Positions 1 through 64,000 of a DNA stretch of 64,000 nt are shown in pieces. Positions within the stretch are counted from its first letter, which is position 1, and every line of letters starts with the position of its first letter. Origin of the DNA: a virus (Duplodnaviria; Caudoviricetes). The stretch spans positions 6,121 to 70,120 of the IMG/VR virus record IMGVR_UViG_2595698628_000001; one strand, written 5' to 3'. The translations under genes were made by a program, and so were the position numbers. The notes below the pieces were generated by a model. It saw only the letters and a list, made by a program, of their open reading frames with translations, was not told the DNA's origin and made no database searches.

Positions 1-369
1 GAACTTCGCGCGGGCCGACGTCGCGACCACCTGCAGCGGCACGTCATGTTTCTCGCACAGCTCGATCACCCGACCGAATATCCACGGCAGCACCCACGCG
101 CTCTCACCGCGAGCACCGAACGCTAGCGACTCCATGCCGACCGCATCGGGCCGGTCGTCGCCCGTGAAACACCCCTCGATCTGCTCGATGAGCGCGTTGA
201 CGCGCCGGGCCATCGCGCGCTTGCTCTTGTCCTTGGTCGGCTTCGGCGCGCCGACCTCGGCGACGACGGCGATGTAGGCCGCGAGCGGGTTGTCATCCTC
301 GATCGGCTGGACGTCCACGCGGGCCAGACCAGTCGCGGTGAGCGAGGTGTCGATACCGAGGATTCGCAT
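1..369 (-). CDS. RuvC-like Holliday junction resolvase (3' end runs off the window)
   Basis: Translated by hand: MRILGIDTSLTATGLARV...DAVGMESLAF..., the RuvC ILGID..L..TG motif plus a second acidic E; absent from the ORF track because it is truncated. Confidence 0.85.
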   Translation of the reverse strand, partial: MRILGIDTSLTATGLARVDVQPIEDDNPLAAYIAVVAEVGAPKPTKDKSKRAMARRVNALIEQIEGCFTGDDRPDAVGMESLAFGARGESAWVLPWIFGRVIELCEKHDVPLQVVATSARAKF

Positions 370-375
370 GGCGCG

Positions 376-413
376 AGCTTACCCGCCTCCGTCGGGATAG
401 TCGACGCTACACT
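376..413. promoter_or_regulatory. Divergent promoter pair with palindromic operator (379-399)
   Basis: - strand: TCGACT-17bp-TAAGCT-6nt-ATG(369); + strand: TACACT(408-413)-6nt-ATG(420); TTACCCGCC-TCC-GTCGGGATA lies between them. Confidence 0.65.
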
Positions 414-419
414 GGCCCC

Positions 420-821
420 ATGACCCTGATTGTGCTCGTGGTGTACGTCCTCGCCGTCATGCGCCTGACCCGGCTGCTCAACGCTGACACCATCCTCGAC
501 CGCCCCCGCCTCGCGATCATCACCCGAGCGCGGGCCAGCCGGATGGACGCCAACGAGGCACGCGCGCTGGGCCAGGACGTGCGCGCGACGCTGTTGGAGC
601 GCCGGGCGCGGCGGTGGGCGGCGGCGATGTACTGGGTGCAGTGCCCGTGGTGCGTCGGCATGTGGATCGCCCTGGCGACTGCGATTGCGCCAGTCCTGCT
701 GCTGCATTGGCACTGGGCGGCGTTCCTGCCAGTCGCGCTGGCGACCTCGCATCTGGTCGGGGTGTGCGCTCGGTTCGCCGACACCGAGGAGATCGAGGTG
801 CATGAGGATGATGCTGACTAG
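420..821 (+). CDS. DUF1360-like membrane protein
   Basis: Hydrophobic N-terminus, RLTRLL..D motif, CPWCVGMW motif. Confidence 0.75.
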   Translation: MTLIVLVVYVLAVMRLTRLLNADTILDRPRLAIITRARASRMDANEARALGQDVRATLLERRARRWAAAMYWVQCPWCVGMWIALATAIAPVLLLHWHWAAFLPVALATSHLVGVCARFADTEEIEVHEDDAD

Positions 822-847
822 CACCGTCGCCGGATAACCTGACCCTT

Positions 848-2713
848 ATGGCTGCATCGACCTTGCGCATCGTTCGCCGCCCCAAGGGCGCTCCGCGCCG
901 GTCGCTCACGGCAGCGTCGCAGCCGATTGATGACCCGCAGAAGCAGCTCAAGGGGTCGATCACCGGAATGGTCAAGGCCTCGTGGCAAACCGAGGCCTGG
1001 GACATGCTCGACCTGGTGGGCGAGTTGCGGTACTACGTCGGCTGGCGCGCGTCGAGCTGCAGCCGTGTCCGGCTGGTCATCTCCGAGCTTGACGACGACG
1101 GCGTGCCGACCGGCGGCGTTGCTGAGGACAACCCCGACCAGCAGAAGTTGATCGAGGTTGCCCGCGCGATTGCTGGTGGGCGACTGGGCCAGTCGCAGCT
1201 GGTCAAGCGCCTGGTCGAGTGCTTGACGGTGCCGGGTGAGTCCTACATCGCCATCCTGCTGCGTGACGACGGCGAGCACTGGCTGGCCCTGACCCGCGAG
1301 GAGTGGAAAACCAAGCCTGGCGGCGGCATGGACATCGAGATGCCCGACGGCACGATGCACGAGTACGCCAAGGGCGTTGATCGGTTCTTCCGCGTGTGGA
1401 ACCCCCGGCCTCGGCGCGCCAAGGAGGCCGACAGCCCGGTGCGGGCCTGCCTCGACCCGCTCCGCGAGATCGTGCGCACCACCAAGAAGATCAAGAACGC
1501 GAGCAAGTCCCGCCTCATCGGCAACGGTGTCGTGTTCCTGCCGCAGGAGATGAGCCTGCCCGCTGCGCAGGCTCCGATCGCTGCAGGCAAGCCGGGAGAC
1601 CCCGCCCCGGTCTACACCGGCAGCCCGGCAGCCGAGCAGCTGAGCGACCTGCTCTACAACGTCGCCAAGGTCGCGGTGGACGACGAGGACAGCCAAGCAG
1701 CGTTCATCCCGATCTTTGCCACGGTGCCCGGAGAGCACCTGCAGAAGGTGAACCACCTCAAGTTCGGCAACGAGATCACCGAGGTGGAGATCAAGACGCG
1801 CAACGACGCCATTGCGCGGCTCGCAATGGGTCTCGACGTCTCGCCGGAGCGTCTGCTGGGTCTGGGCACCAACTCGAACCATTGGAGCGCCTGGCAGATC
1901 GGCGATGAAGATGTGCAGCTGCACATCAACCCGGTCATGGAGACCATCTGCCAGTTCATCAACGACCAGGTGCTCAAGCGCGTGTTCGAGGACATGGGAC
2001 TGGACCCGAGCAAGTACGTGCTCTGGTACGACGCTTCACAGCTCACCATCGACCCCGACAAGTCGGATGAAGCGACCGAGGCGCACGACCGGGGCGCGAT
2101 CACCTCGGAGGCCTACCGCAAGTACCTCGGTCTGGGCGATGAATCCGGCTACGACCTGACCACGCTCGACGGCTGGAAGCTGCTCGCGCAAGACGTCGTG
2201 GCCAAGAACCCCGAGCTGCTGCAGACGTGGCTGCCGCTGCTCGACGCCGTGGCTGACGTCGAGTTCCCGCAGCCCGTCGCCGCACTGCCACCCGGCGAGG
2301 AGCAACCGACCGAGGAGAACCCTGCCGGAGGTACAGAGGGCGAGGAACCGGGCACCGAGGAGAGCAGCGAGGAGGCCGCAATCACCGCTCGCGTTCACTC
2401 GTCGGCGGAGTACATCTTGGCCGAGCGACTGCTGGTGACCCGAGCGTTGGAGCTGGCGGGCAAGCGCCGGGTGCGCACCAACGATCACGACCAGCGGGCA
2501 CGGCTGTCGAGCTACCCGGCTCACCGCTGGCATCGGATGCTGCCGCCGGTCGCCGAGCAGGACATTCCACGGCTCATCAACGGCTGGGACTCCGCGCTTG
2601 AAGATCAGGCCATCGCGCTGCTCGGGGTCGACACAGAGCAGTTGCGTGCTCACGTCCGCGCTGCGATCTATCGAGAACTGACCAGGCCTGTAGTCGACGC
2701 CGAGGTGGTGTGA
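848..2713 (+). CDS. Portal protein
   Basis: 621 aa, first gene of the head module, NHWSAWQI motif seen in actinophage portals. Confidence 0.85.
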   Translation: MAASTLRIVRRPKGAPRRSLTAASQPIDDPQKQLKGSITGMVKASWQTEAWDMLDLVGELRYYVGWRASSCSRVRLVISELDDDGVPTGGVAEDNPDQQKLIEVARAIAGGRLGQSQLVKRLVECLTVPGESYIAILLRDDGEHWLALTREEWKTKPGGGMDIEMPDGTMHEYAKGVDRFFRVWNPRPRRAKEADSPVRACLDPLREIVRTTKKIKNASKSRLIGNGVVFLPQEMSLPAAQAPIAAGKPGDPAPVYTGSPAAEQLSDLLYNVAKVAVDDEDSQAAFIPIFATVPGEHLQKVNHLKFGNEITEVEIKTRNDAIARLAMGLDVSPERLLGLGTNSNHWSAWQIGDEDVQLHINPVMETICQFINDQVLKRVFEDMGLDPSKYVLWYDASQLTIDPDKSDEATEAHDRGAITSEAYRKYLGLGDESGYDLTTLDGWKLLAQDVVAKNPELLQTWLPLLDAVADVEFPQPVAALPPGEEQPTEENPAGGTEGEEPGTEESSEEAAITARVHSSAEYILAERLLVTRALELAGKRRVRTNDHDQRARLSSYPAHRWHRMLPPVAEQDIPRLINGWDSALEDQAIALLGVDTEQLRAHVRAAIYRELTRPVVDAEVV

Positions 2714-5190
2714 TGTTCCCCGAACCGGGCGAGGCAATCAACCGGACCATCGAGGCGGAGGCGGCACTGACCGACCTCTACGCCGAGGCTTTGAATCAGT
2801 GGGTGGTGTCGGCTGCCGGGTTCGTCTTGCCGACCCTGACTGCTGCAACTCTGCCGCCGGACCCTGATGCCGTCGTTGAAACGTCAGGCGAATGGGATCA
2901 GCTCTCAGAGGTGCTGATCCTATCGGGTCTCGTCGGGATATTTGCGCTTTCGATTTACGAGACCCTAAACGCCATTGATATACCCATTCCCTCGGCGAGT
3001 CTTGGCGCGTCGCGGGCGCGTGAATTGCCTGATCAGGTAGTCCAGTCGCTATTGCGGACCACCGAGGCGACCGTTGAGGAGATCGAGCGTTCGTGGGAGA
3101 TCGTGCAGGGCGACGCGCACCTCAAGCAGGCCTGCGACGACTTCATCGAGACCCAACGTGAACTGGTCGCCGCGACGCCGAGCATCATGCGCGACAAGGT
3201 GGAGGCGGCGGTGCGCGGCGTGACCGCCGAACCCGAACCGGAGATCACAGCCGTGATCAATCGGCAGCGCGAGGCGGTGGCGGCAGTGCTGACACCCGGC
3301 AGTCCAGTCGTTCGCGACGTCGCCCGTAATCAGGGGTACCAGGCTGCGGGAGTGCAGAACGCAGCAGTGGTGAGCGCGGCGGCGTTGAGCGAGGATGCCG
3401 ACGAACTCGACAAGGTGTGGATCGCCACGATTGACGGCAAGACCCGGCCCACCCACTTCGCCGCCGACGGCCAGCGCGCACCCTTGGCCGGTAGTTTCAC
3501 CGTAGGCGGTACGCACCTTGCGTTTCCCGCCGACCCGACCGGCCCGGCGGCGGAGGTCAAGAATTGCCGTTGCAGGGTCGGCATCCTCGCCCACGATGAG
3601 GAGTTGCCCAGTGAGGTCGACCGGCACACTGAGCGTCTTGCCGGACGCGACGCGACAGCGCGCAATCGCGTCGGCTCGCAGTCTGACGAGATCGAGCGCC
3701 GAGCTGAGCGCGGCACTGTCCGCGCCCGCGACGACGATGATGGGATTGGCAGGACCGCTGCCGGTTCACCGAGTGAGGAGCAAGGCATGACCGTCGGCAA
3801 GTCCAACAAGTTCCAGCACGATGAGGTCGGCAGCGCGCCGAACACCACGCTCGCTGCAGCCGAGGATGATGGCGGCGAGGAGCAGAGCGAGACGTTCCGC
3901 ACCTTCACCGACGCCGTGATTGCGCTGCTCGGCGTGTCGACCTCCGATGACCGGATGATCGCCACCGACGCCGAGCTGTCGTACCGGTCGTTCCCGCACC
4001 CGCTCATGTGGATGAAGCAGACCGGCTCCGGCTACGGCGGGCACACCGAGGCCTTCACCGTCGGCGCGATCGAGTCGGCCCGTGTCGAGGGCGACAAGGT
4101 GTTCGGCTCCGGCTACCTGCTCAACACGCCCGAGGCCGATGAGGCGGCGGGCGAACTCGCGCACAAGGTCACCGCGCCGAGCGTCGACCTGGCGCAGACC
4201 GAGTGGAAGCTGACCAACGAGGACGGCGACGAGATCACCGAGGAGGAATGGTGGGATTTGCCGATCGACGCCAAGGTGCTGCAGTGCATCACCGCAGCCG
4301 AGCTGATCGGCACGACGCTCGTGGCCAAGCCTGCCTTCGGCGATACCTCCATCACGCTCAACGCCGAGCGCGAGACCCGCGACATCGCCGTGGTCGCCAG
4401 CGCGGCTGAGGAGTTCCGCCCGCGCGTGTACCCGGCGGAGATGTTCGCCGCACCGGGCCTGACCGAGCCGACGCTGCCGACGATGGACCCCGAGACCGGG
4501 CGGTTCTACGGCCACCTCGCCTGCTTTGGCGCGTGCCACCGCTCGATTCAGTCCAAGTGCGTGATGGCTCCCAAGTCGCCGAGCGACTACGCGCACTTCC
4601 ACACCTCGCCCGCCGTCCGGCTCGATGACGGGCGGTCGCTGCCGGTCGGTCGGCTGACCGTCGGCACCGGCCACGCGCCCGACCACGTGAACGGGCGCGT
4701 TGCTGCAGCGCACTACGACAACACCGGTGCCTGCTTTGCGCTGGTGCGGGTGTATGAGACCGAGGTGGGCATTGAGTTCTCCGGCGTCGCTCACCCGCAG
4801 GCCACACCCGAGCAGATCGAGATGGGCATCACCGCCCCGCTGTCGGGAGACTGGCGCGACTTCGGCCAGGGCCTCGAACTTGTGGCGGCACTGGCGGTCA
4901 ACACGCCCGGCTTCGCTGCACGCGGTCGCGAGGACTCGATGGGCCGACCGGTCGCGCTGGTCGCGTCGCTCGGTCCCGCCCCGTCGACCTCGGCTCAGGG
5001 CCAGGCCGCGCTGACCGCCGAGAGCATCAGCCAGATCGTGGAGGCGGCGTTCGACCGGGCCACGGCCAAAGCCAAGCGCGCGGCGGAGGCCGATGGCCTG
5101 CTGGCTGCGGCGGCGTCCAAGGTGGGCGCACCTCCGCCGGAGCCGACCGAGGCCGATGAGGTCGAGGCACTGCTGGCCAGGGCACGCTGA
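2710..5190 (+). CDS. MuF-like minor head protein / capsid maturation protease fusion
   Basis: MuF signature KVWIATIDGKTRPTHFAADGQ...FPADP...NCRC, followed by a protease-like C-terminal half. Confidence 0.85.
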   Translation: MMFPEPGEAINRTIEAEAALTDLYAEALNQWVVSAAGFVLPTLTAATLPPDPDAVVETSGEWDQLSEVLILSGLVGIFALSIYETLNAIDIPIPSASLGASRARELPDQVVQSLLRTTEATVEEIERSWEIVQGDAHLKQACDDFIETQRELVAATPSIMRDKVEAAVRGVTAEPEPEITAVINRQREAVAAVLTPGSPVVRDVARNQGYQAAGVQNAAVVSAAALSEDADELDKVWIATIDGKTRPTHFAADGQRAPLAGSFTVGGTHLAFPADPTGPAAEVKNCRCRVGILAHDEELPSEVDRHTERLAGRDATARNRVGSQSDEIERRAERGTVRARDDDDGIGRTAAGSPSEEQGMTVGKSNKFQHDEVGSAPNTTLAAAEDDGGEEQSETFRTFTDAVIALLGVSTSDDRMIATDAELSYRSFPHPLMWMKQTGSGYGGHTEAFTVGAIESARVEGDKVFGSGYLLNTPEADEAAGELAHKVTAPSVDLAQTEWKLTNEDGDEITEEEWWDLPIDAKVLQCITAAELIGTTLVAKPAFGDTSITLNAERETRDIAVVASAAEEFRPRVYPAEMFAAPGLTEPTLPTMDPETGRFYGHLACFGACHRSIQSKCVMAPKSPSDYAHFHTSPAVRLDDGRSLPVGRLTVGTGHAPDHVNGRVAAAHYDNTGACFALVRVYETEVGIEFSGVAHPQATPEQIEMGITAPLSGDWRDFGQGLELVAALAVNTPGFAARGREDSMGRPVALVASLGPAPSTSAQGQAALTAESISQIVEAAFDRATAKAKRAAEADGLLAAAASKVGAPPPEPTEADEVEALLARAR

Positions 5191-5408
5191 TGGGCTGCCG
5201 TTGCGGCGGCGGTGCAGGGTCGGGCGCGTCGACCTCCGACATCATCGGGTACCGCGCGTACCTGCCTGACGGGACAATCCTGCCGCCGGTCGATGAGCCG
5301 CCGTTCTTCCAGTACCGCGAGGCTCACACCGAGGTGCTTTTGGCTGGTGGCGGCACCACGCGCGCTATCCGTCGCGCGGGCGACGTCGCCGAGGATGCGC
5401 CCGCCTGA
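5190..5408 (+). CDS. Small hypothetical head-module protein
   Basis: TGATG coupling to the upstream gene; MGCRCGG N-terminus. Confidence 0.7.
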   Translation: MGCRCGGGAGSGASTSDIIGYRAYLPDGTILPPVDEPPFFQYREAHTEVLLAGGGTTRAIRRAGDVAEDAPA

Positions 5409-5523
5409 CCCGAGCGTGCACGGTCGGCGTCTACGTTTCTCAGCAGAGAGTTCCTGATCTGAGCTATGTGCCGGGGCGCGCTCGCCGAAACAACGAGATC
5501 GACACCGAACCAAGGAGTTCGCA

Positions 5524-7371
5524 GTGACTATCCAGAAGCCGATCCCGCGCAATCGCGTGTTCAGCGTTGTCAACGTCGGCCAGTTCGCGGCACGCGCCGG
5601 GTTCACCATGCCCGAGACCCTGCCGGAGACTGCCGCCGAGCTTGAGACGCTGCTCACTGCAGCCCGCGCGGAGGTCAATGTCTACCAGGCGCAGCACGCC
5701 GCCGGTCGCGAGCTGTCGAGCGACGACATCGAGGCGATGCGTGGCCTGCTCTCCGAGGGCGGTCATCTCGACACCTTGGAGGCCGCGCTGGCTGCCGCTC
5801 AGGCTGCCGAGGCGGATCACTCTGCCGAGGTCGCTGGGCTGCTCAGCCGCGCTGCCGGTAACGGCGGTCAGGCTCCGGCTGCAGAGGGTGATTCCGATGC
5901 GCCGGATGCGCCGGAGGACAACGCGGACGACGGTGACGGGGGAGAGGGTGCGGACGCGCCCGAGGGCACCGAGGCGGAGCAGCGTGAGCCGGTTCTGGCT
6001 GGCGCACCGCCCGCGACCAATGGCGGCAATCGCCCGACGTTCACCCGCACCGGCAGCGACGTCATCCCCGGCCACGAGGCCTCGGAGCGCACGCCGGGCT
6101 GGAACATGCACCCCGGTGCTCCCGGCTACCAGGCGGGCATGGGCCAGGTCGGCTTTGCCGACATCGCCCGGTCGCTCGACCGCATCCGCCCCGGCAGCCG
6201 GTCGGCGATGCGCCCCAACCGGCCCAACAAGACGATGGACGGGATGGAGTTCGCCCGCCAGGTGGTCTCCACGCTCGACCGCGACGTGCAGGTGGTCGAT
6301 GACCCGCACGCCTTGGTCGCCGCGATCAACGAGGCGACCAAGGCTGGCAACCTCGCCCGCCCGACGTTCGACAAGGAGACCGGCAGCCTGACTGCGGCGG
6401 GTGGCTGGTGCTCCCCGTCCGAGCAGCTGTACGACTTCTGCGACGTGCCCGACGCCACCGACCTGGTGAGCCTGCCGGAAATCACGATCAACCGGGGCGG
6501 CATCCGCTGGCCGGTCGAGCCTGATCTGTCGGGCATCTTCGAGGAGTTCGAGTGGTTCTTCACCGAACAGCAGTTGGAGGCCACCGACGTCGACGGCAAC
6601 CCGACCGCGATCAAGACGTGCGTCGAGGTGCCCTGCACCGACGAGTTCGCTGAGATTCGTCTCAACGCGGTCGGCTGGTGCGTTGAGGCGGGCATCCTGC
6701 AGGTGCAGGGGTGGCCGGAGCTGGTCGAGTGGTTCATGCGCAACCTCACGCAGGAGCACCTGCGGGCGCTGAGCCGTCGCACCATCCTCGACATGGTGGC
6801 CGGGTCCGGCGCGGAGATCGTCATTCCGGCGACCTCCACGATGGGCGCGATGGCCTCGGTGCTCAACTCGCTGGCCCTGGTGGCGACCAACATTCGCCTC
6901 AAGCGCGGTCTGTCTCGTACCGCCACGATCGAGGGCGTGGCCCCGTCGTGGTTCCACGAGGTCATCCGCGCCGACATCGCCATGCGTGCGGGCGGCGTCG
7001 AGGTGTTCACCGTCACCGATGCTCAGATCGACGCGGCACTGCGGGCGCGCAACATCAGCCTGCAGTTCGTCGGCGACTGGCAGACCCGCGCGGCTGATCT
7101 GCCGGGCAACCTGGCGACCACCACGTGGCCGGACACCGTGAACGTGCTGCTGTACCCGGCGGGCACCTGGTTCCGCTCGATGAGCAACGTCATCGAGCTG
7201 GGCGTGATGTACCCCAAGGAGCAGCTGCAGGTGAACCGCTTCACCCGCATGTTCACCGAGGATGCCATTGCCGTCGGCAAGCGCTGCGGTGAGTCGGTCA
7301 ACGTCAAGCTGACGCTCGACGTGTCCGGCGCGACCGGTGCGCTGCAGCGCCGGACCAACCTGGCTGCGTAA
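5524..7371 (+). CDS. Major capsid (hexamer) protein with N-terminal scaffold-like region
   Basis: AAGGAG RBS, 615 aa, acidic helical N-terminus, GGWCSPSEQLYDFC motif. Confidence 0.85.
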   Translation: MTIQKPIPRNRVFSVVNVGQFAARAGFTMPETLPETAAELETLLTAARAEVNVYQAQHAAGRELSSDDIEAMRGLLSEGGHLDTLEAALAAAQAAEADHSAEVAGLLSRAAGNGGQAPAAEGDSDAPDAPEDNADDGDGGEGADAPEGTEAEQREPVLAGAPPATNGGNRPTFTRTGSDVIPGHEASERTPGWNMHPGAPGYQAGMGQVGFADIARSLDRIRPGSRSAMRPNRPNKTMDGMEFARQVVSTLDRDVQVVDDPHALVAAINEATKAGNLARPTFDKETGSLTAAGGWCSPSEQLYDFCDVPDATDLVSLPEITINRGGIRWPVEPDLSGIFEEFEWFFTEQQLEATDVDGNPTAIKTCVEVPCTDEFAEIRLNAVGWCVEAGILQVQGWPELVEWFMRNLTQEHLRALSRRTILDMVAGSGAEIVIPATSTMGAMASVLNSLALVATNIRLKRGLSRTATIEGVAPSWFHEVIRADIAMRAGGVEVFTVTDAQIDAALRARNISLQFVGDWQTRAADLPGNLATTTWPDTVNVLLYPAGTWFRSMSNVIELGVMYPKEQLQVNRFTRMFTEDAIAVGKRCGESVNVKLTLDVSGATGALQRRTNLAA

Positions 7372-7393
7372 GGTCCAGCGGTAACAGCAGACT

Positions 7394-7442
7394 GAGGGCG
7401 GAATCCGTGAGCAACCCGAGGCCGCTCACGGCTTCCGCCCTC
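7394..7442 (+). promoter_or_regulatory. Long intergenic hairpin between the two capsid genes
   Basis: GAGGGCGGAA-T-CCGTGAGC / GCTCACGG-C-TTCCGCCCTC; no U-tract. Confidence 0.7.
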
Positions 7443-7471
7443 GCTGCATCCACACCTGGGAGGATTGACCC

Positions 7472-8278
7472 ATGACCGCACCCGTGCTGCTGCCGCTGCA
7501 GTTCGAGCCTCCGCTGCAGAACCCGTCGCCGTACGGTCTGTTCGCCGCGACCGCGTGGCAGGTGCCCGCCGAGGTCGGCGACTCGACCGAGGGCGATGCC
7601 GTCCGGCACCTCAACGGCGTCGACTTCCGGCCCGTCGGCAACTACGGCGGTGAAGGTCAGTCCGGCATCTGGCCCAACGACAGCTGCGCGACCGGCACCG
7701 AGCCGACGCCGGGCCTGATCAAAGAGGGTCTGCGCGCTGCAGGCCTGCCGACGTTCGACCCGATCGTGGTGTGGGCCTACGACGAGTGCGACCTGACTGA
7801 GCCGTCGCGCGCCGAGGTGCGCGAGCGGGCTGCGCAGGTGCTCCGGCTTGAGGAGCAGGTCGACGTCGAGCGCGAGCTGGCTGCGAGGATGCTGGCCGAC
7901 GCCGGGGTCATCTCGCAGACCGCCGTCACGCTGGCGCAGGCCATCGGGTACTTGGAGGCGCAGCTGGCGCTGACCAGCACGCTCGGCTTCATCCATATCG
8001 GCGCGCAGTGGGTCGCTCAGGACATGGACCTGTTCCTCAAGGCCGGTACCGCCTACAAGTCGCCGCTGGGACACACCTACGTGATCGGCGGCGGGTACGT
8101 CGATGGCCTCGAAAACTCCATCGTCGCCACGTCTCCGGTCTACGGGTGGCGCGATGAGCCGACCATCCGCGAGGCCATCGAGGAGCGCCACAACACGTTT
8201 GTGGCGGTCGCTGAGCGTACCGTCCTGGTCGGGTACGAACACCTGGTCGCTGCCGTCACCATCGACACCACGCCGTAA
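7472..8278 (+). CDS. Second capsid protein (putative pentamer protein)
   Basis: GGAGGA RBS; 268 aa directly after the major capsid gene, as in cluster-B-type phages. Confidence 0.65.
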   Translation: MTAPVLLPLQFEPPLQNPSPYGLFAATAWQVPAEVGDSTEGDAVRHLNGVDFRPVGNYGGEGQSGIWPNDSCATGTEPTPGLIKEGLRAAGLPTFDPIVVWAYDECDLTEPSRAEVRERAAQVLRLEEQVDVERELAARMLADAGVISQTAVTLAQAIGYLEAQLALTSTLGFIHIGAQWVAQDMDLFLKAGTAYKSPLGHTYVIGGGYVDGLENSIVATSPVYGWRDEPTIREAIEERHNTFVAVAERTVLVGYEHLVAAVTIDTTP

Positions 8279-8290
8279 GAGGAGATCACC

Positions 8291-8956
8291 ATGCCCGCTG
8301 GAATCATCGCGACCGTCGATGACGGCTACGCGACCGTTGACTTCGTGGACCCGACGCTGCGTGGCCCCGGCCTGCAGGCCGTGATCGACATCGCCGGACC
8401 CCACGCCATCGAGACCATCACCCGCAAGGGTCCACGCCGCCAGTACAAGATGCTGGTCGGCAACGCCGAGGCGGCAGGCCTCCTCGATGGGGATGAGTCG
8501 GGCCGACTGCGCACCGCCGGGCCGGACAGCGGCACGGCAGCCGCGCTGGTCGCCGCCGACCCCAACGTCAACGCCGGGGCCGACAACGCGGATTGGCACA
8601 CCCCGTACGACGAGTACACCAGCGCCAACAAGTACGTCGGCGCGACCACGGTCACCGCTGCCCGCGCGGCGGCTGATCCTGCCTTCACCGGTACCGCAAC
8701 CCCTCACGGCGGCACCAACGCTGGCGATACCCCGACTCACGCCGAGGTCATTGCCCACGTCAAGAAGGCTCACCCCGAGGGCGGTTTTGTCGGCTCGACG
8801 CCGGGTGGTGAGCCGATCTATCCCGACGGCGCACCGTCGCTGGAATGGACCCGCGCGCAGCTCGACGCTTATGCAGCGGCGATGACGCCGCCGATCGACA
8901 CGACCGGCCTGGCCAACAAGCAGGCCGTGCTCGACGCCATCGCCGCCAATCAGTGA
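8291..8956 (+). CDS. Putative head-associated protein
   Basis: GAGGAG RBS; C-terminal short helical module (WTRAQLDAYA...NKQAVLDAI). Confidence 0.55.
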   Translation: MPAGIIATVDDGYATVDFVDPTLRGPGLQAVIDIAGPHAIETITRKGPRRQYKMLVGNAEAAGLLDGDESGRLRTAGPDSGTAAALVAADPNVNAGADNADWHTPYDEYTSANKYVGATTVTAARAAADPAFTGTATPHGGTNAGDTPTHAEVIAHVKKAHPEGGFVGSTPGGEPIYPDGAPSLEWTRAQLDAYAAAMTPPIDTTGLANKQAVLDAIAANQ

Positions 8957-8967
8957 GGACAGGTGTA

Positions 8968-9375
8968 ATGACCAGTAATGACCCTGCACCGGCAGGAGGC
9001 CTCCGAGGTCGACTGCAGCTGCTCATCCCCGCCTCGTGGCGTGAAGGCTGGTACCGCATCGCGTCCGGCGCGGTGATGTTCCTGCTTGCGTTCGGCATCC
9101 TCGACGCCAACGAGGCGGCGTTGTGGACCCAGTTCGGTCTCGGACTGGTGACCCTGATCTTCGCCCTGCTTTACGCCTACACACCCGCTCGGGTGGCTCT
9201 GTATGCGTTCCTCGGCGTCGGTGGGTCGGTGCTGCTCTATTACGGCATCGTCACAGACGTTCGCTGGGCCTTGATCACTGCCGCCGTCGCTCAGGCTTTC
9301 GGTATCGCTACCGCAGCCGCCAAGACGGTCACGGTCGATGGTTCCAGCGGCCAAGTGGTCTCTCGCCGGGCGTAA
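8968..9375 (+). CDS. Putative holin (4 TM segments)
   Basis: GAGGA RBS; about 135 aa with four hydrophobic segments; REGWYRI motif. Confidence 0.65.
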   Translation: MTSNDPAPAGGLRGRLQLLIPASWREGWYRIASGAVMFLLAFGILDANEAALWTQFGLGLVTLIFALLYAYTPARVALYAFLGVGGSVLLYYGIVTDVRWALITAAVAQAFGIATAAAKTVTVDGSSGQVVSRRA

Positions 9376-9380
9376 GTCCG

Positions 9381-9725
9381 GTGACGAACCCGTGGGACGG
9401 TCCAAGGCACCGCTCGTGGGCATCCAACACGATGCTCACGTTCATCCTGCTCTTGGTCTGCATCGCGGCCACCGTGACGACAGACATCATCGGTGAGCCG
9501 CCCGCGTACCTCGTGGGCCTGCTCGGCACCGCTGCCGGGGCGTTCTTCACTGCCATCGGCTCCGACAAGCAGAAGCGCGACGCTGACGTGCGCGACACAG
9601 CTGTGGAGGCCAAGAAAACCGCCGAGCGGGCGGAGACCAAGGCCGACACGCTGGGCGAGATCGCCGAGCGCGAGCACCCCGGTGAGCTGCCAGCACCGCC
9701 GTTCGAGGGCGGTGGTAACAGGTGA
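9381..9725 (+). CDS. 2-TM membrane protein with charged C-terminal tail
   Basis: Two hydrophobic helices; start uncertain (9381 GTG or 9432 ATG). Confidence 0.6.
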   Translation: MTNPWDGPRHRSWASNTMLTFILLLVCIAATVTTDIIGEPPAYLVGLLGTAAGAFFTAIGSDKQKRDADVRDTAVEAKKTAERAETKADTLGEIAEREHPGELPAPPFEGGGNR

Positions 9726-10321
9726 CTTCCGTGCTTAGCCTCCTGTACTCGCTGCCGTTCGCCATCGGTCTGGTGGTGGGCGTCGCGGGCATGAAGGTCT
9801 ACCAGCACGCTCAGTGCAAGATCGCCGACGCGCATCACCCGCTGCCCGGCGGGCGACGTCGGCACCCTGCACCGATCAGCCGGGTGTGGGTCGGTGGGTT
9901 CCTCACTGTCGCCGTGCTCGGCTACGTGTTGCTGCAGGTCGGACAGATCGAGTCGCGCTACAAGGGTCTCGCCGACAACGTGCAGCGCTGCCAAGTCGAG
10001 TTTCAACAGGCCTTGGTCGCCCGCTCCAAGATCACGACCGAGAACGACGCGCTCAGCCGGTCGCGGCAGGACTTGCTGCAGGAGTACGGGCGCGCGACGT
10101 CGCTGTGGCTCAGCCAGCTGGTCAATCTGCCCGAGGACATCGCTGAGCTGCCCTCGACCGACCCGCGCGTCATTGCGTGGGGCCAGGCCGTGACGCGGGT
10201 CTACTCCGAGCACGCACTGCGCATCAACACCAAGCTCAACGACATCGGCAAGCGCCAGGAACAGCTCGAACAGGACCGCCGTGACCACCCGCTACCGCAG
10301 GCGACATGTGGAGTGAGCTGA
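9722..10321 (+). CDS. 2-TM membrane protein with coiled-coil C-terminus
   Basis: 4-nt overlap with the upstream gene; two TM segments, then a long helical region with two Cys. Confidence 0.7.
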   Translation: MTSVLSLLYSLPFAIGLVVGVAGMKVYQHAQCKIADAHHPLPGGRRRHPAPISRVWVGGFLTVAVLGYVLLQVGQIESRYKGLADNVQRCQVEFQQALVARSKITTENDALSRSRQDLLQEYGRATSLWLSQLVNLPEDIAELPSTDPRVIAWGQAVTRVYSEHALRINTKLNDIGKRQEQLEQDRRDHPLPQATCGVS

Positions 10322-10575
10322 TCACCGCCGTGGTGATCACGATGACGACACCGCCCGTGGGCGAGGCTCCGACGGTCATGCGGGCCGGGCCGACGCTCGG
10401 CAGCGTGGCAGAGGCACCCTACGTCTCGTGCCGAGACGGCTACGTGGCTCCGAGCTTGGACCAGTGCCCGACGATTCAGCGGCACACGACCGGGCCACCA
10501 ATACCGCCCATCGGCGGTGGACCTCGCCGCCGGGGCGGTCTGCTGGGCCTCGGCGGCGTCGCGGGCATCCTGTGA
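10306..10575 (+). CDS. Small Pro/Gly-rich hypothetical protein
   Basis: Fills the gap before the major tail gene; hydrophobic N-terminus. Confidence 0.5.
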   Translation: MWSELITAVVITMTTPPVGEAPTVMRAGPTLGSVAEAPYVSCRDGYVAPSLDQCPTIQRHTTGPPIPPIGGGPRRRGGLLGLGGVAGIL

Positions 10576-10660
10576 CTGCACGCCGATCGAATACGGTGGT
10601 ACCAGCCTCGGAGACCGACCACGGCGCGTGCGCGCCAATGAACAAGAGGAGCAGGTCAGC

Positions 10661-11464
10661 ATGACCACCTTCCCGCTCGTCAAGGGCACGCGGCTCCGCG
10701 CCACCAAGGTCGACAGCTGCGGCAAGCCGATCGCTGGTGCCCGCAATCGTCTCGTCACCTCCGGCTTCGTGACTCTGGGCCTGACCGCAGTGATGCGTGA
10801 GGCGCAGGACTTGACGCAGGACAACGCCGAGGGCAAGGAGTGCGTGAGCGACCGCACCGCGCCCGAGCGTCGCTGGTACACGCCTGCGCTCGAACTCTGC
10901 AACGTCAACCCCGGCCTGATCACTATGTTCACCGGCTGGGAGAACCTGCTGGACGCCAACGATGAGGTTGTCGGCTTCCGCGACCAGAAGGAGATCGAGA
11001 GCGACTACGGCATCGCCCTTGAGGTGTGGACCTCGGGCAAGTCGGAGGACGACTGCGGCGATATTCCGACGACCGACGCCGCGCTGCTCGACACCACCTC
11101 TGGCCGCAAGTACGGGTACTTCCTGTTCGCCGGTACCGAGTGGACGTTGGGCGACATCAACATCGGCGCGACCGTCGCGACGCTGACCCTGACGGGCCGG
11201 ACCATCGCGATGCCGAACTGGGCGCGTGGCCCGTACAACGTGCAGGCCGACGACACCGGGGCGGCGGTGCGCCTGCTCACCCCGACGTCCAAGAAGGAAC
11301 ACCTCACAGTGTTCCGTACCCCGATCGCTCCGCCGGAGCCGACCGAGGGCAGCCAGCCGGTCGCGCTGGCCACGTCGACCATCTTCACCGCGCCGGATTA
11401 CTACTACGGTGGCCCGGCTGCAGAGCCTGCCGCCGACGTCGCGCCCGACCAGCCTGCGGCGTAA
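10661..11464 (+). CDS. Major tail protein
   Basis: GAGGAG RBS before MTTFPLVKGTRLRATKVDSCG; followed by a terminator. Confidence 0.8.
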   Translation: MTTFPLVKGTRLRATKVDSCGKPIAGARNRLVTSGFVTLGLTAVMREAQDLTQDNAEGKECVSDRTAPERRWYTPALELCNVNPGLITMFTGWENLLDANDEVVGFRDQKEIESDYGIALEVWTSGKSEDDCGDIPTTDAALLDTTSGRKYGYFLFAGTEWTLGDINIGATVATLTLTGRTIAMPNWARGPYNVQADDTGAAVRLLTPTSKKEHLTVFRTPIAPPEPTEGSQPVALATSTIFTAPDYYYGGPAAEPAADVAPDQPAA

Positions 11465-11488
11465 GCTCGGCTGATCAGCGAAGCGGCA

Positions 11489-11517
11489 AACCGCCCCGGT
11501 CAATGACCGGGGCGGTT
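11489..11517. terminator. Intrinsic, probably bidirectional terminator
   Basis: AACCGCCCCGGTCA-A-TGACCGGGGCGGTT between convergent genes. Confidence 0.8.
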
Positions 11518-11530
11518 CGTCGTCTTGCGG

Positions 11531-11797
11531 TTAGGCGGCTGCGGCGACCGCCTCGTTGACGAGATCGTAGGTGATGCCGCCCGCCATGTACCCGCGAGTG
11601 ATCTGGCCGGGCAGGTAGCCAGCGGCGTCGAGGCGGGCAGCGGTGCTCAGCGCGTGCTCGACGGTGGAGACCACCTCGGCGGCGAGCAGGAAACGGGCGA
11701 TGCGAACCTCAGCGGTCGAGGAGCCGGTGTGGGCGACAGCCTCGCGGATGCGGCGGTCAAGCTCGGCGGCGGCGAAGGTGTTAGCGGTGTGGGCCAT
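11531..11797 (-). CDS. Hypothetical protein (88 aa), antisense insertion in the structural operon
   Basis: GAGGAG RBS, own repeat promoter upstream, terminator downstream. Confidence 0.75.
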   Translation of the reverse strand: MAHTANTFAAAELDRRIREAVAHTGSSTAEVRIARFLLAAEVVSTVEHALSTAARLDAAGYLPGQITRGYMAGGITYDLVNEAVAAAA

Positions 11798-11817
11798 GTC
11801 GGTCTCCTCGGTTGGTA

Positions 11818-11887
11818 GGCGGTCGGTCCCGCCTGATAGCAGAAACGTTACCCTCCTAAGTCGGGTAAGTCTATAGCCAATTATGTG
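11818..11887 (-). promoter_or_regulatory. Conserved promoter-operator-hairpin repeat, copy 1
   Basis: TAGACT(11873-11868)-17bp-TAACGT(11850-11845); hairpin 11818-11833 has a one-base deletion. Confidence 0.85.
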
Positions 11888-11931
11888 CGGCAATTCCCGG
11901 TGAGGGCACTGCACTGGGATAGCCTGAGCGC

Positions 11932-12687
11932 GTGACCTTTGAGTGGCCGATCGAGCGGAGCCTGCTACCTCCGCTGCCGGAGCCGGGCGACCCACCGAGC
12001 GCGGAGTACGTCACCGCCCTCGCGGAGCGCAACGCGGCGGAGGCCTTGGCCATCGAGGTGCTGTGGGCACTGAGTGGTCGGCAGTTCGGCCTGCAGACCG
12101 TCACCGTCCGGCCCTGCCGCCAGCGGGCACCGTGGGAGTCGCGTGACTACACCGACTACGGCGTCACAAGCTACCTGCTGAGCTGGGAGGGCGACCGCTG
12201 GCTGACGTGGCCCTGCGGCTGCGGTGGCCCGTGCCGCGAGTCCGGCCCGAACATGGTGCACCTGCCCGGCCCGGTCGCCGAGGTCGAGACGGTCGAGATC
12301 AACGGTGCAGTGATCGACGCGGCGCAGTGGGCCATCGAGGGCAACGTGCTCTACCGGCGCACCGCCCCGTGGCCGACACAGGACTTGAACCGCCCGCTCG
12401 GCGACACCAACACGTGGGGTGTCACCTACAAGCGCGGACTGCCCGCCCCCGACGGCGTGGCGTACCTGACCGGCCTGCTGGCCAAGGAGTTCCTTGCCGC
12501 CATCGCGGGCAGCGGCAACTGCCGACTGCCGCGCACCGTCACCACGGCCAGCCGCCAAGGCGTGACCTACCGGGTGTATGACCCGGCGGTGATCTATGCC
12601 AACGGCAAGACGGGCCTGGCCGAGGTCGACATGTGGCTGGCGGCGACCAACCCGCATCACCTCCTCGCCGCCCCGACGGTGCGCTGA
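11932..12687 (+). CDS. Head-to-tail adaptor
   Basis: LWALSGRQFG and CRLP..VT..SRQGV motifs; position in the operon. Confidence 0.75.
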   Translation: MTFEWPIERSLLPPLPEPGDPPSAEYVTALAERNAAEALAIEVLWALSGRQFGLQTVTVRPCRQRAPWESRDYTDYGVTSYLLSWEGDRWLTWPCGCGGPCRESGPNMVHLPGPVAEVETVEINGAVIDAAQWAIEGNVLYRRTAPWPTQDLNRPLGDTNTWGVTYKRGLPAPDGVAYLTGLLAKEFLAAIAGSGNCRLPRTVTTASRQGVTYRVYDPAVIYANGKTGLAEVDMWLAATNPHHLLAAPTVR

Positions 12688-13178
12688 TGGCCGACCCTGC
12701 AGCTCACGTCGTCGCCACCGTTATGCAGGCGGTGAGCGAGGTGTTCACCGCGCCGGACGCTGACCCCGCCCCGGTGCGGTTCTTTGCCGGTGATGGTCCC
12801 GCCCTCGCCGCCTGGGACAGCCACGCCAGCCAGAGCTGTGACGTGCCGTTCCTGTGGGTGCTCGCGCAGCGCCGGTACCGGTCGCAGACGTTCCCGGCTC
12901 CGACCATCGACACCTCCGCCTGCGGGCTGACTCGGGTGATCAGCCTGCAGGTCGGCGTGGGCCGGTGCGTGGACGTCTCCGAGGTGCCGAGCTGGGAGAC
13001 CTACCTTGCCGAGGCGACACGCTCACTGGGCGATTCGTACCGCATCGAGCAAGCACTGTGCCGCGCTGCCAAAGTGCTGATCGCCGACGGCGCGGAGGTC
13101 GGCACCGACACCCTGCTGCCGTATGGTCCAGAGGGCGGCGTGGTCGCGTGGACCGGCGTCATTTACGTGAGTCTGTAG
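12687..13178 (+). CDS. Putative head-tail joining / tail terminator protein
   Basis: TGATG coupling; C-terminal PYGPEGGVVAW. Confidence 0.6.
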   Translation: MADPAAHVVATVMQAVSEVFTAPDADPAPVRFFAGDGPALAAWDSHASQSCDVPFLWVLAQRRYRSQTFPAPTIDTSACGLTRVISLQVGVGRCVDVSEVPSWETYLAEATRSLGDSYRIEQALCRAAKVLIADGAEVGTDTLLPYGPEGGVVAWTGVIYVSL

Positions 13179-13182
13179 AGGA

Positions 13183-13521
13183 GTGAACGTGGCCACCATC
13201 ACGATCGAGGGAAGCATCAGCCCGGCTGGCGGTCTCGCGCGCGGTGAGCGCCGGACGGTGCAGGACACGCCCGAGGTGCGCGAGTACGTGCGCAAGGGGT
13301 TCGCCTTCATCGTGGATGAGCGCACCGACACCGAGCGTGAGGCCGATGAGCAGGCGGAGATCGCCCGCGACGCGCTCGGCGTACCGGCCCGCAACGCCAG
13401 TCGCGACGACTGGGCGGAGTTCCTGGCGGCGCACCCCGGCGGGTTCGTCACCGAGGGCAAGAACCGCGATCAGCTCATCGCCGAGTGGGATGCCTACTCG
13501 CCGACCGTCGCTGACGAGTAA
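13183..13521 (+). CDS. Hypothetical virion-module protein
   Basis: ORF tiles the operon. Confidence 0.6.
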   Translation: MNVATITIEGSISPAGGLARGERRTVQDTPEVREYVRKGFAFIVDERTDTEREADEQAEIARDALGVPARNASRDDWAEFLAAHPGGFVTEGKNRDQLIAEWDAYSPTVADE

Positions 13522-13937
13522 TGGCGCGGGTCACCGCCCGCATCGAGATCAACGAGGCCGGGCTGGAACAGCAGTCCGGCGTGATCCTCCGGCGCAAGCA
13601 CCGCTCACTCACCCGCCAGATCGCCACCGAGGGCAGGGCGCGAGTGCCCGTGCTCACCGGCAACCTCGGTCGCTCGATCGGCGAGCTGCCGCAGCGGTAC
13701 CGCCCGTTTCACGTTGACGGCGGTGTCGAGGCGACCGCCGACTACGCAGCGCCCGTGCATGAAGGGTCCAGGCCTCACCGCATCGTGGCCCGGCGCGCCG
13801 AGGCGCTGCACTTCTGGTGGCACGGTCGTGAGATGTTCCGTAAGTCGGTTTGGCACCCCGGCACCCGGTCTCGCCCGTTCCTGCGCAACGCGGGTGAAGC
13901 CGTCATCGCTCGTGACCCGCACATCGACCGGGTGTAG
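13521..13937 (+). CDS. HK97 gp10-like tail component
   Basis: PVLTGNLGRSI...YAAPVHEG...HPGTRSRPFL motifs. Confidence 0.75.
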   Translation: MARVTARIEINEAGLEQQSGVILRRKHRSLTRQIATEGRARVPVLTGNLGRSIGELPQRYRPFHVDGGVEATADYAAPVHEGSRPHRIVARRAEALHFWWHGREMFRKSVWHPGTRSRPFLRNAGEAVIARDPHIDRV

Positions 13938-13991
13938 CCCGACGTCGGTGGTATGGTCGCCACCGTAGGCCTCGGACCCCTTGGGAGACTC

Positions 13992-14561
13992 ATGACCACG
14001 TTCAACGCTGACGGCAGCCGGGAGAAGGCGCACAGCCTGCCGGAGCCGGAGCCTGACCCCTCGATTCAGCTCGAACCGCCGGTCGACTGCGACATCGTGA
14101 CCGACGACGGCGAGACGACCGACACCGCCAGCGTGATTGCCGATCTGGCGACCGATGAGGCGGATGATCCGCGCAAGCCGGTCGACGGCGAGGTGATCGA
14201 CGCCGAACCGGTCAGCACCGCTGTCGCTCTGGTGCCCAAGCTCGACGTCTCGACCATCGAGAAGTGGGATCACGACTGGCTGCAGTTCAAGGGCGACAAG
14301 CTCGGCATCCGTGTGCCGACCCGCCAGGCGCTCGCGGCATTCAGCCTCGCCAGCGGCAAGTACGTCGACATCGGCGTCAAGAATGACCTCACCGGCCTGT
14401 TCATCGCCCGGCACCTGTCGCCGGAGTCCTATGGCCGGGTGTTCTCCCGGCTGATGGACCCCGATGAGGTGGATTACACCGTCGACACCGTGGGCGAGTT
14501 GTTCAACGCGATCGTGACCGCCTCGCTGCAGCCGGAGCCGGGCACCGACAAGCAGGGGTAA
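13992..14561 (+). CDS. Tail assembly chaperone
   Basis: GGGAGA RBS; immediately upstream of the tape measure gene. Confidence 0.65.
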   Translation: MTTFNADGSREKAHSLPEPEPDPSIQLEPPVDCDIVTDDGETTDTASVIADLATDEADDPRKPVDGEVIDAEPVSTAVALVPKLDVSTIEKWDHDWLQFKGDKLGIRVPTRQALAAFSLASGKYVDIGVKNDLTGLFIARHLSPESYGRVFSRLMDPDEVDYTVDTVGELFNAIVTASLQPEPGTDKQG

Positions 14562-14589
14562 TTGCCCACCTCTGCGATAGCCTGACCGG

Positions 14590-17500
14590 GTGACCTCTGC
14601 CGGAAACATCAAGCTCGGCGTCGAGATTGATGCCGATGACTTGAGCGCCAAGCTCGGCGAGGCAGTGCGTCGGGCCATCGCCCCGGCGCTAGCGGAGATT
14701 CAGCGCGAACTCAACAAGGTCCAGCGCGAGTACGACCAAACCGGACGTGCCGCCGAGAAGTCGAGCGCAGCGCAGACCGCCGGGGCCAAGACGGTCGCCG
14801 AGGCGGTCGAGAAGGTCGGCGAGCAGCAGACCAAGACGGCAGCCAAGACCAAGGCGGCGGGCGAGGTCACCACCCGCCAGATCAACGCCATTACCCGCGC
14901 GCTGGTCAAGCAGACGGCGGCGTGGGAGGCGAACACCGCAGCCCGGCTGGGCAACGCCGCTGCACCCGTCGGCGGTGGACCGCCCCGAGGCGGAGGCGGC
15001 GGTGGACCGCCCCGTGGAGGCCGTGGCGGGTTCGGTGACCTGTTCACCGGCCAGGGCGGCGGCTCTCGGTTCCTCACCTCGCCGGTAGGCCTCAACCTCG
15101 GCGCACTGGGCATTGGCTCTCTGCCAGCCGCGACGACTGCCGTGATGCAGGTTGTGGGCGCGGTGCAGCAGCTTGGTCAGGCTGGCCTCGCGCTGCCGGG
15201 AATCTATGCCGCTGCGGCGGCGTCGGTCGGTACCGCCGTGATCGGCTTCAAGGGCATCGGCGATGCCGTGAAGGCGCTCAACGAGGCTGCGAAGTCCGGT
15301 GACCCCAAGGACTTGGAGAAGGCCACCGAGGCGATGAAGGACTTGGACCCGGCGGCAGTCGCCGTGGCCAAGACGGTCTCGGGCCTGGTGCGCGGTCCAC
15401 TGCTCGATCTGCAGAAGGCGACCGCCGGGCGGATGCTCAAGGGGTTCGACTCCGAGCTGCAGACCCTCGCCGACCGCGCGCTGCCTCGGGTCGGCGACGG
15501 CATCGGCAAGATCGCCGACAGCTGGAACGGCACGCTCAAGTCTCTGACCGGCAGCCTCGGCTCCGATCGCAACCTGGGCCTGATGGACCGGATTCTGGGC
15601 AACACGGCCAACGGCCAGAGCCGGATGAACAAGGCCATCGACCCGCTGGTGCACGCCATCGCGACGCTCACCGCAGGCGGCACCGACGTGCTGCCACGCC
15701 TGGCCGACGGTCTCGCCGCCGGAGCCGAGCGGTTCGACAAGTGGATCACCAAGATTGACTCCGACGGTCGGCTCAACAAGTGGATCAACGACGGCGTGAC
15801 CGGCCTGCACCAGCTCGCGGAGTCGGGCCTGAACATCGTCAAGATCATCACCGACATCACCAAGGCCTCCGGCGGCGACCAGGGCGGATTCCTCAAGTGG
15901 CTGTCGGACTCCACGACAAAGCTGCGGGCGCTGACGAGTTCGGTGTCCGGCCAGAACGCGATGCGCGAGTTCTTCCGCGAGGGCAAAGAGCAGGGTGAGC
16001 AGTGGTTGCCCATCCTCAAGAACCTCGGCTCCATCTTGGTCGAGGTGTTCGAGGCCTCCAAGACGTGGAGCGGCATTTTGCTGCCGTTCCTGCGGGTGGC
16101 GACCGATCTGCTCACCTCGATGCCGGTCCTGCTGCAGGCGGTGCTGGTCGGGTTCCTCGCGTGGAAAACCATCGGCGTGTTCAAGCCGATCTTGTCCGGC
16201 CTCGACTCGATCAGCGTGGGCATCGACAAGGTGGCAGCCAAGGCGGGCAAGGGCGGCAAGCTCGGCGGCGTCCGCAACGCCATTGGCGCGCTGGGGTCGA
16301 CGCGCGGCATGACGGGTCTGGGGCTGCTCGCGGGCGGCTCCATCACGCAGATCACCTCCGACAAGAACGACGTCGCCAGCCAGCTGCTCGGCGCGGCGTC
16401 GACCATCGGCGGTGGAGCTTTGACCGGCGCGGCCATCGGGTCGGTCATCCCCGGCATCGGCACCGCGATCGGTGCAGGTGCGGGTGCGGCGGTCGGCACG
16501 GCCATCGCCGGTATCAACTACCTCCTCGCCGACAACAAGGCGGCTCAGGAGGCTGCAGCGGCGGCGACCGAGAAGCTGGCGGCAGCCAATGAGCGCAGCC
16601 ACCAGGCGATGGAGTTGAACGCTCAGGCCATCAAGAGCGTCAACGATGCGCTGGCGGAGTCCGGCGGCAAGATCGACGCCGCCACGCTGGCCGGGGTCGG
16701 CGAGCAGATCAGCAATATCCCTGACCGGCTGTCCGGCGCGTACGACGAAAACACGCTCAAGGGCATCGCCTCGGCGCTCGGCGACGTCGGGATGACGACC
16801 GAGCAGATGGCGCAGACCATCACCGGCAGCCAGGGCCAATTCGATGCCCTGACTGCGCGACTGAACCAGATGGGTCCGGCGGGCCAGATCGCCGCAGCGC
16901 AACTGGCCTCGATCCGTGACGCCACGCTCGGTGCGGCGGGCAACGCGGCGACGGCTGCGCCACTGCTGCAACAGCTCTCCGATATGTTCGGCGGCATCGC
17001 TCAGGCCGGGGTCGGCGTGCAGAACGCTTTCGCCGCCGTGCCCAAGGACGTGCCGATCAACCTGTCGATGCCCGGCGGGCAAGCCGTGTTCGACATCTTG
17101 AAGCAGATCGGCGCGCAGATCGACGTCAACCGCGACGGCGAGATTCACCTGTCGGCACCGCTGGCTCCGTCGGTGCTCGAACAGCTGCGGGCGCTCGGCG
17201 TGCAGATCACGCAGAACCGCGACGGCACGATCAACGTGCAGATCAACGAGCAGCAGTACCTCGACACGCTCAACAAGCTCGGCACGCTCGGTGACGCCTA
17301 CAAGCAGTTGTTCGCGGGCACCCCGGCGCTGCCCAACGTGCCGGTCGCCCCACCCAGCGTCAACAACCAGGCGGCGAACCCGTTCCTGCTACCTCCGCCC
17401 CGGCCCGGCGGAGCCGACGGTATGGTCATCCCCGGCTACGCGCCCAAGCACGACGTCGTGAACGCGGTGCTCGCACCCGGTGAGGGCGTGCTGATCCCCG

Positions 17501-20500
17501 AGGCCGTGCGCGGCATCGGTGGCCCGGCTGGGGTTTACGCGCTCAACAGCCGGTTCCGCCGAGGCCTGAGCACGCGGTACTACGCCGACGGCGGCGTGGA
17601 GCCGCATCTGGGTACCGGCGCATTGCCTGGCCCGGTTGACGACAGCTCGGTGATCGGCGTGTTGCTGCAGATCAGGGACTTGCTCGCTGGCAAGGGCGGT
17701 GCAGCGGCCAACCCGCTGGCGGCGACTGCCTCCAACACCGCCACGGCAGCCAAGGCGGCGACCACGGCGACCGGAGGCGGCAAGCTCGGGCCGTTCGGCA
17801 CCCCGCTCAAGCAGCGCGGTGATCCGGCCTACGAGATGGCGGCGGCAGCTATCTCGGCGCTCGGCGGTGATCCTGAGAAGTGGATCGGCACCGACCCGAC
17901 GCTGCAGGCGGCGACCGCGAGCGTGCTGCCGGGCGGTGTCGTCGGCTCGATGGACTACACCAAGTACGCAGCGGCACTGCAGGCCTTCGCCAAGTCGGGC
18001 AACCTCGCCGACGTGCAGGGCATCGGCCTCAACGCCAATGACCCGGTGATCACCGCGCTCACCTCCGCCCGCAACAAGAAGAAGGGCGGGCTGAGCGACG
18101 ACGAGATTGCGGGCCTGGTCGGCTCGACGCTCGGGCCGACCCCGTACGCGGGCACGCTGACCGAGCAGAACAGCTCATTGGTCAAGTCGCTGCAGCGGTA
18201 CCGCGAGACCCTGATGAAGCAGGCCGGTATCGACCCCAACACGGGTCTGGTGCGCGGGTCGGCGAGCACTGCCGGGTCGACCGGCGTGCCGCTCACCGCG
18301 CTGCCCGCCGGGGCAATGGACCCGATCAGCGCGTACGCGCAGCGATTCTCCGGCGGCAAGTACGAGTGGGGCGGTTCCGACCTCGCAGCAGGCCTGTCGG
18401 ATTGCTCCGGCGCGGTCTCCGATCTGGTCGAGATCATCACCAAGGGCCAGGCGACGTCGGCCCGGTTGTTCAGCACCGCTGACGCCGGGTCGGTCCTGTC
18501 GAGCCTGGGCGCGGTGTCCGGCGCGGTGCCGGGCGCGCTGCAGATCGGGTGGAGCGCCGAGCACATGCGCGCGACGCTGCCCAACGGCGTGAATTTCGAG
18601 TCTGGTGGCGGCACTGGACAGGGCGCGACGTACGGAGGCAACGCCAAGGGCGCGGCGGGAATGCCGAACATCATGAGTCTGCCGATCAACGGCGTGCCGC
18701 TCGGCGCTGGCTACACCGCCTCGATGGGGTCGGGCGGGCTGCCAGGTGCCGCCACAGGAGGCGCAACGCCGGTCTACGTCACCAACTGGCCGGGGCAGGG
18801 TCAAGGTGGCCTGGCGGGGCTGCTGGGCGGCAAAGCGCTCGGTGCCGGTATCGGTGCGGCGGGCGGCGTCGCGGGGCAGGTCTCTGGCGACGTGCTCGGC
18901 GCGATCGGCTCACTGGGCCAGGAGCCGTGGAACAAAGAGGGCGCGAGCTATGCCGCGCTCAACACTCTCGTCAAAGAGGGCAACCCGCTCGCGCTGGCCA
19001 AGGCGCTCGGGATGGACGTGCAGGACTTCACCCGCGAGGGTGGTGCCGCTGGTGATCTGACGACGCAGGGCGGGTCGGGGTACGACGCCAGCGGTCGGTT
19101 GTTCAGCGACACTGCCGGACTGATCGACCGCACGTTCACCTCGCTCAACGCGCAGCTGCAGGCGATGCGTGACCAGATGGTCGACGTCATCGAGCAGACC
19201 AACCAGAAGTTGCAGGAGTCGGCCCTTGAGCCGATCGTGAAGTCGGGCGTGCAGTCCGCGCTCGAATCGCTCAAGGACTCTGTGAGCAACGCGATCGGCA
19301 CCGCGATGGGCAACGCGGCGGCTCCACCGATCGCCGACGCGGTGAGCAGCGCGGTGGCCTCACTGCCGGTCGACAGCTCGGGTGCCGGGTCGACGGGCAC
19401 CGACATGGCGGGCGCGGTGACCGGCGCGGCGGGCAACCTGTTCGCGTCCGGCGGTCCCGTCTACGGCGGCGTGCCCGGCAAGGACTCCGTACCGGCGCTG
19501 CTCATGCCCAACGAGCACGTGTTCACCTCCGCCGAGGTCGCCCGCATGGGAGGCCACGCGGCGGTCGAGCGGTTCCGGTCGGCGCTGATGACCGGCGGCG
19601 TGCGCCACTTCGCCACGGGCGGTGGCGTCATCGGCAACGACACCGTGGGTGCCGAGTTCTTTGGCGTCTCTGAGGTTCCGATCGTCTCGACCATCGTCAA
19701 CCTGCTGGTGCGCGTGCTGCTCAAGGTGATCGGCGTCGAGATCGAGGTGCGCGACACGCTCAACGAGATGACCGACGACTTCCGTGGGTTCCGTGGCGAT
19801 GCGTTCAAGGCGTTCGACGCGCAGGGCCGGTTGCTCAACGACACCTCGGGCCTGATCGAGCGGTCGAGCACGTCGGAGGAGACCGCAGCCGCCGAGCGCA
19901 TCCGCATCCTCAAGATCGTCATTCAGGCCATCATCAAGTACCTGATCGAGAAGGTCATCGTGCCGATCGCCAAGGCGGTCGCCAACTCCGCGATTCAGGC
20001 CGGAGCGAGCGCGGCGGGTGCAGCGGTCAACACGCAGGCACCCGGTGCGGGCGGCATCGTGTCGAGCCTGATCAGCTCGGCGGGGCAGGCCGGTGTCGAC
20101 ATCGCCGCCGAGGTCGGCACCGACTTTGCCCTGGCCATCAGTGAGACCCTGATCGACGTCGTGGCTCAAGGCCTGCAATCGACGTTCCCCGACCTCATGA
20201 CCGGCATCTTCTCGGGCGGGGCGCTGGCCTCGATCTTTGACCCGATCAGCGGCATTCTCGGGTCCATCCTCGGCATCTTCACTGGCCTGCTCGGCGGTGG
20301 CGCGCTCGGCGGGGCGGCGACCATGATCCCCGGCGACAGCCTGTTCCCGTTCGACAACGGCGGGATGGCCAAGGGCGTTGGCTATCTGCCCAAGGCCACG
20401 ATGGACGACGAGCTGGTGCTGTCGCCGGTCGAGACCGACCTGTTCGGGCGGTTTGTGTCCGCACTCGAACGCGGCGGGTTCGGCTCCGGCGGCAACAAGA

Positions 20501-20583
20501 CGGTCCATGCTCCAATTACAGTGATCGGTGGGCGGGAAACTGCCGAGCAGGTAGAGAACCGCCTGCTCAAGATGCTGAGCTAG
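14590..20583 (+). CDS. Tape measure protein with NlpC/P60-like domain
   Basis: 1997 aa, Ala/Gly-rich and helical; YEWGG...DCSG...H motif near 18360-18570. Confidence 0.92.
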   Translation: MTSAGNIKLGVEIDADDLSAKLGEAVRRAIAPALAEIQRELNKVQREYDQTGRAAEKSSAAQTAGAKTVAEAVEKVGEQQTKTAAKTKAAGEVTTRQINAITRALVKQTAAWEANTAARLGNAAAPVGGGPPRGGGGGGPPRGGRGGFGDLFTGQGGGSRFLTSPVGLNLGALGIGSLPAATTAVMQVVGAVQQLGQAGLALPGIYAAAAASVGTAVIGFKGIGDAVKALNEAAKSGDPKDLEKATEAMKDLDPAAVAVAKTVSGLVRGPLLDLQKATAGRMLKGFDSELQTLADRALPRVGDGIGKIADSWNGTLKSLTGSLGSDRNLGLMDRILGNTANGQSRMNKAIDPLVHAIATLTAGGTDVLPRLADGLAAGAERFDKWITKIDSDGRLNKWINDGVTGLHQLAESGLNIVKIITDITKASGGDQGGFLKWLSDSTTKLRALTSSVSGQNAMREFFREGKEQGEQWLPILKNLGSILVEVFEASKTWSGILLPFLRVATDLLTSMPVLLQAVLVGFLAWKTIGVFKPILSGLDSISVGIDKVAAKAGKGGKLGGVRNAIGALGSTRGMTGLGLLAGGSITQITSDKNDVASQLLGAASTIGGGALTGAAIGSVIPGIGTAIGAGAGAAVGTAIAGINYLLADNKAAQEAAAAATEKLAAANERSHQAMELNAQAIKSVNDALAESGGKIDAATLAGVGEQISNIPDRLSGAYDENTLKGIASALGDVGMTTEQMAQTITGSQGQFDALTARLNQMGPAGQIAAAQLASIRDATLGAAGNAATAAPLLQQLSDMFGGIAQAGVGVQNAFAAVPKDVPINLSMPGGQAVFDILKQIGAQIDVNRDGEIHLSAPLAPSVLEQLRALGVQITQNRDGTINVQINEQQYLDTLNKLGTLGDAYKQLFAGTPALPNVPVAPPSVNNQAANPFLLPPPRPGGADGMVIPGYAPKHDVVNAVLAPGEGVLIPEAVRGIGGPAGVYALNSRFRRGLSTRYYADGGVEPHLGTGALPGPVDDSSVIGVLLQIRDLLAGKGGAAANPLAATASNTATAAKAATTATGGGKLGPFGTPLKQRGDPAYEMAAAAISALGGDPEKWIGTDPTLQAATASVLPGGVVGSMDYTKYAAALQAFAKSGNLADVQGIGLNANDPVITALTSARNKKKGGLSDDEIAGLVGSTLGPTPYAGTLTEQNSSLVKSLQRYRETLMKQAGIDPNTGLVRGSASTAGSTGVPLTALPAGAMDPISAYAQRFSGGKYEWGGSDLAAGLSDCSGAVSDLVEIITKGQATSARLFSTADAGSVLSSLGAVSGAVPGALQIGWSAEHMRATLPNGVNFESGGGTGQGATYGGNAKGAAGMPNIMSLPINGVPLGAGYTASMGSGGLPGAATGGATPVYVTNWPGQGQGGLAGLLGGKALGAGIGAAGGVAGQVSGDVLGAIGSLGQEPWNKEGASYAALNTLVKEGNPLALAKALGMDVQDFTREGGAAGDLTTQGGSGYDASGRLFSDTAGLIDRTFTSLNAQLQAMRDQMVDVIEQTNQKLQESALEPIVKSGVQSALESLKDSVSNAIGTAMGNAAAPPIADAVSSAVASLPVDSSGAGSTGTDMAGAVTGAAGNLFASGGPVYGGVPGKDSVPALLMPNEHVFTSAEVARMGGHAAVERFRSALMTGGVRHFATGGGVIGNDTVGAEFFGVSEVPIVSTIVNLLVRVLLKVIGVEIEVRDTLNEMTDDFRGFRGDAFKAFDAQGRLLNDTSGLIERSSTSEETAAAERIRILKIVIQAIIKYLIEKVIVPIAKAVANSAIQAGASAAGAAVNTQAPGAGGIVSSLISSAGQAGVDIAAEVGTDFALAISETLIDVVAQGLQSTFPDLMTGIFSGGALASIFDPISGILGSILGIFTGLLGGGALGGAATMIPGDSLFPFDNGGMAKGVGYLPKATMDDELVLSPVETDLFGRFVSALERGGFGSGGNKTVHAPITVIGGRETAEQVENRLLKMLS

Positions 20584-20594
20584 GAGACCCCGGC

Positions 20595-22028
20595 GTGACG
20601 TTTCGCGGCTACTTCGCCCTCAACGGGGTCGAGATTGCCAACAGCAGTCGAGTCGCCGCGCACCTCGGTGTCGAGGCTCCGACGTCCGACGTCGGCATGT
20701 TCGAGGATGCCGGTGACTGCAGCCTTGAGCCGATCGAGCCGGGCCGGTTGCTGTCGGTCGTCGCCCCGAGCCAATCCCCCATCGGCCCTGGCCGATTGCT
20801 CTACACCCCGCCGGACGGCACGCGCCTGTACGGGCCGGGCCTGGGCGTGGTCGGTGAGTGCTGGTCGAGCCAGAACATGTGCTTTGGCTGCCGCCTTGAG
20901 ATCGGCTACGACGACACATGGCCGCAGCTGCAGAGCTTCGTCAGTGACGGCATCTATCGCCCCGAGCTGGCCCCGTGGTACTCCACGCGCGCACCGGAGT
21001 CCGGCGAGTTCGGTGGCATCTGGGTCATGGACGTGAAGGGTCTCGGGCCGACGCCGGTCAGCCGACCGATGACCGAGATGGCCGGGCCGGGCGGCGTACC
21101 CGGCCCGCACCGCGACACCAGCCGCGCTGTCACATTCGACGCGCTGCTCATCGCCTGCACCTCCGCCGGTCTGCAGTACGGCCTGCAGTGGCTCGCGTGT
21201 CGGCTGCGCGAGACCGTCGACCGCGACGACTCGACGCTGCGGTACCTCGCCGCGCACCCCGGCCACAGCTCAGCCGACCCGGCCAGCCTGGTGCGCGAGG
21301 TCCACGGTGTCGTACTGACCAAGGAACCGCAGATCACGGCGGCGTTCGCGGGCGGCAGCCGGACCAACCAGCAGGCCACCGTCTACCGGGTGACCTGGGA
21401 GATGGGCGTGAGCCAGCCGTACGCCTACCTGCCGCAGATCAACCTCGACGTGGCGTGGGATGAGGTGGTGACGCAGCCGATCAAGTGGGTTCACGGCGCG
21501 GACTGCGAGCAGCCCGCCGACTGCGCCGCCATGCCCATCCTGTTCTCCGACACCTGCACCATCGAGACCATCGACGTGATCACCTCGCCCCCGCCCAACT
21601 GCGGCGGGTGCCTGCCGGTCGGTCTCCTCGACCGCCACGTGTTCAACGTGCCGGTGTTCAGCGCCCCGTACCGGTGCCGCGAGACAGCGGCGAGCGTGAC
21701 CGTGCGCAACGTCGGCGAGCACCAACTGACCCTGCAGGGCCACTGGCGGCTGAGCGAGACCAACGAGGCCTGCGACGGCGAGCAATTCCCCATTCAGGTC
21801 GCAGGCCTGCCACCCGGCGGTGAACTGCACCTCGACGCGATCAGCGGGCGCTACTGGGCGGTGTACGGCGGTCGCAAGCATCGCCCGTGGGGCATCGTGG
21901 GCACCCCGAGCGGTGCGCCGTGGCAACCACCGATCATCGACCGCGCGCAGGCTTGGGAGTTCGTCGTCACCGCGCCCGGCGATGCCGAGTTCGAGGTGGA
22001 GATGAGCCTGGCCGACCGGGAGGCCTGA
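20595..22028 (+). CDS. Minor tail protein (distal-tail-like)
   Basis: First gene after the tape measure; AGGAGA RBS. Confidence 0.75.
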   Translation: MTFRGYFALNGVEIANSSRVAAHLGVEAPTSDVGMFEDAGDCSLEPIEPGRLLSVVAPSQSPIGPGRLLYTPPDGTRLYGPGLGVVGECWSSQNMCFGCRLEIGYDDTWPQLQSFVSDGIYRPELAPWYSTRAPESGEFGGIWVMDVKGLGPTPVSRPMTEMAGPGGVPGPHRDTSRAVTFDALLIACTSAGLQYGLQWLACRLRETVDRDDSTLRYLAAHPGHSSADPASLVREVHGVVLTKEPQITAAFAGGSRTNQQATVYRVTWEMGVSQPYAYLPQINLDVAWDEVVTQPIKWVHGADCEQPADCAAMPILFSDTCTIETIDVITSPPPNCGGCLPVGLLDRHVFNVPVFSAPYRCRETAASVTVRNVGEHQLTLQGHWRLSETNEACDGEQFPIQVAGLPPGGELHLDAISGRYWAVYGGRKHRPWGIVGTPSGAPWQPPIIDRAQAWEFVVTAPGDAEFEVEMSLADREA

Positions 22029-22030
22029 TC

Positions 22031-23119
22031 ATGGCCGACGTGCAGCACCGGGTCATCACCGACAACCAGATCGTTGCCCTGCAGACCAAGGGCGGGGCGA
22101 CACTCTACGAGTTCCGCGCCAGCGACCAGGAGACATTCAACTGGTCGCGCGAGTCGGCCAACGTCTCGACGTTCGACCTCACCGCCCCACCGATCGGAGA
22201 CCCCGACCGGGTGCCCGCGATTCAGCCGTGGCTGCACTGGGTGACCGTGTGGGACGGCGACCGCGACGCGCTGCTGTGGAAGGGTCCGGTGTTCAAGTCG
22301 GTCGCCAACAAGCGCGGCGTCCAGATCAGCGCCCGCGATACGAACGTCTATTTGAGCCGGACGCGCACGCCGATCACCAAGCGGTGGGATGCAGCAGACC
22401 CCGCGTGGATCGCTGGCGAGCTTTGGCGTCCGATGGCCGAACGGCAGGGTCTGGACCTCAACCCGATCATCCTCACCGACCCCGAGGGCGACCGGTATGA
22501 CTTCCACTGCACCGCCGACGAACAGATGCTCGACCAGACCGTCAAGGAACTGGTCAACATGGGGCTGACCTACACGTGCGTGTCCGGCGCGCCGATCCTT
22601 GGCCCGGCTCCGCGCAACGCCATCGCGATGCTCGGTGAGTCCGACTTCATCGGCGACGGCATCAGCATCATCCGCGACGGCTCGCAGGTGTTCAACGACG
22701 TGCTCGTGCGGGTGCCGGGCGATGAGGTGCGCGATCGTGTCCCGTTGGCCGGGGCCAACCTTGAGACCATCGTCAACCTCGACAACATCAGCGACGTCTC
22801 CAACGTCGCCCGCGCAGCGCGCCAATACCTCCGGCAGACCTCGCAGGTGCGGGCCGACCTCGACCTGCCGAGCGGCACCGTGCTGCACCCCAGCGCGCCG
22901 GTCTCGATTGACGAGTTGATCCCGAGCACCCGGTATTGGATCACCGCTCAGGGCGTGCAGCAGGAGATGAGCCTTGAGTCGGTCACCGTGGACCGGGCGG
23001 CGGGTTCGGCTACCGTCAAGGTCACTATGACGCAGGTAGTGGACGTGCCCGAGCTGACCGACACCGAGGGCACCAACCGGACCCTCGGCGGGCAACTGTT
23101 GCCGGGGCAGACCTCATGA
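22031..23119 (+). CDS. Minor tail protein (baseplate hub-like)
   Basis: Position and size; LLWKGPV motif. Confidence 0.7.
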   Translation: MADVQHRVITDNQIVALQTKGGATLYEFRASDQETFNWSRESANVSTFDLTAPPIGDPDRVPAIQPWLHWVTVWDGDRDALLWKGPVFKSVANKRGVQISARDTNVYLSRTRTPITKRWDAADPAWIAGELWRPMAERQGLDLNPIILTDPEGDRYDFHCTADEQMLDQTVKELVNMGLTYTCVSGAPILGPAPRNAIAMLGESDFIGDGISIIRDGSQVFNDVLVRVPGDEVRDRVPLAGANLETIVNLDNISDVSNVARAARQYLRQTSQVRADLDLPSGTVLHPSAPVSIDELIPSTRYWITAQGVQQEMSLESVTVDRAAGSATVKVTMTQVVDVPELTDTEGTNRTLGGQLLPGQTS

Positions 23120-25383
23120 GCGTCATCGCGCCGGGCCGGGCACCGCGCACCGACTCCGAGTGGTCGGTTGAGGTCAACGATCGCCTGCGGGCGCTGGAAA
23201 ACCCGCGCACCGTGCGGGTCGGCCCGTGGACACTCTCGACCGACCCGATCAGCGGAGCGCTGCGGGCGATGCGCCCCGGCCAGACGGTGCTCATCGACGG
23301 CGAGGGCGCAACCGAGATCGCCCCGGCCCGAGTGGACCTGTCGGGCCTGGTCACGACCGAGCAACTGAACACTGCACTCGACGGCATCGACGGCGGCGGC
23401 AATGTCGACCTCGAATCAGTCTGGTCGGCGCTCTACACGCAGCTCACCGGCATCCTCAACCCGACCAATGCCCTGACCGCGCTGGCGAACTTCTTCAAGC
23501 TCGAACTCGGCGCGCCGATCACCTCCAACCGGCTGCCGCTCATCCCGCTGGGCCATATCCGGCCCGTCAACCCCAACCTGCTCGTTGACGGGTCGTTCGA
23601 TGACGAGGCCTCGCTGCTCGGGTTCCCTGACTGGGACTATGACGAGGCCGACGGGCGCGACCGGCCCGGCTGCGCGTACACGATGGCCGACGGGTTCACG
23701 CACGTCATCCACTCCAACGCCATCGAGGTCGAGGCTGACGACCGGCTCGACTTTGAGGCTTACGCCAAGTGGATCGGCTTGACCGTGAGCGCGGCGACGC
23801 CGATCAAGCTGGCGGTGTCGAGCTATCGGGCCGACAACGTGCTGATCAACGGCGCACCCGCCGTAGTGGCCTCGGCGGGCGCGGCGGGCGACTCCGCCGG
23901 TTGGGTCCGGCTGCACGTCGAGGAGTGGGCACCGCCGGAGGATGCGGCCTACATCGTGGTCGAGCTGACGGTGGAGGCGGGCGCGACCGGCGGCGGCGGG
24001 GTCAAGTTCGATGACGCGGCGGCTCGCAAAACCGGCACGCTCCCACAGTCATACGTCTCGGGCCTGGTCGCCGCGATCAGCGGGCTGTGGAACGGTATTC
24101 AGGCGCGAATTGATGACTTCGCTGACCTGCTCGACGCGATCGGCGGGTTCGTGGTCGGCTCCGGCGACGGCCAGCTGACCGACATCGTGACCCGGCTGCA
24201 GGCGCTCAATCCTCTGACCGGCGTGTTCGATGCCTCCAAGCTCGGCAATATCGCCAATATCCCGATGATCGCCAAGGAGAAGATCACCGGCCTGGTCGAC
24301 GCGCTTGAGGAGGGCGGGCAGGCGCTCCGCGACGCGATCGTGTCCGCGCTCACCGGGTCGGTGCCGCCGGGCGGAGCGACCAACGACAACGTGATCGCAG
24401 CGCTGCTGGCCATCCCGGCGTCGGCGGTCCAGTCGGCCATCGACGGCGCGAGCAACATTGACGACGCGATCCAACAGGCCATCGACTCTGTGATTTCGGG
24501 TGCGGGCAACCTCGTGGGCAGCGGGTTCGGGTTCGCCGACATGATCAATCAGCTGGCGGGCCTGCGCAACGCGACCGCCGGAGCCAACGCGGCGGTGACC
24601 AACCTGCAGGCTCAGGTGGCCGGTCTCGACCCGGCGGCGGCGAGCGAGGTGGTCAATTTCGGCGAGTTCGTTGACGCCGCTGCGCCTCCGTCCAACTTCA
24701 CCAAGGTCAACGACATCGGGGCGGGCAGCCTGATCACCTCCGGCGGGCAGTTGGTCTGGTCGGGGTCGAGCGCCGGACGCGAGTTCTACCTGTTCAACGG
24801 CGGGCCACTGCAGACCGATCTGTTCGAGGTGACGTTCGTGCTCCCGCAGGTGCCCTCGCACGGCTGGTTCGGCGCGGACGGGGCCAACTACGTCTACCTG
24901 ATCGGGCGGTCGGACAACACCGGCTCCAACATGGTGCTGCTCCGCCTCGCGTGGGATGAGGCGAGGTTCTACAGCTACAACGCGGGCGTGTTCACACAAA
25001 TGGGTCCGACGCTGGGCCAGAGCGACATTTTGACCGGCGGCTGCGCAGTGAGTTTCAAAGGCGGCACGGTCGCGGAGCCGCGCTATTTCGAGGCACGCAT
25101 TAACGGCACAAAGGTGCTCAGCACGACAGACTCCGCACCGGTCTCGCTTTATGGACCGTCGATGCGGTATTGCGGCCTCGGCGTCGAGAAGGGCAGCAAT
25201 TACGACACCGGCAAGATCAGCACGTGGTCGATGTTCGACGGCGGGTCCAGCGCCGGGTCCGGCGTTGTCGCTGGCTACACCGCTGCAGGCCTGACCAACC
25301 TCAACATCTGGAAGGGCACGGCGTCGCAGTACAACGCCATTGTCTCTAAGAACGCCAATACCATTTACGTGGTGAAGGATTAG
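23116..25383 (+). CDS. Minor tail protein with carbohydrate-binding-like domain
   Basis: PNLLVDGSFD...FDDA module; C-terminal QYNAIVSKNANTIYVV motif. Confidence 0.75.
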   Translation: MSVIAPGRAPRTDSEWSVEVNDRLRALENPRTVRVGPWTLSTDPISGALRAMRPGQTVLIDGEGATEIAPARVDLSGLVTTEQLNTALDGIDGGGNVDLESVWSALYTQLTGILNPTNALTALANFFKLELGAPITSNRLPLIPLGHIRPVNPNLLVDGSFDDEASLLGFPDWDYDEADGRDRPGCAYTMADGFTHVIHSNAIEVEADDRLDFEAYAKWIGLTVSAATPIKLAVSSYRADNVLINGAPAVVASAGAAGDSAGWVRLHVEEWAPPEDAAYIVVELTVEAGATGGGGVKFDDAAARKTGTLPQSYVSGLVAAISGLWNGIQARIDDFADLLDAIGGFVVGSGDGQLTDIVTRLQALNPLTGVFDASKLGNIANIPMIAKEKITGLVDALEEGGQALRDAIVSALTGSVPPGGATNDNVIAALLAIPASAVQSAIDGASNIDDAIQQAIDSVISGAGNLVGSGFGFADMINQLAGLRNATAGANAAVTNLQAQVAGLDPAAASEVVNFGEFVDAAAPPSNFTKVNDIGAGSLITSGGQLVWSGSSAGREFYLFNGGPLQTDLFEVTFVLPQVPSHGWFGADGANYVYLIGRSDNTGSNMVLLRLAWDEARFYSYNAGVFTQMGPTLGQSDILTGGCAVSFKGGTVAEPRYFEARINGTKVLSTTDSAPVSLYGPSMRYCGLGVEKGSNYDTGKISTWSMFDGGSSAGSGVVAGYTAAGLTNLNIWKGTASQYNAIVSKNANTIYVVKD

Positions 25384-25385
25384 CG

Positions 25386-26741
25386 GTGCCGATTTACGTT
25401 GGCGACGGCAGCGGGAATGGCGTGCCGATTGACGCTATTCTCGGCACCAGCGTCTCTGACGATTACGACAAGGTGTATATCGGCAGCGACCTCGTGTGGC
25501 CTCCAATCACGTTTCCCTACACCGTCGTCAACGCCAACGTCACGGGTGCAGCTATCCCGCCCGGCGCGACCGGCGTGTGGGTCCACCTCTGGGGCCGGGG
25601 TGTCAACGGCGGCAACGGCGGTCACGACGACAGCACGCAGTCGTCGGGCCACGCTGCAGGCGGCACTGGCGGCGGCGGCGGCGGGCACGTCCACCAGATA
25701 TTCCTCTACGTCGAGGACTTGGGGCCGGACTGGTCGCTGCTCTACAGCGCAGCGGCGGGCGGTCTCTGCCGATTCACCTCCGGCGGGGTCACCCTCACCG
25801 CCAACTCCGGCTCCGGCACCAACGGCGGCACCGCCTCGATCGCCGGGGTGACCGCTGACTACTACTCGCCGCGAGCGTCCAACGGCGGCAACCGGGGCCA
25901 GAACTCCGACGGCGGCGGTGCAGGCGGAGCCGACGGCGGCGACTCCGACTGGACCGGCGACAACGCGCCGAACACCTCGCCGCCCGGCACGCGCGGCGTC
26001 GGCACCAACGGCGGCACCAACGGCGGTACCGGCGGCACCGCGTACGGCGAGGGCAACGCGCACCACTACGCCTCCGGCGGCGGTGGCGGCGGTGGCGGCG
26101 GGTACACCGCCGGGCAGAACGGCACCGCAGGCACGCAGAACACTGGCGGCTCCGGCGGTGCGGGCGGTGTCTCGCGCGCTGAGGTGATCTGGGTCAACAC
26201 CGTGGTGCCCAAGGACAAGACGTGGGAGTACGCGCCCGGCGCGTGGTCGTGGACCTGCCCGGCCTGGGCGCAGACCGGCTGGGCTGTCGACATCATCGAG
26301 TTCGCGGGCGGCAAGGCCGGTGCGAACGGCGGCTCGACCTCGGCGGGCAACGGCGGTCTCGCCGGGGCGACCAACTCGCAGACGCTCATAGTCGGCACTG
26401 ACATCAACGTCGGCGGCGTCCTGTCAGGCAACGTCGGTGCAGGCGGAGCGTCCAACGGGGCCAACGGCGGCAACACCACCTGCACACAGCTCGGTCACAA
26501 CGTGCTCGGTGCGACCGGCAACACGGGCGCTCAGGACGGCGCGAGCGCTGCCAACGTCACGATCGGCGGCAAGACGTACGGCGGTGGCGCTGGCGGCACC
26601 TCGGGCACGTCATCGAGCGCCGGGCAGGACGGTGGTACCCCTGGCGGCGGCGGCGAGGGCGGTGGTTCGCTGTTCTTTGTGGGTCTCGCAGGCGGCAAGG
26701 GCGGCGATGGCCGGGTGTACGTCCGGCTGAGGCAGGTCTGA
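25386..26741 (+). CDS. Glycine-rich minor tail protein
   Basis: Two Gly-rich domains ending in GxGxxGRVxV-like motifs. Confidence 0.75.
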   Translation: MPIYVGDGSGNGVPIDAILGTSVSDDYDKVYIGSDLVWPPITFPYTVVNANVTGAAIPPGATGVWVHLWGRGVNGGNGGHDDSTQSSGHAAGGTGGGGGGHVHQIFLYVEDLGPDWSLLYSAAAGGLCRFTSGGVTLTANSGSGTNGGTASIAGVTADYYSPRASNGGNRGQNSDGGGAGGADGGDSDWTGDNAPNTSPPGTRGVGTNGGTNGGTGGTAYGEGNAHHYASGGGGGGGGGYTAGQNGTAGTQNTGGSGGAGGVSRAEVIWVNTVVPKDKTWEYAPGAWSWTCPAWAQTGWAVDIIEFAGGKAGANGGSTSAGNGGLAGATNSQTLIVGTDINVGGVLSGNVGAGGASNGANGGNTTCTQLGHNVLGATGNTGAQDGASAANVTIGGKTYGGGAGGTSGTSSSAGQDGGTPGGGGEGGGSLFFVGLAGGKGGDGRVYVRLRQV

Positions 26742-28246
26742 TGGCTGGCTGGTTCCAGGCTCCGCCGGGCCTGGCGGGCGTGCAGATTCCCGGCTGGTCT
26801 CAGGACTCGCCGACGCCGGGCACCCCGACCCCGGCGATTGGCTGGTGGGCGGTGCTCGGCATCGACGGGGCGCTGAGCGTGCATCAGGTCTCGCACGTCG
26901 AGCTGGCTACGCTGTCCGGCCTCGGTGTCGTGCTCGACGTCGCGATGACGCGCAGCGTGGCCCTGCAGAAGCTCGCCAAGATCGCCGTGGCGCAGACGCT
27001 CAACGTCGTGAGCACGGTGCAGCTCGGCACGCTCGGCGGTCTCGACGTCGCGCAGCAGATCACGCTGGCTCGCGCGATTGCCCTGGCCCGCATCGCTCCG
27101 CTCGACGCCGCGCTCAATGTGGTGACCACCTCGACCGTCGAGATTGCGCACACCAAAGCCTTTGCCCTGGCCACGACATTCACCGCCGGGCGGGTGGTCG
27201 ACCTGACCAAGATCGGCACGCTCGACGTCTCCCGCGAGATCACCGTGGGCCGATCGACCGAGCTGATTGCGATGCGGTGGTTCGACCTCGCCCGCGAGGT
27301 GGTCTGGTCCAATCCTCTGGCGCTGCAGAAGATCGCCCGCCTCGACCTCATGCAGACCGTCACTGTCAATCGGGCGCTCGACCTGATGCGCGTCACGGAC
27401 ATGCCGCTGACGGCAACAACCCTCAACCTCAACTCGACAGTGAGCCTCGACAAGGTGCGCACGATCGACGCGACACTGGCGCTGGCAGTCTCGGGCGCAG
27501 CCAGTCTCGATCGTGTTGGGCCGCTGGGCGTGTCGTCTCAGTGGAGCCTGGCGGCGACGACCGGCCTGACCAAGGTGGCGATGCTCGGCGTGAGCGCTGC
27601 ACTGGCGCTGCTGTCGACGTCGGCGCTGGCCAAGCGGTTCGATGAGGCCTACACCGCTGCTGTGAGTCTCGCCGCCGGGGCCACGATGGCGTTCCCGCCG
27701 ACGGGCCTGCCGGTGCAGGCCGATCGCACGACGACCGGCGCATACACCTACGTGTTCCCACGCAACTGCGAGATCATCGACCGCATCGTGCTCGGCGGCG
27801 GAGGCGGCGGCAAAGGTCTCGGCATCTGCTGCACGTGGGGCAACGGCGGAGCGGCGGGCGGATATGCCAGCGACACGATCACGCGCGGGCCGGGCGGCAT
27901 CGCGTACTCGGTCACGCAGTGCTCCGGCACGATCGGGACCGGCGGCAGCGCCGGGTCATCCTCCGGTGGCAACGGCGGCAACGGGACCGCGACGACCAGC
28001 GTTTGCACGGGCGCGGCGACACTGACGGGCGCAGCCGGAGCCGGGGCGACGTCGGCTGCCCTCGACTACACCGGCAAGTCGCCCGGCGACCGGACCCAAG
28101 GTGCGTTGACGATGACCGGCGGCGGCGAGGTCAACAACAGCCAGGCCGGAGCCGCCCCCGGCGGAGGCGGAGGTGGCGGCATCTCGACGTTCGCCGCTGG
28201 CGGCGCGGGCGCGCGGGGTCAGGCCTCGTACATGGCTCGCCAGTAG
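26741..28246 (+). CDS. Minor tail protein with ~20-aa repeats and Gly-rich C-terminus
   Basis: TGATG coupling; repeated LxKIAxLD-type units. Confidence 0.72.
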   Translation: MAGWFQAPPGLAGVQIPGWSQDSPTPGTPTPAIGWWAVLGIDGALSVHQVSHVELATLSGLGVVLDVAMTRSVALQKLAKIAVAQTLNVVSTVQLGTLGGLDVAQQITLARAIALARIAPLDAALNVVTTSTVEIAHTKAFALATTFTAGRVVDLTKIGTLDVSREITVGRSTELIAMRWFDLAREVVWSNPLALQKIARLDLMQTVTVNRALDLMRVTDMPLTATTLNLNSTVSLDKVRTIDATLALAVSGAASLDRVGPLGVSSQWSLAATTGLTKVAMLGVSAALALLSTSALAKRFDEAYTAAVSLAAGATMAFPPTGLPVQADRTTTGAYTYVFPRNCEIIDRIVLGGGGGGKGLGICCTWGNGGAAGGYASDTITRGPGGIAYSVTQCSGTIGTGGSAGSSSGGNGGNGTATTSVCTGAATLTGAAGAGATSAALDYTGKSPGDRTQGALTMTGGGEVNNSQAGAAPGGGGGGGISTFAAGGAGARGQASYMARQ

Positions 28247-28275
28247 GATCACCCCCAGATGAGAGGATCGACACC

Positions 28276-28665
28276 GTGACCGTAGGCATCACCGCGTACC
28301 TCGCGAACAAGCTGCTCGACCATGTGTGCCGAAACGTCGCGTACACACCTCCGGCCACGGTCTACGCCAAGGCACATCTCGGCGACCCCGGCGCGACCGG
28401 AGCGAACAACGCCAGCGCTCAGACCACCCGTCTTGCCCTCTCGTTTGCCGCAGCGGCGTCCGGCAGCATCTCGGCCAATACAACCCCTGAATGGACGCTC
28501 AACGCGACCGAGAACATCAGCCACGTGTCGTTCTGGGATGCCGCTGGCCCGGCGGGCGGTAACTGCCTGTGGACCGCAGCGGCCTCGGTGACCAAGGGCG
28601 GCGTCAACGGCGACATCATCCGCATCGCGACCGATACGCTGTCATTCAGCCCGATCGCTGCATAG
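28276..28665 (+). CDS. Minor tail / tail fibre-associated protein
   Basis: GAGAGGA RBS; YLANKLLDH...LHxGDPG-like motif. Confidence 0.7.
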   Translation: MTVGITAYLANKLLDHVCRNVAYTPPATVYAKAHLGDPGATGANNASAQTTRLALSFAAAASGSISANTTPEWTLNATENISHVSFWDAAGPAGGNCLWTAAASVTKGGVNGDIIRIATDTLSFSPIAA

Positions 28666-28673
28666 GAGACCCG

Positions 28674-29108
28674 ATGAGCACCCCGACCCCGCAGGGCAAC
28701 GAGTACGAGTGGGCTGTGATCTGGCAGGTGGCGACGTTGCCCGACGACGGCACCGTGCCCGACCCGCCCGATCGCCCGGCCCGGCCCGACTTGCCGCTGC
28801 CGACGTATGACCCTCAGACCGGCAACCCCATCCCGCCCGAGCTGACCCCGGTGCAGCAACAGCTGCAGGATCAGTACGTGGCCGATCTGCAGGCCTACGA
28901 GGCGGCGGTGGCTGCGCGCGAGGCGGTCATTGACGACGTGCTCGCCGACCCGGCCAACTGGCAGACCGCGCTGACGGTCCTGCCCGGCGGCGAGGCCGAT
29001 GCTCGCGCTGCGCTCAAGACGCTGGTCGAGGCCAATGCGGGCAACAAGTACGCCAAGCAGTTTGAGCTGGCCACGTCACCGGCCCGCATCTGGACCGCGA
29101 CCGCTTAA
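28674..29108 (+). CDS. Hypothetical protein
   Basis: AGGAGA RBS. Confidence 0.65.
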   Translation: MSTPTPQGNEYEWAVIWQVATLPDDGTVPDPPDRPARPDLPLPTYDPQTGNPIPPELTPVQQQLQDQYVADLQAYEAAVAAREAVIDDVLADPANWQTALTVLPGGEADARAALKTLVEANAGNKYAKQFELATSPARIWTATA

Positions 29109-29117
29109 GCTGGGCGC

Positions 29118-29747
29118 GTGACCTCGCCGACCGTCTGCGTAGCAGAGCACCTGCTAGTCGATGACGACGGCGTGCTGAGCCTCGCCCCGTGGTCGGTCCC
29201 GCGCAACGTGCTCGATGAGATCGCCCGCAGCGGTGCCGACACGACCAAGCTGCTCAAGACCGACAGCGTGGAAAACGCACTGCTGCTGGTGAACTGGTCC
29301 GGCAGCTGGCTCAACGACACGCCCGTGGACCACATGGTGCGAGTGCAGGTCACGCGCCGGTTCCGGCGGTGGATCACCTCGAACCCGAACGCGGTGCAGT
29401 TCCGTGACCGCTGGTCGAGCGCAATCGACACCGACCCCGAGGTGCCCGTGGTCTCGGGCATCTTCAACAGCCAGGCCGGGTCGGCGGGCGACATCGGCAC
29501 CAACACCGTCGCGGAGCCGAACCCCGGCAAGTTCTGGCACTGGTGGGGCACCAACACCTCCGATGAGTGGCTGGGGCCGATCGAGCCAGGCCAGCGGTTC
29601 AACCTCGCCTACCGGGCCTACGTGTGGACACCGCCCCCGTGGTCCAACAACGCCAACAAGAACGCGCCGAGCCACGAGGCGGAGACCGGATACGCCCGCA
29701 TCGCGGTCCACGCCATGCCGGAGCCGAGCAAGCGGGTGATCGGGTGA
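29118..29747 (+). CDS. Virion-module protein, paralog 1 of 3
   Basis: Resembles the next two genes. Confidence 0.65.
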   Translation: MTSPTVCVAEHLLVDDDGVLSLAPWSVPRNVLDEIARSGADTTKLLKTDSVENALLLVNWSGSWLNDTPVDHMVRVQVTRRFRRWITSNPNAVQFRDRWSSAIDTDPEVPVVSGIFNSQAGSAGDIGTNTVAEPNPGKFWHWWGTNTSDEWLGPIEPGQRFNLAYRAYVWTPPPWSNNANKNAPSHEAETGYARIAVHAMPEPSKRVIG

Positions 29748-30355
29748 GCAGCCTCAAGCTCTGCACCTCGGAGTACATGCTGAGCAACGTCAACGGCATC
29801 GGCGTCCGGCGGTCCTGGCTGCCGCGCGTGCTCTCCGAGCAGTTCCTTGAGTCGAGCAAGGACGGCGAGATCAAGCTGGCACCCGACCCGGTGACCATGA
29901 TCGACGGCGACATCACCTGGCACAACGACGACGCAGGCGACCAGATCGTGTTTGTGCTGGTGCACCGCGCACCGCGCTCGATCATCGCTCAGTCGCCCTC
30001 GACGGTCGTGATCCACGATGCGTGGACCAAGCGCGTCGGCAAGGCTCCGAGCGCCGACTACCCGAGCGTTGCCCAAGACACGTTCGGCGGTCGGCTGCAG
30101 ATCGACCGCGCCGAGGTCGCACCCGACGACATCAAGTTCGGGCGGTATTTTCTCGACGGCGACGACTCGCAGGTGTGGGTGCCGGTAGGCCTGGTGCCGC
30201 AGGGCCAAGGCTTCCACTTCCGCTACATCGCCAGTGTCCAGACGCCGGGCACGTGGGTCGCGCCCGGCACCAACTCCGACGTCACGCCGCGCTGGGAGGC
30301 CTATGCGCGGTGGACCCGCCTCGTGGCGCTCGGATGGCCAGTGGGGTCGCAATGA
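29744..30355 (+). CDS. Virion-module protein, paralog 2 of 3
   Basis: GTGA overlap with the upstream gene. Confidence 0.65.
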   Translation: MSSLKLCTSEYMLSNVNGIGVRRSWLPRVLSEQFLESSKDGEIKLAPDPVTMIDGDITWHNDDAGDQIVFVLVHRAPRSIIAQSPSTVVIHDAWTKRVGKAPSADYPSVAQDTFGGRLQIDRAEVAPDDIKFGRYFLDGDDSQVWVPVGLVPQGQGFHFRYIASVQTPGTWVAPGTNSDVTPRWEAYARWTRLVALGWPVGSQ

Positions 30356-30972
30356 CAGCACCGATCAACCCCGACCACTTTGAGATCAGGCCGGACGGCT
30401 CAATTGCTCCGCAGCCGTGGATGCAGTGGCGGCACGTCGCCACGATCGAGGCGGCGAGCAAGACGGGTAGTTACGCCGTCGTCGGCGGCATCAACAAGAA
30501 TGATCTGCTGCACAAGCTGCAGCTGCCGTGGCAGAACAACAGCCCGGTGCCGCAGCACTGCTACGGCCTGATCACGCGCGGCGGCTGCCGGGTCTCGCTG
30601 CAGGCGCGGTCGGTCGGCTACCTGCAGGTGACCTCGGGATTCAAGCTCAACGCGCCCGGCGACGCCGGAGCGTTGGAGGTCGCCAGCAGGTTCGGCTGCG
30701 GTGCAGACATGGGGCGCGGCGGCACGCTCGCGGTCGGCACCGAGTTCGGCATTATCGAGGAACGCATGAACAGCGTGACGTTCCCGCTCGCGCCGGAGCG
30801 GGCCGGGTGGCCGGTGATCGCGCCGGGCGACCTGATCACCGCGCGCGTCGAGGTGCGGTTCATCTCGCAGCAGTGGGAGACCACCAGCATCGACGGCGGC
30901 ACCTCGGGCAGCGATTCCAGCTACACCAGCGGCGGCACACGCCTTGATCTGTTCGCGGTGCCGGTAATCTGA
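30352..30972 (+). CDS. Virion-module protein, paralog 3 of 3
   Basis: ATGA overlap with the upstream gene. Confidence 0.65.
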   Translation: MTAPINPDHFEIRPDGSIAPQPWMQWRHVATIEAASKTGSYAVVGGINKNDLLHKLQLPWQNNSPVPQHCYGLITRGGCRVSLQARSVGYLQVTSGFKLNAPGDAGALEVASRFGCGADMGRGGTLAVGTEFGIIEERMNSVTFPLAPERAGWPVIAPGDLITARVEVRFISQQWETTSIDGGTSGSDSSYTSGGTRLDLFAVPVI

Positions 30973-30996
30973 GGCCTATGCCTCGGAGATTGACCA

Positions 30997-31344
30997 ATGG
31001 GCTTTGAGCCGCCCGCCGGGTACCTCGACTGCGAGGCCGACGGCGAGGCGGCACCGCCCAACACCGGCCCGTTCCACGAGATCGAGGTGGCCGACGTCGG
31101 TGTGATTCACGCCCGGCGACCGCTGCCCAATGCCATCCCCGCCCTGAGTGCAGCGGCCAACCCCAAGGTCACCGACGTCTCGCGCCTGGGCCACCTCAAC
31201 CTGTTCGTGCAGAACCACCTGGCCGAGGGCGAGTTCGAGCACCTGCTGATGCGGATGATGGACCCCGACCAGGACTTGCCGCCGGACACGATGCTGCGGG
31301 TGTCCCGCGCGATTGCAACGGCGGGTACCGCCCGCCCTACCTAG
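30997..31344 (+). CDS. Tail-assembly-chaperone-like protein (paralog of 13992..14561)
   Basis: LFVQNHL...RMMDPD...DT...AIATA versus LFIARHL...RLMDPD...DT...AIVTA. Confidence 0.6.
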   Translation: MGFEPPAGYLDCEADGEAAPPNTGPFHEIEVADVGVIHARRPLPNAIPALSAAANPKVTDVSRLGHLNLFVQNHLAEGEFEHLLMRMMDPDQDLPPDTMLRVSRAIATAGTARPT

Positions 31345-31685
31345 CCGTCATCAACCTCGCGTTGATGGCGGCTCACAACTGGCGGGTGCTTCGCACTCGA
31401 CTCCACGACAAGGGCATCGCCGACCCGATGGCGATGCCCTCGATGCACGCGGTGCTCGACGTGATCGAGCAGATGGGCCTTGAGTCTGCAGTTCACGGGG
31501 CCACCAAGGAGGTCGAGGCCAAGGCCAAGATCAGCGCGTTCTACAACCGGCTGTATGCGCCGGACCCGACCGCGCGAGTGATCAATGGCGACGGCTGGCA
31601 GCCGCAGCCCGCCGGGTTCGAGGAGGCCGAAATTGAGGCATCGTTCGATGCGTTCATGTCCGCTGTCAACGCCAGCGGCGGCTAA
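31335..31685 (+). CDS. Putative -1 frameshift extension (T-part) of the chaperone, or a separate gene from 31362/31365
   Basis: The -1 frame is open across the upstream stop; no SD before 31362/31365. Confidence 0.5.
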   Translation, partial: PYLAVINLALMAAHNWRVLRTRLHDKGIADPMAMPSMHAVLDVIEQMGLESAVHGATKEVEAKAKISAFYNRLYAPDPTARVINGDGWQPQPAGFEEAEIEASFDAFMSAVNASGG

Positions 31686-31702
31686 CCCGTTATCCTGCCC
31701 AT

Positions 31703-32113
31703 ATGACCATCGCCAACGTCATGATGGACACCTCGCAGCCGCCGGGGTCCAAGCTCGATGACGAGATGATCGCTGAGATCGAGGAGTTGGCACCGGGTAT
31801 CCCGCCGGACGGCACGATCACCGAGGCCAAGCTACACAACCAGGCAGTGTCCAAGGACAAACTCAAGCCGGGTGCTGTGGACTCCACCATCATCGCCGAG
31901 GGCGGCATCAAGGCGGTCAACTACGAGGGCAAGAGCGTGGGCGCGGCTGCGCTCGCTGATCACTCGGTCGGCGTGCTGCAGGCCGGTACCGGTGTCTGCA
32001 CCGCCTATGACGCGGCGGGCAACCCGGTCGAGTCCAAGCGTGTCTACCTCACCGCTGCGCAGTATGCGCTGATCGAGACCCCTGACCCCAACACCGACTA
32101 CTACATCAGCTGA
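31703..32113 (+). CDS. Tail-fibre adaptor-like protein
   Basis: ITEAKL/VSKDKL repeats; C-terminal QYALIETPDPNTDYYIS. Confidence 0.6.
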   Translation: MTIANVMMDTSQPPGSKLDDEMIAEIEELAPGIPPDGTITEAKLHNQAVSKDKLKPGAVDSTIIAEGGIKAVNYEGKSVGAAALADHSVGVLQAGTGVCTAYDAAGNPVESKRVYLTAAQYALIETPDPNTDYYIS

Positions 32114-33249
32114 TGCCGCCTGTCGTGCGCCGGGGCGCGGAGCCGCCCATCACCTCGATCATGCGAGGCACCACGCCCATCAAAGAGATCAGGCGCGGCA
32201 CCGAGCTGCGCTGGTCGCGGTCGGTGATCCACGACGGGTTCGACCTTGAGGGCATCTTGGAGCGGTGGATCAACGAGCTGCGCAGCGGCGACCTCGGCGC
32301 GCTGTGCCTCGACATCACCGGCACCCTGGTCGACGGTCTCGGCAACGCCATCGGCACGACTGTCGACTACGTGGAGGGCGGCGTCAACGGGCTGGGCAAG
32401 CTGGTCAACAACGCGGGCACCTCGTTGGTCGATGCTTACTGCGGAGCCTGGGGCGGGTCGGTCGCGCCGGACGGGCTGATTGGCCTGGTCAACGGCATCC
32501 CGATCTTTGGCCCCATCCTCGGCGACTGGCTCAGCGGCGAGTTCGACATTGAGTCCATCATCGGCCAGATTCCGGTCGTCTCCGAGATCGGGCGACTGAT
32601 CGGCCTGTTCCCCGACGTCGAGGGCAACCTGCTCGACCCGCTCAACTACGTCGTCAACGCTGCAGGCGAGGTCATCGGCGTGCTGTCCTGCGGCGAGTTC
32701 AAGCCGACCGGCGGCGTGTTCGAGGGCGTGTGCTTTGTGATCGGCAGCGTCGGCAACGCGGCGAGGATGCTGGTGCCCGACGGACTGATGAGCCTCAACA
32801 AGCAGGTCAGCCGTGTGCGTCACGAGACCGTGCTGCCCGGCGATGACGGCTTCATCGAGACCCGCATTGCCGAGCTGGGAGACCCCGGCTACGTGACGCA
32901 GCTGTTCCGCCGGTACGCCAACGACGGCTCCGGCGCTCGCGGAGTCGGGCTGGACTTCCGCAACTCACAGGTCTCGATCGTGCGCCGGGTGGCCTCGGCT
33001 GACGTGCTGGTCGCGCCGAACCTGACCAGCTTCGGGCCTGCAGACCAGTTCCGCCTCGACCAGGCCGGGAACGTCCACACCCTGTTCAAGAACGGCGAGA
33101 CCGACCCGCTGTGGAGCTGGAACGATGCGACCGGCACGGCGGCGTCCGGCGCGACCAACCGCAGCGTGGCGATGATGATGCAGTCAGCGAAGGAACTGAG
33201 CGGGTCTCGCCTGTTCAGTCCCTCGCTCGACTACGTTGACGCGGCTTAG
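32113..33249 (+). CDS. Minor tail / receptor-binding-like protein
   Basis: TGATG coupling; beta-rich C-terminal domain. Confidence 0.6.
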   Translation: MPPVVRRGAEPPITSIMRGTTPIKEIRRGTELRWSRSVIHDGFDLEGILERWINELRSGDLGALCLDITGTLVDGLGNAIGTTVDYVEGGVNGLGKLVNNAGTSLVDAYCGAWGGSVAPDGLIGLVNGIPIFGPILGDWLSGEFDIESIIGQIPVVSEIGRLIGLFPDVEGNLLDPLNYVVNAAGEVIGVLSCGEFKPTGGVFEGVCFVIGSVGNAARMLVPDGLMSLNKQVSRVRHETVLPGDDGFIETRIAELGDPGYVTQLFRRYANDGSGARGVGLDFRNSQVSIVRRVASADVLVAPNLTSFGPADQFRLDQAGNVHTLFKNGETDPLWSWNDATGTAASGATNRSVAMMMQSAKELSGSRLFSPSLDYVDAA

Positions 33250-33497
33250 GAGGCGCGCCGTTCGCGGCTCTCCCGCCAACGCTCGCGCACGATCCGCTCG
33301 GCGGTGACGGGCGGGCCAGCCGACGGCGGCTGAGGTGCAGAGCGGGCACGCAGGGCGGCGAGGTACATCTGGTCTCGATAGATCGCCAGCCCGATCATGC
33401 ACCCGCCGACGACGGCAATCACCCACGCCTGCGGCGAGGTCGAGATGACCCCGGCCAGCAGGGTGAGGATGCCCGTGAACAGCAGCCGGATATTCAC
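33246..33497 (-). CDS. Small 2-TM membrane protein
   Basis: GGAGG RBS and GTG start; two hydrophobic helices. Confidence 0.65.
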   Translation of the reverse strand: MNIRLLFTGILTLLAGVISTSPQAWVIAVVGGCMIGLAIYRDQMYLAALRARSAPQPPSAGPPVTAERIVRERWRESRERRAS

Positions 33498-33598
33498 CGA
33501 GGCCTCCGTTGCGGGTGCTGTGGCGGCATCGAGACGATGACGCGGCGGTCGGGGTGCTTCAACAGCTCGACCAGGACTGCCCACTGCCACGGCTTCAT
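33494..33598 (-). CDS. 34-aa micro-protein
   Basis: MKPWQWAVLVELLKHPDRRVIVSMPPQHPQRRPR; 4-nt overlaps at both ends. Confidence 0.55.
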   Translation of the reverse strand: MKPWQWAVLVELLKHPDRRVIVSMPPQHPQRRPR

Positions 33599-33804
33599 CC
33601 CTGGTGCCTCGATCCATGCCAGCCTCGACCGGGGCGCTCGGCGTGCCAAGCGTCGATGGTCTCCGGCTTCCACCCCTTGTGAGTGCCGACCTCGACGTCA
33701 TGCGGGGGCAGCTCGGCGAGGCTGACACTGCGGCGCGACTTCACGCCGATGCGTCGGGCGACCTCGGCGTGGCTGAGGTAACGGGGCACCTTACGCGCGG
33801 GCAT
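33595..33804 (-). CDS. Small HTH DNA-binding protein (AlpA/excisionase-like)
   Basis: YLSHAEVARRIGV...LPPHD...GWKPETIDAW. Confidence 0.75.
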   Translation of the reverse strand: MPARKVPRYLSHAEVARRIGVKSRRSVSLAELPPHDVEVGTHKGWKPETIDAWHAERPGRGWHGSRHQG

Positions 33805-34190
33805 CAGCTGGCCTCCTTCTCGACTTCCCCGACAAAGGTAAGCACAACTTTGGTGCTGGGGGTAGACGCAGCGCCGATCACGTGTGCGCGATAGGCCACA
33901 TTGCGCTCCCACTCCCAGCGCATGTCGCGCTGCACCTCGACGTTCACCTCACCGCCGTGGGTCGCGGCGTACTCCAACACCGAGTCAACGGCGATGTCGA
34001 ACTGGTCGACCAGCTCATGCACTTTGTCCATGAAGCCTGCCGGGCACAGGTTGTCGCCCTTCTCGATGCGCTGGTAATCGCGCCGGTCAAACGCCAGCCG
34101 GGTGGCCATGCCGCGCTGGCTCAGCCCCATGTACGCGCGGTGAGCTGCAATCTCGCCGCCGAGGCCGGGGGTGCGGGTCTCGGGATTCAT
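33804..34190 (-). CDS. XRE-family HTH regulator
   Basis: IAAHRAYMGLSQRGMATRL...YQRIEKG. Confidence 0.8.
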   Translation of the reverse strand: MNPETRTPGLGGEIAAHRAYMGLSQRGMATRLAFDRRDYQRIEKGDNLCPAGFMDKVHELVDQFDIAVDSVLEYAATHGGEVNVEVQRDMRWEWERNVAYRAHVIGAASTPSTKVVLTFVGEVEKEAS

Positions 34191-34217
34191 CGGTTATCTC
34201 CTCTGTGTTGACGGGTC

Positions 34218-34251
34218 GGCTCCGGCCCGCCAGGGTGGCAGGGCCGGAGCC
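34218..34251. terminator. Intergenic hairpin (terminator or attenuator)
   Basis: GGCTCCGGCCC...GGGCCGGAGCC. Confidence 0.55.
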
Positions 34252-34273
34252 TCTGTACTCGCGATGCCGGGTG

Positions 34274-34903
34274 TCACCACCCGTGCTTTTTGCGGCAGTC
34301 CGGCCCGATGCCGTATGCCCGGCTCTCGTCGTTGGTGAGCCGGGTGCTGCAGACGCCGCACCGGCCAATCTCGCGCCCGTAGCGGGCGGAGGCCTGCGCG
34401 GCTCCGGCGGCTGCGATCTTGGCGATGATGCCGAGACCCTGCTTCTGGCTGAGACGCTGCTCGTCGCCGCCGACCTCCAACTTGACGAACACCCGGCCAG
34501 CCCACTTGCCCTCGGTGGGACGGTCGACCTTGTAGAAGGCCAGCGAGTTGATCGCGCCGTCGGTGGTCTCGATGGCGTAGCGACCGGCGGGCACGATGGT
34601 CGCGTAGACGTCGTGGCCGACGACCGGCGCTGCAGCGGCGACCGAGGGCGCGTTCTCCTTGAGCCAGGCCTGCGCCTTGTCGATCTGCACGCTGGCATCG
34701 GCCTTGGTGAGCGTCGCGAACCAGGTGTCCAGGGTGTCCTCGGCGGCACCCATGTCCATGCCCTTGATCTGGGCCTTCTTGAGCATCAGGTCGCGGAGGT
34801 AACCGCGCTGGCCCTCGGTCATCGCCGGGGCGAAGCTGGCTCCGGCGGGTGCGAAGTCGACGGTGGCGGCGGGGCGGGTGTTCGCGAAGGTCGGGGTACC
34901 CAT
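34274..34903 (-). CDS. DUF6011-like Zn-finger protein
   Basis: C-terminal CGVC..RLT..ESR.YGIGPDC. Confidence 0.7.
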   Translation of the reverse strand: MGTPTFANTRPAATVDFAPAGASFAPAMTEGQRGYLRDLMLKKAQIKGMDMGAAEDTLDTWFATLTKADASVQIDKAQAWLKENAPSVAAAAPVVGHDVYATIVPAGRYAIETTDGAINSLAFYKVDRPTEGKWAGRVFVKLEVGGDEQRLSQKQGLGIIAKIAAAGAAQASARYGREIGRCGVCSTRLTNDESRAYGIGPDCRKKHGW

Positions 34904-34920
34904 GATCTTGACTCCATCTC

Positions 34921-34977
34921 CGGCGGGTCGGTCCCGCCTACACCCGAAACGCTACCCGCCTTAGTCGGGAAAGTCTA
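34921..34977 (-). promoter_or_regulatory. Conserved promoter-operator-hairpin repeat, copy 2
   Basis: TAGACT-17bp-TAGCGT; hairpin 34922-34938. Confidence 0.85.
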
Positions 34978-35033
34978 GGGGTCCGCACTATGGCCGGATA
35001 CGCTGTGGCTACAACCACCAGAGGAGACCCCGA

Positions 35034-36587
35034 GTGACTGAGCGAGTGCTGCCGTTCGACCGCAAGATCATCCGTCAGGAGACCGGTTACTGGTGCGGCC
35101 CGGCCTCGACTCAGGTGGCCCTGAGCGCTCGCGGCAAGTATGTCGATGAGGCCACGCTGGCGCGCGAGTGCAAGACGACCGTCAACGGCACCGACAACGT
35201 GGGCCAGATCGAACGGGTGCTCGACGTCCGACTGCCCGAGGGCAAGTACACCTCGATGTACCCCGGCGGCACCACGATCGGCACCCCGGCGAGGCCTGCA
35301 GCGGAGCGCAAGACACGGTTCTGGTGGGACATCGTGCGCTCGATCGACAACGGGTTCGCCGTCATCCTCAACTGGGTCGTGCCTCCGGCCCGCAAGCCGA
35401 TCAAGGCGGTGAAGGGCAGCACCAACCCGAGCTACGGCAGCGGGACCACCTACCACTACGTGACCGCCGTCGGCTGGTCCGATGAGGGCAACGGCGGTCG
35501 CCCGGCGGTGCTGATCGCCGACAGCGGGTTCTCGCCCAACGTCTACTGGGTCGACCTCGACACCGCGTTCGCCCTGATCCACACCGACCTGTGGAAGGGG
35601 TATGCGTTCGCCGACCTGCCACTGATTGCTCCGCCTCCGCCCGGCGTCGAGGTGCCGCCGGGCATCCCGGTCAAGATCGGTGACCCGCCGATTGCAGTGA
35701 CGCCGCCCGCTCCGGTGCCGCCGACGCAGCCGCCGACGGTCGTCAAGATCACCGACCCGTTCACGGGTGCGATCTGGTCGCCCAACCGGTACTCGCCCCG
35801 AGGCCTCGGCACGCCGGGGTGGATCGCGGTGCACACGCAGGAGGGCGGGCGCACAGCGCGTGACCTCGCGCTGTTCCTCGCCAACCCAGCCAACGAGGTC
35901 TCGTACCACTCGGTCAACGATGACGTCGAGGTGCTGAAGGTGGTCGCCGAGGGCGATGCGTCGTGGTCGGCGAGCAACGCCAACAAGTACGCCTTCCACC
36001 ACTGCTTTGCGGGCAGCTACGCCGGGTGGAGCCGCGACAAGTGGCTGTCGCCGGACGCCAGCGACGGCAAGAACGAGGACGTGCAGCTGACCAAGGGCGC
36101 GCACGTCGTGGCCTGGTGGTGCGACAAGTACGGCATCCCCGCCGAGTGGATCGGCGGGCGGGCGCAGCCACCGTGGGGTGCTCGCGGCATCCTCGGCCAC
36201 GTCGACCTCGGCCAGTGGGGCGGTGGACATTTCGACCCCGGCGGCAACTTCCCCGTCAACGAGTTCATCCGGCGCGTGGTGAAGTTCCTGACCGGCGAGG
36301 ATCAGCCGCCACTGGTGCCGTTGCCGCCGGTCGTCGTGCCCGGCACCAACCCTGACGCCTACAGCGATTGGATGCTGGTGCGCGGTGATCCGCGCAACGA
36401 CGTCGACCGGGTGATGCGGGTGCAGCGGCGGCTCAAGAACGCCTACAAGGGGTACGCCGGGCACCTCGCCGTCGATGGCGACTTCGGCCCGGCGACGCAG
36501 GCGGCGGTGCGCGAGTTCCAGCGACGCTCCAACCTGGTCGCCGACGGCATCGTTGGCCCGATGACTGCTGCAGCGCTACGACCGTGA
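35034..36587 (+). CDS. lysA: Lysin A (C39-like peptidase + amidase_2 + PG-binding domain)
   Basis: QETGYWCGPAS...HYV; IAVHTQE...SYH...GH; DGDFGPATQAAVREFQ. Confidence 0.9.
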   Translation: MTERVLPFDRKIIRQETGYWCGPASTQVALSARGKYVDEATLARECKTTVNGTDNVGQIERVLDVRLPEGKYTSMYPGGTTIGTPARPAAERKTRFWWDIVRSIDNGFAVILNWVVPPARKPIKAVKGSTNPSYGSGTTYHYVTAVGWSDEGNGGRPAVLIADSGFSPNVYWVDLDTAFALIHTDLWKGYAFADLPLIAPPPPGVEVPPGIPVKIGDPPIAVTPPAPVPPTQPPTVVKITDPFTGAIWSPNRYSPRGLGTPGWIAVHTQEGGRTARDLALFLANPANEVSYHSVNDDVEVLKVVAEGDASWSASNANKYAFHHCFAGSYAGWSRDKWLSPDASDGKNEDVQLTKGAHVVAWWCDKYGIPAEWIGGRAQPPWGARGILGHVDLGQWGGGHFDPGGNFPVNEFIRRVVKFLTGEDQPPLVPLPPVVVPGTNPDAYSDWMLVRGDPRNDVDRVMRVQRRLKNAYKGYAGHLAVDGDFGPATQAAVREFQRRSNLVADGIVGPMTAAALRP

Positions 36588-36601
36588 GGAGACTGACCGC
36601 C

Positions 36602-36721
36602 GTGTCGACGTGGGGATGGCTACTGGTTCTCATCCTCGGCACGGCGTGCAGTCTCGGCTGGGGTGGCCTGTGGTGGGCGCTCCGCTCCGACCCCTACCGC
36701 CCCACCGACAGGAGACGATGA
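36602..36721 (+). CDS. 39-aa single-TM micro-protein between the lysins
   Basis: GAGGAG RBS; MSTWGWLLVLILGTACSLGWGGLWWALRSDPYRPTDRRR; stop overlaps the lysB ATG. Confidence 0.65.
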   Translation: MSTWGWLLVLILGTACSLGWGGLWWALRSDPYRPTDRRR

Positions 36722-37980
36722 TGCCCGAACTCAAGCTCGGCTACCAGGGACCGCTCTACGCGCCGTGGTTCGACTGGTTCACCCGCAAGTACAGCCAGAC
36801 CGCGCCGTTGCTCGGGCGCAAGGACGGCTATTACGGCTCCGACGAGAAGCGCGCGGTGGAGACCCTGCAACGCAACCTCGGCATCGTGGTCGATGGCGTG
36901 TTCGGCGACCGGACGGCGGCGGCTGCCGGGTACACGTGGCCCGGTGCGAGCGCTCCGCCGGTCGTGACTCCGCGCCGACCGATATGGTTCTACTCGTGTC
37001 CAGGCTCCGGCGCGGACTGGTGGCTGGGACCGTCCTACGACGTCGGCCAGATGGTCGCCGGTACCGGCTGGAATGAGCCGGGGCGGCGGTCGCTCAACAT
37101 CAACCACCAGCCGGTCGGGTTCCCCAAGGGCGGATACCTCGGGCTGATGGGCGGTGACCCGACGTTCAGCTACATCGAGGTCATCACCGCGCAGAAGATC
37201 GAGTTTGCCCGGCTGCTGCGCACCAACCCCGACGTGCAGCTGGCGATGGAGGCGAGGCAGCGCGACCGCAACGCGCGGGTCGACGTCGAGCTGTGGCCGT
37301 CCGGCTACAGCCAGTCAGCCGACGGCATGTGCGACGCGGTGGCCGAGCTGTTCGGCGACGGCGGCGAGTTCGAGCTGATCCGCGACCGCATCAACGGTCT
37401 GATCCTGTTCGGCAACCCGGCGACGCCGGTCACCGGCATCGCGCGCAAGACGTACCCGGCCTGGCTGACCGCGCTGATGCGCAATATCAACATGTCCGAT
37501 GACTTCTATGCCGTCGCCAAGGATCGCATCAGGCCTGCGTTCTATGCCGAGATCATCAAGGCGGAGATGGAGCTGCCGTTCTTCGTCCACGTGCTGCGGA
37601 TTGCGGTGCCCATAGTGCTGTCCTGGGCCTCGACGCTGCTGCCGTTCCTCACGCCGCTGCTGGGCGGGCTGGGGCCGGGGGTCCAGTTGGGCCTCGGCAT
37701 GATTAGCGGCCTGCAGGGTCTCGGCTCCAACCCGGCCCTGACGCAGCTGCTCGGCATGGCGGGCAGCGGCAAGGACGTGCAGACCACCGAGCGCGTCGAG
37801 GACATTTTGTCGCCGACCGGCATCCTGTCCAATATCCCCGATCTGATCGCGATGCTCGGGGCGCTGCCCGGCCTGCAGAGCCACGGCCTGTATCACGCGA
37901 CGGCTCCGGCCCGGCCCGAGTTCGGCAACCGGGTCGGCACGCAGTTCGCTTACGACATCATCGCCGGGTTCCGTCGGTGA
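36718..37980 (+). CDS. lysB: Lysin B (cutinase-like esterase with N-terminal PG-binding domain)
   Basis: AGGAGA RBS; GYSQ nucleophile motif, ILFGNP, DDFYA, C-terminal HGLY. Confidence 0.88.
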   Translation: MMPELKLGYQGPLYAPWFDWFTRKYSQTAPLLGRKDGYYGSDEKRAVETLQRNLGIVVDGVFGDRTAAAAGYTWPGASAPPVVTPRRPIWFYSCPGSGADWWLGPSYDVGQMVAGTGWNEPGRRSLNINHQPVGFPKGGYLGLMGGDPTFSYIEVITAQKIEFARLLRTNPDVQLAMEARQRDRNARVDVELWPSGYSQSADGMCDAVAELFGDGGEFELIRDRINGLILFGNPATPVTGIARKTYPAWLTALMRNINMSDDFYAVAKDRIRPAFYAEIIKAEMELPFFVHVLRIAVPIVLSWASTLLPFLTPLLGGLGPGVQLGLGMISGLQGLGSNPALTQLLGMAGSGKDVQTTERVEDILSPTGILSNIPDLIAMLGALPGLQSHGLYHATAPARPEFGNRVGTQFAYDIIAGFRR

Positions 37981-38036
37981 GGTAATCTGCAGGTGCGCGG
38001 CGGTGTTGTCTTCGTGGTTGTGGACGCATAAGCGCA

Positions 38037-38071
38037 GAGACCCGGCACTCTCGGGGTGAGTGCCGGGTCTC
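38037..38071. terminator. Intrinsic terminator between convergent arms
   Basis: GAGACCCGGCACTC-7nt-GAGTGCCGGGTCTC followed by CGTTTGT. Confidence 0.8.
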
Positions 38072-38090
38072 CGTTTGTGCAGGGTGAGGC

Positions 38091-38708
38091 TTAGCCAGCC
38101 TGAGCGGCAGCGCGCCACTCGTTGTAGATGGCCTGATCCTCCTCGGTGGCGGGCACGATGATCACCGGGGCATCCTGGTTGGGCTTGCGCTCACCCTTGG
38201 CGATGCGCCCGAGCACCCAGCTGATGTTGCGATCGAGCATCCGCTTGCCCTCGCGGACCAGCGGCCCATTGAAGAACATCAGGTCATCGAGCCGGTCGCC
38301 GACCTCAAACGGCTCGCACGCCTCGTACTCGCCGAACTTGTTGGTGAAGCCGAACTCCTCGGGCAGCGTCAGCGGGATGAGGTCGACCTTGACGAACTCC
38401 TGCAGCGGCTTCTCGACCGTGCTGTACGCCGTCTTCATCGCCCCGTGCTCGGTGGTGTGGATCAGCACCAGCTGGTTGAGGAAATGCAGCGGCTTGTACC
38501 CGGTGATGCCCGCAGGCGCGGCGGGCGTGTCGAACGGGCTGGCACCCTTCTTGGCGATGGGGGTGTCGGACCCCATCGGGGCGGCGTCCGGCAGCGAGGC
38601 CGGGTCAGCCTTGGTCGCGGCCTTGGCGGCAGCGGCGGGCGCAGCCTTCTTGGCCGGGGCGGCGGTGGCGGCAGCGCCACCCTTCTTGTCAAACGGTGAA
38701 CCGGCCAT
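38091..38708 (-). CDS. Hypothetical replication-module protein (possibly SSB-like)
   Basis: AAGGAGA RBS; Ala/Lys/Pro-rich N-terminus. Confidence 0.7.
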   Translation of the reverse strand: MAGSPFDKKGGAAATAAPAKKAAPAAAAKAATKADPASLPDAAPMGSDTPIAKKGASPFDTPAAPAGITGYKPLHFLNQLVLIHTTEHGAMKTAYSTVEKPLQEFVKVDLIPLTLPEEFGFTNKFGEYEACEPFEVGDRLDDLMFFNGPLVREGKRMLDRNISWVLGRIAKGERKPNQDAPVIIVPATEEDQAIYNEWRAAAQAG

Positions 38709-38771
38709 GTCGGCGGTCTCCTTCTGTGATTGGTGCCGAGACTGAGATTGGCACTGTTGGTGGAGGTGGGA

Positions 38772-40157
38772 CTAGATCGCGTCCGCGACGGCTGCCGCGA
38801 ACTCTCCCAGGTCGTCGTCCCAAACGTCCTGGTAGGTCTCGTACACCGCCTGGCCCTCCTCGGGCGAGGCGATGCGGGTCAACGCCACGCGGGCCTGAGC
38901 CGCGCGCAGTGCTGCATCGGTGGGCATCGGCAGCGCGTGGATGCCCGCGACGCTGCGCCCGTTCTTGGAGGCCTTGCGCTCATCGCGCGCCTCAATCGAG
39001 GTGATCATGGCCTGCGCACCCCAGCTCAGGTCCATCGTGACCGCCTGCCCGCGCTCGGGCTGATCCGAGGGAATGTGCATCAGGACGGCGAACGCGGGCC
39101 GGTCGTCCTCCTCGGTGTCGTCGGGGTGCGGCACCCCATAGAGCTTGGGCATCGGCTCCCAGCCTGAGCCGTCGATCTTGAGCATCTTGGTGGCCCACCC
39201 GTACACCGCGAGCTGCACCGCATAGGTGAGCCAGCTGTACTGCAGCGTCTTGGACGTCTTGACGTCGCCGAGGATCAGGTCACCTGTGGTGATGATCTTG
39301 TAAATGCGGTCGATCTGGCCGGTGACGGTCTCCTCGCCGAGGTCATTCATCACGATGCGCTCGACGTACTGCGGCACCGCGACCAGGCCGAACCCGGCCA
39401 GAATCTCCTGGTACCGGTCGACGTACGGCTTGATGAAGTCGGGCACGTCGCGGTAGAGCACCTGCCCGAGGTCGATGGCCTCCAACCAGGCGTGGACGCA
39501 CGTCCCAAGCTCGGCGGAATCCTTGCCGCCCGTGAGGTTGTCGAGCACGTCGAGCGCCTTGTCCAGCTCGCCGACCGTCGGCGCGTCGAGGGCGGCAATG
39601 ATGGCGTCGATGGCCTCCCCAGCAGTGACATTGAACCGCTCGGACAGCTTGGTGTCGCGGTCCATCTGCGCGACCTGCAGCACGCGCTTGGCGGTCTCGC
39701 GGCGCTTCCACTTGGCCAGCCCGGTCGTGTCGTCCAGGGTGTCGGCGACGGTGGTGGCGCGCGTGAATCCGGTCGGGCGGCTGGTCTGCGGGGCGGGCAG
39801 TAGGTACTGCTTCCAGCCGTTGAACTTGGCCTTGTAGCGGGGCGGCTCCGGCGGCAGCGGGTACCCCTCCCACTCGGTTTGTCGGCCCACCAACTCGCCC
39901 GTGTCGTCAATCGCGGTCACTGCACTCTCCTCATCGTGGTTGATTGCGGCTGGCTCGCTGCCCGCCTCGCTGACGTTCTGGGCCTCCGAGGGGTCTACTG
40001 CCGGAGGCAGCGGTTCCGGCGCTCCTGGGGCGAAATAGGACTCATCCGCATAGGCCGGATTCGACGTCCACCCGGCCTGATCGCCCTTGCCGCCCCGGTA
40101 CCAGACCACGCCGTCGGGCTGACGGCGGGCCGGGAACATCTGGGCGACCGTGCTCAC
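38772..40157 (-). CDS. PD-(D/E)XK (Cas4/RecB-like) exonuclease
   Basis: GTCVHAWLE...GQIDRI...GDVKTS...QLAVY; alternative start at 39920. Confidence 0.8.
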   Translation of the reverse strand: MSTVAQMFPARRQPDGVVWYRGGKGDQAGWTSNPAYADESYFAPGAPEPLPPAVDPSEAQNVSEAGSEPAAINHDEESAVTAIDDTGELVGRQTEWEGYPLPPEPPRYKAKFNGWKQYLLPAPQTSRPTGFTRATTVADTLDDTTGLAKWKRRETAKRVLQVAQMDRDTKLSERFNVTAGEAIDAIIAALDAPTVGELDKALDVLDNLTGGKDSAELGTCVHAWLEAIDLGQVLYRDVPDFIKPYVDRYQEILAGFGLVAVPQYVERIVMNDLGEETVTGQIDRIYKIITTGDLILGDVKTSKTLQYSWLTYAVQLAVYGWATKMLKIDGSGWEPMPKLYGVPHPDDTEEDDRPAFAVLMHIPSDQPERGQAVTMDLSWGAQAMITSIEARDERKASKNGRSVAGIHALPMPTDAALRAAQARVALTRIASPEEGQAVYETYQDVWDDDLGEFAAAVADAI

Positions 40158-41848
40158 GCGGTCTCCATGCCGGGGTCGAGCACCCGCGAGGCCAGCTTGA
40201 CGCTGATCTCGTCGCTCAGCCGGGCCTTGGTCATGTCCGCGAAGTCCACGATGCCGAGCTGGCGCGCGTAGTTGCGCTGCTTCTCCGAGGGCGGCTGATT
40301 GCGACGCCACGAGGCGGTGCGGGCAGGCAACTGCTGATCGGACTCGACAATCCAGACCTCTGCACCCTCCAAGGCCTCGGGCAGGTCGACGTAATCCGGC
40401 TCATCGGCGATGTAGCGACCGGAGCCGGTGACCCACCCGCCGACGCGGGTGCGGTAGTTGATCTGGCCGATGGCCCACTTGGTCGACTCGCCAGGGCCGG
40501 GGCGCACGCCATCCTGCGGCCACACGAACACGATCTCGTTGTCGCCCATCAGGTTGATGAACGGCACGCCCGCCGGGGTCTCCAACCACAGGGTGTCGTC
40601 GTTGGCCAGCAGGTCGATGGTCACCATGTCGACCGGACCCTGGCGCACGATCTTGGTCACCACGTCGTCAAGGTCGCCGTCGAGCGGGGCGGGCGGCTCA
40701 TCGAGCAGTTCCAGCCCGGTCTCGTCCACGGCCTTGGTCTCTGCACCCGGCAACAGCTGCGTGAGGTTGACCAGCTTCATCGTGCGGGCCGACCCGGCGA
40801 GGTCGAGCACCAGGGCATCCTCTTTGCCGTCATACAGGCGCAGCGCCCGGCCCACCATCTGCGAGTACAGATTGCGGCTGCGGGTCGGGCGGGCCAGCAC
40901 CACGGTGTCGCACATCGGGAAGTCAGCACCCTCGGTGAGCACCTGCACCGTCACCAGCGCCTTGACCTCGCCGGAGCGGAACGCCGCGTACAGCGGCAGC
41001 CGGTCGTCGTAGCTGATCGAGCCGGTGACCGCGACCGCCGGGAAGTCGGCATCAGTCAGCGCCTCGGCGATGTGGTGGGCAGCGTCGACCGAGGCGGCGA
41101 AGATGATTGGGGTGCGGTCGGCGGCGTGCAGCTTGATCGCGTCCACGACGTACTGCGTTGCGGCCTCCATCACCTCGGCGAGGTCGCCCTGGTGGAAGTC
41201 GCCAGCGACGGTGCGCACGTCATCGAGCGCGTCGAGACCCTTGATCTTGACGGTGAGACCGCGCGGCTTGACCAGGAACCCCTTGCGGATGGCCCACGCA
41301 ATGTCGCGCTCATAGGCGATGTTCTCGATGACGTCGCCGAGGCCGATGACGCCGCGCTCGTTGCGGTACATGGTGGCGGTGAATCCGGCCATCAGTGCGT
41401 CGTCGTACCCGCCAAGCTCGCGGAACGTGGTGTGGAACCCCTCGGCTCCGGCGTGGTGCACCTCATCCCAGAGGATCACGTGGCGCTTGCCGAGCGCCTG
41501 ACGGCGGTGGGCGGTGGCGAGGGTCTGCAGCGTCGCGAACACGATGTCGGCGTGGCTGTCGTCGGTCTCGGCGCGCACGATGCCGGTCTTGTCGGCGTAG
41601 TGGGGCGCGACGGCGATGAAGTCGCGGCGCATCTGGTCGAGCAGTTCACCCCGGTGAGCCAGGGCCACGACACGCTGGCCTCGATCGAGGGCGCGGCGTC
41701 CGACCTCGCCGATGACGGTGGACTTGCCGGAGCCGGTAGGCAGGACCACGCCGGTACGGCTGGTGCCATCTGCCCACTTGGCCTCAACGGCGTCGGCGGC
41801 TGCGGTCTGATAGTCGCGCAGCTGGCGCGGTTCGGTGGAGGCGGTCAT
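40154..41848 (-). CDS. SF2 DEAD/DEAH-box helicase
   Basis: LRDYQ, PTGSGKS, DEVHH, TAT, QMVGRALR. Confidence 0.92.
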   Translation of the reverse strand: MTASTEPRQLRDYQTAAADAVEAKWADGTSRTGVVLPTGSGKSTVIGEVGRRALDRGQRVVALAHRGELLDQMRRDFIAVAPHYADKTGIVRAETDDSHADIVFATLQTLATAHRRQALGKRHVILWDEVHHAGAEGFHTTFRELGGYDDALMAGFTATMYRNERGVIGLGDVIENIAYERDIAWAIRKGFLVKPRGLTVKIKGLDALDDVRTVAGDFHQGDLAEVMEAATQYVVDAIKLHAADRTPIIFAASVDAAHHIAEALTDADFPAVAVTGSISYDDRLPLYAAFRSGEVKALVTVQVLTEGADFPMCDTVVLARPTRSRNLYSQMVGRALRLYDGKEDALVLDLAGSARTMKLVNLTQLLPGAETKAVDETGLELLDEPPAPLDGDLDDVVTKIVRQGPVDMVTIDLLANDDTLWLETPAGVPFINLMGDNEIVFVWPQDGVRPGPGESTKWAIGQINYRTRVGGWVTGSGRYIADEPDYVDLPEALEGAEVWIVESDQQLPARTASWRRNQPPSEKQRNYARQLGIVDFADMTKARLSDEISVKLASRVLDPGMETA

Positions 41849-41888
41849 TGGAGTCCGATCTGAGAGTGGAGGTGGAGCTGAGGCTGAG

Positions 41889-41956
41889 GGGTGTCGAGCC
41901 GACCGGCAGATCGGCCCGACACCCGAAAAGCTACCCGACGTCGGCGGGAAAGTCTA
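41889..41956 (-). promoter_or_regulatory. Repeat variant: same promoter and operator, different long hairpin
   Basis: TAGACT-17bp-TAGCTT; hairpin 41889-41924. Confidence 0.75.
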
Positions 41957-42118
41957 GGACCAACGCCGGGTGATGGAAACGGTCATCTCGTTGCGACGTG
42001 CAGCGCGGTAGGCCTTGAGCACCTGCCACACCGAGTTGCCCTCATAGAGCAACTGGTCGTGGTAGCCGTCGGGGGTCTCGTCTCGACCCTCGACGCGCCA
42101 CCTCGCCGCCCGGCTCAC
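41954..42118 (-). CDS. 54-aa hypothetical protein
   Basis: GTGA overlap; MSRAARWRVEGRDETPDGYHDQLLYEG...; stop overlaps the -35 box. Confidence 0.55.
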   Translation of the reverse strand: MSRAARWRVEGRDETPDGYHDQLLYEGNSVWQVLKAYRAARRNEMTVSITRRWS

Positions 42119-42531
42119 GGGCCGATCCAACCAGGCTCATCCCAGAGCGGCTTGTTGACCGCCTCGGGCGCGTCGCTGACCTCGTACTGCTCGACCCCGT
42201 TGCTGGCGAACGGCACGAACCGGGCCGGGTAGTAGGTGCAGCTGCTGTAGCCGTACCCCGACCCGTAGCAGCTCGACGTCGCGGCAATCGTGTGGGCCGG
42301 GGTGTAGAACTCGCGGTACCGGGTCCAGCTGCCGTCGGCGCGCCGGGCGGTGTCGCAGAGGTCGCGCTTGGTGCCCTTGCCCAGCCAGATGCCCGACGTC
42401 GTGATGCAGTGGGTGCCTGCCGGGTCGGCGGAGGCCTTGGGCGCGTCGCACTGACTGGCCCCGAGCGCGATGAGCACCGCGACGACGGCGGTGATCGCGA
42501 GCTTGGCCCCGATGGATTCCCTGATCCTCAT
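42115..42531 (-). CDS. Secreted Cys-containing protein (CDGP-like)
   Basis: Signal peptide ending ASA|DP; LCDTARRADGSWTR. Confidence 0.65.
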   Translation of the reverse strand: MRIRESIGAKLAITAVVAVLIALGASQCDAPKASADPAGTHCITTSGIWLGKGTKRDLCDTARRADGSWTRYREFYTPAHTIAATSSCYGSGYGYSSCTYYPARFVPFASNGVEQYEVSDAPEAVNKPLWDEPGWIGP

Positions 42532-42989
42532 TTGTCGACCCGCCCGCCCGCTGCAGCGGCCAGCTGGAACAGCTGAGTGAGCCGGTCGTACCCGACCAGC
42601 TTCAACTCGTTGGCGCTGATCGTGTCGCCCGTGTGCGCCTGCAGCATCGCGACCAGGCCGGGCAGGTCGCCGAGGTTCTTGACGTAATACCCGTCCGGCT
42701 TGTCGCCGGACGGCTCGCCGGTCGGGACAAAGAACTGCACGTACCCGCTGGTCGTCGCCATCAGCCGGTTCGCCTCCTTGTTGGTCGGCGGCGTGTCGTT
42801 CTTGAGGCTGCGGGTGAGGTAGTTGCGCAGGGCGGTGACCCGCTCGCGGTTGTTCTCCCACCACAGGTCGCGGTGCCGGGCCTGGTGGGCGGCAGTCTTG
42901 CGCTCCCACTCGGCAACCGCTTCATCGTGCAGAGCGATCACCGACTCAGCGGCGTCGATGAGCGCCTGCGTCTTGAACGTGACGGACAT
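42528..42989 (-). CDS. Hypothetical protein
   Basis: GAGGAGA RBS. Confidence 0.7.
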   Translation of the reverse strand: MSVTFKTQALIDAAESVIALHDEAVAEWERKTAAHQARHRDLWWENNRERVTALRNYLTRSLKNDTPPTNKEANRLMATTSGYVQFFVPTGEPSGDKPDGYYVKNLGDLPGLVAMLQAHTGDTISANELKLVGYDRLTQLFQLAAAAGGRVDK

Positions 42990-43022
42990 GTGTGTATCTC
43001 CTCGTGGTTGTGGATTGACCAG

Positions 43023-45947
43023 CTAGTCCTGGTCGTTGATCTCCGCTGCAGCTGCAGCGCGAGCCTGGTCCGGCGTGTTCACGCTCGGGATATAGCGGCT
43101 GCCGGACGGGGTGCCGGTCAGCGTCTCGATCAGCGAGTACCGCAGCGCCTTGTCGGTCGCCTCGGCAATGCGCTGCTTCCAGTACGGGCCGGTGTCGTTG
43201 CGCGACACCGCGTAATTGTCGGGCCGCACCGCCAGCACCAGGTCGCCGCGCGTGACACCCTGCTGCGGGAAACGGTCGACGTACTCGCGGATGCGGATGG
43301 CGGTCTCCACCAGCGGCTCCGGCAGCGGACGGGCCAGCACCACCTCGCCCTGCATCGGGTCGATCGCGCAGTTGGGGCCGGTGATGACCGGAGCCTTGAT
43401 GTCGGTGCCGGGCACCAGCACCCCGAGGTCGAGCATCATCAGCGGGATGGCGTCGTCAAGCTGCTCGATGTTCTTCTGCTTGGACGTCCACACCTCGATC
43501 GGCTTGCCCGGCAGCCGCCCGTCGCCGTCGCTGATCTGGTCGACCGGCCAGCGCGCCTCACGCACCAACAGCTCGGAGTCGAGCGCACCATTGAGCGCCG
43601 AGCTGCCACGTGCAGTCTCCGGCGCGCCCTTGGCGGTGTGGTGCACCACGCAGACCCCGGCGTTGGTGTGGTCCTTGAGCTTGTCGAACCGGCGGATGGC
43701 CTTGCCGACGTCGGTGGCCGAGTTCTCCTCAAGCCCAGAGGACATGCGCGCGAACGTGTCGAAGATGACCAGGCCGATGCCCTGCCGGACGATGTAGGCG
43801 GCGATGTCGCCCCACGCCTCGTTGGTCGCCTGCACCAGGATGATGCCGTTGCCGAGCAGCAGGTTGTCGTCCAGCTCGACGCCGTGCGCGGCCTCCCAGG
43901 CGCGGAGCCGCTGCACCGCCCCGGCCAGACCCTCGCCGGGCAGATAGAGCACCTTGGTCTTGAGCGTCTTGCGACCCTGCCAGCGCTTGCCGGTCGCGAT
44001 GTGGCAGGCCATGTCGAGCGCGACGCTGGACTTGCCCATGCCGGGCGGGCCGATGATGCAGCTCAGCCCGCCGTGCTCGATCAGACCGTCAATGATGAAC
44101 TCCGGCGGCGGCATATCGCGCCAGTGGGAGAACGGGGCGATGCGCGGCACGCCGTTGTGCGGCGAGTCGAACACGTCGGGGTCGGCATCGGCGACCTCAT
44201 CGGGGTACGGCGAGTCCTTGGCGACCTTGCCGAAGTCGGCGGGCAGCGCCTCCACGGACAGGTCGACCGGCGGGCGCGGCGGAGCCTCGCTGATGATCGA
44301 GGTGTCGTACCCGGCCTCCGCCTCGGCAGCCAGCGCCTCGGTGTCGACCGGCGCGGCGTTGGAGCCGACCAGGTGCCCGCCGTCGTCATCGGCGTGCCAC
44401 AGGTTGCCGTCCTCATCCTCGGCCACGGTGTCGTCGCCGTAGAGGGCGACCCACGCCCCGCACGAGCAGTAGCGCTGCGTCTCGCCGCAGTGCACGCACG
44501 CCCGGTCGCCGGGGTAGCTCGCGACGGCGGTCCACGAGTGGCTGCAGGCCTCCTGCTGCGCGTCGAGCGCTGCCTGCTCCTCGGTCTGGGTCTGCACGGT
44601 CTCGTCGGTCTCCGGCGCAGCGGGCATGTCGAAATCACCGTCGCCGGTCATGCCGTGATCGGGGTCGGGCTGGCGCGGGGCGATGTCGGGGTCGACCTCG
44701 GTGCCGGTCGGGGTGAGGTCGAGCGCGTCCATCGCCGCCCCGACCTTGCCGTCAAAGCTGATCAGGGCCACGGCCTGCAGCTTGGAGATGGTCGAGGTGC
44801 CCTTGTCCTTGACCCACGCATCGAACGGCTCCGCCGGGTTGTCGGTCCAGATGTGCAGCGGGGCATTGACCTCGGTGTAGCGACCGGCGGTGCAGCCAGC
44901 GCCGTGGGCGGTCGCCGACTTGGGACTGGCGTGGACGCCGGGCGCGGTCCACACCTCGCAACCGCAGCTGTCGGCGCGCGGTGCCGGGGTCCAGCCGAGC
45001 GGTTCGAGGATGGCAGCCCACGGGGTCGACTCCGCCCACTGGTCGATCGCGCTGGCCAGCTCGGGATTGGAGGCCTCGGCGTTGCGCTCGGCACGCTCGG
45101 CGCGCAGTGTCCCGGCCTCAATGATCTTGTCGGCCAACCAATCCGGCAGCTCATAGTCCCGGCCCACCAACTCATAGCTGCCCTCGGGCCTGGTCGACGG
45201 CGGGATGAGCACGTACCGGCGGTCCCACAGGACGGCGAACCCGTCGTCACCGCCCCACGTCATCGCGCCGAGGTTGCGCGGCAGCACCGGCCAGAGCTTG
45301 TCGGGCACCGTGAAGTAGAAATGCCCGCCGTCGGCGTGCGCCCACGTGCTCGGGTCATCGGGGTCTGCACCCTCACCGCGATGGCCGGGGGTGATCACCG
45401 TCGGAGGCGGCAGTGTGTCGTCGTCGGGGTCCAGCTCATTGGCCTCGAACCAGCGCCGCACCTGACCGGCGGTGTCGCAGTCGACCACCACCAGGCCGGA
45501 CGCGCCGACCTCGACCGCGAGGTTGACCGCAACCGGGTCGGCCATCACGATCTCGCCAGCGTCGAACCGTTTCTTGGAGTAGGTGACCTGCTGCCCGTGG
45601 TTGCCGTCCGGCGTCACCTCGACCCACGTGGAGAACATCTCGATGTAGGCCTTGAGGTACCGGTCGAGCACCGTCTTGTTGTCGGTGGCCAGGGCCAGAC
45701 CGGCGGGCGACTTGATCGCAGCCCAGTCGCGGCGTCCGGCGTCGCGGGCAGCCTCCTGAGCGGCCTTGTCGTCGGCCCGGCGCTTGGCCGGGGTCCGCAT
45801 GTCGGCGGGCACCTTGGAGTCGGGATAGATGAACAGCAGGTGCAGGCCGATGTCGGCGGCGGCACGGATGAAGCTGCGGACAGCCTCGTGGTCGGTGTTG
45901 TCGACACCGGAGCCGAGCACGGCCTGCAGCGGGGTTGATCCAAGCAT
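43023..45947 (-). CDS. Bifunctional primase/polymerase - AAA (RepA-like) helicase fusion
   Basis: LVVVDCD and GGHFYF (prim-pol); GPPGMGKS Walker A, VIFDT Walker B, VVHHTAK. Confidence 0.88.
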   Translation of the reverse strand: MLGSTPLQAVLGSGVDNTDHEAVRSFIRAAADIGLHLLFIYPDSKVPADMRTPAKRRADDKAAQEAARDAGRRDWAAIKSPAGLALATDNKTVLDRYLKAYIEMFSTWVEVTPDGNHGQQVTYSKKRFDAGEIVMADPVAVNLAVEVGASGLVVVDCDTAGQVRRWFEANELDPDDDTLPPPTVITPGHRGEGADPDDPSTWAHADGGHFYFTVPDKLWPVLPRNLGAMTWGGDDGFAVLWDRRYVLIPPSTRPEGSYELVGRDYELPDWLADKIIEAGTLRAERAERNAEASNPELASAIDQWAESTPWAAILEPLGWTPAPRADSCGCEVWTAPGVHASPKSATAHGAGCTAGRYTEVNAPLHIWTDNPAEPFDAWVKDKGTSTISKLQAVALISFDGKVGAAMDALDLTPTGTEVDPDIAPRQPDPDHGMTGDGDFDMPAAPETDETVQTQTEEQAALDAQQEACSHSWTAVASYPGDRACVHCGETQRYCSCGAWVALYGDDTVAEDEDGNLWHADDDGGHLVGSNAAPVDTEALAAEAEAGYDTSIISEAPPRPPVDLSVEALPADFGKVAKDSPYPDEVADADPDVFDSPHNGVPRIAPFSHWRDMPPPEFIIDGLIEHGGLSCIIGPPGMGKSSVALDMACHIATGKRWQGRKTLKTKVLYLPGEGLAGAVQRLRAWEAAHGVELDDNLLLGNGIILVQATNEAWGDIAAYIVRQGIGLVIFDTFARMSSGLEENSATDVGKAIRRFDKLKDHTNAGVCVVHHTAKGAPETARGSSALNGALDSELLVREARWPVDQISDGDGRLPGKPIEVWTSKQKNIEQLDDAIPLMMLDLGVLVPGTDIKAPVITGPNCAIDPMQGEVVLARPLPEPLVETAIRIREYVDRFPQQGVTRGDLVLAVRPDNYAVSRNDTGPYWKQRIAEATDKALRYSLIETLTGTPSGSRYIPSVNTPDQARAAAAAEINDQD

Positions 45948-45980
45948 CAGTGGTTGATCCCTTCGTGGTTGTGGTTGAGG

Positions 45981-46496
45981 TCAGGCTTGGCGACGGCGAT
46001 TGATCCCGGCACCGAGGGCGAGATAGGCGACGCTATCCGTCCAGCTGTCGTCGTGATCGGGGGTGTTGTTGAGACGGGCGACCTTGATCAGCGCCGACAT
46101 GATCGCGACCTGCTCGGCGGTGAGTCGCGCGCCCGGCTGCAGCACGGGCCGGAGCACGACGGTCCACAGGTCGGCGATGTCGGTGAAGTTGTCGGTGGCG
46201 TCGCCGTAGTCGGTGTTGCGCGGGCCGGTGAACAGGTCGATGGCCTCCTGAGCGACCTGCGCGGCATAGACGCCGGTCGGCTTCGGCGGATGCTGTTCGA
46301 GCACGTAGTGATAGCTCGGGCACATCACGTGGATGAACCGGCCCGGCTCGACCTCGGCGTTGATCTGGTCAGCCTTGATCGGCTGCCCGCACCTGCCGCA
46401 CGTCCGGCCCTCGACACCGAGGCTGTGCGGTGCGCCCTCGGTGTGATTCATGATCGGCGGGTTGTCGTCGTAGTCGTGGGCGGGGTCATAGCCCAT
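45981..46496 (-). CDS. DUF6378-like protein
   Basis: RNTDYG...NF..IA.LW...KVAR...DSWTDSVAY; AAGGAGA RBS; an in-frame upstream start at 46622 is possible. Confidence 0.7.
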   Translation of the reverse strand: MGYDPAHDYDDNPPIMNHTEGAPHSLGVEGRTCGRCGQPIKADQINAEVEPGRFIHVMCPSYHYVLEQHPPKPTGVYAAQVAQEAIDLFTGPRNTDYGDATDNFTDIADLWTVVLRPVLQPGARLTAEQVAIMSALIKVARLNNTPDHDDSWTDSVAYLALGAGINRRRQA

Positions 46497-46625
46497 CGGG
46501 GTCTCCTTCGTGGTTGTGGGTCGACCAGCTGCGGCGATCTCGCGCTCAAAGGCTCCGCACGTGCAGGCGATGCCGTCGGGGCGCAGGAACTCGCAACCGG
46601 GTTCGTGGAGGGTATGCCGCACCGG

Positions 46626-48455
46626 TCACACCTTGGCCCAGGCGTGGCCCATGTCGGCCCGATCGGTGCGCAAGATCGGCACGCGCTGTGCCCAGTCGAT
46701 CAGGAACGGCGGCGGGGTCAGCATGATGCGCTGCACCTCCTCGGCCACGCCCGTGTCGACCACCACCTCATCGTGCATGGCGAGGTGCAGCGCATCGCCG
46801 AGGCCTGCCCGCTCCATCTCCACGATCGTGTGGGCCAGCACGTCGTACGCCGACCCTTGAATGCAGTAGTTGACCGCCTTGTACTCGAACCCGGCGTCGA
46901 TCGGCAGGATGCGACCGGCGGCGGTGATCGTGACGCCGGTCTGCGTCGCGACGTCCATCACCCGGCTCATCCACGCCTCGCACCGCTTCATGGCGTTGAA
47001 CATCTGCCGCCTGATCTGCATCGCCGACTCCTCGGTGTGGCCGATCTTGCGGGCCAGGTTGGCGATGCCCAGCCCGTACATCGTGGCCAGCAGCACGATC
47101 TTGGCGATGTCGCGACCGGCCTTGGTCATCGGCAGCCCGCACGACCGCTGAATCGGCTCATAGAGGTCATCGCCGCGCTCGTAGCTGGCGACAAACTCGA
47201 CGTCACGCGCCATCGCCGCCATCGTGACCGGCTCGATCTGCGACCAGTCGATGGAGGTGAGGCCTTGCCCGTCGTCGCAGATCACCGGGCGGGCATCCGC
47301 CGGAAACTGCTGCAGCTCGGGCAGCCCGTAGCTCATCCGGCCCGTCGCGCTCGCGCCGAGCACGCCGACCTGCGGGTGGCAGCGCCCGGTCACCGAGGCC
47401 TGCCGGTCCACCTTGTCGAGGTAGCCCATCACCTTGTCGATCACCGCGAGCTTGCGCTGCGCAGCGGCCAACGGGTGGTCGAGGTTTTCGAGCAAGTCCT
47501 TGGTGGCCTTGAGTTTCTTGGTCGGGGTGCGCGGCCACGGCTCCGGCAGCTCACCGCGCGCGTGCAGGTACTCGATCAGCTTTGCGCCCTTGCCGGACCC
47601 GCCTTCCAGCCCGTGCACCGCCAGCTCGGCGATGGCCAGGTTGCGCTCGACGTCGACCTGCTCGGCGTACCGGTCGAGGTACGCGCGGTCGACGTTGAGG
47701 CCTTTGGCCGACCGCCGGAGCATGACGCGGTGGGTCGTCTCCTGCACACCGAGCTGCGCCTGAGCCTCGGCGGTCGTGGTCGCCCCGTACCCGGCGAACG
47801 GGTGGTCCATCGCCCACTCGGTGCACATGCCGCGCAACATCGGTTCGAGCTGCAGCGTCACCACGGTGTCGCCCATCGCACCCTGGCGATAGATCGGGCT
47901 GTCGACGTCGAGGCCTTCGTACCCGGCGGCAATCGTCTTGTACCCGGCAGCCTTGAACGCACGCTCCATCCCGCCCTTGAAGTCGGAGTACCCGAGCACC
48001 CTGATCGCCAGCGCCTCAAGGCCTTTGCGGATCATCGTGTCGGGCATCGCGAACCGGGCCAGCACCAGCGTGTCGACCACCAGGTTGATCTGGTCGAAGC
48101 TGATCAGCCCGGCGTGGTGCAGCGGCGGAATGTCGAACGGCGCGTTGTGCAGGATCAACCGGCTGGCCCGGCCCAGCAGGTCGACCGCGACCGCGTGCTG
48201 GCCGGTGTCGCGGGCCGGGTCGAGCAGGATGGCCTCGAACCGGCCATCGGGTCGGCTCCACGATGCCGTGAGGCAGTTGATCGTGAAAGCGTTGTCCAGG
48301 CCAGGGGTCTCGATGTCGATGGCCATCTGCGCACCCGCCGGAAACGTCCGGCACGCCTCGATCGCGTCGAGGCCGGTGTTCATGTAGGCCTGCAGCACCG
48401 GGTCAAACGTCCGGCGCGACGGCACGCGGGGCACTGCCGTGGTCGTCGCAGTCAT
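46626..48455 (-). CDS. polA: DNA polymerase I (family A) with 3'-5' exonuclease
   Basis: DIET, HNAPFD (exo); DWSQIE, AKIVLLATMYG, IQGSA, HDE. Confidence 0.93.
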   Translation of the reverse strand: MTATTTAVPRVPSRRTFDPVLQAYMNTGLDAIEACRTFPAGAQMAIDIETPGLDNAFTINCLTASWSRPDGRFEAILLDPARDTGQHAVAVDLLGRASRLILHNAPFDIPPLHHAGLISFDQINLVVDTLVLARFAMPDTMIRKGLEALAIRVLGYSDFKGGMERAFKAAGYKTIAAGYEGLDVDSPIYRQGAMGDTVVTLQLEPMLRGMCTEWAMDHPFAGYGATTTAEAQAQLGVQETTHRVMLRRSAKGLNVDRAYLDRYAEQVDVERNLAIAELAVHGLEGGSGKGAKLIEYLHARGELPEPWPRTPTKKLKATKDLLENLDHPLAAAQRKLAVIDKVMGYLDKVDRQASVTGRCHPQVGVLGASATGRMSYGLPELQQFPADARPVICDDGQGLTSIDWSQIEPVTMAAMARDVEFVASYERGDDLYEPIQRSCGLPMTKAGRDIAKIVLLATMYGLGIANLARKIGHTEESAMQIRRQMFNAMKRCEAWMSRVMDVATQTGVTITAAGRILPIDAGFEYKAVNYCIQGSAYDVLAHTIVEMERAGLGDALHLAMHDEVVVDTGVAEEVQRIMLTPPPFLIDWAQRVPILRTDRADMGHAWAKV

Positions 48456-49111
48456 CGAGTGCCCTTGTCGGTGTCGTCGTCCAGGATGATGCTGGTCGGC
48501 TCACCGTCGGCAGCGCGGTCCCGGTCCAGCCACGACGCAAAGGCCTTGTGCGCCTGATCCTCGTTGACCAGCCCGGCGCTGACCGTGGCGTTCAGCGCCT
48601 CGGCCAGCACGTCGCGGTCCAACCAGGCTTGAAAGTCCTCGGCGACCTGCAGCAGCGGGGCCAGGTTCGGTCCCTCGCCGTTGCGCGGCAACACCCACAT
48701 GGTCGCGTCCGGTGCGCTGAACAGCTCGACTGCAGCACGCAGCGCGGTCTCCCGGCTCCACGTGCCGCCGTGGTCGAGCACGCCGGAGAACAAGTGGTCG
48801 ATGCCCGGTGACGGCTGCTCGCTGATCGTGACCTCGCCCCAGCGGATCACCGTGGCCGGGAACGTCACCCCTGCATCCTCGACCGACATTGGATCCCAAC
48901 CGCCAGGACTGATCCACGTCACGCGGGTCTCGGCGAAGTTGATCGGGCGACCGTCGGCGGGCGACCACGCGCACGGGCGCTGCTCGATCTCCTGCCGGAC
49001 GAACGCGACCGCCTCGCTGGTGTGGTCGCCGGGGATGCGCAGCCAGCTGATCACGGTGCCGTCGGGCACGGTCTCAAGCTCGGCGGCGGAGGCGACGAAC
49101 GCCGCGCTCAT
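48452..49111 (-). CDS. Hypothetical protein
   Basis: 4-nt overlaps with both neighbours. Confidence 0.7.
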   Translation of the reverse strand: MSAAFVASAAELETVPDGTVISWLRIPGDHTSEAVAFVRQEIEQRPCAWSPADGRPINFAETRVTWISPGGWDPMSVEDAGVTFPATVIRWGEVTISEQPSPGIDHLFSGVLDHGGTWSRETALRAAVELFSAPDATMWVLPRNGEGPNLAPLLQVAEDFQAWLDRDVLAEALNATVSAGLVNEDQAHKAFASWLDRDRAADGEPTSIILDDDTDKGTR

Positions 49112-49539
49112 CGTGCTGCACCGGAGGTCGCGACGGCCACGGCGGTCTCGTAGGCGGCGATGGCCTCGGGCACCCCGGCGGGCAGCCGGTCACGGTCAAA
49201 CTTGTGCGGAGCCTCGCGCGACCAGTACGACTCAAAGTTGCGCTTGCGGGTGACCTTCTCGCTGACGCCGCCATTGCGTCGGCGCAGCGGGCCGGACAGG
49301 GCCACGACGTTGAGCTTGCCGTCGACCCACTTGACGGTCATGAACTCAGGCCGGAAATGCTCGTCGGAGCGGGTGTACGGGGTCAGCACGTCGGGCACGG
49401 TCTCGGGCCGGATGCCGAAGTAGGCGGTGTGCACCACCATCGTCTCCTCGCCCTGCAGGGCGCGGCGGGTCACGCGGGTGTCGGTGACGCTGCGCAGCCA
49501 GTCGACGTCGCGGGTACCGGTGATCGGGTCAGCGGGCAT
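49108..49539 (-). CDS. Hypothetical protein
   Basis: GAGGAGA RBS. Confidence 0.7.
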   Translation of the reverse strand: MPADPITGTRDVDWLRSVTDTRVTRRALQGEETMVVHTAYFGIRPETVPDVLTPYTRSDEHFRPEFMTVKWVDGKLNVVALSGPLRRRNGGVSEKVTRKRNFESYWSREAPHKFDRDRLPAGVPEAIAAYETAVAVATSGAAR

Positions 49540-49569
49540 GATGCGGTTCTCCTCGTGGTTGTGGATGGA

Positions 49570-49866
49570 TCAAACGTGGTCGTCGTACAGCGCCAGGGTG
49601 GCGACGTCGTTGTAGGCCTCGGTGGGCCGCAGGGTGACCGGCTGGTCGTGGTCCAGGGTGATCTCGGTCTCCGCGCCGAGACCGACGTTGACGTGCACCT
49701 CCGCCCCGTTGCAGCTGAACTGGCGCAGCTCGGCGGTGATGACCGTGGCGATCTCGGTGTTGTTGTCCCAGATGCGCACGCGGATGATCTGGCCGATGTC
49801 CTTGGGCCGCAGGTCGGAGGCGACGATGAAGGTGTTGCGCTGGAAGATCGAACCGGCCTCGTTCAT
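49570..49866 (-). CDS. Hypothetical protein
   Basis: Tiles the operon. Confidence 0.65.
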   Translation of the reverse strand: MNEAGSIFQRNTFIVASDLRPKDIGQIIRVRIWDNNTEIATVITAELRQFSCNGAEVHVNVGLGAETEITLDHDQPVTLRPTEAYNDVATLALYDDHV

Positions 49867-50111
49867 CGCGGGCCTGCCTCGGGGTGACCGGGCGGCGGGC
49901 CGGGCTGGTCGTCGTGATCGTGCCAGCCGTCGCCGGGCCGGACGTTGGTGATCGACAGCCCGCCGATCACCTCGCCGTCGAGTTCGAGCATCAGGTGCGG
50001 CGGCGGCACCGCCTCGCGGCGGGCCTGCTCCCGGCCCTCACGGCGACCGACTGCCTTGCCGAGTGCGTAGACGGCGACCATGACCAGCACGGTGACGGCG
50101 GTCGCGGTCAT
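49863..50111 (-). CDS. Small membrane-anchored protein
   Basis: N-terminal TM segment; ATGA overlaps. Confidence 0.6.
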   Translation of the reverse strand: MTATAVTVLVMVAVYALGKAVGRREGREQARREAVPPPHLMLELDGEVIGGLSITNVRPGDGWHDHDDQPGPPPGHPEAGPR

Positions 50112-50452
50112 CGGGTCACCGCCAGCCCGGCGTAGACGTCGCCCTGTCCGGTCGCGGGGTCGACCACGACGTGGCACGGCCAGATGCCGACCAGCTTGCC
50201 GTGTTCGTCCCAGCAGCCCGGTGTCGGGGTGAGCGGGCCGCAGACCCGGTTGCCCATCGTGCGGCAGTCCCAGGCCGGGTCATCCTCGTTGATCGTGGTC
50301 TGCACCACGGTGGTCGGGGTGGTGTAGGCGCTCGACGGGGCGGAGGTCTCCTTGGGCGTGGCGACGGCCAGGCCCAGAGGCATACCGAGTGCCACGCCGA
50401 TGAATGCGCCTGCAGCAAAGATCACGATGCGCTCGGCGTTGGAGGTAATCAT
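50108..50452 (-). CDS. Membrane-anchored Cys-containing protein
   Basis: N-terminal TM segment; EDDPAWDCRTMGNRVCGP motif. Confidence 0.7.
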   Translation of the reverse strand: MITSNAERIVIFAAGAFIGVALGMPLGLAVATPKETSAPSSAYTTPTTVVQTTINEDDPAWDCRTMGNRVCGPLTPTPGCWDEHGKLVGIWPCHVVVDPATGQGDVYAGLAVTR

Positions 50453-50478
50453 CAGGGTCGGAGCCTTTCAGGGTCTCC

Positions 50479-50538
50479 CGGCGGGGCGGTCCCGCTCGGG
50501 TTAGCTAGATATACCCTACCGAGCTGCGAGCCGTCTAG
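50479..50538 (-). promoter_or_regulatory. Degenerate repeat copy (hairpin kept, operator lost)
   Basis: TAGACG...GGGTATATC...GCGGGACCGCCCCGCCGG upstream of 50452. Confidence 0.5.
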
Positions 50539-50903
50539 CCCGAGTTACCCGACCCTTGACGGTATTGTCCGGTACGGTGCCACCGCTGCCCTCTTTGTGC
50601 TTGGTAGAGGGTCACGATAGCGCGGCTCAGATCGGGCGGCAGCAAACTGAGCAACCGGCCCATCTCCGAGGCGGGCGACCACTGGCCCAGCTGCGCATCG
50701 GTCGGGGTCTCGCCGGTCTCGCGGCGGCTCATCTCCTCGATCAGCGCGCAGAACGGGCCGAAGTGGTTGGCCGACTGCGGGCGGGCGCAGGCGTACCCGA
50801 GGGCGAAGGCGAGTGCAGCGGTCGGGGTGAGGATCAGCGGAGTCGCCGGGCCGGAGGCGGCACCGAAGTCGGGTACCACGGGCACGGGGCGGTCGTCGGT
50901 CAT
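50535..50903 (-). CDS. Hypothetical protein
   Basis: ATG 50903 preceded by TACAGT and an operator-like site at 50916-50936. Confidence 0.6.
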   Translation of the reverse strand: MTDDRPVPVVPDFGAASGPATPLILTPTAALAFALGYACARPQSANHFGPFCALIEEMSRRETGETPTDAQLGQWSPASEMGRLLSLLPPDLSRAIVTLYQAQRGQRWHRTGQYRQGSGNSG

Positions 50904-51245
50904 ACCGTGAGACTGTACCCCGACGTCGGCGGGTAAGCGCCTCATGCGCGCGCGCGCGAATCCTAGTCGACGCACCCCAAATTCGTCAACCCCTAACTTT
51001 ATCCTTGACCTCGGCTTGACTAGGGCAGTAGGGTCGCGACGGACACGACCCACTGACCCGTGACGTCTGCGCCCTCTCGGTCGATGGACCGATTGAGGAT
51101 GATAACGAGAACACCCGCCAGGACTGAGGCGAGATCATGGAGCGTCAGGCGCGTTTCTCGCGCGCCTGCTCAGAGGATGACGCCGGGGCGGGTGAGGTGG
51201 GACGGGTATAGCGCGCTAACCCGTAGAGCGCTATGGTCGATTCTC
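50904..51245. other. Divergent non-coding region (candidate origin or control region)
   Basis: Largest gene-free gap; (GC)n run, lower-GC tract, palindrome. Confidence 0.45.
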
Positions 51246-52004
51246 ATGACCACGAAAAATGACAACGCTCTGCCCTACAGCTTGGACGAGTTCGAGGCGG
51301 AGTTGACCAAGCACCTCAATCGGCCCGCCGGGTTCGCCGACGCCGTGCGCCACCTGGCGGCGGTGCGGGATGCCTCCAAGCGCCTGCAGGCGCGGCGGGA
51401 TGCCATCTTTGCCTCGGTCAAGGAGGCGCACGCTGCGGGAACACGACTGGTGAACGCTGGCGGGCGGCGGTGGTACCTCAAGGAGGCGGTGACGCCGGGG
51501 TCGACGTCGCGCACCGTGAGTGCTGCAGCGGTGAAGAAGGCCGACCCGGCGCTGTGGGAGCAGTGCCGCGTGCCCAAGCAGCGCGTCGCGGTCACCGCAC
51601 CCGCCGGGGCCAGGCTCGACCCGCTCGACGTCCGGCTGCCCGCGCTGCCCTACCGGAGCAGCGACGTCGGGGCAGCGGTGATGGCCTACAAGTCGCCGTT
51701 GTTCGACCAGTTTGCGCAGATCAAGGCCGATGAGGAGGCAGCGGTGTCGTCGCTGCAGAAGATCGCCGCTGACGCCGGATGGGATGGCGAGGCCTGCACC
51801 TTCACCGACGGGTGGAAGGTGTCGCTGGTCAGCCTCGTGTTCGACGGCGAGAAGATGCGGGCGACCGACCCCGAGGCCTATGAGCGCCTGAGCACGGTCA
51901 GCACCCGATCGGCGGTCAAGCGGGTGATCGTCACCGACTACGACGTGGCAGTGGCCAAGGGCGAGGTCGATGAGGCGGAGGCTGATGAGATTGATGGACA
52001 GTGA
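51246..52004 (+). CDS. Hypothetical protein with internal duplication
   Basis: MTTKND start; phage-like codon usage. Confidence 0.7.
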   Translation: MTTKNDNALPYSLDEFEAELTKHLNRPAGFADAVRHLAAVRDASKRLQARRDAIFASVKEAHAAGTRLVNAGGRRWYLKEAVTPGSTSRTVSAAAVKKADPALWEQCRVPKQRVAVTAPAGARLDPLDVRLPALPYRSSDVGAAVMAYKSPLFDQFAQIKADEEAAVSSLQKIAADAGWDGEACTFTDGWKVSLVSLVFDGEKMRATDPEAYERLSTVSTRSAVKRVIVTDYDVAVAKGEVDEAEADEIDGQ

Positions 52005-52061
52005 GCAAACCGGCGCTAGCGGTACTTGCGCGAGTGCAGGAGGTGGGTTACCTTGCTACCC

Positions 52062-52310
52062 GTGAGGACTCATAACGGCGCGCGGCGTCCCGAGGGGTCG
52101 CGCCACCCGGCGGCGGGCACTTTGCTGGTGCCCATCAAAGGCAGCGCTGAGCTGCGGCGACGCTTGAAGATCGCGAGTGCTGAGGATGGCCTCACGTACG
52201 CCGAGATGCTGTGGGCACTGCTCGATATTCGCGATGATCGGCGTGCCCGGCAGCGCAGAATGCAGCCGTCTCCGCTCCATCGCCCGCCTCAGCCGACGGT
52301 CGAGCTGTGA
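52062..52310 (+). CDS. Ribbon-helix-helix-like DNA-binding protein
   Basis: LLVPIKGSAELRRRLKIASAEDGLTYAEMLWALLD. Confidence 0.65.
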   Translation: MRTHNGARRPEGSRHPAAGTLLVPIKGSAELRRRLKIASAEDGLTYAEMLWALLDIRDDRRARQRRMQPSPLHRPPQPTVEL

Positions 52311-52477
52311 GCCAGCAAACCTCCGCACTCGGCGGATGCGTCTGCGGTGAATCGCTCACGCACCGTTGCCCGGTCCATCCTCGACGCAACGAGGCCGGTC
52401 AGGGCGGTGCCGAGGCGCAAGAGCAGCGCGTGGGTCTGACCGGCGAGGTGAGACCGCCCGAACCGGATGAGCCGTGA
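52307..52477 (+). CDS. 56-aa hypothetical protein
   Basis: GTGA overlaps at both ends; CxC...CPVH. Confidence 0.5.
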   Translation: MSQQTSALGGCVCGESLTHRCPVHPRRNEAGQGGAEAQEQRVGLTGEVRPPEPDEP

Positions 52478-52698
52478 TCGCGCTCGGCACCGAGGTACCC
52501 GAGCTGCAACCCGAGCACGCCGACGGCACGTGGTGGGCCGACGTCGAGGGCGACCTGTGGCACCCGTGCCCGTTCGGCTGGGTCTGCGTGCACCGCACCC
52601 CGTTCTCCATCGACTCCCAACTTGGCAGCCCGACTGCGCTGTTCGGCCCGTACCGCGCGGTGCTGGCCCCGGCGACCGAGACCGACAGCGACACATGA
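52474..52698 (+). CDS. Hypothetical protein
   Basis: Coupled start and stop. Confidence 0.6.
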   Translation: MIALGTEVPELQPEHADGTWWADVEGDLWHPCPFGWVCVHRTPFSIDSQLGSPTALFGPYRAVLAPATETDSDT

Positions 52699-52907
52699 TG
52701 ATTGGAGGCAGTGCAGTGACCATTGATGCCTCCGACCTGCGCCGTCTCGGAATCACCAGGGCGCGTGTCGATCGCGCGACTGCTTGCCACTACCGCGACA
52801 GCGGCAGGATCATCGTGGTAGCCGACAAAGGTGACTTTGAGGCGGCAGCGATGGCCCTTGCCGAGCTGGCCTGCAAGGTCGCCCCGACCGAGGAGACAAC
52901 GCCGTGA
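52695..52907 (+). CDS. Hypothetical protein
   Basis: Coupled start and stop. Confidence 0.55.
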   Translation: MMIGGSAVTIDASDLRRLGITRARVDRATACHYRDSGRIIVVADKGDFEAAAMALAELACKVAPTEETTP

Positions 52908-53545
52908 CGGTCAGTGACGACGACATCGCCAACCTGCTCAACGAGGAGTTGTTCGCCCGCCGGGTCAAGGCGCTGTTCCTGTCCAACGCCGGGGCGACCA
53001 TCGCCAAGATCGCCGAGGAGTGCGGCGTGTCGACCGGCACGGTGCGCAAGGACTTGGAGATTGCCAAGCGCCAGTACCTCGCCGAGACACCCGACCAGCG
53101 CCGGGCGGTGCAGATGTCGATCATCACCGACATGCGCAAGGCCAACTACCCGGCCATGATGCGCGGCGACGTCGATGCGGCCAACGTGATCCTGCGCGGC
53201 ATGAAGCAGGAGGCCTCGCTGTTCGGCCTGTTCCCCAAGGTGCTGGAAGTGCCCGGCATCGACTCCGTGAGTGCAGCCAACGAGATGGCGGCACTGATCG
53301 AGCGCATTGCCCAGATTGACCCGCACGGACTCAAGGAGATCACCCGTGGACAAACACCGCTCGACGTCGACACCGTGGAAGATCGTGAGCAACCTGCCAC
53401 GGGCGCAACACCTTACGATGCTGCGCAACCTGCTGGGTTCGTGGGGGAGACCGACGAACCAGCCGGTGCCGAGCACCCCGGTGAGCTACCTCGACAAACT
53501 GGCGACGCCGGAGGCGACGACGGCTGGTCCAACATCGGCAGTTGA
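52904..53545 (+). CDS. HTH DNA-binding protein (possibly terminase small subunit-like)
   Basis: GATIAKIAEECGVSTGTVRKDL; GAGGAGA RBS. Confidence 0.75.
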   Translation: MTVSDDDIANLLNEELFARRVKALFLSNAGATIAKIAEECGVSTGTVRKDLEIAKRQYLAETPDQRRAVQMSIITDMRKANYPAMMRGDVDAANVILRGMKQEASLFGLFPKVLEVPGIDSVSAANEMAALIERIAQIDPHGLKEITRGQTPLDVDTVEDREQPATGATPYDAAQPAGFVGETDEPAGAEHPGELPRQTGDAGGDDGWSNIGS

Positions 53546-53552
53546 CGACCGG

Positions 53553-54098
53553 GTGACGCACACCTCGACCCTGTTGGAGCGGCACACGATCACCCTGCCG
53601 GTCGGCGCGACCGGCGACAACGTGGCGGTCGCCCGGTTGCACGCCGAGGCCTATGCCCGCGCTCGCGGGTTCGAGCTGAGCGCCGGGTCAATCAGCGTGG
53701 TCGCTCGCAGCGCCAACGGTCTGCCCATCGCGGGCAACGGCGGCTATCTCGGTGTGTCGTTCGACGTCGTGGTCGGCAAGGGCGACATCGCGCTGGACCA
53801 GCGCGTGCCCGGCGTGCTCGATCGGTGGACGTGGAGCGGGGGTGCGCTGCAGTGGTGGCGCAAGGTGCTCGGCAACGGCGACGGTCGGCAGGGTAGAGTC
53901 CTGGCCCGGCTCGATGAGCGCGACCGGGGCCGACGTGTCGTGCCCGGCCCGTGGCGCGGAGCCGATGCGCTGCACGGGTTCGATCAGGCCAACCAGCCCG
54001 GCGGGCCGACCGTCTCGGCAGCCGACGACCGGGTGCCGCCGTGGATGCGGGCGGATTCCTACCTCAACCAGCGGGCCGACGACAGCGAGGACCAGTGA
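53553..54098 (+). CDS. Hypothetical protein (start uncertain)
   Basis: Fills the gap; TGATG-coupled to the next gene. Confidence 0.55.
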   Translation: MTHTSTLLERHTITLPVGATGDNVAVARLHAEAYARARGFELSAGSISVVARSANGLPIAGNGGYLGVSFDVVVGKGDIALDQRVPGVLDRWTWSGGALQWWRKVLGNGDGRQGRVLARLDERDRGRRVVPGPWRGADALHGFDQANQPGGPTVSAADDRVPPWMRADSYLNQRADDSEDQ

Positions 54099-54487
54099 TG
54101 GAGCTGCGTGAGCAGATCGCGGCCATGTGCGACTCCGACAGCGTGAAGCTGCGCGACATCGGCGTCATCGCCGCCACGCTCGACGCGCTGGACGACCGGC
54201 GCGGTGCAGGCGAGGTCATCGACTACCTCGACGCCGCCAAGGCCGTGATCAAGGCGCAGACCGAGGCCGGGCTGGCGACATTCCGGCTGCTCGACCTGCA
54301 GGCCTTCATCGCCGACCTCAAGCACTCGCTCAACCCTGAGCGCTACAACGCCGCCGGGCGCGAGTGCGTCGAGGTCGGCCCGCGCGCCGAGGTGCCCACC
54401 TGGGAGGGCGGCAGTGCTGGCCCGCACACCGAGGCCTGCGACGGCGAACTGCACCCCGGCCAGGCGTGCCCGGTCGACTACCCCTGA
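54098..54487 (+). CDS. Hypothetical protein
   Basis: TGATG coupling on both sides. Confidence 0.65.
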   Translation: MELREQIAAMCDSDSVKLRDIGVIAATLDALDDRRGAGEVIDYLDAAKAVIKAQTEAGLATFRLLDLQAFIADLKHSLNPERYNAAGRECVEVGPRAEVPTWEGGSAGPHTEACDGELHPGQACPVDYP

Positions 54488-54672
54488 TGGCTCGCAAGCG
54501 CGCTCGGGGCCGGGTGGCCCGCGAGGCGGTCAACTGGGTGGTGCAGTCCTGCGGGCCGACGATGGCCAAGGCGATCGCGCCCGGCGGCGACACCGAGTGG
54601 GTGTTCGACGGGCGGGCCGACCCGCTCGGCGACGCCATCGAGTTCGCTGCCGCCAAACTGCGCGGCGAGTGA
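54487..54672 (+). CDS. Hypothetical protein
   Basis: TGATG coupling. Confidence 0.55.
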   Translation: MARKRARGRVAREAVNWVVQSCGPTMAKAIAPGGDTEWVFDGRADPLGDAIEFAAAKLRGE

Positions 54673-54687
54673 GCTACCATCTGCGCT

Positions 54688-55200
54688 GTGAGCGAGTGGC
54701 GACCAGATGACATGCTGGTACCTGCTTTGCTGGCCGGGTCACCGACCACGATGGATGACCTCGACGGCTGCGACCGCGTGTGGGCTGTGGTGGTGATGAC
54801 CGACGATGAGGAGATGACCGCCGAGGCCATCGCTGAGCGCCTGTGCTGCAGCTTGCGGCTGGTGCGCACCATCCTCGCCGACCCGGCGACGGTGCTGATG
54901 CGGCTGTACCGCGCCGAGGCGGAGACGTTCGAGCGCGAGCTGGACATGACCTCCGGCGAGGTCGCCCGGCTCAACGCCGCCCTGACCGCCACGACCGCCG
55001 AGCGCGACCGGATCACGCTGCAGCGCGACCGCCTGCTGGACACGCACCTGTCCGAGCGCAACGGCGAGATGTTCAGCTGCGGCTGCCCGATGACCCGCTA
55101 CAACACCTACGTCTCGCCCTCGACCGGCAAGCGCGGCTGCCGGACACACCGCAATGAGGCTGTCCGGCGGCATCGCGCGCGGGCGCGTCAATCCGCGTAG
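54688..55200 (+). CDS. HTH + coiled-coil + Cys motif protein
   Basis: MTAEAIAERLCCSLRLVRTI; CGC...NTY...RGCRTH. Confidence 0.7.
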   Translation: MSEWRPDDMLVPALLAGSPTTMDDLDGCDRVWAVVVMTDDEEMTAEAIAERLCCSLRLVRTILADPATVLMRLYRAEAETFERELDMTSGEVARLNAALTATTAERDRITLQRDRLLDTHLSERNGEMFSCGCPMTRYNTYVSPSTGKRGCRTHRNEAVRRHRARARQSA

Positions 55201-55210
55201 CCTGAGCGCT

Positions 55211-55516
55211 ATGGCCAAGACACGATCGCGGGGCACCCGCTCGGGTCTGCGCACTGGCCGGGCACGTGTCGCGCGCACCGGCCACGGTGGACCCACACTG
55301 CACCACAGCACAGGCGGCGTCGGTGCGTTCTCGGCACGCTCGGGTGGGCGAGGCGGTGGCGGCTATCGCGGGTTCAAGTCCAAGAAGCAGTGGCGCTGGG
55401 CGTGGGCCAACAAGAAACCGTGGGCGCGCAAGAAGTCGCACGAGACCAAGGGCGGCTACCACGCCCTGCCCGCCTCCAAGCACAGCGGCAAGAAGGGCAG
55501 CCGGACACCCGGCTGA
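55211..55516 (+). CDS. Highly basic Arg/Lys/Gly-rich protein
   Basis: 101 aa with one acidic residue; FKSKKQWRWAWANKKPWARK. Confidence 0.65.
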   Translation: MAKTRSRGTRSGLRTGRARVARTGHGGPTLHHSTGGVGAFSARSGGRGGGGYRGFKSKKQWRWAWANKKPWARKKSHETKGGYHALPASKHSGKKGSRTPG

Positions 55517-55774
55517 TCAGCGCGCAGTCGCCACCCCGGCACCGCCCCGAGGCGGTCGAGGAGGTCGGACACCTCGGCACGCGGCACAGCGATACAGACC
55601 GCTGTCGGTCCACCCCATTTGCGGCACCCACACGATCGAGTCGCACCCCTGGCACCAGTCGCGCAGCTTGTCGAGGTCGGTGCCCGGCGGCAGCTTGAGC
55701 AACCCGCCACTGTCCGGCAGCACGATCATGGTCGTGCCGGGTGACCCGGCGTGCAGGCGCGGCGATCGTCCCAT
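55517..55774 (-). CDS. Zn-ribbon hypothetical protein
   Basis: CQGC...CAAC; coupled to the HNH stop. Confidence 0.55.
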   Translation of the reverse strand: MGRSPRLHAGSPGTTMIVLPDSGGLLKLPPGTDLDKLRDWCQGCDSIVWVPQMGWTDSGLYRCAACRGVRPPRPPRGGAGVATAR

Positions 55775-56169
55775 CAGGCCCACCCGCCGAGGTCGCGCGC
55801 CGGTTGCTTGCAGCGATCGGCGTGGACGCCGAGGTAGTGCGCCCCGCACGTCTTGCAGTGGTCGGTGTCGTCGTACCCACAGGTTGCCGCCCTGATCTCG
55901 GCGGTGCGGCGCTGGCCCTGGCGACCGCTGCAGCCGCAGCAGTGCGGCCTGATGTTGTCTCGGGTGTAGCGCCCGCCGAACTCGCCCGCGATGATGCGGT
56001 CCACGATCATCGTGTCGTCGTTGACCATCGTGCCGCACTCCCAGCACGGCACTTTCTCGCCGTTGCCGCCAAAGCCGGACGCCGCGCTCAGCAGCCAGGC
56101 CCGGCGCGCCCGGCGGTCGTATGAGCTGCCGCGCTCGTTGCTGTTGCAGCGCCCGGCCCGGCTGCTCAT
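55774..56169 (-). CDS. HNH-like endonuclease
   Basis: CWEC...VDRII.G..GG.Y..DNIRPHC..C. Confidence 0.75.
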   Translation of the reverse strand: MSSRAGRCNSNERGSSYDRRARRAWLLSAASGFGGNGEKVPCWECGTMVNDDTMIVDRIIAGEFGGRYTRDNIRPHCCGCSGRQGQRRTAEIRAATCGYDDTDHCKTCGAHYLGVHADRCKQPARDLGGWA

Positions 56170-56381
56170 GAGGTCGGGAAACTGGACTGGCCACGGCGCT
56201 GCCGGGCATCGACCGACCCGCACGCGGCCCAGTGCGGCTCATCGGTGCGTGTCTTGCAGCAGGCGCGCAGGGCGGCGTGGGCCTCCTCGGTGCCGACCGG
56301 CTTGCCGCAGATCACGCAGCACGGCCAGCCGAACCCGCCCGACAGGTCGACGTAGTAGCAGCGGTGCATGTTCTGCATCAT
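56166..56381 (-). CDS. Cys-rich hypothetical protein
   Basis: ATGA overlaps. Confidence 0.55.
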   Translation of the reverse strand: MMQNMHRCYYVDLSGGFGWPCCVICGKPVGTEEAHAALRACCKTRTDEPHWAACGSVDARQRRGQSSFPTS

Positions 56382-56629
56382 TGCTCGCAATCGACGTCGG
56401 GGCGGTGAACTAGCCAGCATTTCGCGCAGATAACCTCACGCGGTCCCACCTCGAACTCGGCGAGGTCCACGACGTCGGCGGAGCCTGGCCCGCGACCGTC
56501 CGGCCAGGCCTCACTCGGCTCCGGCTCCGGCCCGCAGTCGATGCCGGGCAGGCAGGACTCGCACCCGGTGACGGTGGAGTGCGCGCGGTGTCCGCAGTGG
56601 CGGCATGGCACCCGAGGGTCAAAGCTCAC
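56378..56629 (-). CDS. Cys-rich hypothetical protein
   Basis: CRHC, CESC, CAKC. Confidence 0.55.
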   Translation of the reverse strand: MSFDPRVPCRHCGHRAHSTVTGCESCLPGIDCGPEPEPSEAWPDGRGPGSADVVDLAEFEVGPREVICAKCWLVHRPDVDCEQ

Positions 56630-56771
56630 CGCAGGCCTCCTCATCGCGCTCCCAGTCGTCCAAGATCGCGGTGAGCCGGTTGATCGGCACGACCAGTGAG
56701 CTGCCGTACTCGGCGACCAGCTCGCGGATGCGGGCCAGCGCGAGACCGCGCGGCGACAGATCGCCGGTCAT
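56619..56771 (-). CDS. Small hypothetical protein
   Basis: ATGA overlap. Confidence 0.5.
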   Translation of the reverse strand: MTGDLSPRGLALARIRELVAEYGSSLVVPINRLTAILDDWERDEEACGEL

Positions 56772-56980
56772 GACCCGTCGCCGTTGCTCGGCACGACGAC
56801 CGGCCCGTGTGTCGGGCAGCGCAGCCGCCCCATCTGGTCGCAGCTCGGGCACTTGCCCGCCTGCAGCGCGTTGTGCGTCTCGACGGCGGCAGCCAGTCGC
56901 TCGATCGCGGAGATGGCGCGCTCGGCGGTCTCCTGCCAACTGGCCGGGTTGCCTCCGGCGATCATGTCGAACAGCGACAT
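56768..56980 (-). CDS. Small Zn-finger hypothetical protein
   Basis: GGAGG RBS; CPSC...CPTH. Confidence 0.55.
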   Translation of the reverse strand: MSLFDMIAGGNPASWQETAERAISAIERLAAAVETHNALQAGKCPSCDQMGRLRCPTHGPVVVPSNGDGS

Positions 56981-57456
56981 CACAGCACCTCCGACCCGTT
57001 GTGATCCTCGACCTTGGCGATGTTGACCCACCCGCCCTTGGGTGCTTTCGGCCCGCCGGTACGGGTGGCCACCACGACGTGGTTGTGGCCCAGCCGGTAC
57101 ACGCCGCCCTTCCACGCAGGCTCGACCAACAGGAACTCGGGCCGGGCACCTCGGGCCAGGGCGACCTTGCCGACCCGCTCGGTGCGCGTTGCCCCGTCGA
57201 GCACCCGCACGTCGACTGCAGCCTTGTACGCGGCGGCAATCGAGGGGTGCGTGTCGATCACGGCGCGCAGGTCGAGCGCGTCGCCGAACTGCGTGCGCAG
57301 CCGGTCGGCGATCTCGCGCAGGTGCTCGGGCACCTCCGGCTCCGGCGAGTGCTCGCCCTCGAACTTCATGCACCGCTCGCCGGAGGTCAGCAGGTACATG
57401 CAGGTGTCGTCGCCGGGCATCGGCTCGAACTCGTGGTGGTCGTCGGTGTCGGTCAT
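56980..57456 (-). CDS. Hypothetical protein
   Basis: AGGGAG RBS. Confidence 0.65.
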   Translation of the reverse strand: MTDTDDHHEFEPMPGDDTCMYLLTSGERCMKFEGEHSPEPEVPEHLREIADRLRTQFGDALDLRAVIDTHPSIAAAYKAAVDVRVLDGATRTERVGKVALARGARPEFLLVEPAWKGGVYRLGHNHVVVATRTGGPKAPKGGWVNIAKVEDHNGSEVL

Positions 57457-57725
57457 GTGATCGGTGCTCCCTTCGAGGTGATCTGCAACCCCTGGCGGCG
57501 CAGATTGGCGATGTCGTTCTTGCGACTGCGGTACTCGCTCGGCGTGCCTGCGATCGTGCCGATGAGCCGCCCGTCGAGATACACCTTGTAGTGGCCGGTG
57601 CGGCTGCGGCATGGCCGCAACTCGCCTCCGGCGGTCTCGATCGCGGACAACAGCGCGCGGGTGTCGCGGTCGCTGGTTCGGTTGCTCGCCCGTTTGGAGC
57701 CAGGCTGCGGGCCGGATTGCGTCAT
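57453..57725 (-). CDS. HicA-like (dsRBD-fold) toxin-like protein
   Basis: LL.AIE.AG...TGHYKVY...TIAGTPS..RSRKN..A.LRR.G. Confidence 0.6.
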   Translation of the reverse strand: MTQSGPQPGSKRASNRTSDRDTRALLSAIETAGGELRPCRSRTGHYKVYLDGRLIGTIAGTPSEYRSRKNDIANLRRQGLQITSKGAPIT

Positions 57726-57727
57726 GA

Positions 57728-58039
57728 TCACCACCACAACTTGCCGTCGTGCAGCACCACGCTGAACTGGTCGCCCTCGGCGGCGGAGTCGATGGCGGCG
57801 CAAACGTCGCGCCGGGCGACCTCGGCCAGCTTGGCGACCATCGTGGTGCTCGACAGGTTGATCGAGGCATGGTTGCCGGTCGAGACGTTGACCGCCTCGA
57901 TCACGCGGTACGTCTTGGCGGCGACGTAGGTGCGGGCGGTGAGCACCTTGTAGGCTTGACCGCGCTCGACCGCGCCGAGCATCACGCCCCGGTAGAGGTC
58001 GCCCGGCTGCAGCTCGGCAGCCTCGATCAGGGTGCTCAC
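57728..58039 (-). CDS. Hypothetical protein
   Basis: GTGA overlap. Confidence 0.6.
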   Translation of the reverse strand: MSTLIEAAELQPGDLYRGVMLGAVERGQAYKVLTARTYVAAKTYRVIEAVNVSTGNHASINLSSTTMVAKLAEVARRDVCAAIDSAAEGDQFSVVLHDGKLWW

Positions 58040-58224
58040 TGCGCCCGCCGGGCGATCTCGTCGCAGACCACGCGGGCCTGGGCGACGCGCTCGGGGTCGG
58101 TGTATCCGAAGTGCCGGTTGCGTTCGGCGACCAGCTGGTCATCGGTTGCCGAGGCGACGAACGTGGCGTACCCGCCGTCGCCGACCCGGCTGGCCGGGGT
58201 CGGGGTGACTGAGTTGATCTTCAC
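58036..58224 (-). CDS. Hypothetical protein
   Basis: GGAGG RBS; directly downstream of the repeat. Confidence 0.65.
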   Translation of the reverse strand: MKINSVTPTPASRVGDGGYATFVASATDDQLVAERNRHFGYTDPERVAQARVVCDEIARRAQ

Positions 58225-58238
58225 GGTGATCCTCCGTT

Positions 58239-58297
58239 CCGGCGGGTCGGTCCCGCCTCACGCTCGAAACGTTACCCGACTAAGGCGGGTAAGTCTA
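58239..58297 (-). promoter_or_regulatory. Conserved promoter-operator-hairpin repeat, copy 3
   Basis: TAGACT-17bp-TAACGT; hairpin 58241-58257. Confidence 0.88.
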
Positions 58298-58312
58298 TGG
58301 CCTACGAACTGG

Positions 58313-58549
58313 CTACTTCTGCGTCACCGTGCGACGTCGCGGCTCACGCTGCAGGTGCTCATCGAGCTGGCCGACCAGCGACGGGCGCGGTGTCCTCGCT
58401 GGCACAGTGTGCGCCCTGACCTTGCCGTCTTTGCGGACGCTGCGCACCGTGCCGCAGACCCGGCACAAGGTCTCGGTGACGTAGCGCTCGCGGTCGGACC
58501 AGCGACGCCGGTTGACGACCGGCAGCTGGCCCGACCCGAGGCATCTCAT
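58313..58549 (-). CDS. Basic Zn-finger hypothetical protein
   Basis: C.GSG...CRVCG...GKVRAH. Confidence 0.6.
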   Translation of the reverse strand: MRCLGSGQLPVVNRRRWSDRERYVTETLCRVCGTVRSVRKDGKVRAHTVPARTPRPSLVGQLDEHLQREPRRRTVTQK

Positions 58550-58764
58550 TTGATCGGTTCGCCGTTGGCGTCGCAGCCGTAGATCGGCCCGGCTCCGGCG
58601 GTCGACTGCCAGGCGGTCGGGATATACCCGCCCTTGTCGATCCACTCGTGCAGCGCCACGACCAGCTCGGCCAGCCGGACGGCTTGCGGGTCGTGGTCCT
58701 CGCTGAACTGCACGATGCCGCGTGCGAGGCCCAGTGTCTCTGCCAGATTGGCGTCGGGGTCCAT
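58546..58764 (-). CDS. Hypothetical protein
   Basis: MDPDANL...LHEWIDKGGYIPTAW. Confidence 0.65.
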   Translation of the reverse strand: MDPDANLAETLGLARGIVQFSEDHDPQAVRLAELVVALHEWIDKGGYIPTAWQSTAGAGPIYGCDANGEPIK

Positions 58765-58765
58765 C

Positions 58766-59002
58766 TCAGCTCACCGAGACCCACTGCATCACGACCGCCA
58801 GCGCAGCGTCGTAGCTGTCGGCGCTGGTGATCTCGTTGACGAACTCGGCGGCCTGCTCACGGCTGGCTCCGCCGGACAGCAGCGCGCGCTGCACTCGCCC
58901 GATGATCAGGAACACGTTGCCGTCGTTGCCGGTCAGCTGCACGTGGACGTCAGGGAACTTGGGACGCTCGGCGGTCTCTGCCTCGGTGGTGTCGTTTGCC
59001 AT
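58766..59002 (-). CDS. Hypothetical protein
   Basis: LTGNDGNVFLIIGRV...SYDAAL. Confidence 0.7.
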   Translation of the reverse strand: MANDTTEAETAERPKFPDVHVQLTGNDGNVFLIIGRVQRALLSGGASREQAAEFVNEITSADSYDAALAVVMQWVSVS

Positions 59003-59047
59003 CAGATTTGCTCTCTCCGTGATCGGGGTGGTTGTGAGTGATAGGTG

Positions 59048-59075
59048 GGGTGGCCCGACCGTAGCCGGGCCACCC
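59048..59075. terminator. Intergenic hairpin
   Basis: GGGTGGCCCG-8nt-CGGGCCACCC. Confidence 0.55.
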
Positions 59076-59083
59076 TGGTGGTG

Positions 59084-59671
59084 CTAGTGCCGCTCGAACG
59101 GGCTGCCGTAGCGACCGGCGTGCCCGCCGGAGCCGCCCGACCCTGCACCGCCGACGTACCCGCCCGGCGCGTAGCTGGTCAAGATGGCCACGATGCCCTC
59201 ATCGGCGCTCGGGTCGGAGGTGCCGAGCACCCGCCCGAACGCGCCCATCTCCTCGGCCACAGGCGGCTCCACGCCCTCGGGCAGCAGGCTGTCGCCGTCG
59301 ACCAGCGACCGCAGCGTTGCCCAGTTGGCCTCGCCGATGAACTGCAGCAGGCCGGGCCAGTTGAACCGCCGACCCTCCTGCCCGGTCACGGCCCAGCGCA
59401 CGCTGCGACCGTCGCGCCAGCCGACAGCGGCATAGTTGTAGTTGCGGCCCGACTGGTAGCGCTCGAACGCGACGACCGGGTGCTCACCCTGCGCCACGCG
59501 CGGCATCTTGGGCTTGCGTGCCTCCTCCTCGGCGATGGCCTGCTCAGCAGCCTGCCGGGTCAGTTCCTCGGCGATCGAGCGGGCACGTGCGGCCTCGGCG
59601 CGCAGCTGCGCGGCGGTGACCGGCGCGGCGGCGACCTCGGTGGCCTTCTCGCCCTGGTTGTCGTTGCTCAT
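59084..59671 (-). CDS. Hypothetical protein
   Basis: AGGAGG RBS. Confidence 0.7.
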   Translation of the reverse strand: MSNDNQGEKATEVAAAPVTAAQLRAEAARARSIAEELTRQAAEQAIAEEEARKPKMPRVAQGEHPVVAFERYQSGRNYNYAAVGWRDGRSVRWAVTGQEGRRFNWPGLLQFIGEANWATLRSLVDGDSLLPEGVEPPVAEEMGAFGRVLGTSDPSADEGIVAILTSYAPGGYVGGAGSGGSGGHAGRYGSPFERH

Positions 59672-59700
59672 GGTTGATGTCCTCCTGGTGTTGGTTGGTG

Positions 59701-59739
59701 GTTGTGGTGCGCGTTGGCCGGACGCGCCCCCGGTCGAGC
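59701..59739 (-). repeat. Second intergenic repeat family, copy A
   Basis: Nearly identical to 61142-61181. Confidence 0.8.
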
Positions 59740-59742
59740 TGA

Positions 59743-60816
59743 TCAGGCGGGCTGCAGCACCTCCGAGGTTGCCGGGGTCAGCTGAGCCACCGTCTTGTCG
59801 AGGCTGCCCTTGATGCCGGTGAAGGCGTCACTCTTGAGCTTGTGCAGGTCGAACGACGTCAGCGTGCGCACCGCGCGCTTGGCAGCCTGGTCGCCCTTGC
59901 CCAGCACCGGCATGAAGTGGTCGGCGTACTCGGTGACGGCGTTGTAGGCGGCGTACGCGGTGCCCTCGAACGGTTTGATGCTCGGCGACTGCCGCATCAC
60001 CTCCATCACCTGCGTGACCCGCTCGACGCGCGCCCCGCGCATCTTGTCGGACTCCGCCTTGTTGACGCCGAACACGTCGTTGAACACCGCGCGCACCCAC
60101 TGCTCGTCGCGCTCCGCCTTCACCAGCGCCTCCATCTCGGCGGCGAACACGTCGGTGTACTTGAACGTCAGGCCCAGCAGCTTGCGTACCTCGGCCAGCT
60201 TGGCGGTCGGCGCGCCCGTGTGCCGCAGGGCGACCGAGGAGACCGCTGCAGCCTCAGCGATGCGCTGCGTGTTGGCGCACACGATGCGAACCGGCGAGAT
60301 GACCGCCCGCAGGCTGCCCTGCCCGTCGTGGTGGTTGATGACGGCCAGGTACACCTCGGTGGTGTCCTTGAACCCGTCTGCACCCGTGAACTCCACGTGC
60401 GTCGGCATCAGCATCGTGACGAACGTGCGCCGACCGCCGTCCAGTGAGCCGATGGTCTCGATGTGCGCGCCGGACTGGTCGGTGATGTCGTAGAGCAGAT
60501 CGGTGGTCTCCTCGTTCTGGTACGGCTGCCAGCGGTCGCCGACGACGGCCAGCGCCTCCGGCATGAGGGTGTGCGGGTTGGTCCGCAGCACGGTCCACTG
60601 GCCCGGTGCAGCCACCTCGATCTCGCCATCGAGACCGTCGGGCACCGTCTGGCGGTGCTCGATCTTGCGGACGTTCCAGCCGTTCATGTGCGCGGCTTCC
60701 AGCGCCTCCGCCGGGGTCATCGTGTGGCCGATCTTCTGGCCGAGACCGTGCCAGGCGTCATCGCGGCTGTCGGCGAAGTTGTAGCGCCCGGCGGTGTTGT
60801 CAATCTCGTGTCCCAT
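59743..60816 (-). CDS. DUF932/DUF945-family protein
   Basis: AWHGLG...GSLDGGRRTF...NHHDG...VRIVCANT...RHT; AAGGAGA RBS. Confidence 0.85.
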   Translation of the reverse strand: MGHEIDNTAGRYNFADSRDDAWHGLGQKIGHTMTPAEALEAAHMNGWNVRKIEHRQTVPDGLDGEIEVAAPGQWTVLRTNPHTLMPEALAVVGDRWQPYQNEETTDLLYDITDQSGAHIETIGSLDGGRRTFVTMLMPTHVEFTGADGFKDTTEVYLAVINHHDGQGSLRAVISPVRIVCANTQRIAEAAAVSSVALRHTGAPTAKLAEVRKLLGLTFKYTDVFAAEMEALVKAERDEQWVRAVFNDVFGVNKAESDKMRGARVERVTQVMEVMRQSPSIKPFEGTAYAAYNAVTEYADHFMPVLGKGDQAAKRAVRTLTSFDLHKLKSDAFTGIKGSLDKTVAQLTPATSEVLQPA

Positions 60817-60856
60817 GATGTTCTCCTTGCAGGTAGTGGGTGGTTGGGGTGGTCGA

Positions 60857-61117
60857 TTACTTGACGTTGGGGTCTCGCGGAGCCGGGTCATCGCCGTTGG
60901 GCGTGCCGTCGCCGTCGCCGTCCTTGGCACCCCAGCCGCCACCTCCGCCGTGGCTGTTGATGGCGATGTCCTTGCACGCGGCTTTGTGTCCGTTGCGGTA
61001 GGCCATGTTGGAGCTGCACAGCACGTCGTCCTGCGGTCCCGCGACGGCGGGTGCGGCGAGGGCGAGGCCTGCAGCGATGAGCGCCGACCCGAGGGCGGCG
61101 GTGAGGGTGATCTTCAT
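60857..61117 (-). CDS. Small secreted protein with DxDxDG motif
   Basis: Signal peptide ending AVA|GP; DGDGDGTPNGDDPAPRDP. Confidence 0.65.
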   Translation of the reverse strand: MKITLTAALGSALIAAGLALAAPAVAGPQDDVLCSSNMAYRNGHKAACKDIAINSHGGGGGWGAKDGDGDGTPNGDDPAPRDPNVK

Positions 61118-61141
61118 GGTGGTGCCTTTCGTGAGTGGTGG

Positions 61142-61181
61142 GTTGTGGTTGCGCGTTGGCCGGTCGCGCCCCCGGTCGAGC
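61142..61181 (-). repeat. Second intergenic repeat family, copy B
   Basis: Nearly identical to 59701-59739. Confidence 0.8.
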
Positions 61182-61182
61182 G

Positions 61183-61443
61183 TCAGGGCAGGTCGACGTC
61201 CAGGTTGGACACGGCCCACAGGGTGATCTGCGCGATGTCCGCGCCGTCGGTGCTGTCGACGTCGATGACGGCGACCTTGCTGCTCTCGTCGCCGCCGACG
61301 AACCCGGCTGCCCAGGTGGGGTGGACGTCGGTCCAGGTGACGTTGCCGTTGGCCTTGGCTGCCGAGACCAGCGAGTCCATCAGGTGCTCGACCTCGGAGT
61401 TGAGGCTGTACCAGCTGGTGACGGTCACGGTGCGAGTGGTCAT
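61183..61443 (-). CDS. Hypothetical protein
   Basis: GAAGGG RBS; downstream of the repeat. Confidence 0.7.
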   Translation of the reverse strand: MTTRTVTVTSWYSLNSEVEHLMDSLVSAAKANGNVTWTDVHPTWAAGFVGGDESSKVAVIDVDSTDGADIAQITLWAVSNLDVDLP

Positions 61444-61454
61444 TTTGAACCCTT

Positions 61455-61520
61455 CCGGCGGGTCGGTCCCGCCTCCTGATAGCAGAAACGTTACCCGACT
61501 AAGGCGGGTAAGTCTATAGC
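61455..61520 (-). promoter_or_regulatory. Conserved promoter-operator-hairpin repeat, copy 4
   Basis: TAGACT-17bp-TAACGT; hairpin 61457-61473. Confidence 0.88.
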
Positions 61521-61537
61521 CTCCGAGCTTGAAAGAT

Positions 61538-61567
61538 GGCCCGCCCCGGCCTGAACCGGGGCGGGCC
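61538..61567 (-). terminator. Intrinsic terminator
   Basis: GGCCCGCCCCGG-6nt-CCGGGGCGGGCC, then ATCTTTC on the - strand. Confidence 0.75.
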
Positions 61568-61575
61568 GGAGCGGT

Positions 61576-62394
61576 CTAGGCCTCCGCCTCGGCGATCTTG
61601 CCGATGAGCCAGCGGGCGGCGTTGACCTTGTTGAGCCGGTCCAGATCGTGGAACCCGGCACCTTCCAGGTTGGCGGTCTCCATGTCGCTGCAGTGCGCCA
61701 ACAGGGTGTCGCGCTCGACCTGCGTGGTGGCGATCGTGACCGACCCGTCGGTGCGCTTGCGCGCTGCAGCCATCTTGGCGATGATCTGCGCCTCGACCTC
61801 GGTGCGCTCGACGGTGACCAGCCACGCGCTCACCCGGCTGGTGATGCGCAGCTTGACGGTCGCCTCGGCTGCCTCCGCCCGGCGGGCGATCTCGGCGTCC
61901 ACGGCGGCGTCGACCGTCATCAGCGGCTCCGGCTCGATCTCCTCGGCGGTGACCTCGCCGTCGGCCATCGTGATGACCGCCTCCGGCTGCAGGTCGGCGG
62001 CGAACTCCGCCTCGATGGCGTCCAGCGCGGCGTCGGCGGTCTCGTAGACCGTGACGTTGTTGGCGACGTGCTTGGACGCGGTGACCTTGCCCTTGTTCTT
62101 GGCGGCGACCAGCTCGGCGAACGCGCTGGCCGGAATCTCGCCCCAGCCGTCGATGTCGGGCATCCACTCGCCGAGCTTGCCCTTGATCGCGGTCGGCTTC
62201 ACCGGCACGATCGTGGCGGGCACGCCCGTGCTGTAGGTCTGCTCCCGGCTAGTCGATGCCTTGGCGGCAGAGGCCATCGTCTTGTGCCACTGCACCTGGC
62301 TGCCGACCGTAATGGCGACGTAGGGCATGGTGCCCGAGGTGCGGGTGTAGGTGTGGCCTTCGTGGACTGCGGTGAACTCGATCTTGGCGGCCAT
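61576..62394 (-). CDS. Hypothetical protein
   Basis: AAGGGAG RBS; has its own promoter and terminator. Confidence 0.75.
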   Translation of the reverse strand: MAAKIEFTAVHEGHTYTRTSGTMPYVAITVGSQVQWHKTMASAAKASTSREQTYSTGVPATIVPVKPTAIKGKLGEWMPDIDGWGEIPASAFAELVAAKNKGKVTASKHVANNVTVYETADAALDAIEAEFAADLQPEAVITMADGEVTAEEIEPEPLMTVDAAVDAEIARRAEAAEATVKLRITSRVSAWLVTVERTEVEAQIIAKMAAARKRTDGSVTIATTQVERDTLLAHCSDMETANLEGAGFHDLDRLNKVNAARWLIGKIAEAEA

Positions 62395-62415
62395 CTCTGG
62401 CTCCCTTCGTGATGT

Positions 62416-62494
62416 CCGGCGGGTCGGTCCCGCCTTGCTTGACACGAGAAACGTTACCCTCCTAAGTCGGGTAAGTCTATAGCCATTTATGTGG
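62416..62494 (-). promoter_or_regulatory. Conserved promoter-operator-hairpin repeat, copy 5
   Basis: TAGACT-17bp-TAACGT; hairpin 62418-62434. Confidence 0.88.
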
Positions 62495-62506
62495 CTTTAT
62501 TGCAGG

Positions 62507-62674
62507 TCACAGCGCCTGCATCGCTGCCGACACCGGTATCGCGAGCACGCTGGTGAACATGATCACCGCCCCGGCCCATTCGCGGGCCGACCCCTCGGCG
62601 GCGTTGCCGATCAGCTTGATGCCGAGCAGCACCCCGGTGATGCCGAGCAGGGTCACGATCAAGGTGGTTGTCAT
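62507..62674 (-). CDS. 55-aa 2-TM membrane protein
   Basis: MTTTLIVTLLGITGVLLGIKLIG...WAGAVIMFTSVLAIPVSAAMQAL; ATGA overlap. Confidence 0.6.
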   Translation of the reverse strand: MTTTLIVTLLGITGVLLGIKLIGNAAEGSAREWAGAVIMFTSVLAIPVSAAMQAL

Positions 62675-63078
62675 TCCGTCTCCCGGCGGATCACGTCGGC
62701 GATCGGGTCACCGAACATCTCGGATTGTTCCTCGTAGGTGAGCTGACCGATGGTCTCGGCCACGACGTCGGCGGTGTCGTAGGTGACCGCCGGGTAGAAC
62801 GTGCAGGTTGCCTCGCATGGCTCATCCGGCGCGTGGTCGTGCAGCCCGAGCGCCATGCCTTTCCACGGGCTGTCCATCGCCTCGATCTGACGGCGGTGAA
62901 ATGCCGCGTACTCGTCAACGTCGTCGTGCAGCATCCGCACTGGCTCCGGCGATCGTTGCGGAGCGAGCAGCGAGGCTGCCCAAGCGATGTGATTCTGGGC
63001 CTCGGCGTCGGCAGCCCGGCGGCGTGCCCGGCGACCGAACAGGCCGCAGGCCGGGCAGCGCAATCGACGGCAGCTCAC
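62671..63078 (-). CDS. Hypothetical protein
   Basis: GTGA overlap. Confidence 0.55.
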   Translation of the reverse strand: MSCRRLRCPACGLFGRRARRRAADAEAQNHIAWAASLLAPQRSPEPVRMLHDDVDEYAAFHRRQIEAMDSPWKGMALGLHDHAPDEPCEATCTFYPAVTYDTADVVAETIGQLTYEEQSEMFGDPIADVIRRETE

Positions 63079-63422
63079 GGCACAATCACCTCGATCTCTC
63101 GGCGGAACAGGCACAACTTGCGCCCTCGGGCGAACACGATGCAGTACAGCGGCTCACGGTCGCCACGCATAATCGCGGTGATCTGGCCCCGGCGGGTGCC
63201 GGAGACCATCACGACGTCGCCGACGACCGGTGTCACGTTGGGGTCGGCAGCGCGGGCCGATGCCGCCTGCCCGGCGTCGATCTGGGCCTGGCGCTTGGTC
63301 GGCCAGCTGCAGGCCTTCACGTGTGGCCCGTCGGCGGTCCAGAACCCGCCCGCGTGGGCGTGATGCTGCACCGTGAACGGGCCGGAGGTGTAGACGCCGT
63401 TGGCGTCGCGGTGCCACTTCAC
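63075..63422 (-). CDS. Hypothetical protein (C-terminal SH3/KOW-like region)
   Basis: VGDVVMV...RGQITAI. Confidence 0.6.
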   Translation of the reverse strand: MKWHRDANGVYTSGPFTVQHHAHAGGFWTADGPHVKACSWPTKRQAQIDAGQAASARAADPNVTPVVGDVVMVSGTRRGQITAIMRGDREPLYCIVFARGRKLCLFRREIEVIVP

Positions 63423-63688
63423 GCAGTCACCGCCCTCGGGAAGGTCGCGAGCGTGGCCTGGTCGCCGCCGACGCGATAGATCATGCCCAGCTTGGGGTCC
63501 ACGATGACCGTCTTGGGGTCATACGGGCCAGCGTCGCCGAGGTCGGGCAGCTCGTGGCTCGGGATGCCGAGCTGCAGCCGCAATGCCTTGACCATGATCC
63601 AGGCGTGGACTGACTCGGGGTTCTCTGCGAGCACCGCGAGGTGGGTCTGCAGGTGGGTGCGCAGTTCGTCGTTGGTCATCGTGGTCAT
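63419..63688 (-). CDS. Hypothetical protein
   Basis: AGGAGA RBS. Confidence 0.6.
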   Translation of the reverse strand: MTTMTNDELRTHLQTHLAVLAENPESVHAWIMVKALRLQLGIPSHELPDLGDAGPYDPKTVIVDPKLGMIYRVGGDQATLATFPRAVTA

Positions 63689-63891
63689 GCTGGGTCTCCT
63701 GTCAACAGGCGCGAGGCCTCGGGAAAGTAGAACGCGGCGGAGCCGCCGCAGCCGCACAGACGCCGGGCGGCGGTGTGCTTGTCGGGGCAGCAGGCGTTGG
63801 CGTCGAACTCCGCCCACCACTGTGCCCAGGTCAGGCTGTCCTCGAACACCTCGGCCAGGTTGGGCTGGGCCAGATCGGTCTCGGTGATCAT
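63685..63891 (-). CDS. Small Cys-rich hypothetical protein
   Basis: Directly downstream of the repeat. Confidence 0.6.
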   Translation of the reverse strand: MITETDLAQPNLAEVFEDSLTWAQWWAEFDANACCPDKHTAARRLCGCGGSAAFYFPEASRLLTGDPA

Positions 63892-63904
63892 CGGGGTATC
63901 CGTT

Positions 63905-63978
63905 CCGGCGGGTCGGTCCCGCCTCACAACCGAAACGCTACCCTCCTAAGTCGGGTAAGTCTATAGCCATTTATGTGG
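63905..63978 (-). promoter_or_regulatory. Conserved promoter-operator-hairpin repeat, copy 6
   Basis: TAGACT-17bp-TAGCGT; hairpin 63907-63923. Confidence 0.88.
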
Positions 63979-64000
63979 GGTAATGCGCTATCCTCCGGTC

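What the first reader, a model, noticed from the sequence alone, without database searches (positions are those of the whole stretch)
11818..63978. Genome-wide promoter + operator + hairpin cassette heading accessory transcription units
Seen: six near-identical intergenic elements, all on the - strand, at 11818-11887, 34921-34977, 58239-58297, 61455-61520, 62416-62494 and 63905-63978. Consensus: TAGACT-[17 bp]-TA(A/G)CGT-TTC-N(6-12)-AGGCGGGACCGACCCGCC(GG)-RBS-start. Partial members lie at 376-404, 41889-41956, 50479-50538 and 50912-50936. The 17-bp spacing is exact in all six full copies and in the 376 and 41.9 kb variants. Established: this matches SigA-type -35/-10 geometry, and T4-type phages carry analogous promoter-stem-loop (PeSL) cassettes linked to gene shuffling. 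Inference: this is a modular early-gene expression cassette with DNA-level (operator) and RNA-level (hairpin) control. It may also provide homology for swapping accessory genes. I could not check whether it has been described for this phage group.
Basis: partly seen in the sequence, partly recalled or inferred. Interest (0 to 1): 0.85.

Follow-up and report, generated by a model that had tools for sequence, protein, structure and literature searches.

The report
Repeated promoter-hairpin-ribosome-site cassette in mycobacteriophage
A roughly 72-base module made of a host-type promoter, a short RNA hairpin and a ribosome-binding site sits in front of six small gene units of this mycobacteriophage and recurs throughout its phage group, so it looks like a reusable gene-expression unit that has been little described.

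Summary
Six near-identical minus-strand cassettes lie at the stated places (7 pattern matches against 0 in shuffles), and the four partial members are real.

The window is a relative of Mycobacterium phage Acadian (Bclasvirinae). The cassette is a feature of the whole group:
- 345 phage records match it by BLAST.
- There are 5-12 full copies in each of six complete genomes.
- It also occurs in Rosebush, Pipefish and Cooper and in Gordonia phages Pupper/Skog and Fresco.
- All 43 full copies lie 13-36 nt upstream of a same-strand start codon.

The hairpin is the most conserved part. It is 100% paired in 427 cells, with 5 compensatory and 0 one-sided changes, and its loop conservation is strand-asymmetric. 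This points to an RNA-level element.

The "operator" dyad in the promoter spacer shows no covariation and is lineage-specific, so it is not supported.

Copies evolve in concert within genomes. In the closest genome pair they coincide with synteny breakpoints (p=0.005), but not in more distant pairs.

No transcription data exist. Promoter activity and hairpin function are inferred.

The parts
11806..11876 (-). Cassette E1: -35 11868-11873, -10 11845-11850, hairpin 11818-11833 (1-nt deletion in the 3' arm). It heads an 88-aa DUF7185 gene that runs against the + strand structural genes.
   Evidence: (57 bits).
11531..11797 (-). First and only gene of the E1 unit (88 aa, DUF7185 / phrog_922).
11489..11516 (.). 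12-bp G+C-rich hairpin followed by TTTG, just after the E1 gene stop and between convergent genes. It looks like a terminator, which would make E1 a promoter-gene-terminator unit.
   Evidence: Sequence printed. The consensus terminator scan, which requires 5 T, did not call it.
34910..34980 (-). Cassette E2: -35 34972-34977, -10 34949-34954, hairpin 34922-34938. It lies divergent from the + strand gene starting at 35034, which corresponds to the lysin A gene in Acadian. This is the one cassette position kept in all nine B-type genomes and in Fresco.
   Evidence: (73.6 bits).
34274..34903 (-). First gene of the E2 unit (209 aa, C-terminal DUF6011, phrog_636).
33804..34190 (-). Second gene of the E2 unit: a 128-aa Xre-type helix-turn-helix protein (phrog_955; HTH_31 at 24 bits, below the cut-off of 27). 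It is a candidate regulator and co-occurs with the cassette in cluster B, Pupper and Fresco.
58229..58300 (-). Cassette E3: -35 58292-58297, -10 58269-58274, hairpin 58241-58257, start GTG 58224.
   Evidence: (81.3 bits).
58036..58224 (-). First gene of the E3 unit (62 aa, phrog_31094). It is unrelated to the gene at this place in Acadian.
61445..61519 (-). Cassette E4: -35 61511-61516, -10 61488-61493, hairpin 61457-61473, ATG 61443. Similarity to Acadian ends exactly at its upstream edge (61519).
   Evidence: (78.5 bits).
61183..61443 (-). First gene of the E4 unit (86 aa, DUF7280).
62406..62482 (-). Cassette E5: -35 62474-62479, -10 62451-62456, hairpin 62418-62434, ATG 62394. It has the longest -10-to-hairpin linker (16 nt).
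   Evidence: (72.4 bits).
61576..62394 (-). Gene of the E5 unit (272 aa, phrog_5873). It is a homologue (41% aa identity) of Acadian gp97, which sits at a different place relative to the neighbouring block.
63895..63966 (-). Cassette E6: -35 63958-63963, -10 63935-63940, hairpin 63907-63923, ATG 63891. It is the last element before the end of the record.
   Evidence: 78.5 bits.
63685..63891 (-). First gene of the E6 unit (68 aa, phrog_4825).
41893..41959 (-). Variant cassette upstream of the DNA helicase gene (40154-41848). The promoter is the same (TAGACT-17-TAGCTT), but the hairpin is a different 13-bp stem starting near the predicted 5' end.
   Evidence: (39.8 bits).
369..407 (-). Variant promoter without a hairpin (TCGACT-17-TAAGCT). 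The ATG at 369 lies 6 nt after the -10, so the transcript of the RuvC-like gene is probably leaderless.
   Evidence: (19.6 bits).
50468..50540 (-). Degenerate cassette: TAGACG ... TATATC, hairpin AGCGGGACCGCCCCGCC at 50480-50496, ATG 50452.
   Evidence: (14.8 bits).
50906..50944 (-). Spacer motif TACCCGCCGACGTCGGGG followed by -10 TACAGT, with ATG 50903 8 nt after the -10 (probably leaderless). There is no TAGACT-like -35.

Best explanation
Each element is a self-contained expression module that starts both transcription and translation.

1. Promoter. It is of the host housekeeping-sigma (SigA/sigma-70) type: a -35-like hexamer, 17 bp, and a -10 of the form TANNNT preceded by an invariant GGG. 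It should start an RNA about 7 nt after the -10. This is inferred by homology to canonical copies in relatives and has not been measured.

2. Hairpin. The RNA begins with a very short leader and then folds into a 6-bp G+C hairpin (GGCGGG, loop A-N-N-G-N, CCCGCC). Selection on the base pairing is shown. I infer that it acts in the RNA. Its most likely role is a recognition or organising element for the adjoining ribosome site, through protein binding, translation or processing control. Plain protection of the 5' end is a weaker option.

3. Ribosome site and gene. A purine-rich ribosome-binding site abuts the stem, and the start codon lies 13-36 nt after it.

The module heads small units of mostly unknown function. 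These lie in the leftward-transcribed right arm, at the unit that contains the helix-turn-helix gene, and at one reverse-oriented gene inside the structural arm. Expression by host polymerase early in infection is presumed by analogy.

Copies within a genome are kept alike by recombination or gene conversion, which is shown as a pattern. Their 21-40 bp identical tracts can serve as joints for moving or replacing genes, which is suggested by one genome pair.
For: Promoter:
- Relatives carry TTGACA/TTGACT-17-TAAGTT/TAACTT at the homologous position.
- There are 7 pattern matches in the window against 0 in shuffles.
- A preprint on B1 phages, using the promoter prediction built into DNA Master, reports at least ten top-scoring SigA-like promoters in the terminal reverse-strand gene block (10.1101/2023.05.30.542743, passages read).

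Context:
- All 43 full copies in six genomes are followed by a same-strand ORF start 13-36 nt after the hairpin. The distance from -10 to hairpin is 10-16 nt.

Hairpin:
- In 72 distinct copies, 427 of 427 cells are paired. There are 5 double (compensatory) changes at 3 pairs and 0 one-sided changes. No shuffle reaches the observed score (0 of 500), and slid controls pair at only 35-54% (one search is similar).
- Further compensated variants occur in weaker Pipefish copies and in Fresco.
- At the helicase site, five genomes keep a hairpin of unrelated sequence at the same place (dG -11 to -36).
- Loop and flank conservation are asymmetric about the dyad. Loop position 1 is A in 70 of 70 copies, but position 5 is T in only 7 of 72. 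The 5' flank is A in 62 of 72 and the 3' flank is G in 57 of 72.
- Two copies have a 3-nt loop.
- Three promoter-less hairpin plus ribosome-site units lie between genes in G001 and G002.
- The hairpin is in the minimum-energy fold of all six leaders.

Concerted evolution:
- The nearest neighbour is a same-genome copy for 36 of 43 cassettes.
- The six copies are patchworks of one another.

Shuffling:
Against: - No transcription start, RNA or reporter data exist for any of these phages. No RNA-holding sequencing run was found.
- In this window the hexamers are weak by the E. coli consensus: TAGACT matches 4 of 6 and TAACGT 3 of 6. A generic sigma-70 scan calls none of the six.
- In genome G001 the -35 position reads GTGTGT in four of five copies. 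So a -35 contact is not universal.
- Fold z-scores are modest (-3.0 to +0.04).
- The covariation rests on few events (5 cells), and the alignment was fitted to the model.
- No G-U pair is seen. A purely structural RNA would be expected to tolerate some.
- The near-invariant stem sequence is also what a DNA site would show.
- In M. smegmatis, 5'-end hairpins of esxB did not stabilise a reporter, and 5' structure did not correlate with half-life across the transcriptome (PMC11728522, abstract and passages read). This weakens the stabiliser reading.
- Breakpoint enrichment is absent in six more distant genome comparisons. That test used a crude gene list of 70-84 genes per genome.
Confidence: 0.6

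Rival explanations
1. The 17-bp palindrome GGCGGG-N5-CCCGCC acts as double-stranded DNA. It would be an operator at about +5 to +25, bound by a dimeric phage helix-turn-helix protein such as the Xre-type protein at 33804-34190. The bound protein would block the polymerase and shut off all cassette units together.
For: - Half-sites of 6 bp with a variable 5-bp centre resemble classical Cro/repressor operators (recalled knowledge).
- The stem sequence is almost invariant across genera, while -35, -10 and linker drift.
- There are no G-U pairs.
- The helix-turn-helix protein family is found in 488 phage records: 472 Mycobacterium/Mycolicibacterium, 14 Gordonia and 2 Tsukamurella.
- This protein lies as the second gene after a cassette in the window, Acadian, PDRPxv, Pupper and Fresco.
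Against: - Changes in single copies are compensatory across the two arms, with no one-sided changes. A homodimer site does not predict this.
- Loop and flank conservation are asymmetric about the dyad.
- Two copies have a 3-bp centre.
- The helicase-site copies keep a hairpin but not the sequence.
- The helix-turn-helix protein is a core gene of these phages, so its co-occurrence with the cassette is weak evidence.
Confidence: 0.2
2. The CCCG-N7-CGGG dyad in the promoter spacer is an operator for a repressor, separate from the hairpin.
For: - The motif is present in all six copies and in the variants at 376, 41.9 kb and 50.9 kb, which lack the consensus hairpin.
- It is kept in Acadian-, Peguna- and Cooper-type genomes.
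- Its position between -35 and -10 is a classical repressor site (recalled knowledge).
Against: - Only 78.8% of cells pair, there are 0 compensatory changes, and the score is no better than shuffles (500 of 500).
- The 3' half is GTGG in Pipefish. The spacer is different in Rosebush, Pupper and Fresco.
- The invariant part (GGGTA) adjoins the -10. It may be promoter-intrinsic, like an extended -10.
- Similarity among copies can be explained by concerted evolution.
Confidence: 0.2
3. The hairpin is a recognition site in the nascent RNA for a factor that modifies the polymerase, by analogy with the lambda boxB/nut or HK022 put antitermination sites. Cassette-started transcripts would then read through downstream terminators.
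For: - A conserved hairpin with a conserved pentaloop lies directly after each promoter.
- The units are multi-gene in the right arm.
Against: - There are 5-12 copies per genome, and many head single short genes.
- No boxA-like partner motif was noticed.
- Promoter-less copies sit directly at ribosome sites.
- No homologue of a known antiterminator was found among the proteins scanned. Those scans covered only 20-odd of roughly 95 genes.
Confidence: 0.07
4. The element is a PeSL-type promoter-terminator composite. The stem-loop, or the spacer dyad plus the T-rich TTTC, would terminate transcription coming from upstream.
For: - A generic scan flags TTACCCGCCTTAGTCGGGTAA + CGTTTCTGCT (61511-61491) as terminator-like.
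- Some relatives have true terminators just upstream of a cassette (upstream flanks printed).
Against: - The GGCGGG hairpin lies downstream of the -10 and is followed by purines, not a U tract.
- The spacer dyad is not maintained.
- Terminator-like sites in the region are no more frequent than in shuffles (5 against 4.7).
Confidence: 0.04
5. The element is a selfish repeated sequence or a recombination or homing target with no role in expression.
For: - Concerted evolution and patchwork copies.
- Breakpoints at cassette edges in one genome pair.
- HNH endonuclease genes are annotated in the right arm of relatives.
Against: - Orientation and distance to start codons are strict in 43 of 43 copies.
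- The promoter hexamers, TANNNT and the ribosome site are the conserved columns.
- No copy lies inside a gene.
Confidence: 0.03

Closest known systems
PeSL (promoter-early stem-loop) cassettes of T4-type phages (Arbiol et al. 2010, PMC2839356; Comeau et al. 2014, PMC4122927; abstracts and passages read)
   Same: Both are short repeated composites of a strong host-sigma promoter and a G/C stem-loop. Both sit in front of small genes of unknown function and are concentrated in variable regions. In both, copies are alike enough to recombine and are associated with insertion, deletion or replacement of genes.
   Different: In PeSLs the stem-loop is described as a terminator or attenuator for transcription from upstream, and it is tested as a terminator. 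Here the hairpin lies between the -10 and the ribosome site, has no U tract, and abuts the ribosome site. The phage lineage and host are different (actinobacteriophage siphoviruses). Mini-circles or recombination products were not examined here. Breakpoint association was seen in one genome pair only.
Start-associated sequences (SAS) and extended SAS of Cluster K mycobacteriophages (Pope et al. 2011, PMC3203893; passages read)
   Same: Both are repeated motifs tied to translation starts of many genes throughout a mycobacteriophage cluster. Both are conserved across subclusters in front of unrelated genes, and both are of unknown function.
   Different: The SAS is a 13-bp motif centred on the ribosome site. 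The ESAS inverted repeats do not support RNA pairing according to the authors. Here the pairing is supported by compensatory changes, the motif has a different sequence, and it is coupled to a promoter.
Cluster O 17-bp palindrome TGTTCGG-N3-CCGAACA and predicted SigA-like promoters (Cresawn et al. 2015, PMC4351075; passages read)
   Same: Both are 17-bp palindromes repeated many times in a mycobacteriophage genome, often near gene starts. Both occur alongside 8-9 predicted SigA-like promoters, including leaderless ones.
   Different: The Cluster O repeat has more than 30 copies, and many lie inside genes. It is not tied to the promoters and shows no orientation with respect to transcription. 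Here the palindrome is fixed 10-16 nt after a -10 and 13-36 nt before a start codon.
Phage morons (promoter-gene-terminator insertions; mentioned in PMC3029335, passage read)
   Same: The E1 unit (cassette, one 88-aa gene, terminator-like hairpin) runs against the structural operon, as a moron does.
   Different: The unit is at the same place in Acadian and other relatives, so it is not a recent insertion. The other five cassettes head multi-gene stretches.
5'-terminal stem-loop mRNA stabilisers (E. coli ompA leader, B. subtilis aprE leader, phage SP82 polypurine stabiliser; recalled, not read here)
   Same: Both combine a stem-loop within a few nucleotides of the 5' end with a strong ribosome site.
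   Different: The effect is untested here. In M. smegmatis a comparable 5' hairpin did not stabilise a reporter (PMC11728522). The invariance of the stem sequence goes beyond what stability alone requires.

Membership tests
SigA / sigma-70-type promoter | -35 hexamer resembling TTGACA. | tested here: inconclusive
   The window has TAGACT (4 of 6). Homologous copies in PDRPxv, G002, Pipefish and Cooper read TTGACA or TTGACT. G001 reads GTGTGT and Rosebush reads GAGACA.
SigA / sigma-70-type promoter | 16-18 bp spacing and a -10 of the form TANNNT. The TANNNT form for mycobacteria is recalled, not taken from a call. | tested here: met
   The spacing is 17 bp in all six copies and in the 376 and 41.9-kb variants. 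The -10 is TAACGT or TAGCGT, and every full copy in six genomes fits TANNNT. By the E. coli consensus TAACGT matches only 3 of 6, and the generic scan misses it.
SigA / sigma-70-type promoter | A transcription start 5-9 nt downstream of the -10, and activity with host polymerase. | not testable with these tools
   No RNA run holding the sequence was listed, and no transcript data were found in ten literature searches.
PeSL cassette (T4-type phages) | A strong sigma-70-like promoter repeated in variable regions in front of orphan genes. | tested here: met
PeSL cassette (T4-type phages) | A stem-loop that terminates or attenuates transcription arriving from upstream. | tested here: not met
   The hairpin lies downstream of the -10 and is followed by purines, with no U tract.
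PeSL cassette (T4-type phages) | Recombination between copies that deletes, inserts or replaces the flanked genes. | tested here: inconclusive
   There is one relocated unit and one replaced gene relative to Acadian. Fisher p=0.005 in that pair, but p=0.42-1 in six more distant comparisons.
Intrinsic (rho-independent) terminator | A G+C-rich stem followed by a U tract. | tested here: not met
   None of the six hairpins is called. The sequence after the stem is GGAA/GGAG/GGAC.
Dimeric-repressor operator (inverted repeat in the spacer) | Dyad symmetry maintained across copies and relatives. | tested here: not met
   78.8% of cells pair, there are 0 compensatory changes, and the score equals that of shuffles. 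The 3' half differs in Pipefish and the motif is absent in Rosebush.
Any curated RNA family (Rfam 15) | A match to a covariance model. | tested here: not met
   There are 0 matches at gathering score over the window, and 0 at E<=1 over 58000-64000.
Cluster K SAS/ESAS | The 13-bp motif GGGATAGGAGCCC at the ribosome site. | tested here: not met
   The ribosome-site regions read GGAAGGG, GGAACGGAGG, GGAGATGGAG and similar. The SAS motif itself is taken from PMC3203893.

The most novel reading that the evidence does not exclude
The hairpin GGCGGG-(A-N-N-G-N)-CCCGCC is the common handle of a phage-wide regulon. A single conserved factor would recognise it on every cassette transcript, or on its DNA, and switch all these units together. 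The best candidates are the core Xre-type helix-turn-helix protein, which is itself encoded in a cassette unit, or a host factor shared by Mycobacterium and Gordonia. The same 70-bp module would also be a mobile plug-in that lets actinobacteriophages of different genome types (70-kb B-type siphoviruses, 62-kb Gordonia phages, 150-kb Gordonia myoviruses) exchange and immediately express foreign genes. It would be an actinophage counterpart of T4 PeSLs, but with a leader-RNA element in place of a terminator.
Probability: 0.25. Interest if true: 0.75.

Novelty: new variant of a known kind. Interest (0 to 1): 0.55.

Why it matters
Cluster B is among the largest groups of sequenced mycobacteriophages. 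One review puts it at more than 350 genomes (PMC9262239, passage read). Even so, nothing about its gene regulation turned up in the ten searches made here.

A compact, highly conserved promoter-leader-ribosome-site module would be useful in four ways:
1. It gives a map of the transcription units of these phages.
2. It offers ready-made expression parts for mycobacterial genetics and phage engineering.
3. It provides a tractable case of a leader hairpin whose sequence, not only its structure, is conserved across phages of two host genera. That points to an unknown binding partner.
4. It provides a case of concerted evolution of regulatory repeats within viral genomes, and possibly of cassette-mediated gene shuffling outside the T4 group.

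Tried and rejected
Sequencing runs. No RNA holder was listed. Only six runs held 5-10% of the sampled words, and all were kept as contigs. Read laying was therefore not used, because contigs cannot show starts.

Literature. Ten searches were made. None found a description of this cassette.
- The nearest is the B1 preprint 10.1101/2023.05.30.542743, which counts predicted SigA-like promoters. The words 'stem' and 'hairpin' occur 0 times in it.
- The Vic9 paper (PMC11772480) has no promoter or transcript text.
- PMC11242194 concerns an F1 phage and is not relevant.
- Book chapters and subscription reviews on mycobacteriophages are not held. A recalled PMC id was not found. A prior description there, or in supplements (closed, not requested), cannot be excluded.

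Bacterial genomes. The strict composite pattern gives only 5 single matches in the species-representative genome collection, none in Mycobacterium. So there is no sign of the cassette in hosts or prophages at that stringency.

IMG/VR scans. A hairpin-only pattern is too unspecific, giving many single chance hits. With the composite pattern, 37 of 62 newly fetched loci belong to an unrelated class of terminator-like sites in other phages.

Other readings considered and set aside:
- TAGACT as the -10. Rejected because relatives have TTGACA at that position.
- The 'RNase E' label of phrog_645 as a link to RNA processing. Rejected because Pfam finds only helix-turn-helix domains.
- A HicA-like reading of the ORF at about 57453-57734. 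It rests only on tblastn similarity to a Pupper gene and is not confirmed by Pfam.

Not run. Structure prediction, complex prediction and the large protein searches were not run, because they cannot address nucleic-acid binding here.

Full report
What the window is

The window is bases 6121-70120 of a 70,120-bp virus record with 68% G+C. Its right end is about 80% identical to Mycobacterium phage Acadian and its relatives (Bclasvirinae). All 88 megablast hits are phages of Mycobacterium or Gordonia. Blastn aligns 92% of the genome to Acadian at 73-88% identity. The gene order matches Acadian: a + strand structural arm, a small - strand unit divergent from the lysin genes, - strand replication genes, a + strand block, and a - strand run of small genes at the right end.

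Check of the observation

All six elements are present as described. The pattern TAGACT-N17-TARCGTTTC with up to 2 mismatches occurs 7 times, always on the - strand, against 0.00 in 100 shuffles. The seventh match is the 41.9-kb variant. No further copy lies in the 6.1 kb outside the window. The 17-bp spacing is exact in the six copies and in the 376 and 41.9-kb variants. The 50.9-kb variant has 18 bp.

The copy at 11.8 kb has lost one C in the 3' arm of the hairpin but still folds with five pairs. The variants at 369-407 and 50906-50944 have no hairpin. Their ATG lies 6-8 nt after the -10, so they probably give leaderless transcripts.

Distribution

An 82-nt query covering one cassette finds 345 of 50,697 phage records: 344 Mycobacterium and 1 Mycolicibacterium.

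I built a covariance model (R1) from 30 regex-selected copies. Because the seed was selected by motif, the invariance of seed columns is partly by construction. In complete genomes R1 finds these counts of full copies at 43 bits or more:
- window: 6
- Acadian: 5
- PDRPxv: 12
- G001: 5
- G002: 10
- G003: 5
These total 43.

Acadian's copies lie at positions equivalent to those in the window: 17.7, 40.9, 64.4, 67.7 and 69.8 kb, with weak ones at 6.2 and 47.9 kb. R1 also finds the element in Rosebush (4 hits, 26-33 bits), Pipefish (15) and Cooper (7) at E<=1e-6.

Outside the group, the same architecture with the same stem occurs in three places:
- The 150-kb Gordonia phages Pupper and Skog have 6-7 hits each, clustered among small genes.
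- The 62-kb Gordonia phage Fresco has 5 hits, including one at the position equivalent to E2.
- A few metagenomic viral contigs carry it.

A strict composite pattern gives only five single matches in one-genome-per-species bacterial genomes, none in Mycobacterium.

Anatomy and context

All 43 full copies are followed on the same strand by an ORF start 13-36 nt after the hairpin. The distance is exactly 13 nt in 13 of them. The ribosome site is purine-rich and begins right after the stem. The hairpin starts 10-16 nt after the -10. With a start about 7 nt after the -10, this leaves 3-9 unpaired nucleotides at the 5' end.

The best-conserved columns are:
- T-GAC of the -35;
- GGGTA...T, that is the G-rich run plus the TANNNT -10;
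- a GT in the linker;
- the six stem pairs;
- loop positions 1 (A) and 4 (G).

Downstream genes are mostly of unknown function: DUF7185, DUF6011, DUF7280 and several PHROGs without annotation. The E1 unit consists of the cassette, one 88-aa gene and a 12-bp terminator-like hairpin. It runs against the structural genes.

The hairpin

On 72 distinct copies from ten genomes or contigs, all 427 cells form standard pairs. Three of the six pairs show double changes (G-C to A-U three times, G-C to C-G twice). There is no one-sided change. No shuffle reaches the observed values, and slid controls pair at 35-54%. The six-genome set gives 99.6% paired and 3 double changes. More compensated variants are seen in weaker Pipefish copies and in Fresco.

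At the helicase gene, five genomes keep a hairpin at the same distance from the promoter, but with unrelated sequences and lengths.

Conservation is asymmetric about the dyad. Loop position 1 is A in 70 of 70 copies, while position 5 is T in only 7 of 72. The 5' flank is A in 62 of 72 and the 3' flank is G in 57 of 72. Two copies have a 3-nt loop. Three hairpin plus ribosome-site units without a recognisable promoter lie between genes in G001 and G002.

Taken together, these points favour intrastrand pairing in the transcript over a symmetric double-stranded protein site.

There are caveats:
- The events are few.
- The alignments were fitted to the model.
- No G-U pair occurs.
- The stem sequence is far more constant than stability alone would require.

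What the hairpin does is open. The 5'-stabiliser idea is weakened by work in the host species. There, 5' hairpins of esxB did not stabilise a reporter, and 5' structure did not correlate with half-life (PMC11728522, abstract and passages). Mycobacterial RNase E cuts single-stranded RNA 5' of cytidines (PMC10641625, passages). I could not turn that into a test. The constancy of the stem and of loop positions A1 and G4 across two host genera suggests a specific partner.

The spacer 'operator'

Treated as an inverted repeat, the CCCG-N7-CGGG motif pairs in 78.8% of cells, has no compensatory change, and does no better than shuffles. For example, CCTG occurs with CGGG, and CCCG occurs with CAGG. 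In Pipefish the 3' half is GTGG. In Rosebush, Pupper and Fresco the spacer is different.

The invariant part is the GGG before the -10. The motif may still be a lineage-specific protein site, but the sequence gives no positive evidence for a dyad operator.

Candidate DNA-binding proteins exist:
- The Xre-type protein at 33804-34190 is the second gene of the E2 unit. Its family is in 488 phage records and has the same relative position in Acadian, PDRPxv, Pupper and Fresco.
- The protein at 52904-53545 is labelled 'Rnase E' in PHROGs but carries only helix-turn-helix domains in Pfam.
- The protein at 54688-55200 has a weak sigma-70 region 4 hit below threshold.

Concerted evolution and shuffling

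Copies in one genome share genome-specific -35, -10, linker and loop variants. The nearest neighbour of a cassette is a copy in the same genome for 36 of 43. For the window against Acadian, positional orthologues are 68-85% identical, while paralogues within the window average 82-85%.

The six copies are patchworks. E1 shares its promoter half with E5/E6 and its linker with E4. E3 shares its promoter half with E4 and its hairpin half with E6. Exact shared tracts are 14-40 bp long.

Against Acadian:
- Similarity ends at the upstream edge of E4.
- The gene after E3 is replaced.
- The E5 unit is a homologue of Acadian gp97 at a different place relative to the gp93-96 block.

With a crude gene list, 4 of 5 cassette junctions carry an alignment endpoint, against 11 of 68 other junctions (Fisher p=0.005). 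The reciprocal comparison, which is not independent, gives p=0.012. Six more distant comparisons give p=0.42 to 1. Cassette-mediated exchange is therefore plausible but rests on one genome pair.

Comparison with the known

No Rfam family matches.

The nearest described systems are these:
- T4-type PeSLs are promoter plus stem-loop composites. There, however, the stem-loop serves as a terminator for upstream transcription.
- Cluster K SAS/ESAS are motifs associated with start sites, but without support for RNA pairing.
- The Cluster O 17-bp palindrome is not tied to promoters.

A 2023 preprint on B1 phages reports many strong predicted SigA-like promoters in the terminal reverse-strand block but does not mention a hairpin or a shared cassette. 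I found no description of the composite element in ten searches. Reviews and book chapters outside the held library, and supplementary files, could not be checked.

Verdict

The finding is real, far beyond chance, and conserved across a whole phage subfamily and beyond. The promoter reading is well founded by comparison but unmeasured. The hairpin is a selected, probably RNA-level element of unknown role. The dyad operator is not supported. The shuffling idea has partial support.

Noticed in passing
window 31320-31336 (+): The same palindrome (GGCGGG-N5-CCCGCC, here with loop TACCG) lies in the last codons of a tail-assembly-chaperone-family gene (Phage_TAC_16, 30997-31344), 25 nt before the next gene (31362). 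It is kept at the equivalent place in all six genomes, with varying loops. It could be a coding constraint, an intercistronic RNA element or a recoding signal.
   Followed up: partly
window 52904-53545 (+): This protein falls in the PHROG family labelled 'Rnase E' (phrog_645), and relatives carry that annotation. Pfam finds only N-terminal helix-turn-helix domains (HTH_23, DeoR-like). The RNase label looks unfounded.
   Followed up: partly
window 369-407 and 50906-50944 (-): Two promoter variants without a hairpin have the start codon 6-8 nt after the -10. This implies leaderless mRNAs for the RuvC-like gene and for a DUF7423 gene.
   Followed up: partly
G001:C1:64609-64625 and 65351-65367; G002:C1:69172-69188 (all -): Hairpin plus ribosome-site units occur without any recognisable promoter, placed between genes of one transcription direction.
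   Followed up: partly
G001 cassettes (L131:4901-4971, 8251-8321, 10765-10835; L130:2086-2156): In this genome the -35 position reads GTGTGT in four of the five copies, while the rest of the cassette is kept. Each genome has its own -35 and -10 variant shared by nearly all its copies.
   Followed up: partly
L258 (Gordonia phage Pupper 129500-143000); L259-L264 (Gordonia phage Fresco): Phages of another host genus carry the same promoter-hairpin-ribosome-site module. One is a 150-kb myovirus. They also carry homologues of the window's Xre-type helix-turn-helix protein and RuvC-like protein. In Pupper almost every small gene in an 11-kb stretch is preceded by a 55-75 nt gap.
   Followed up: partly
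window 11489-11516: A 12-bp G+C hairpin followed by TTTG lies between the convergent ends of a + strand structural gene and the - strand E1 gene. It is a possible two-way terminator that the consensus scan misses.
   Followed up: no
L178-L239 (37 of 62 loci): An unrelated set of metagenomic viral contigs shares a conserved site...GGTTAGGGGGTAYRTTTAC...GGCGGGA-N4-CCCGCC followed by a T run. It is probably a terminator. It matches the search pattern by coincidence.
   Followed up: no
window 59743-60942 (-): A 399-aa DUF932 protein gene in the right arm is about 72% identical at the DNA level to 62-kb Gordonia phages (Sisko, Yago84). This indicates gene exchange between phages of the two host genera.
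   Followed up: no
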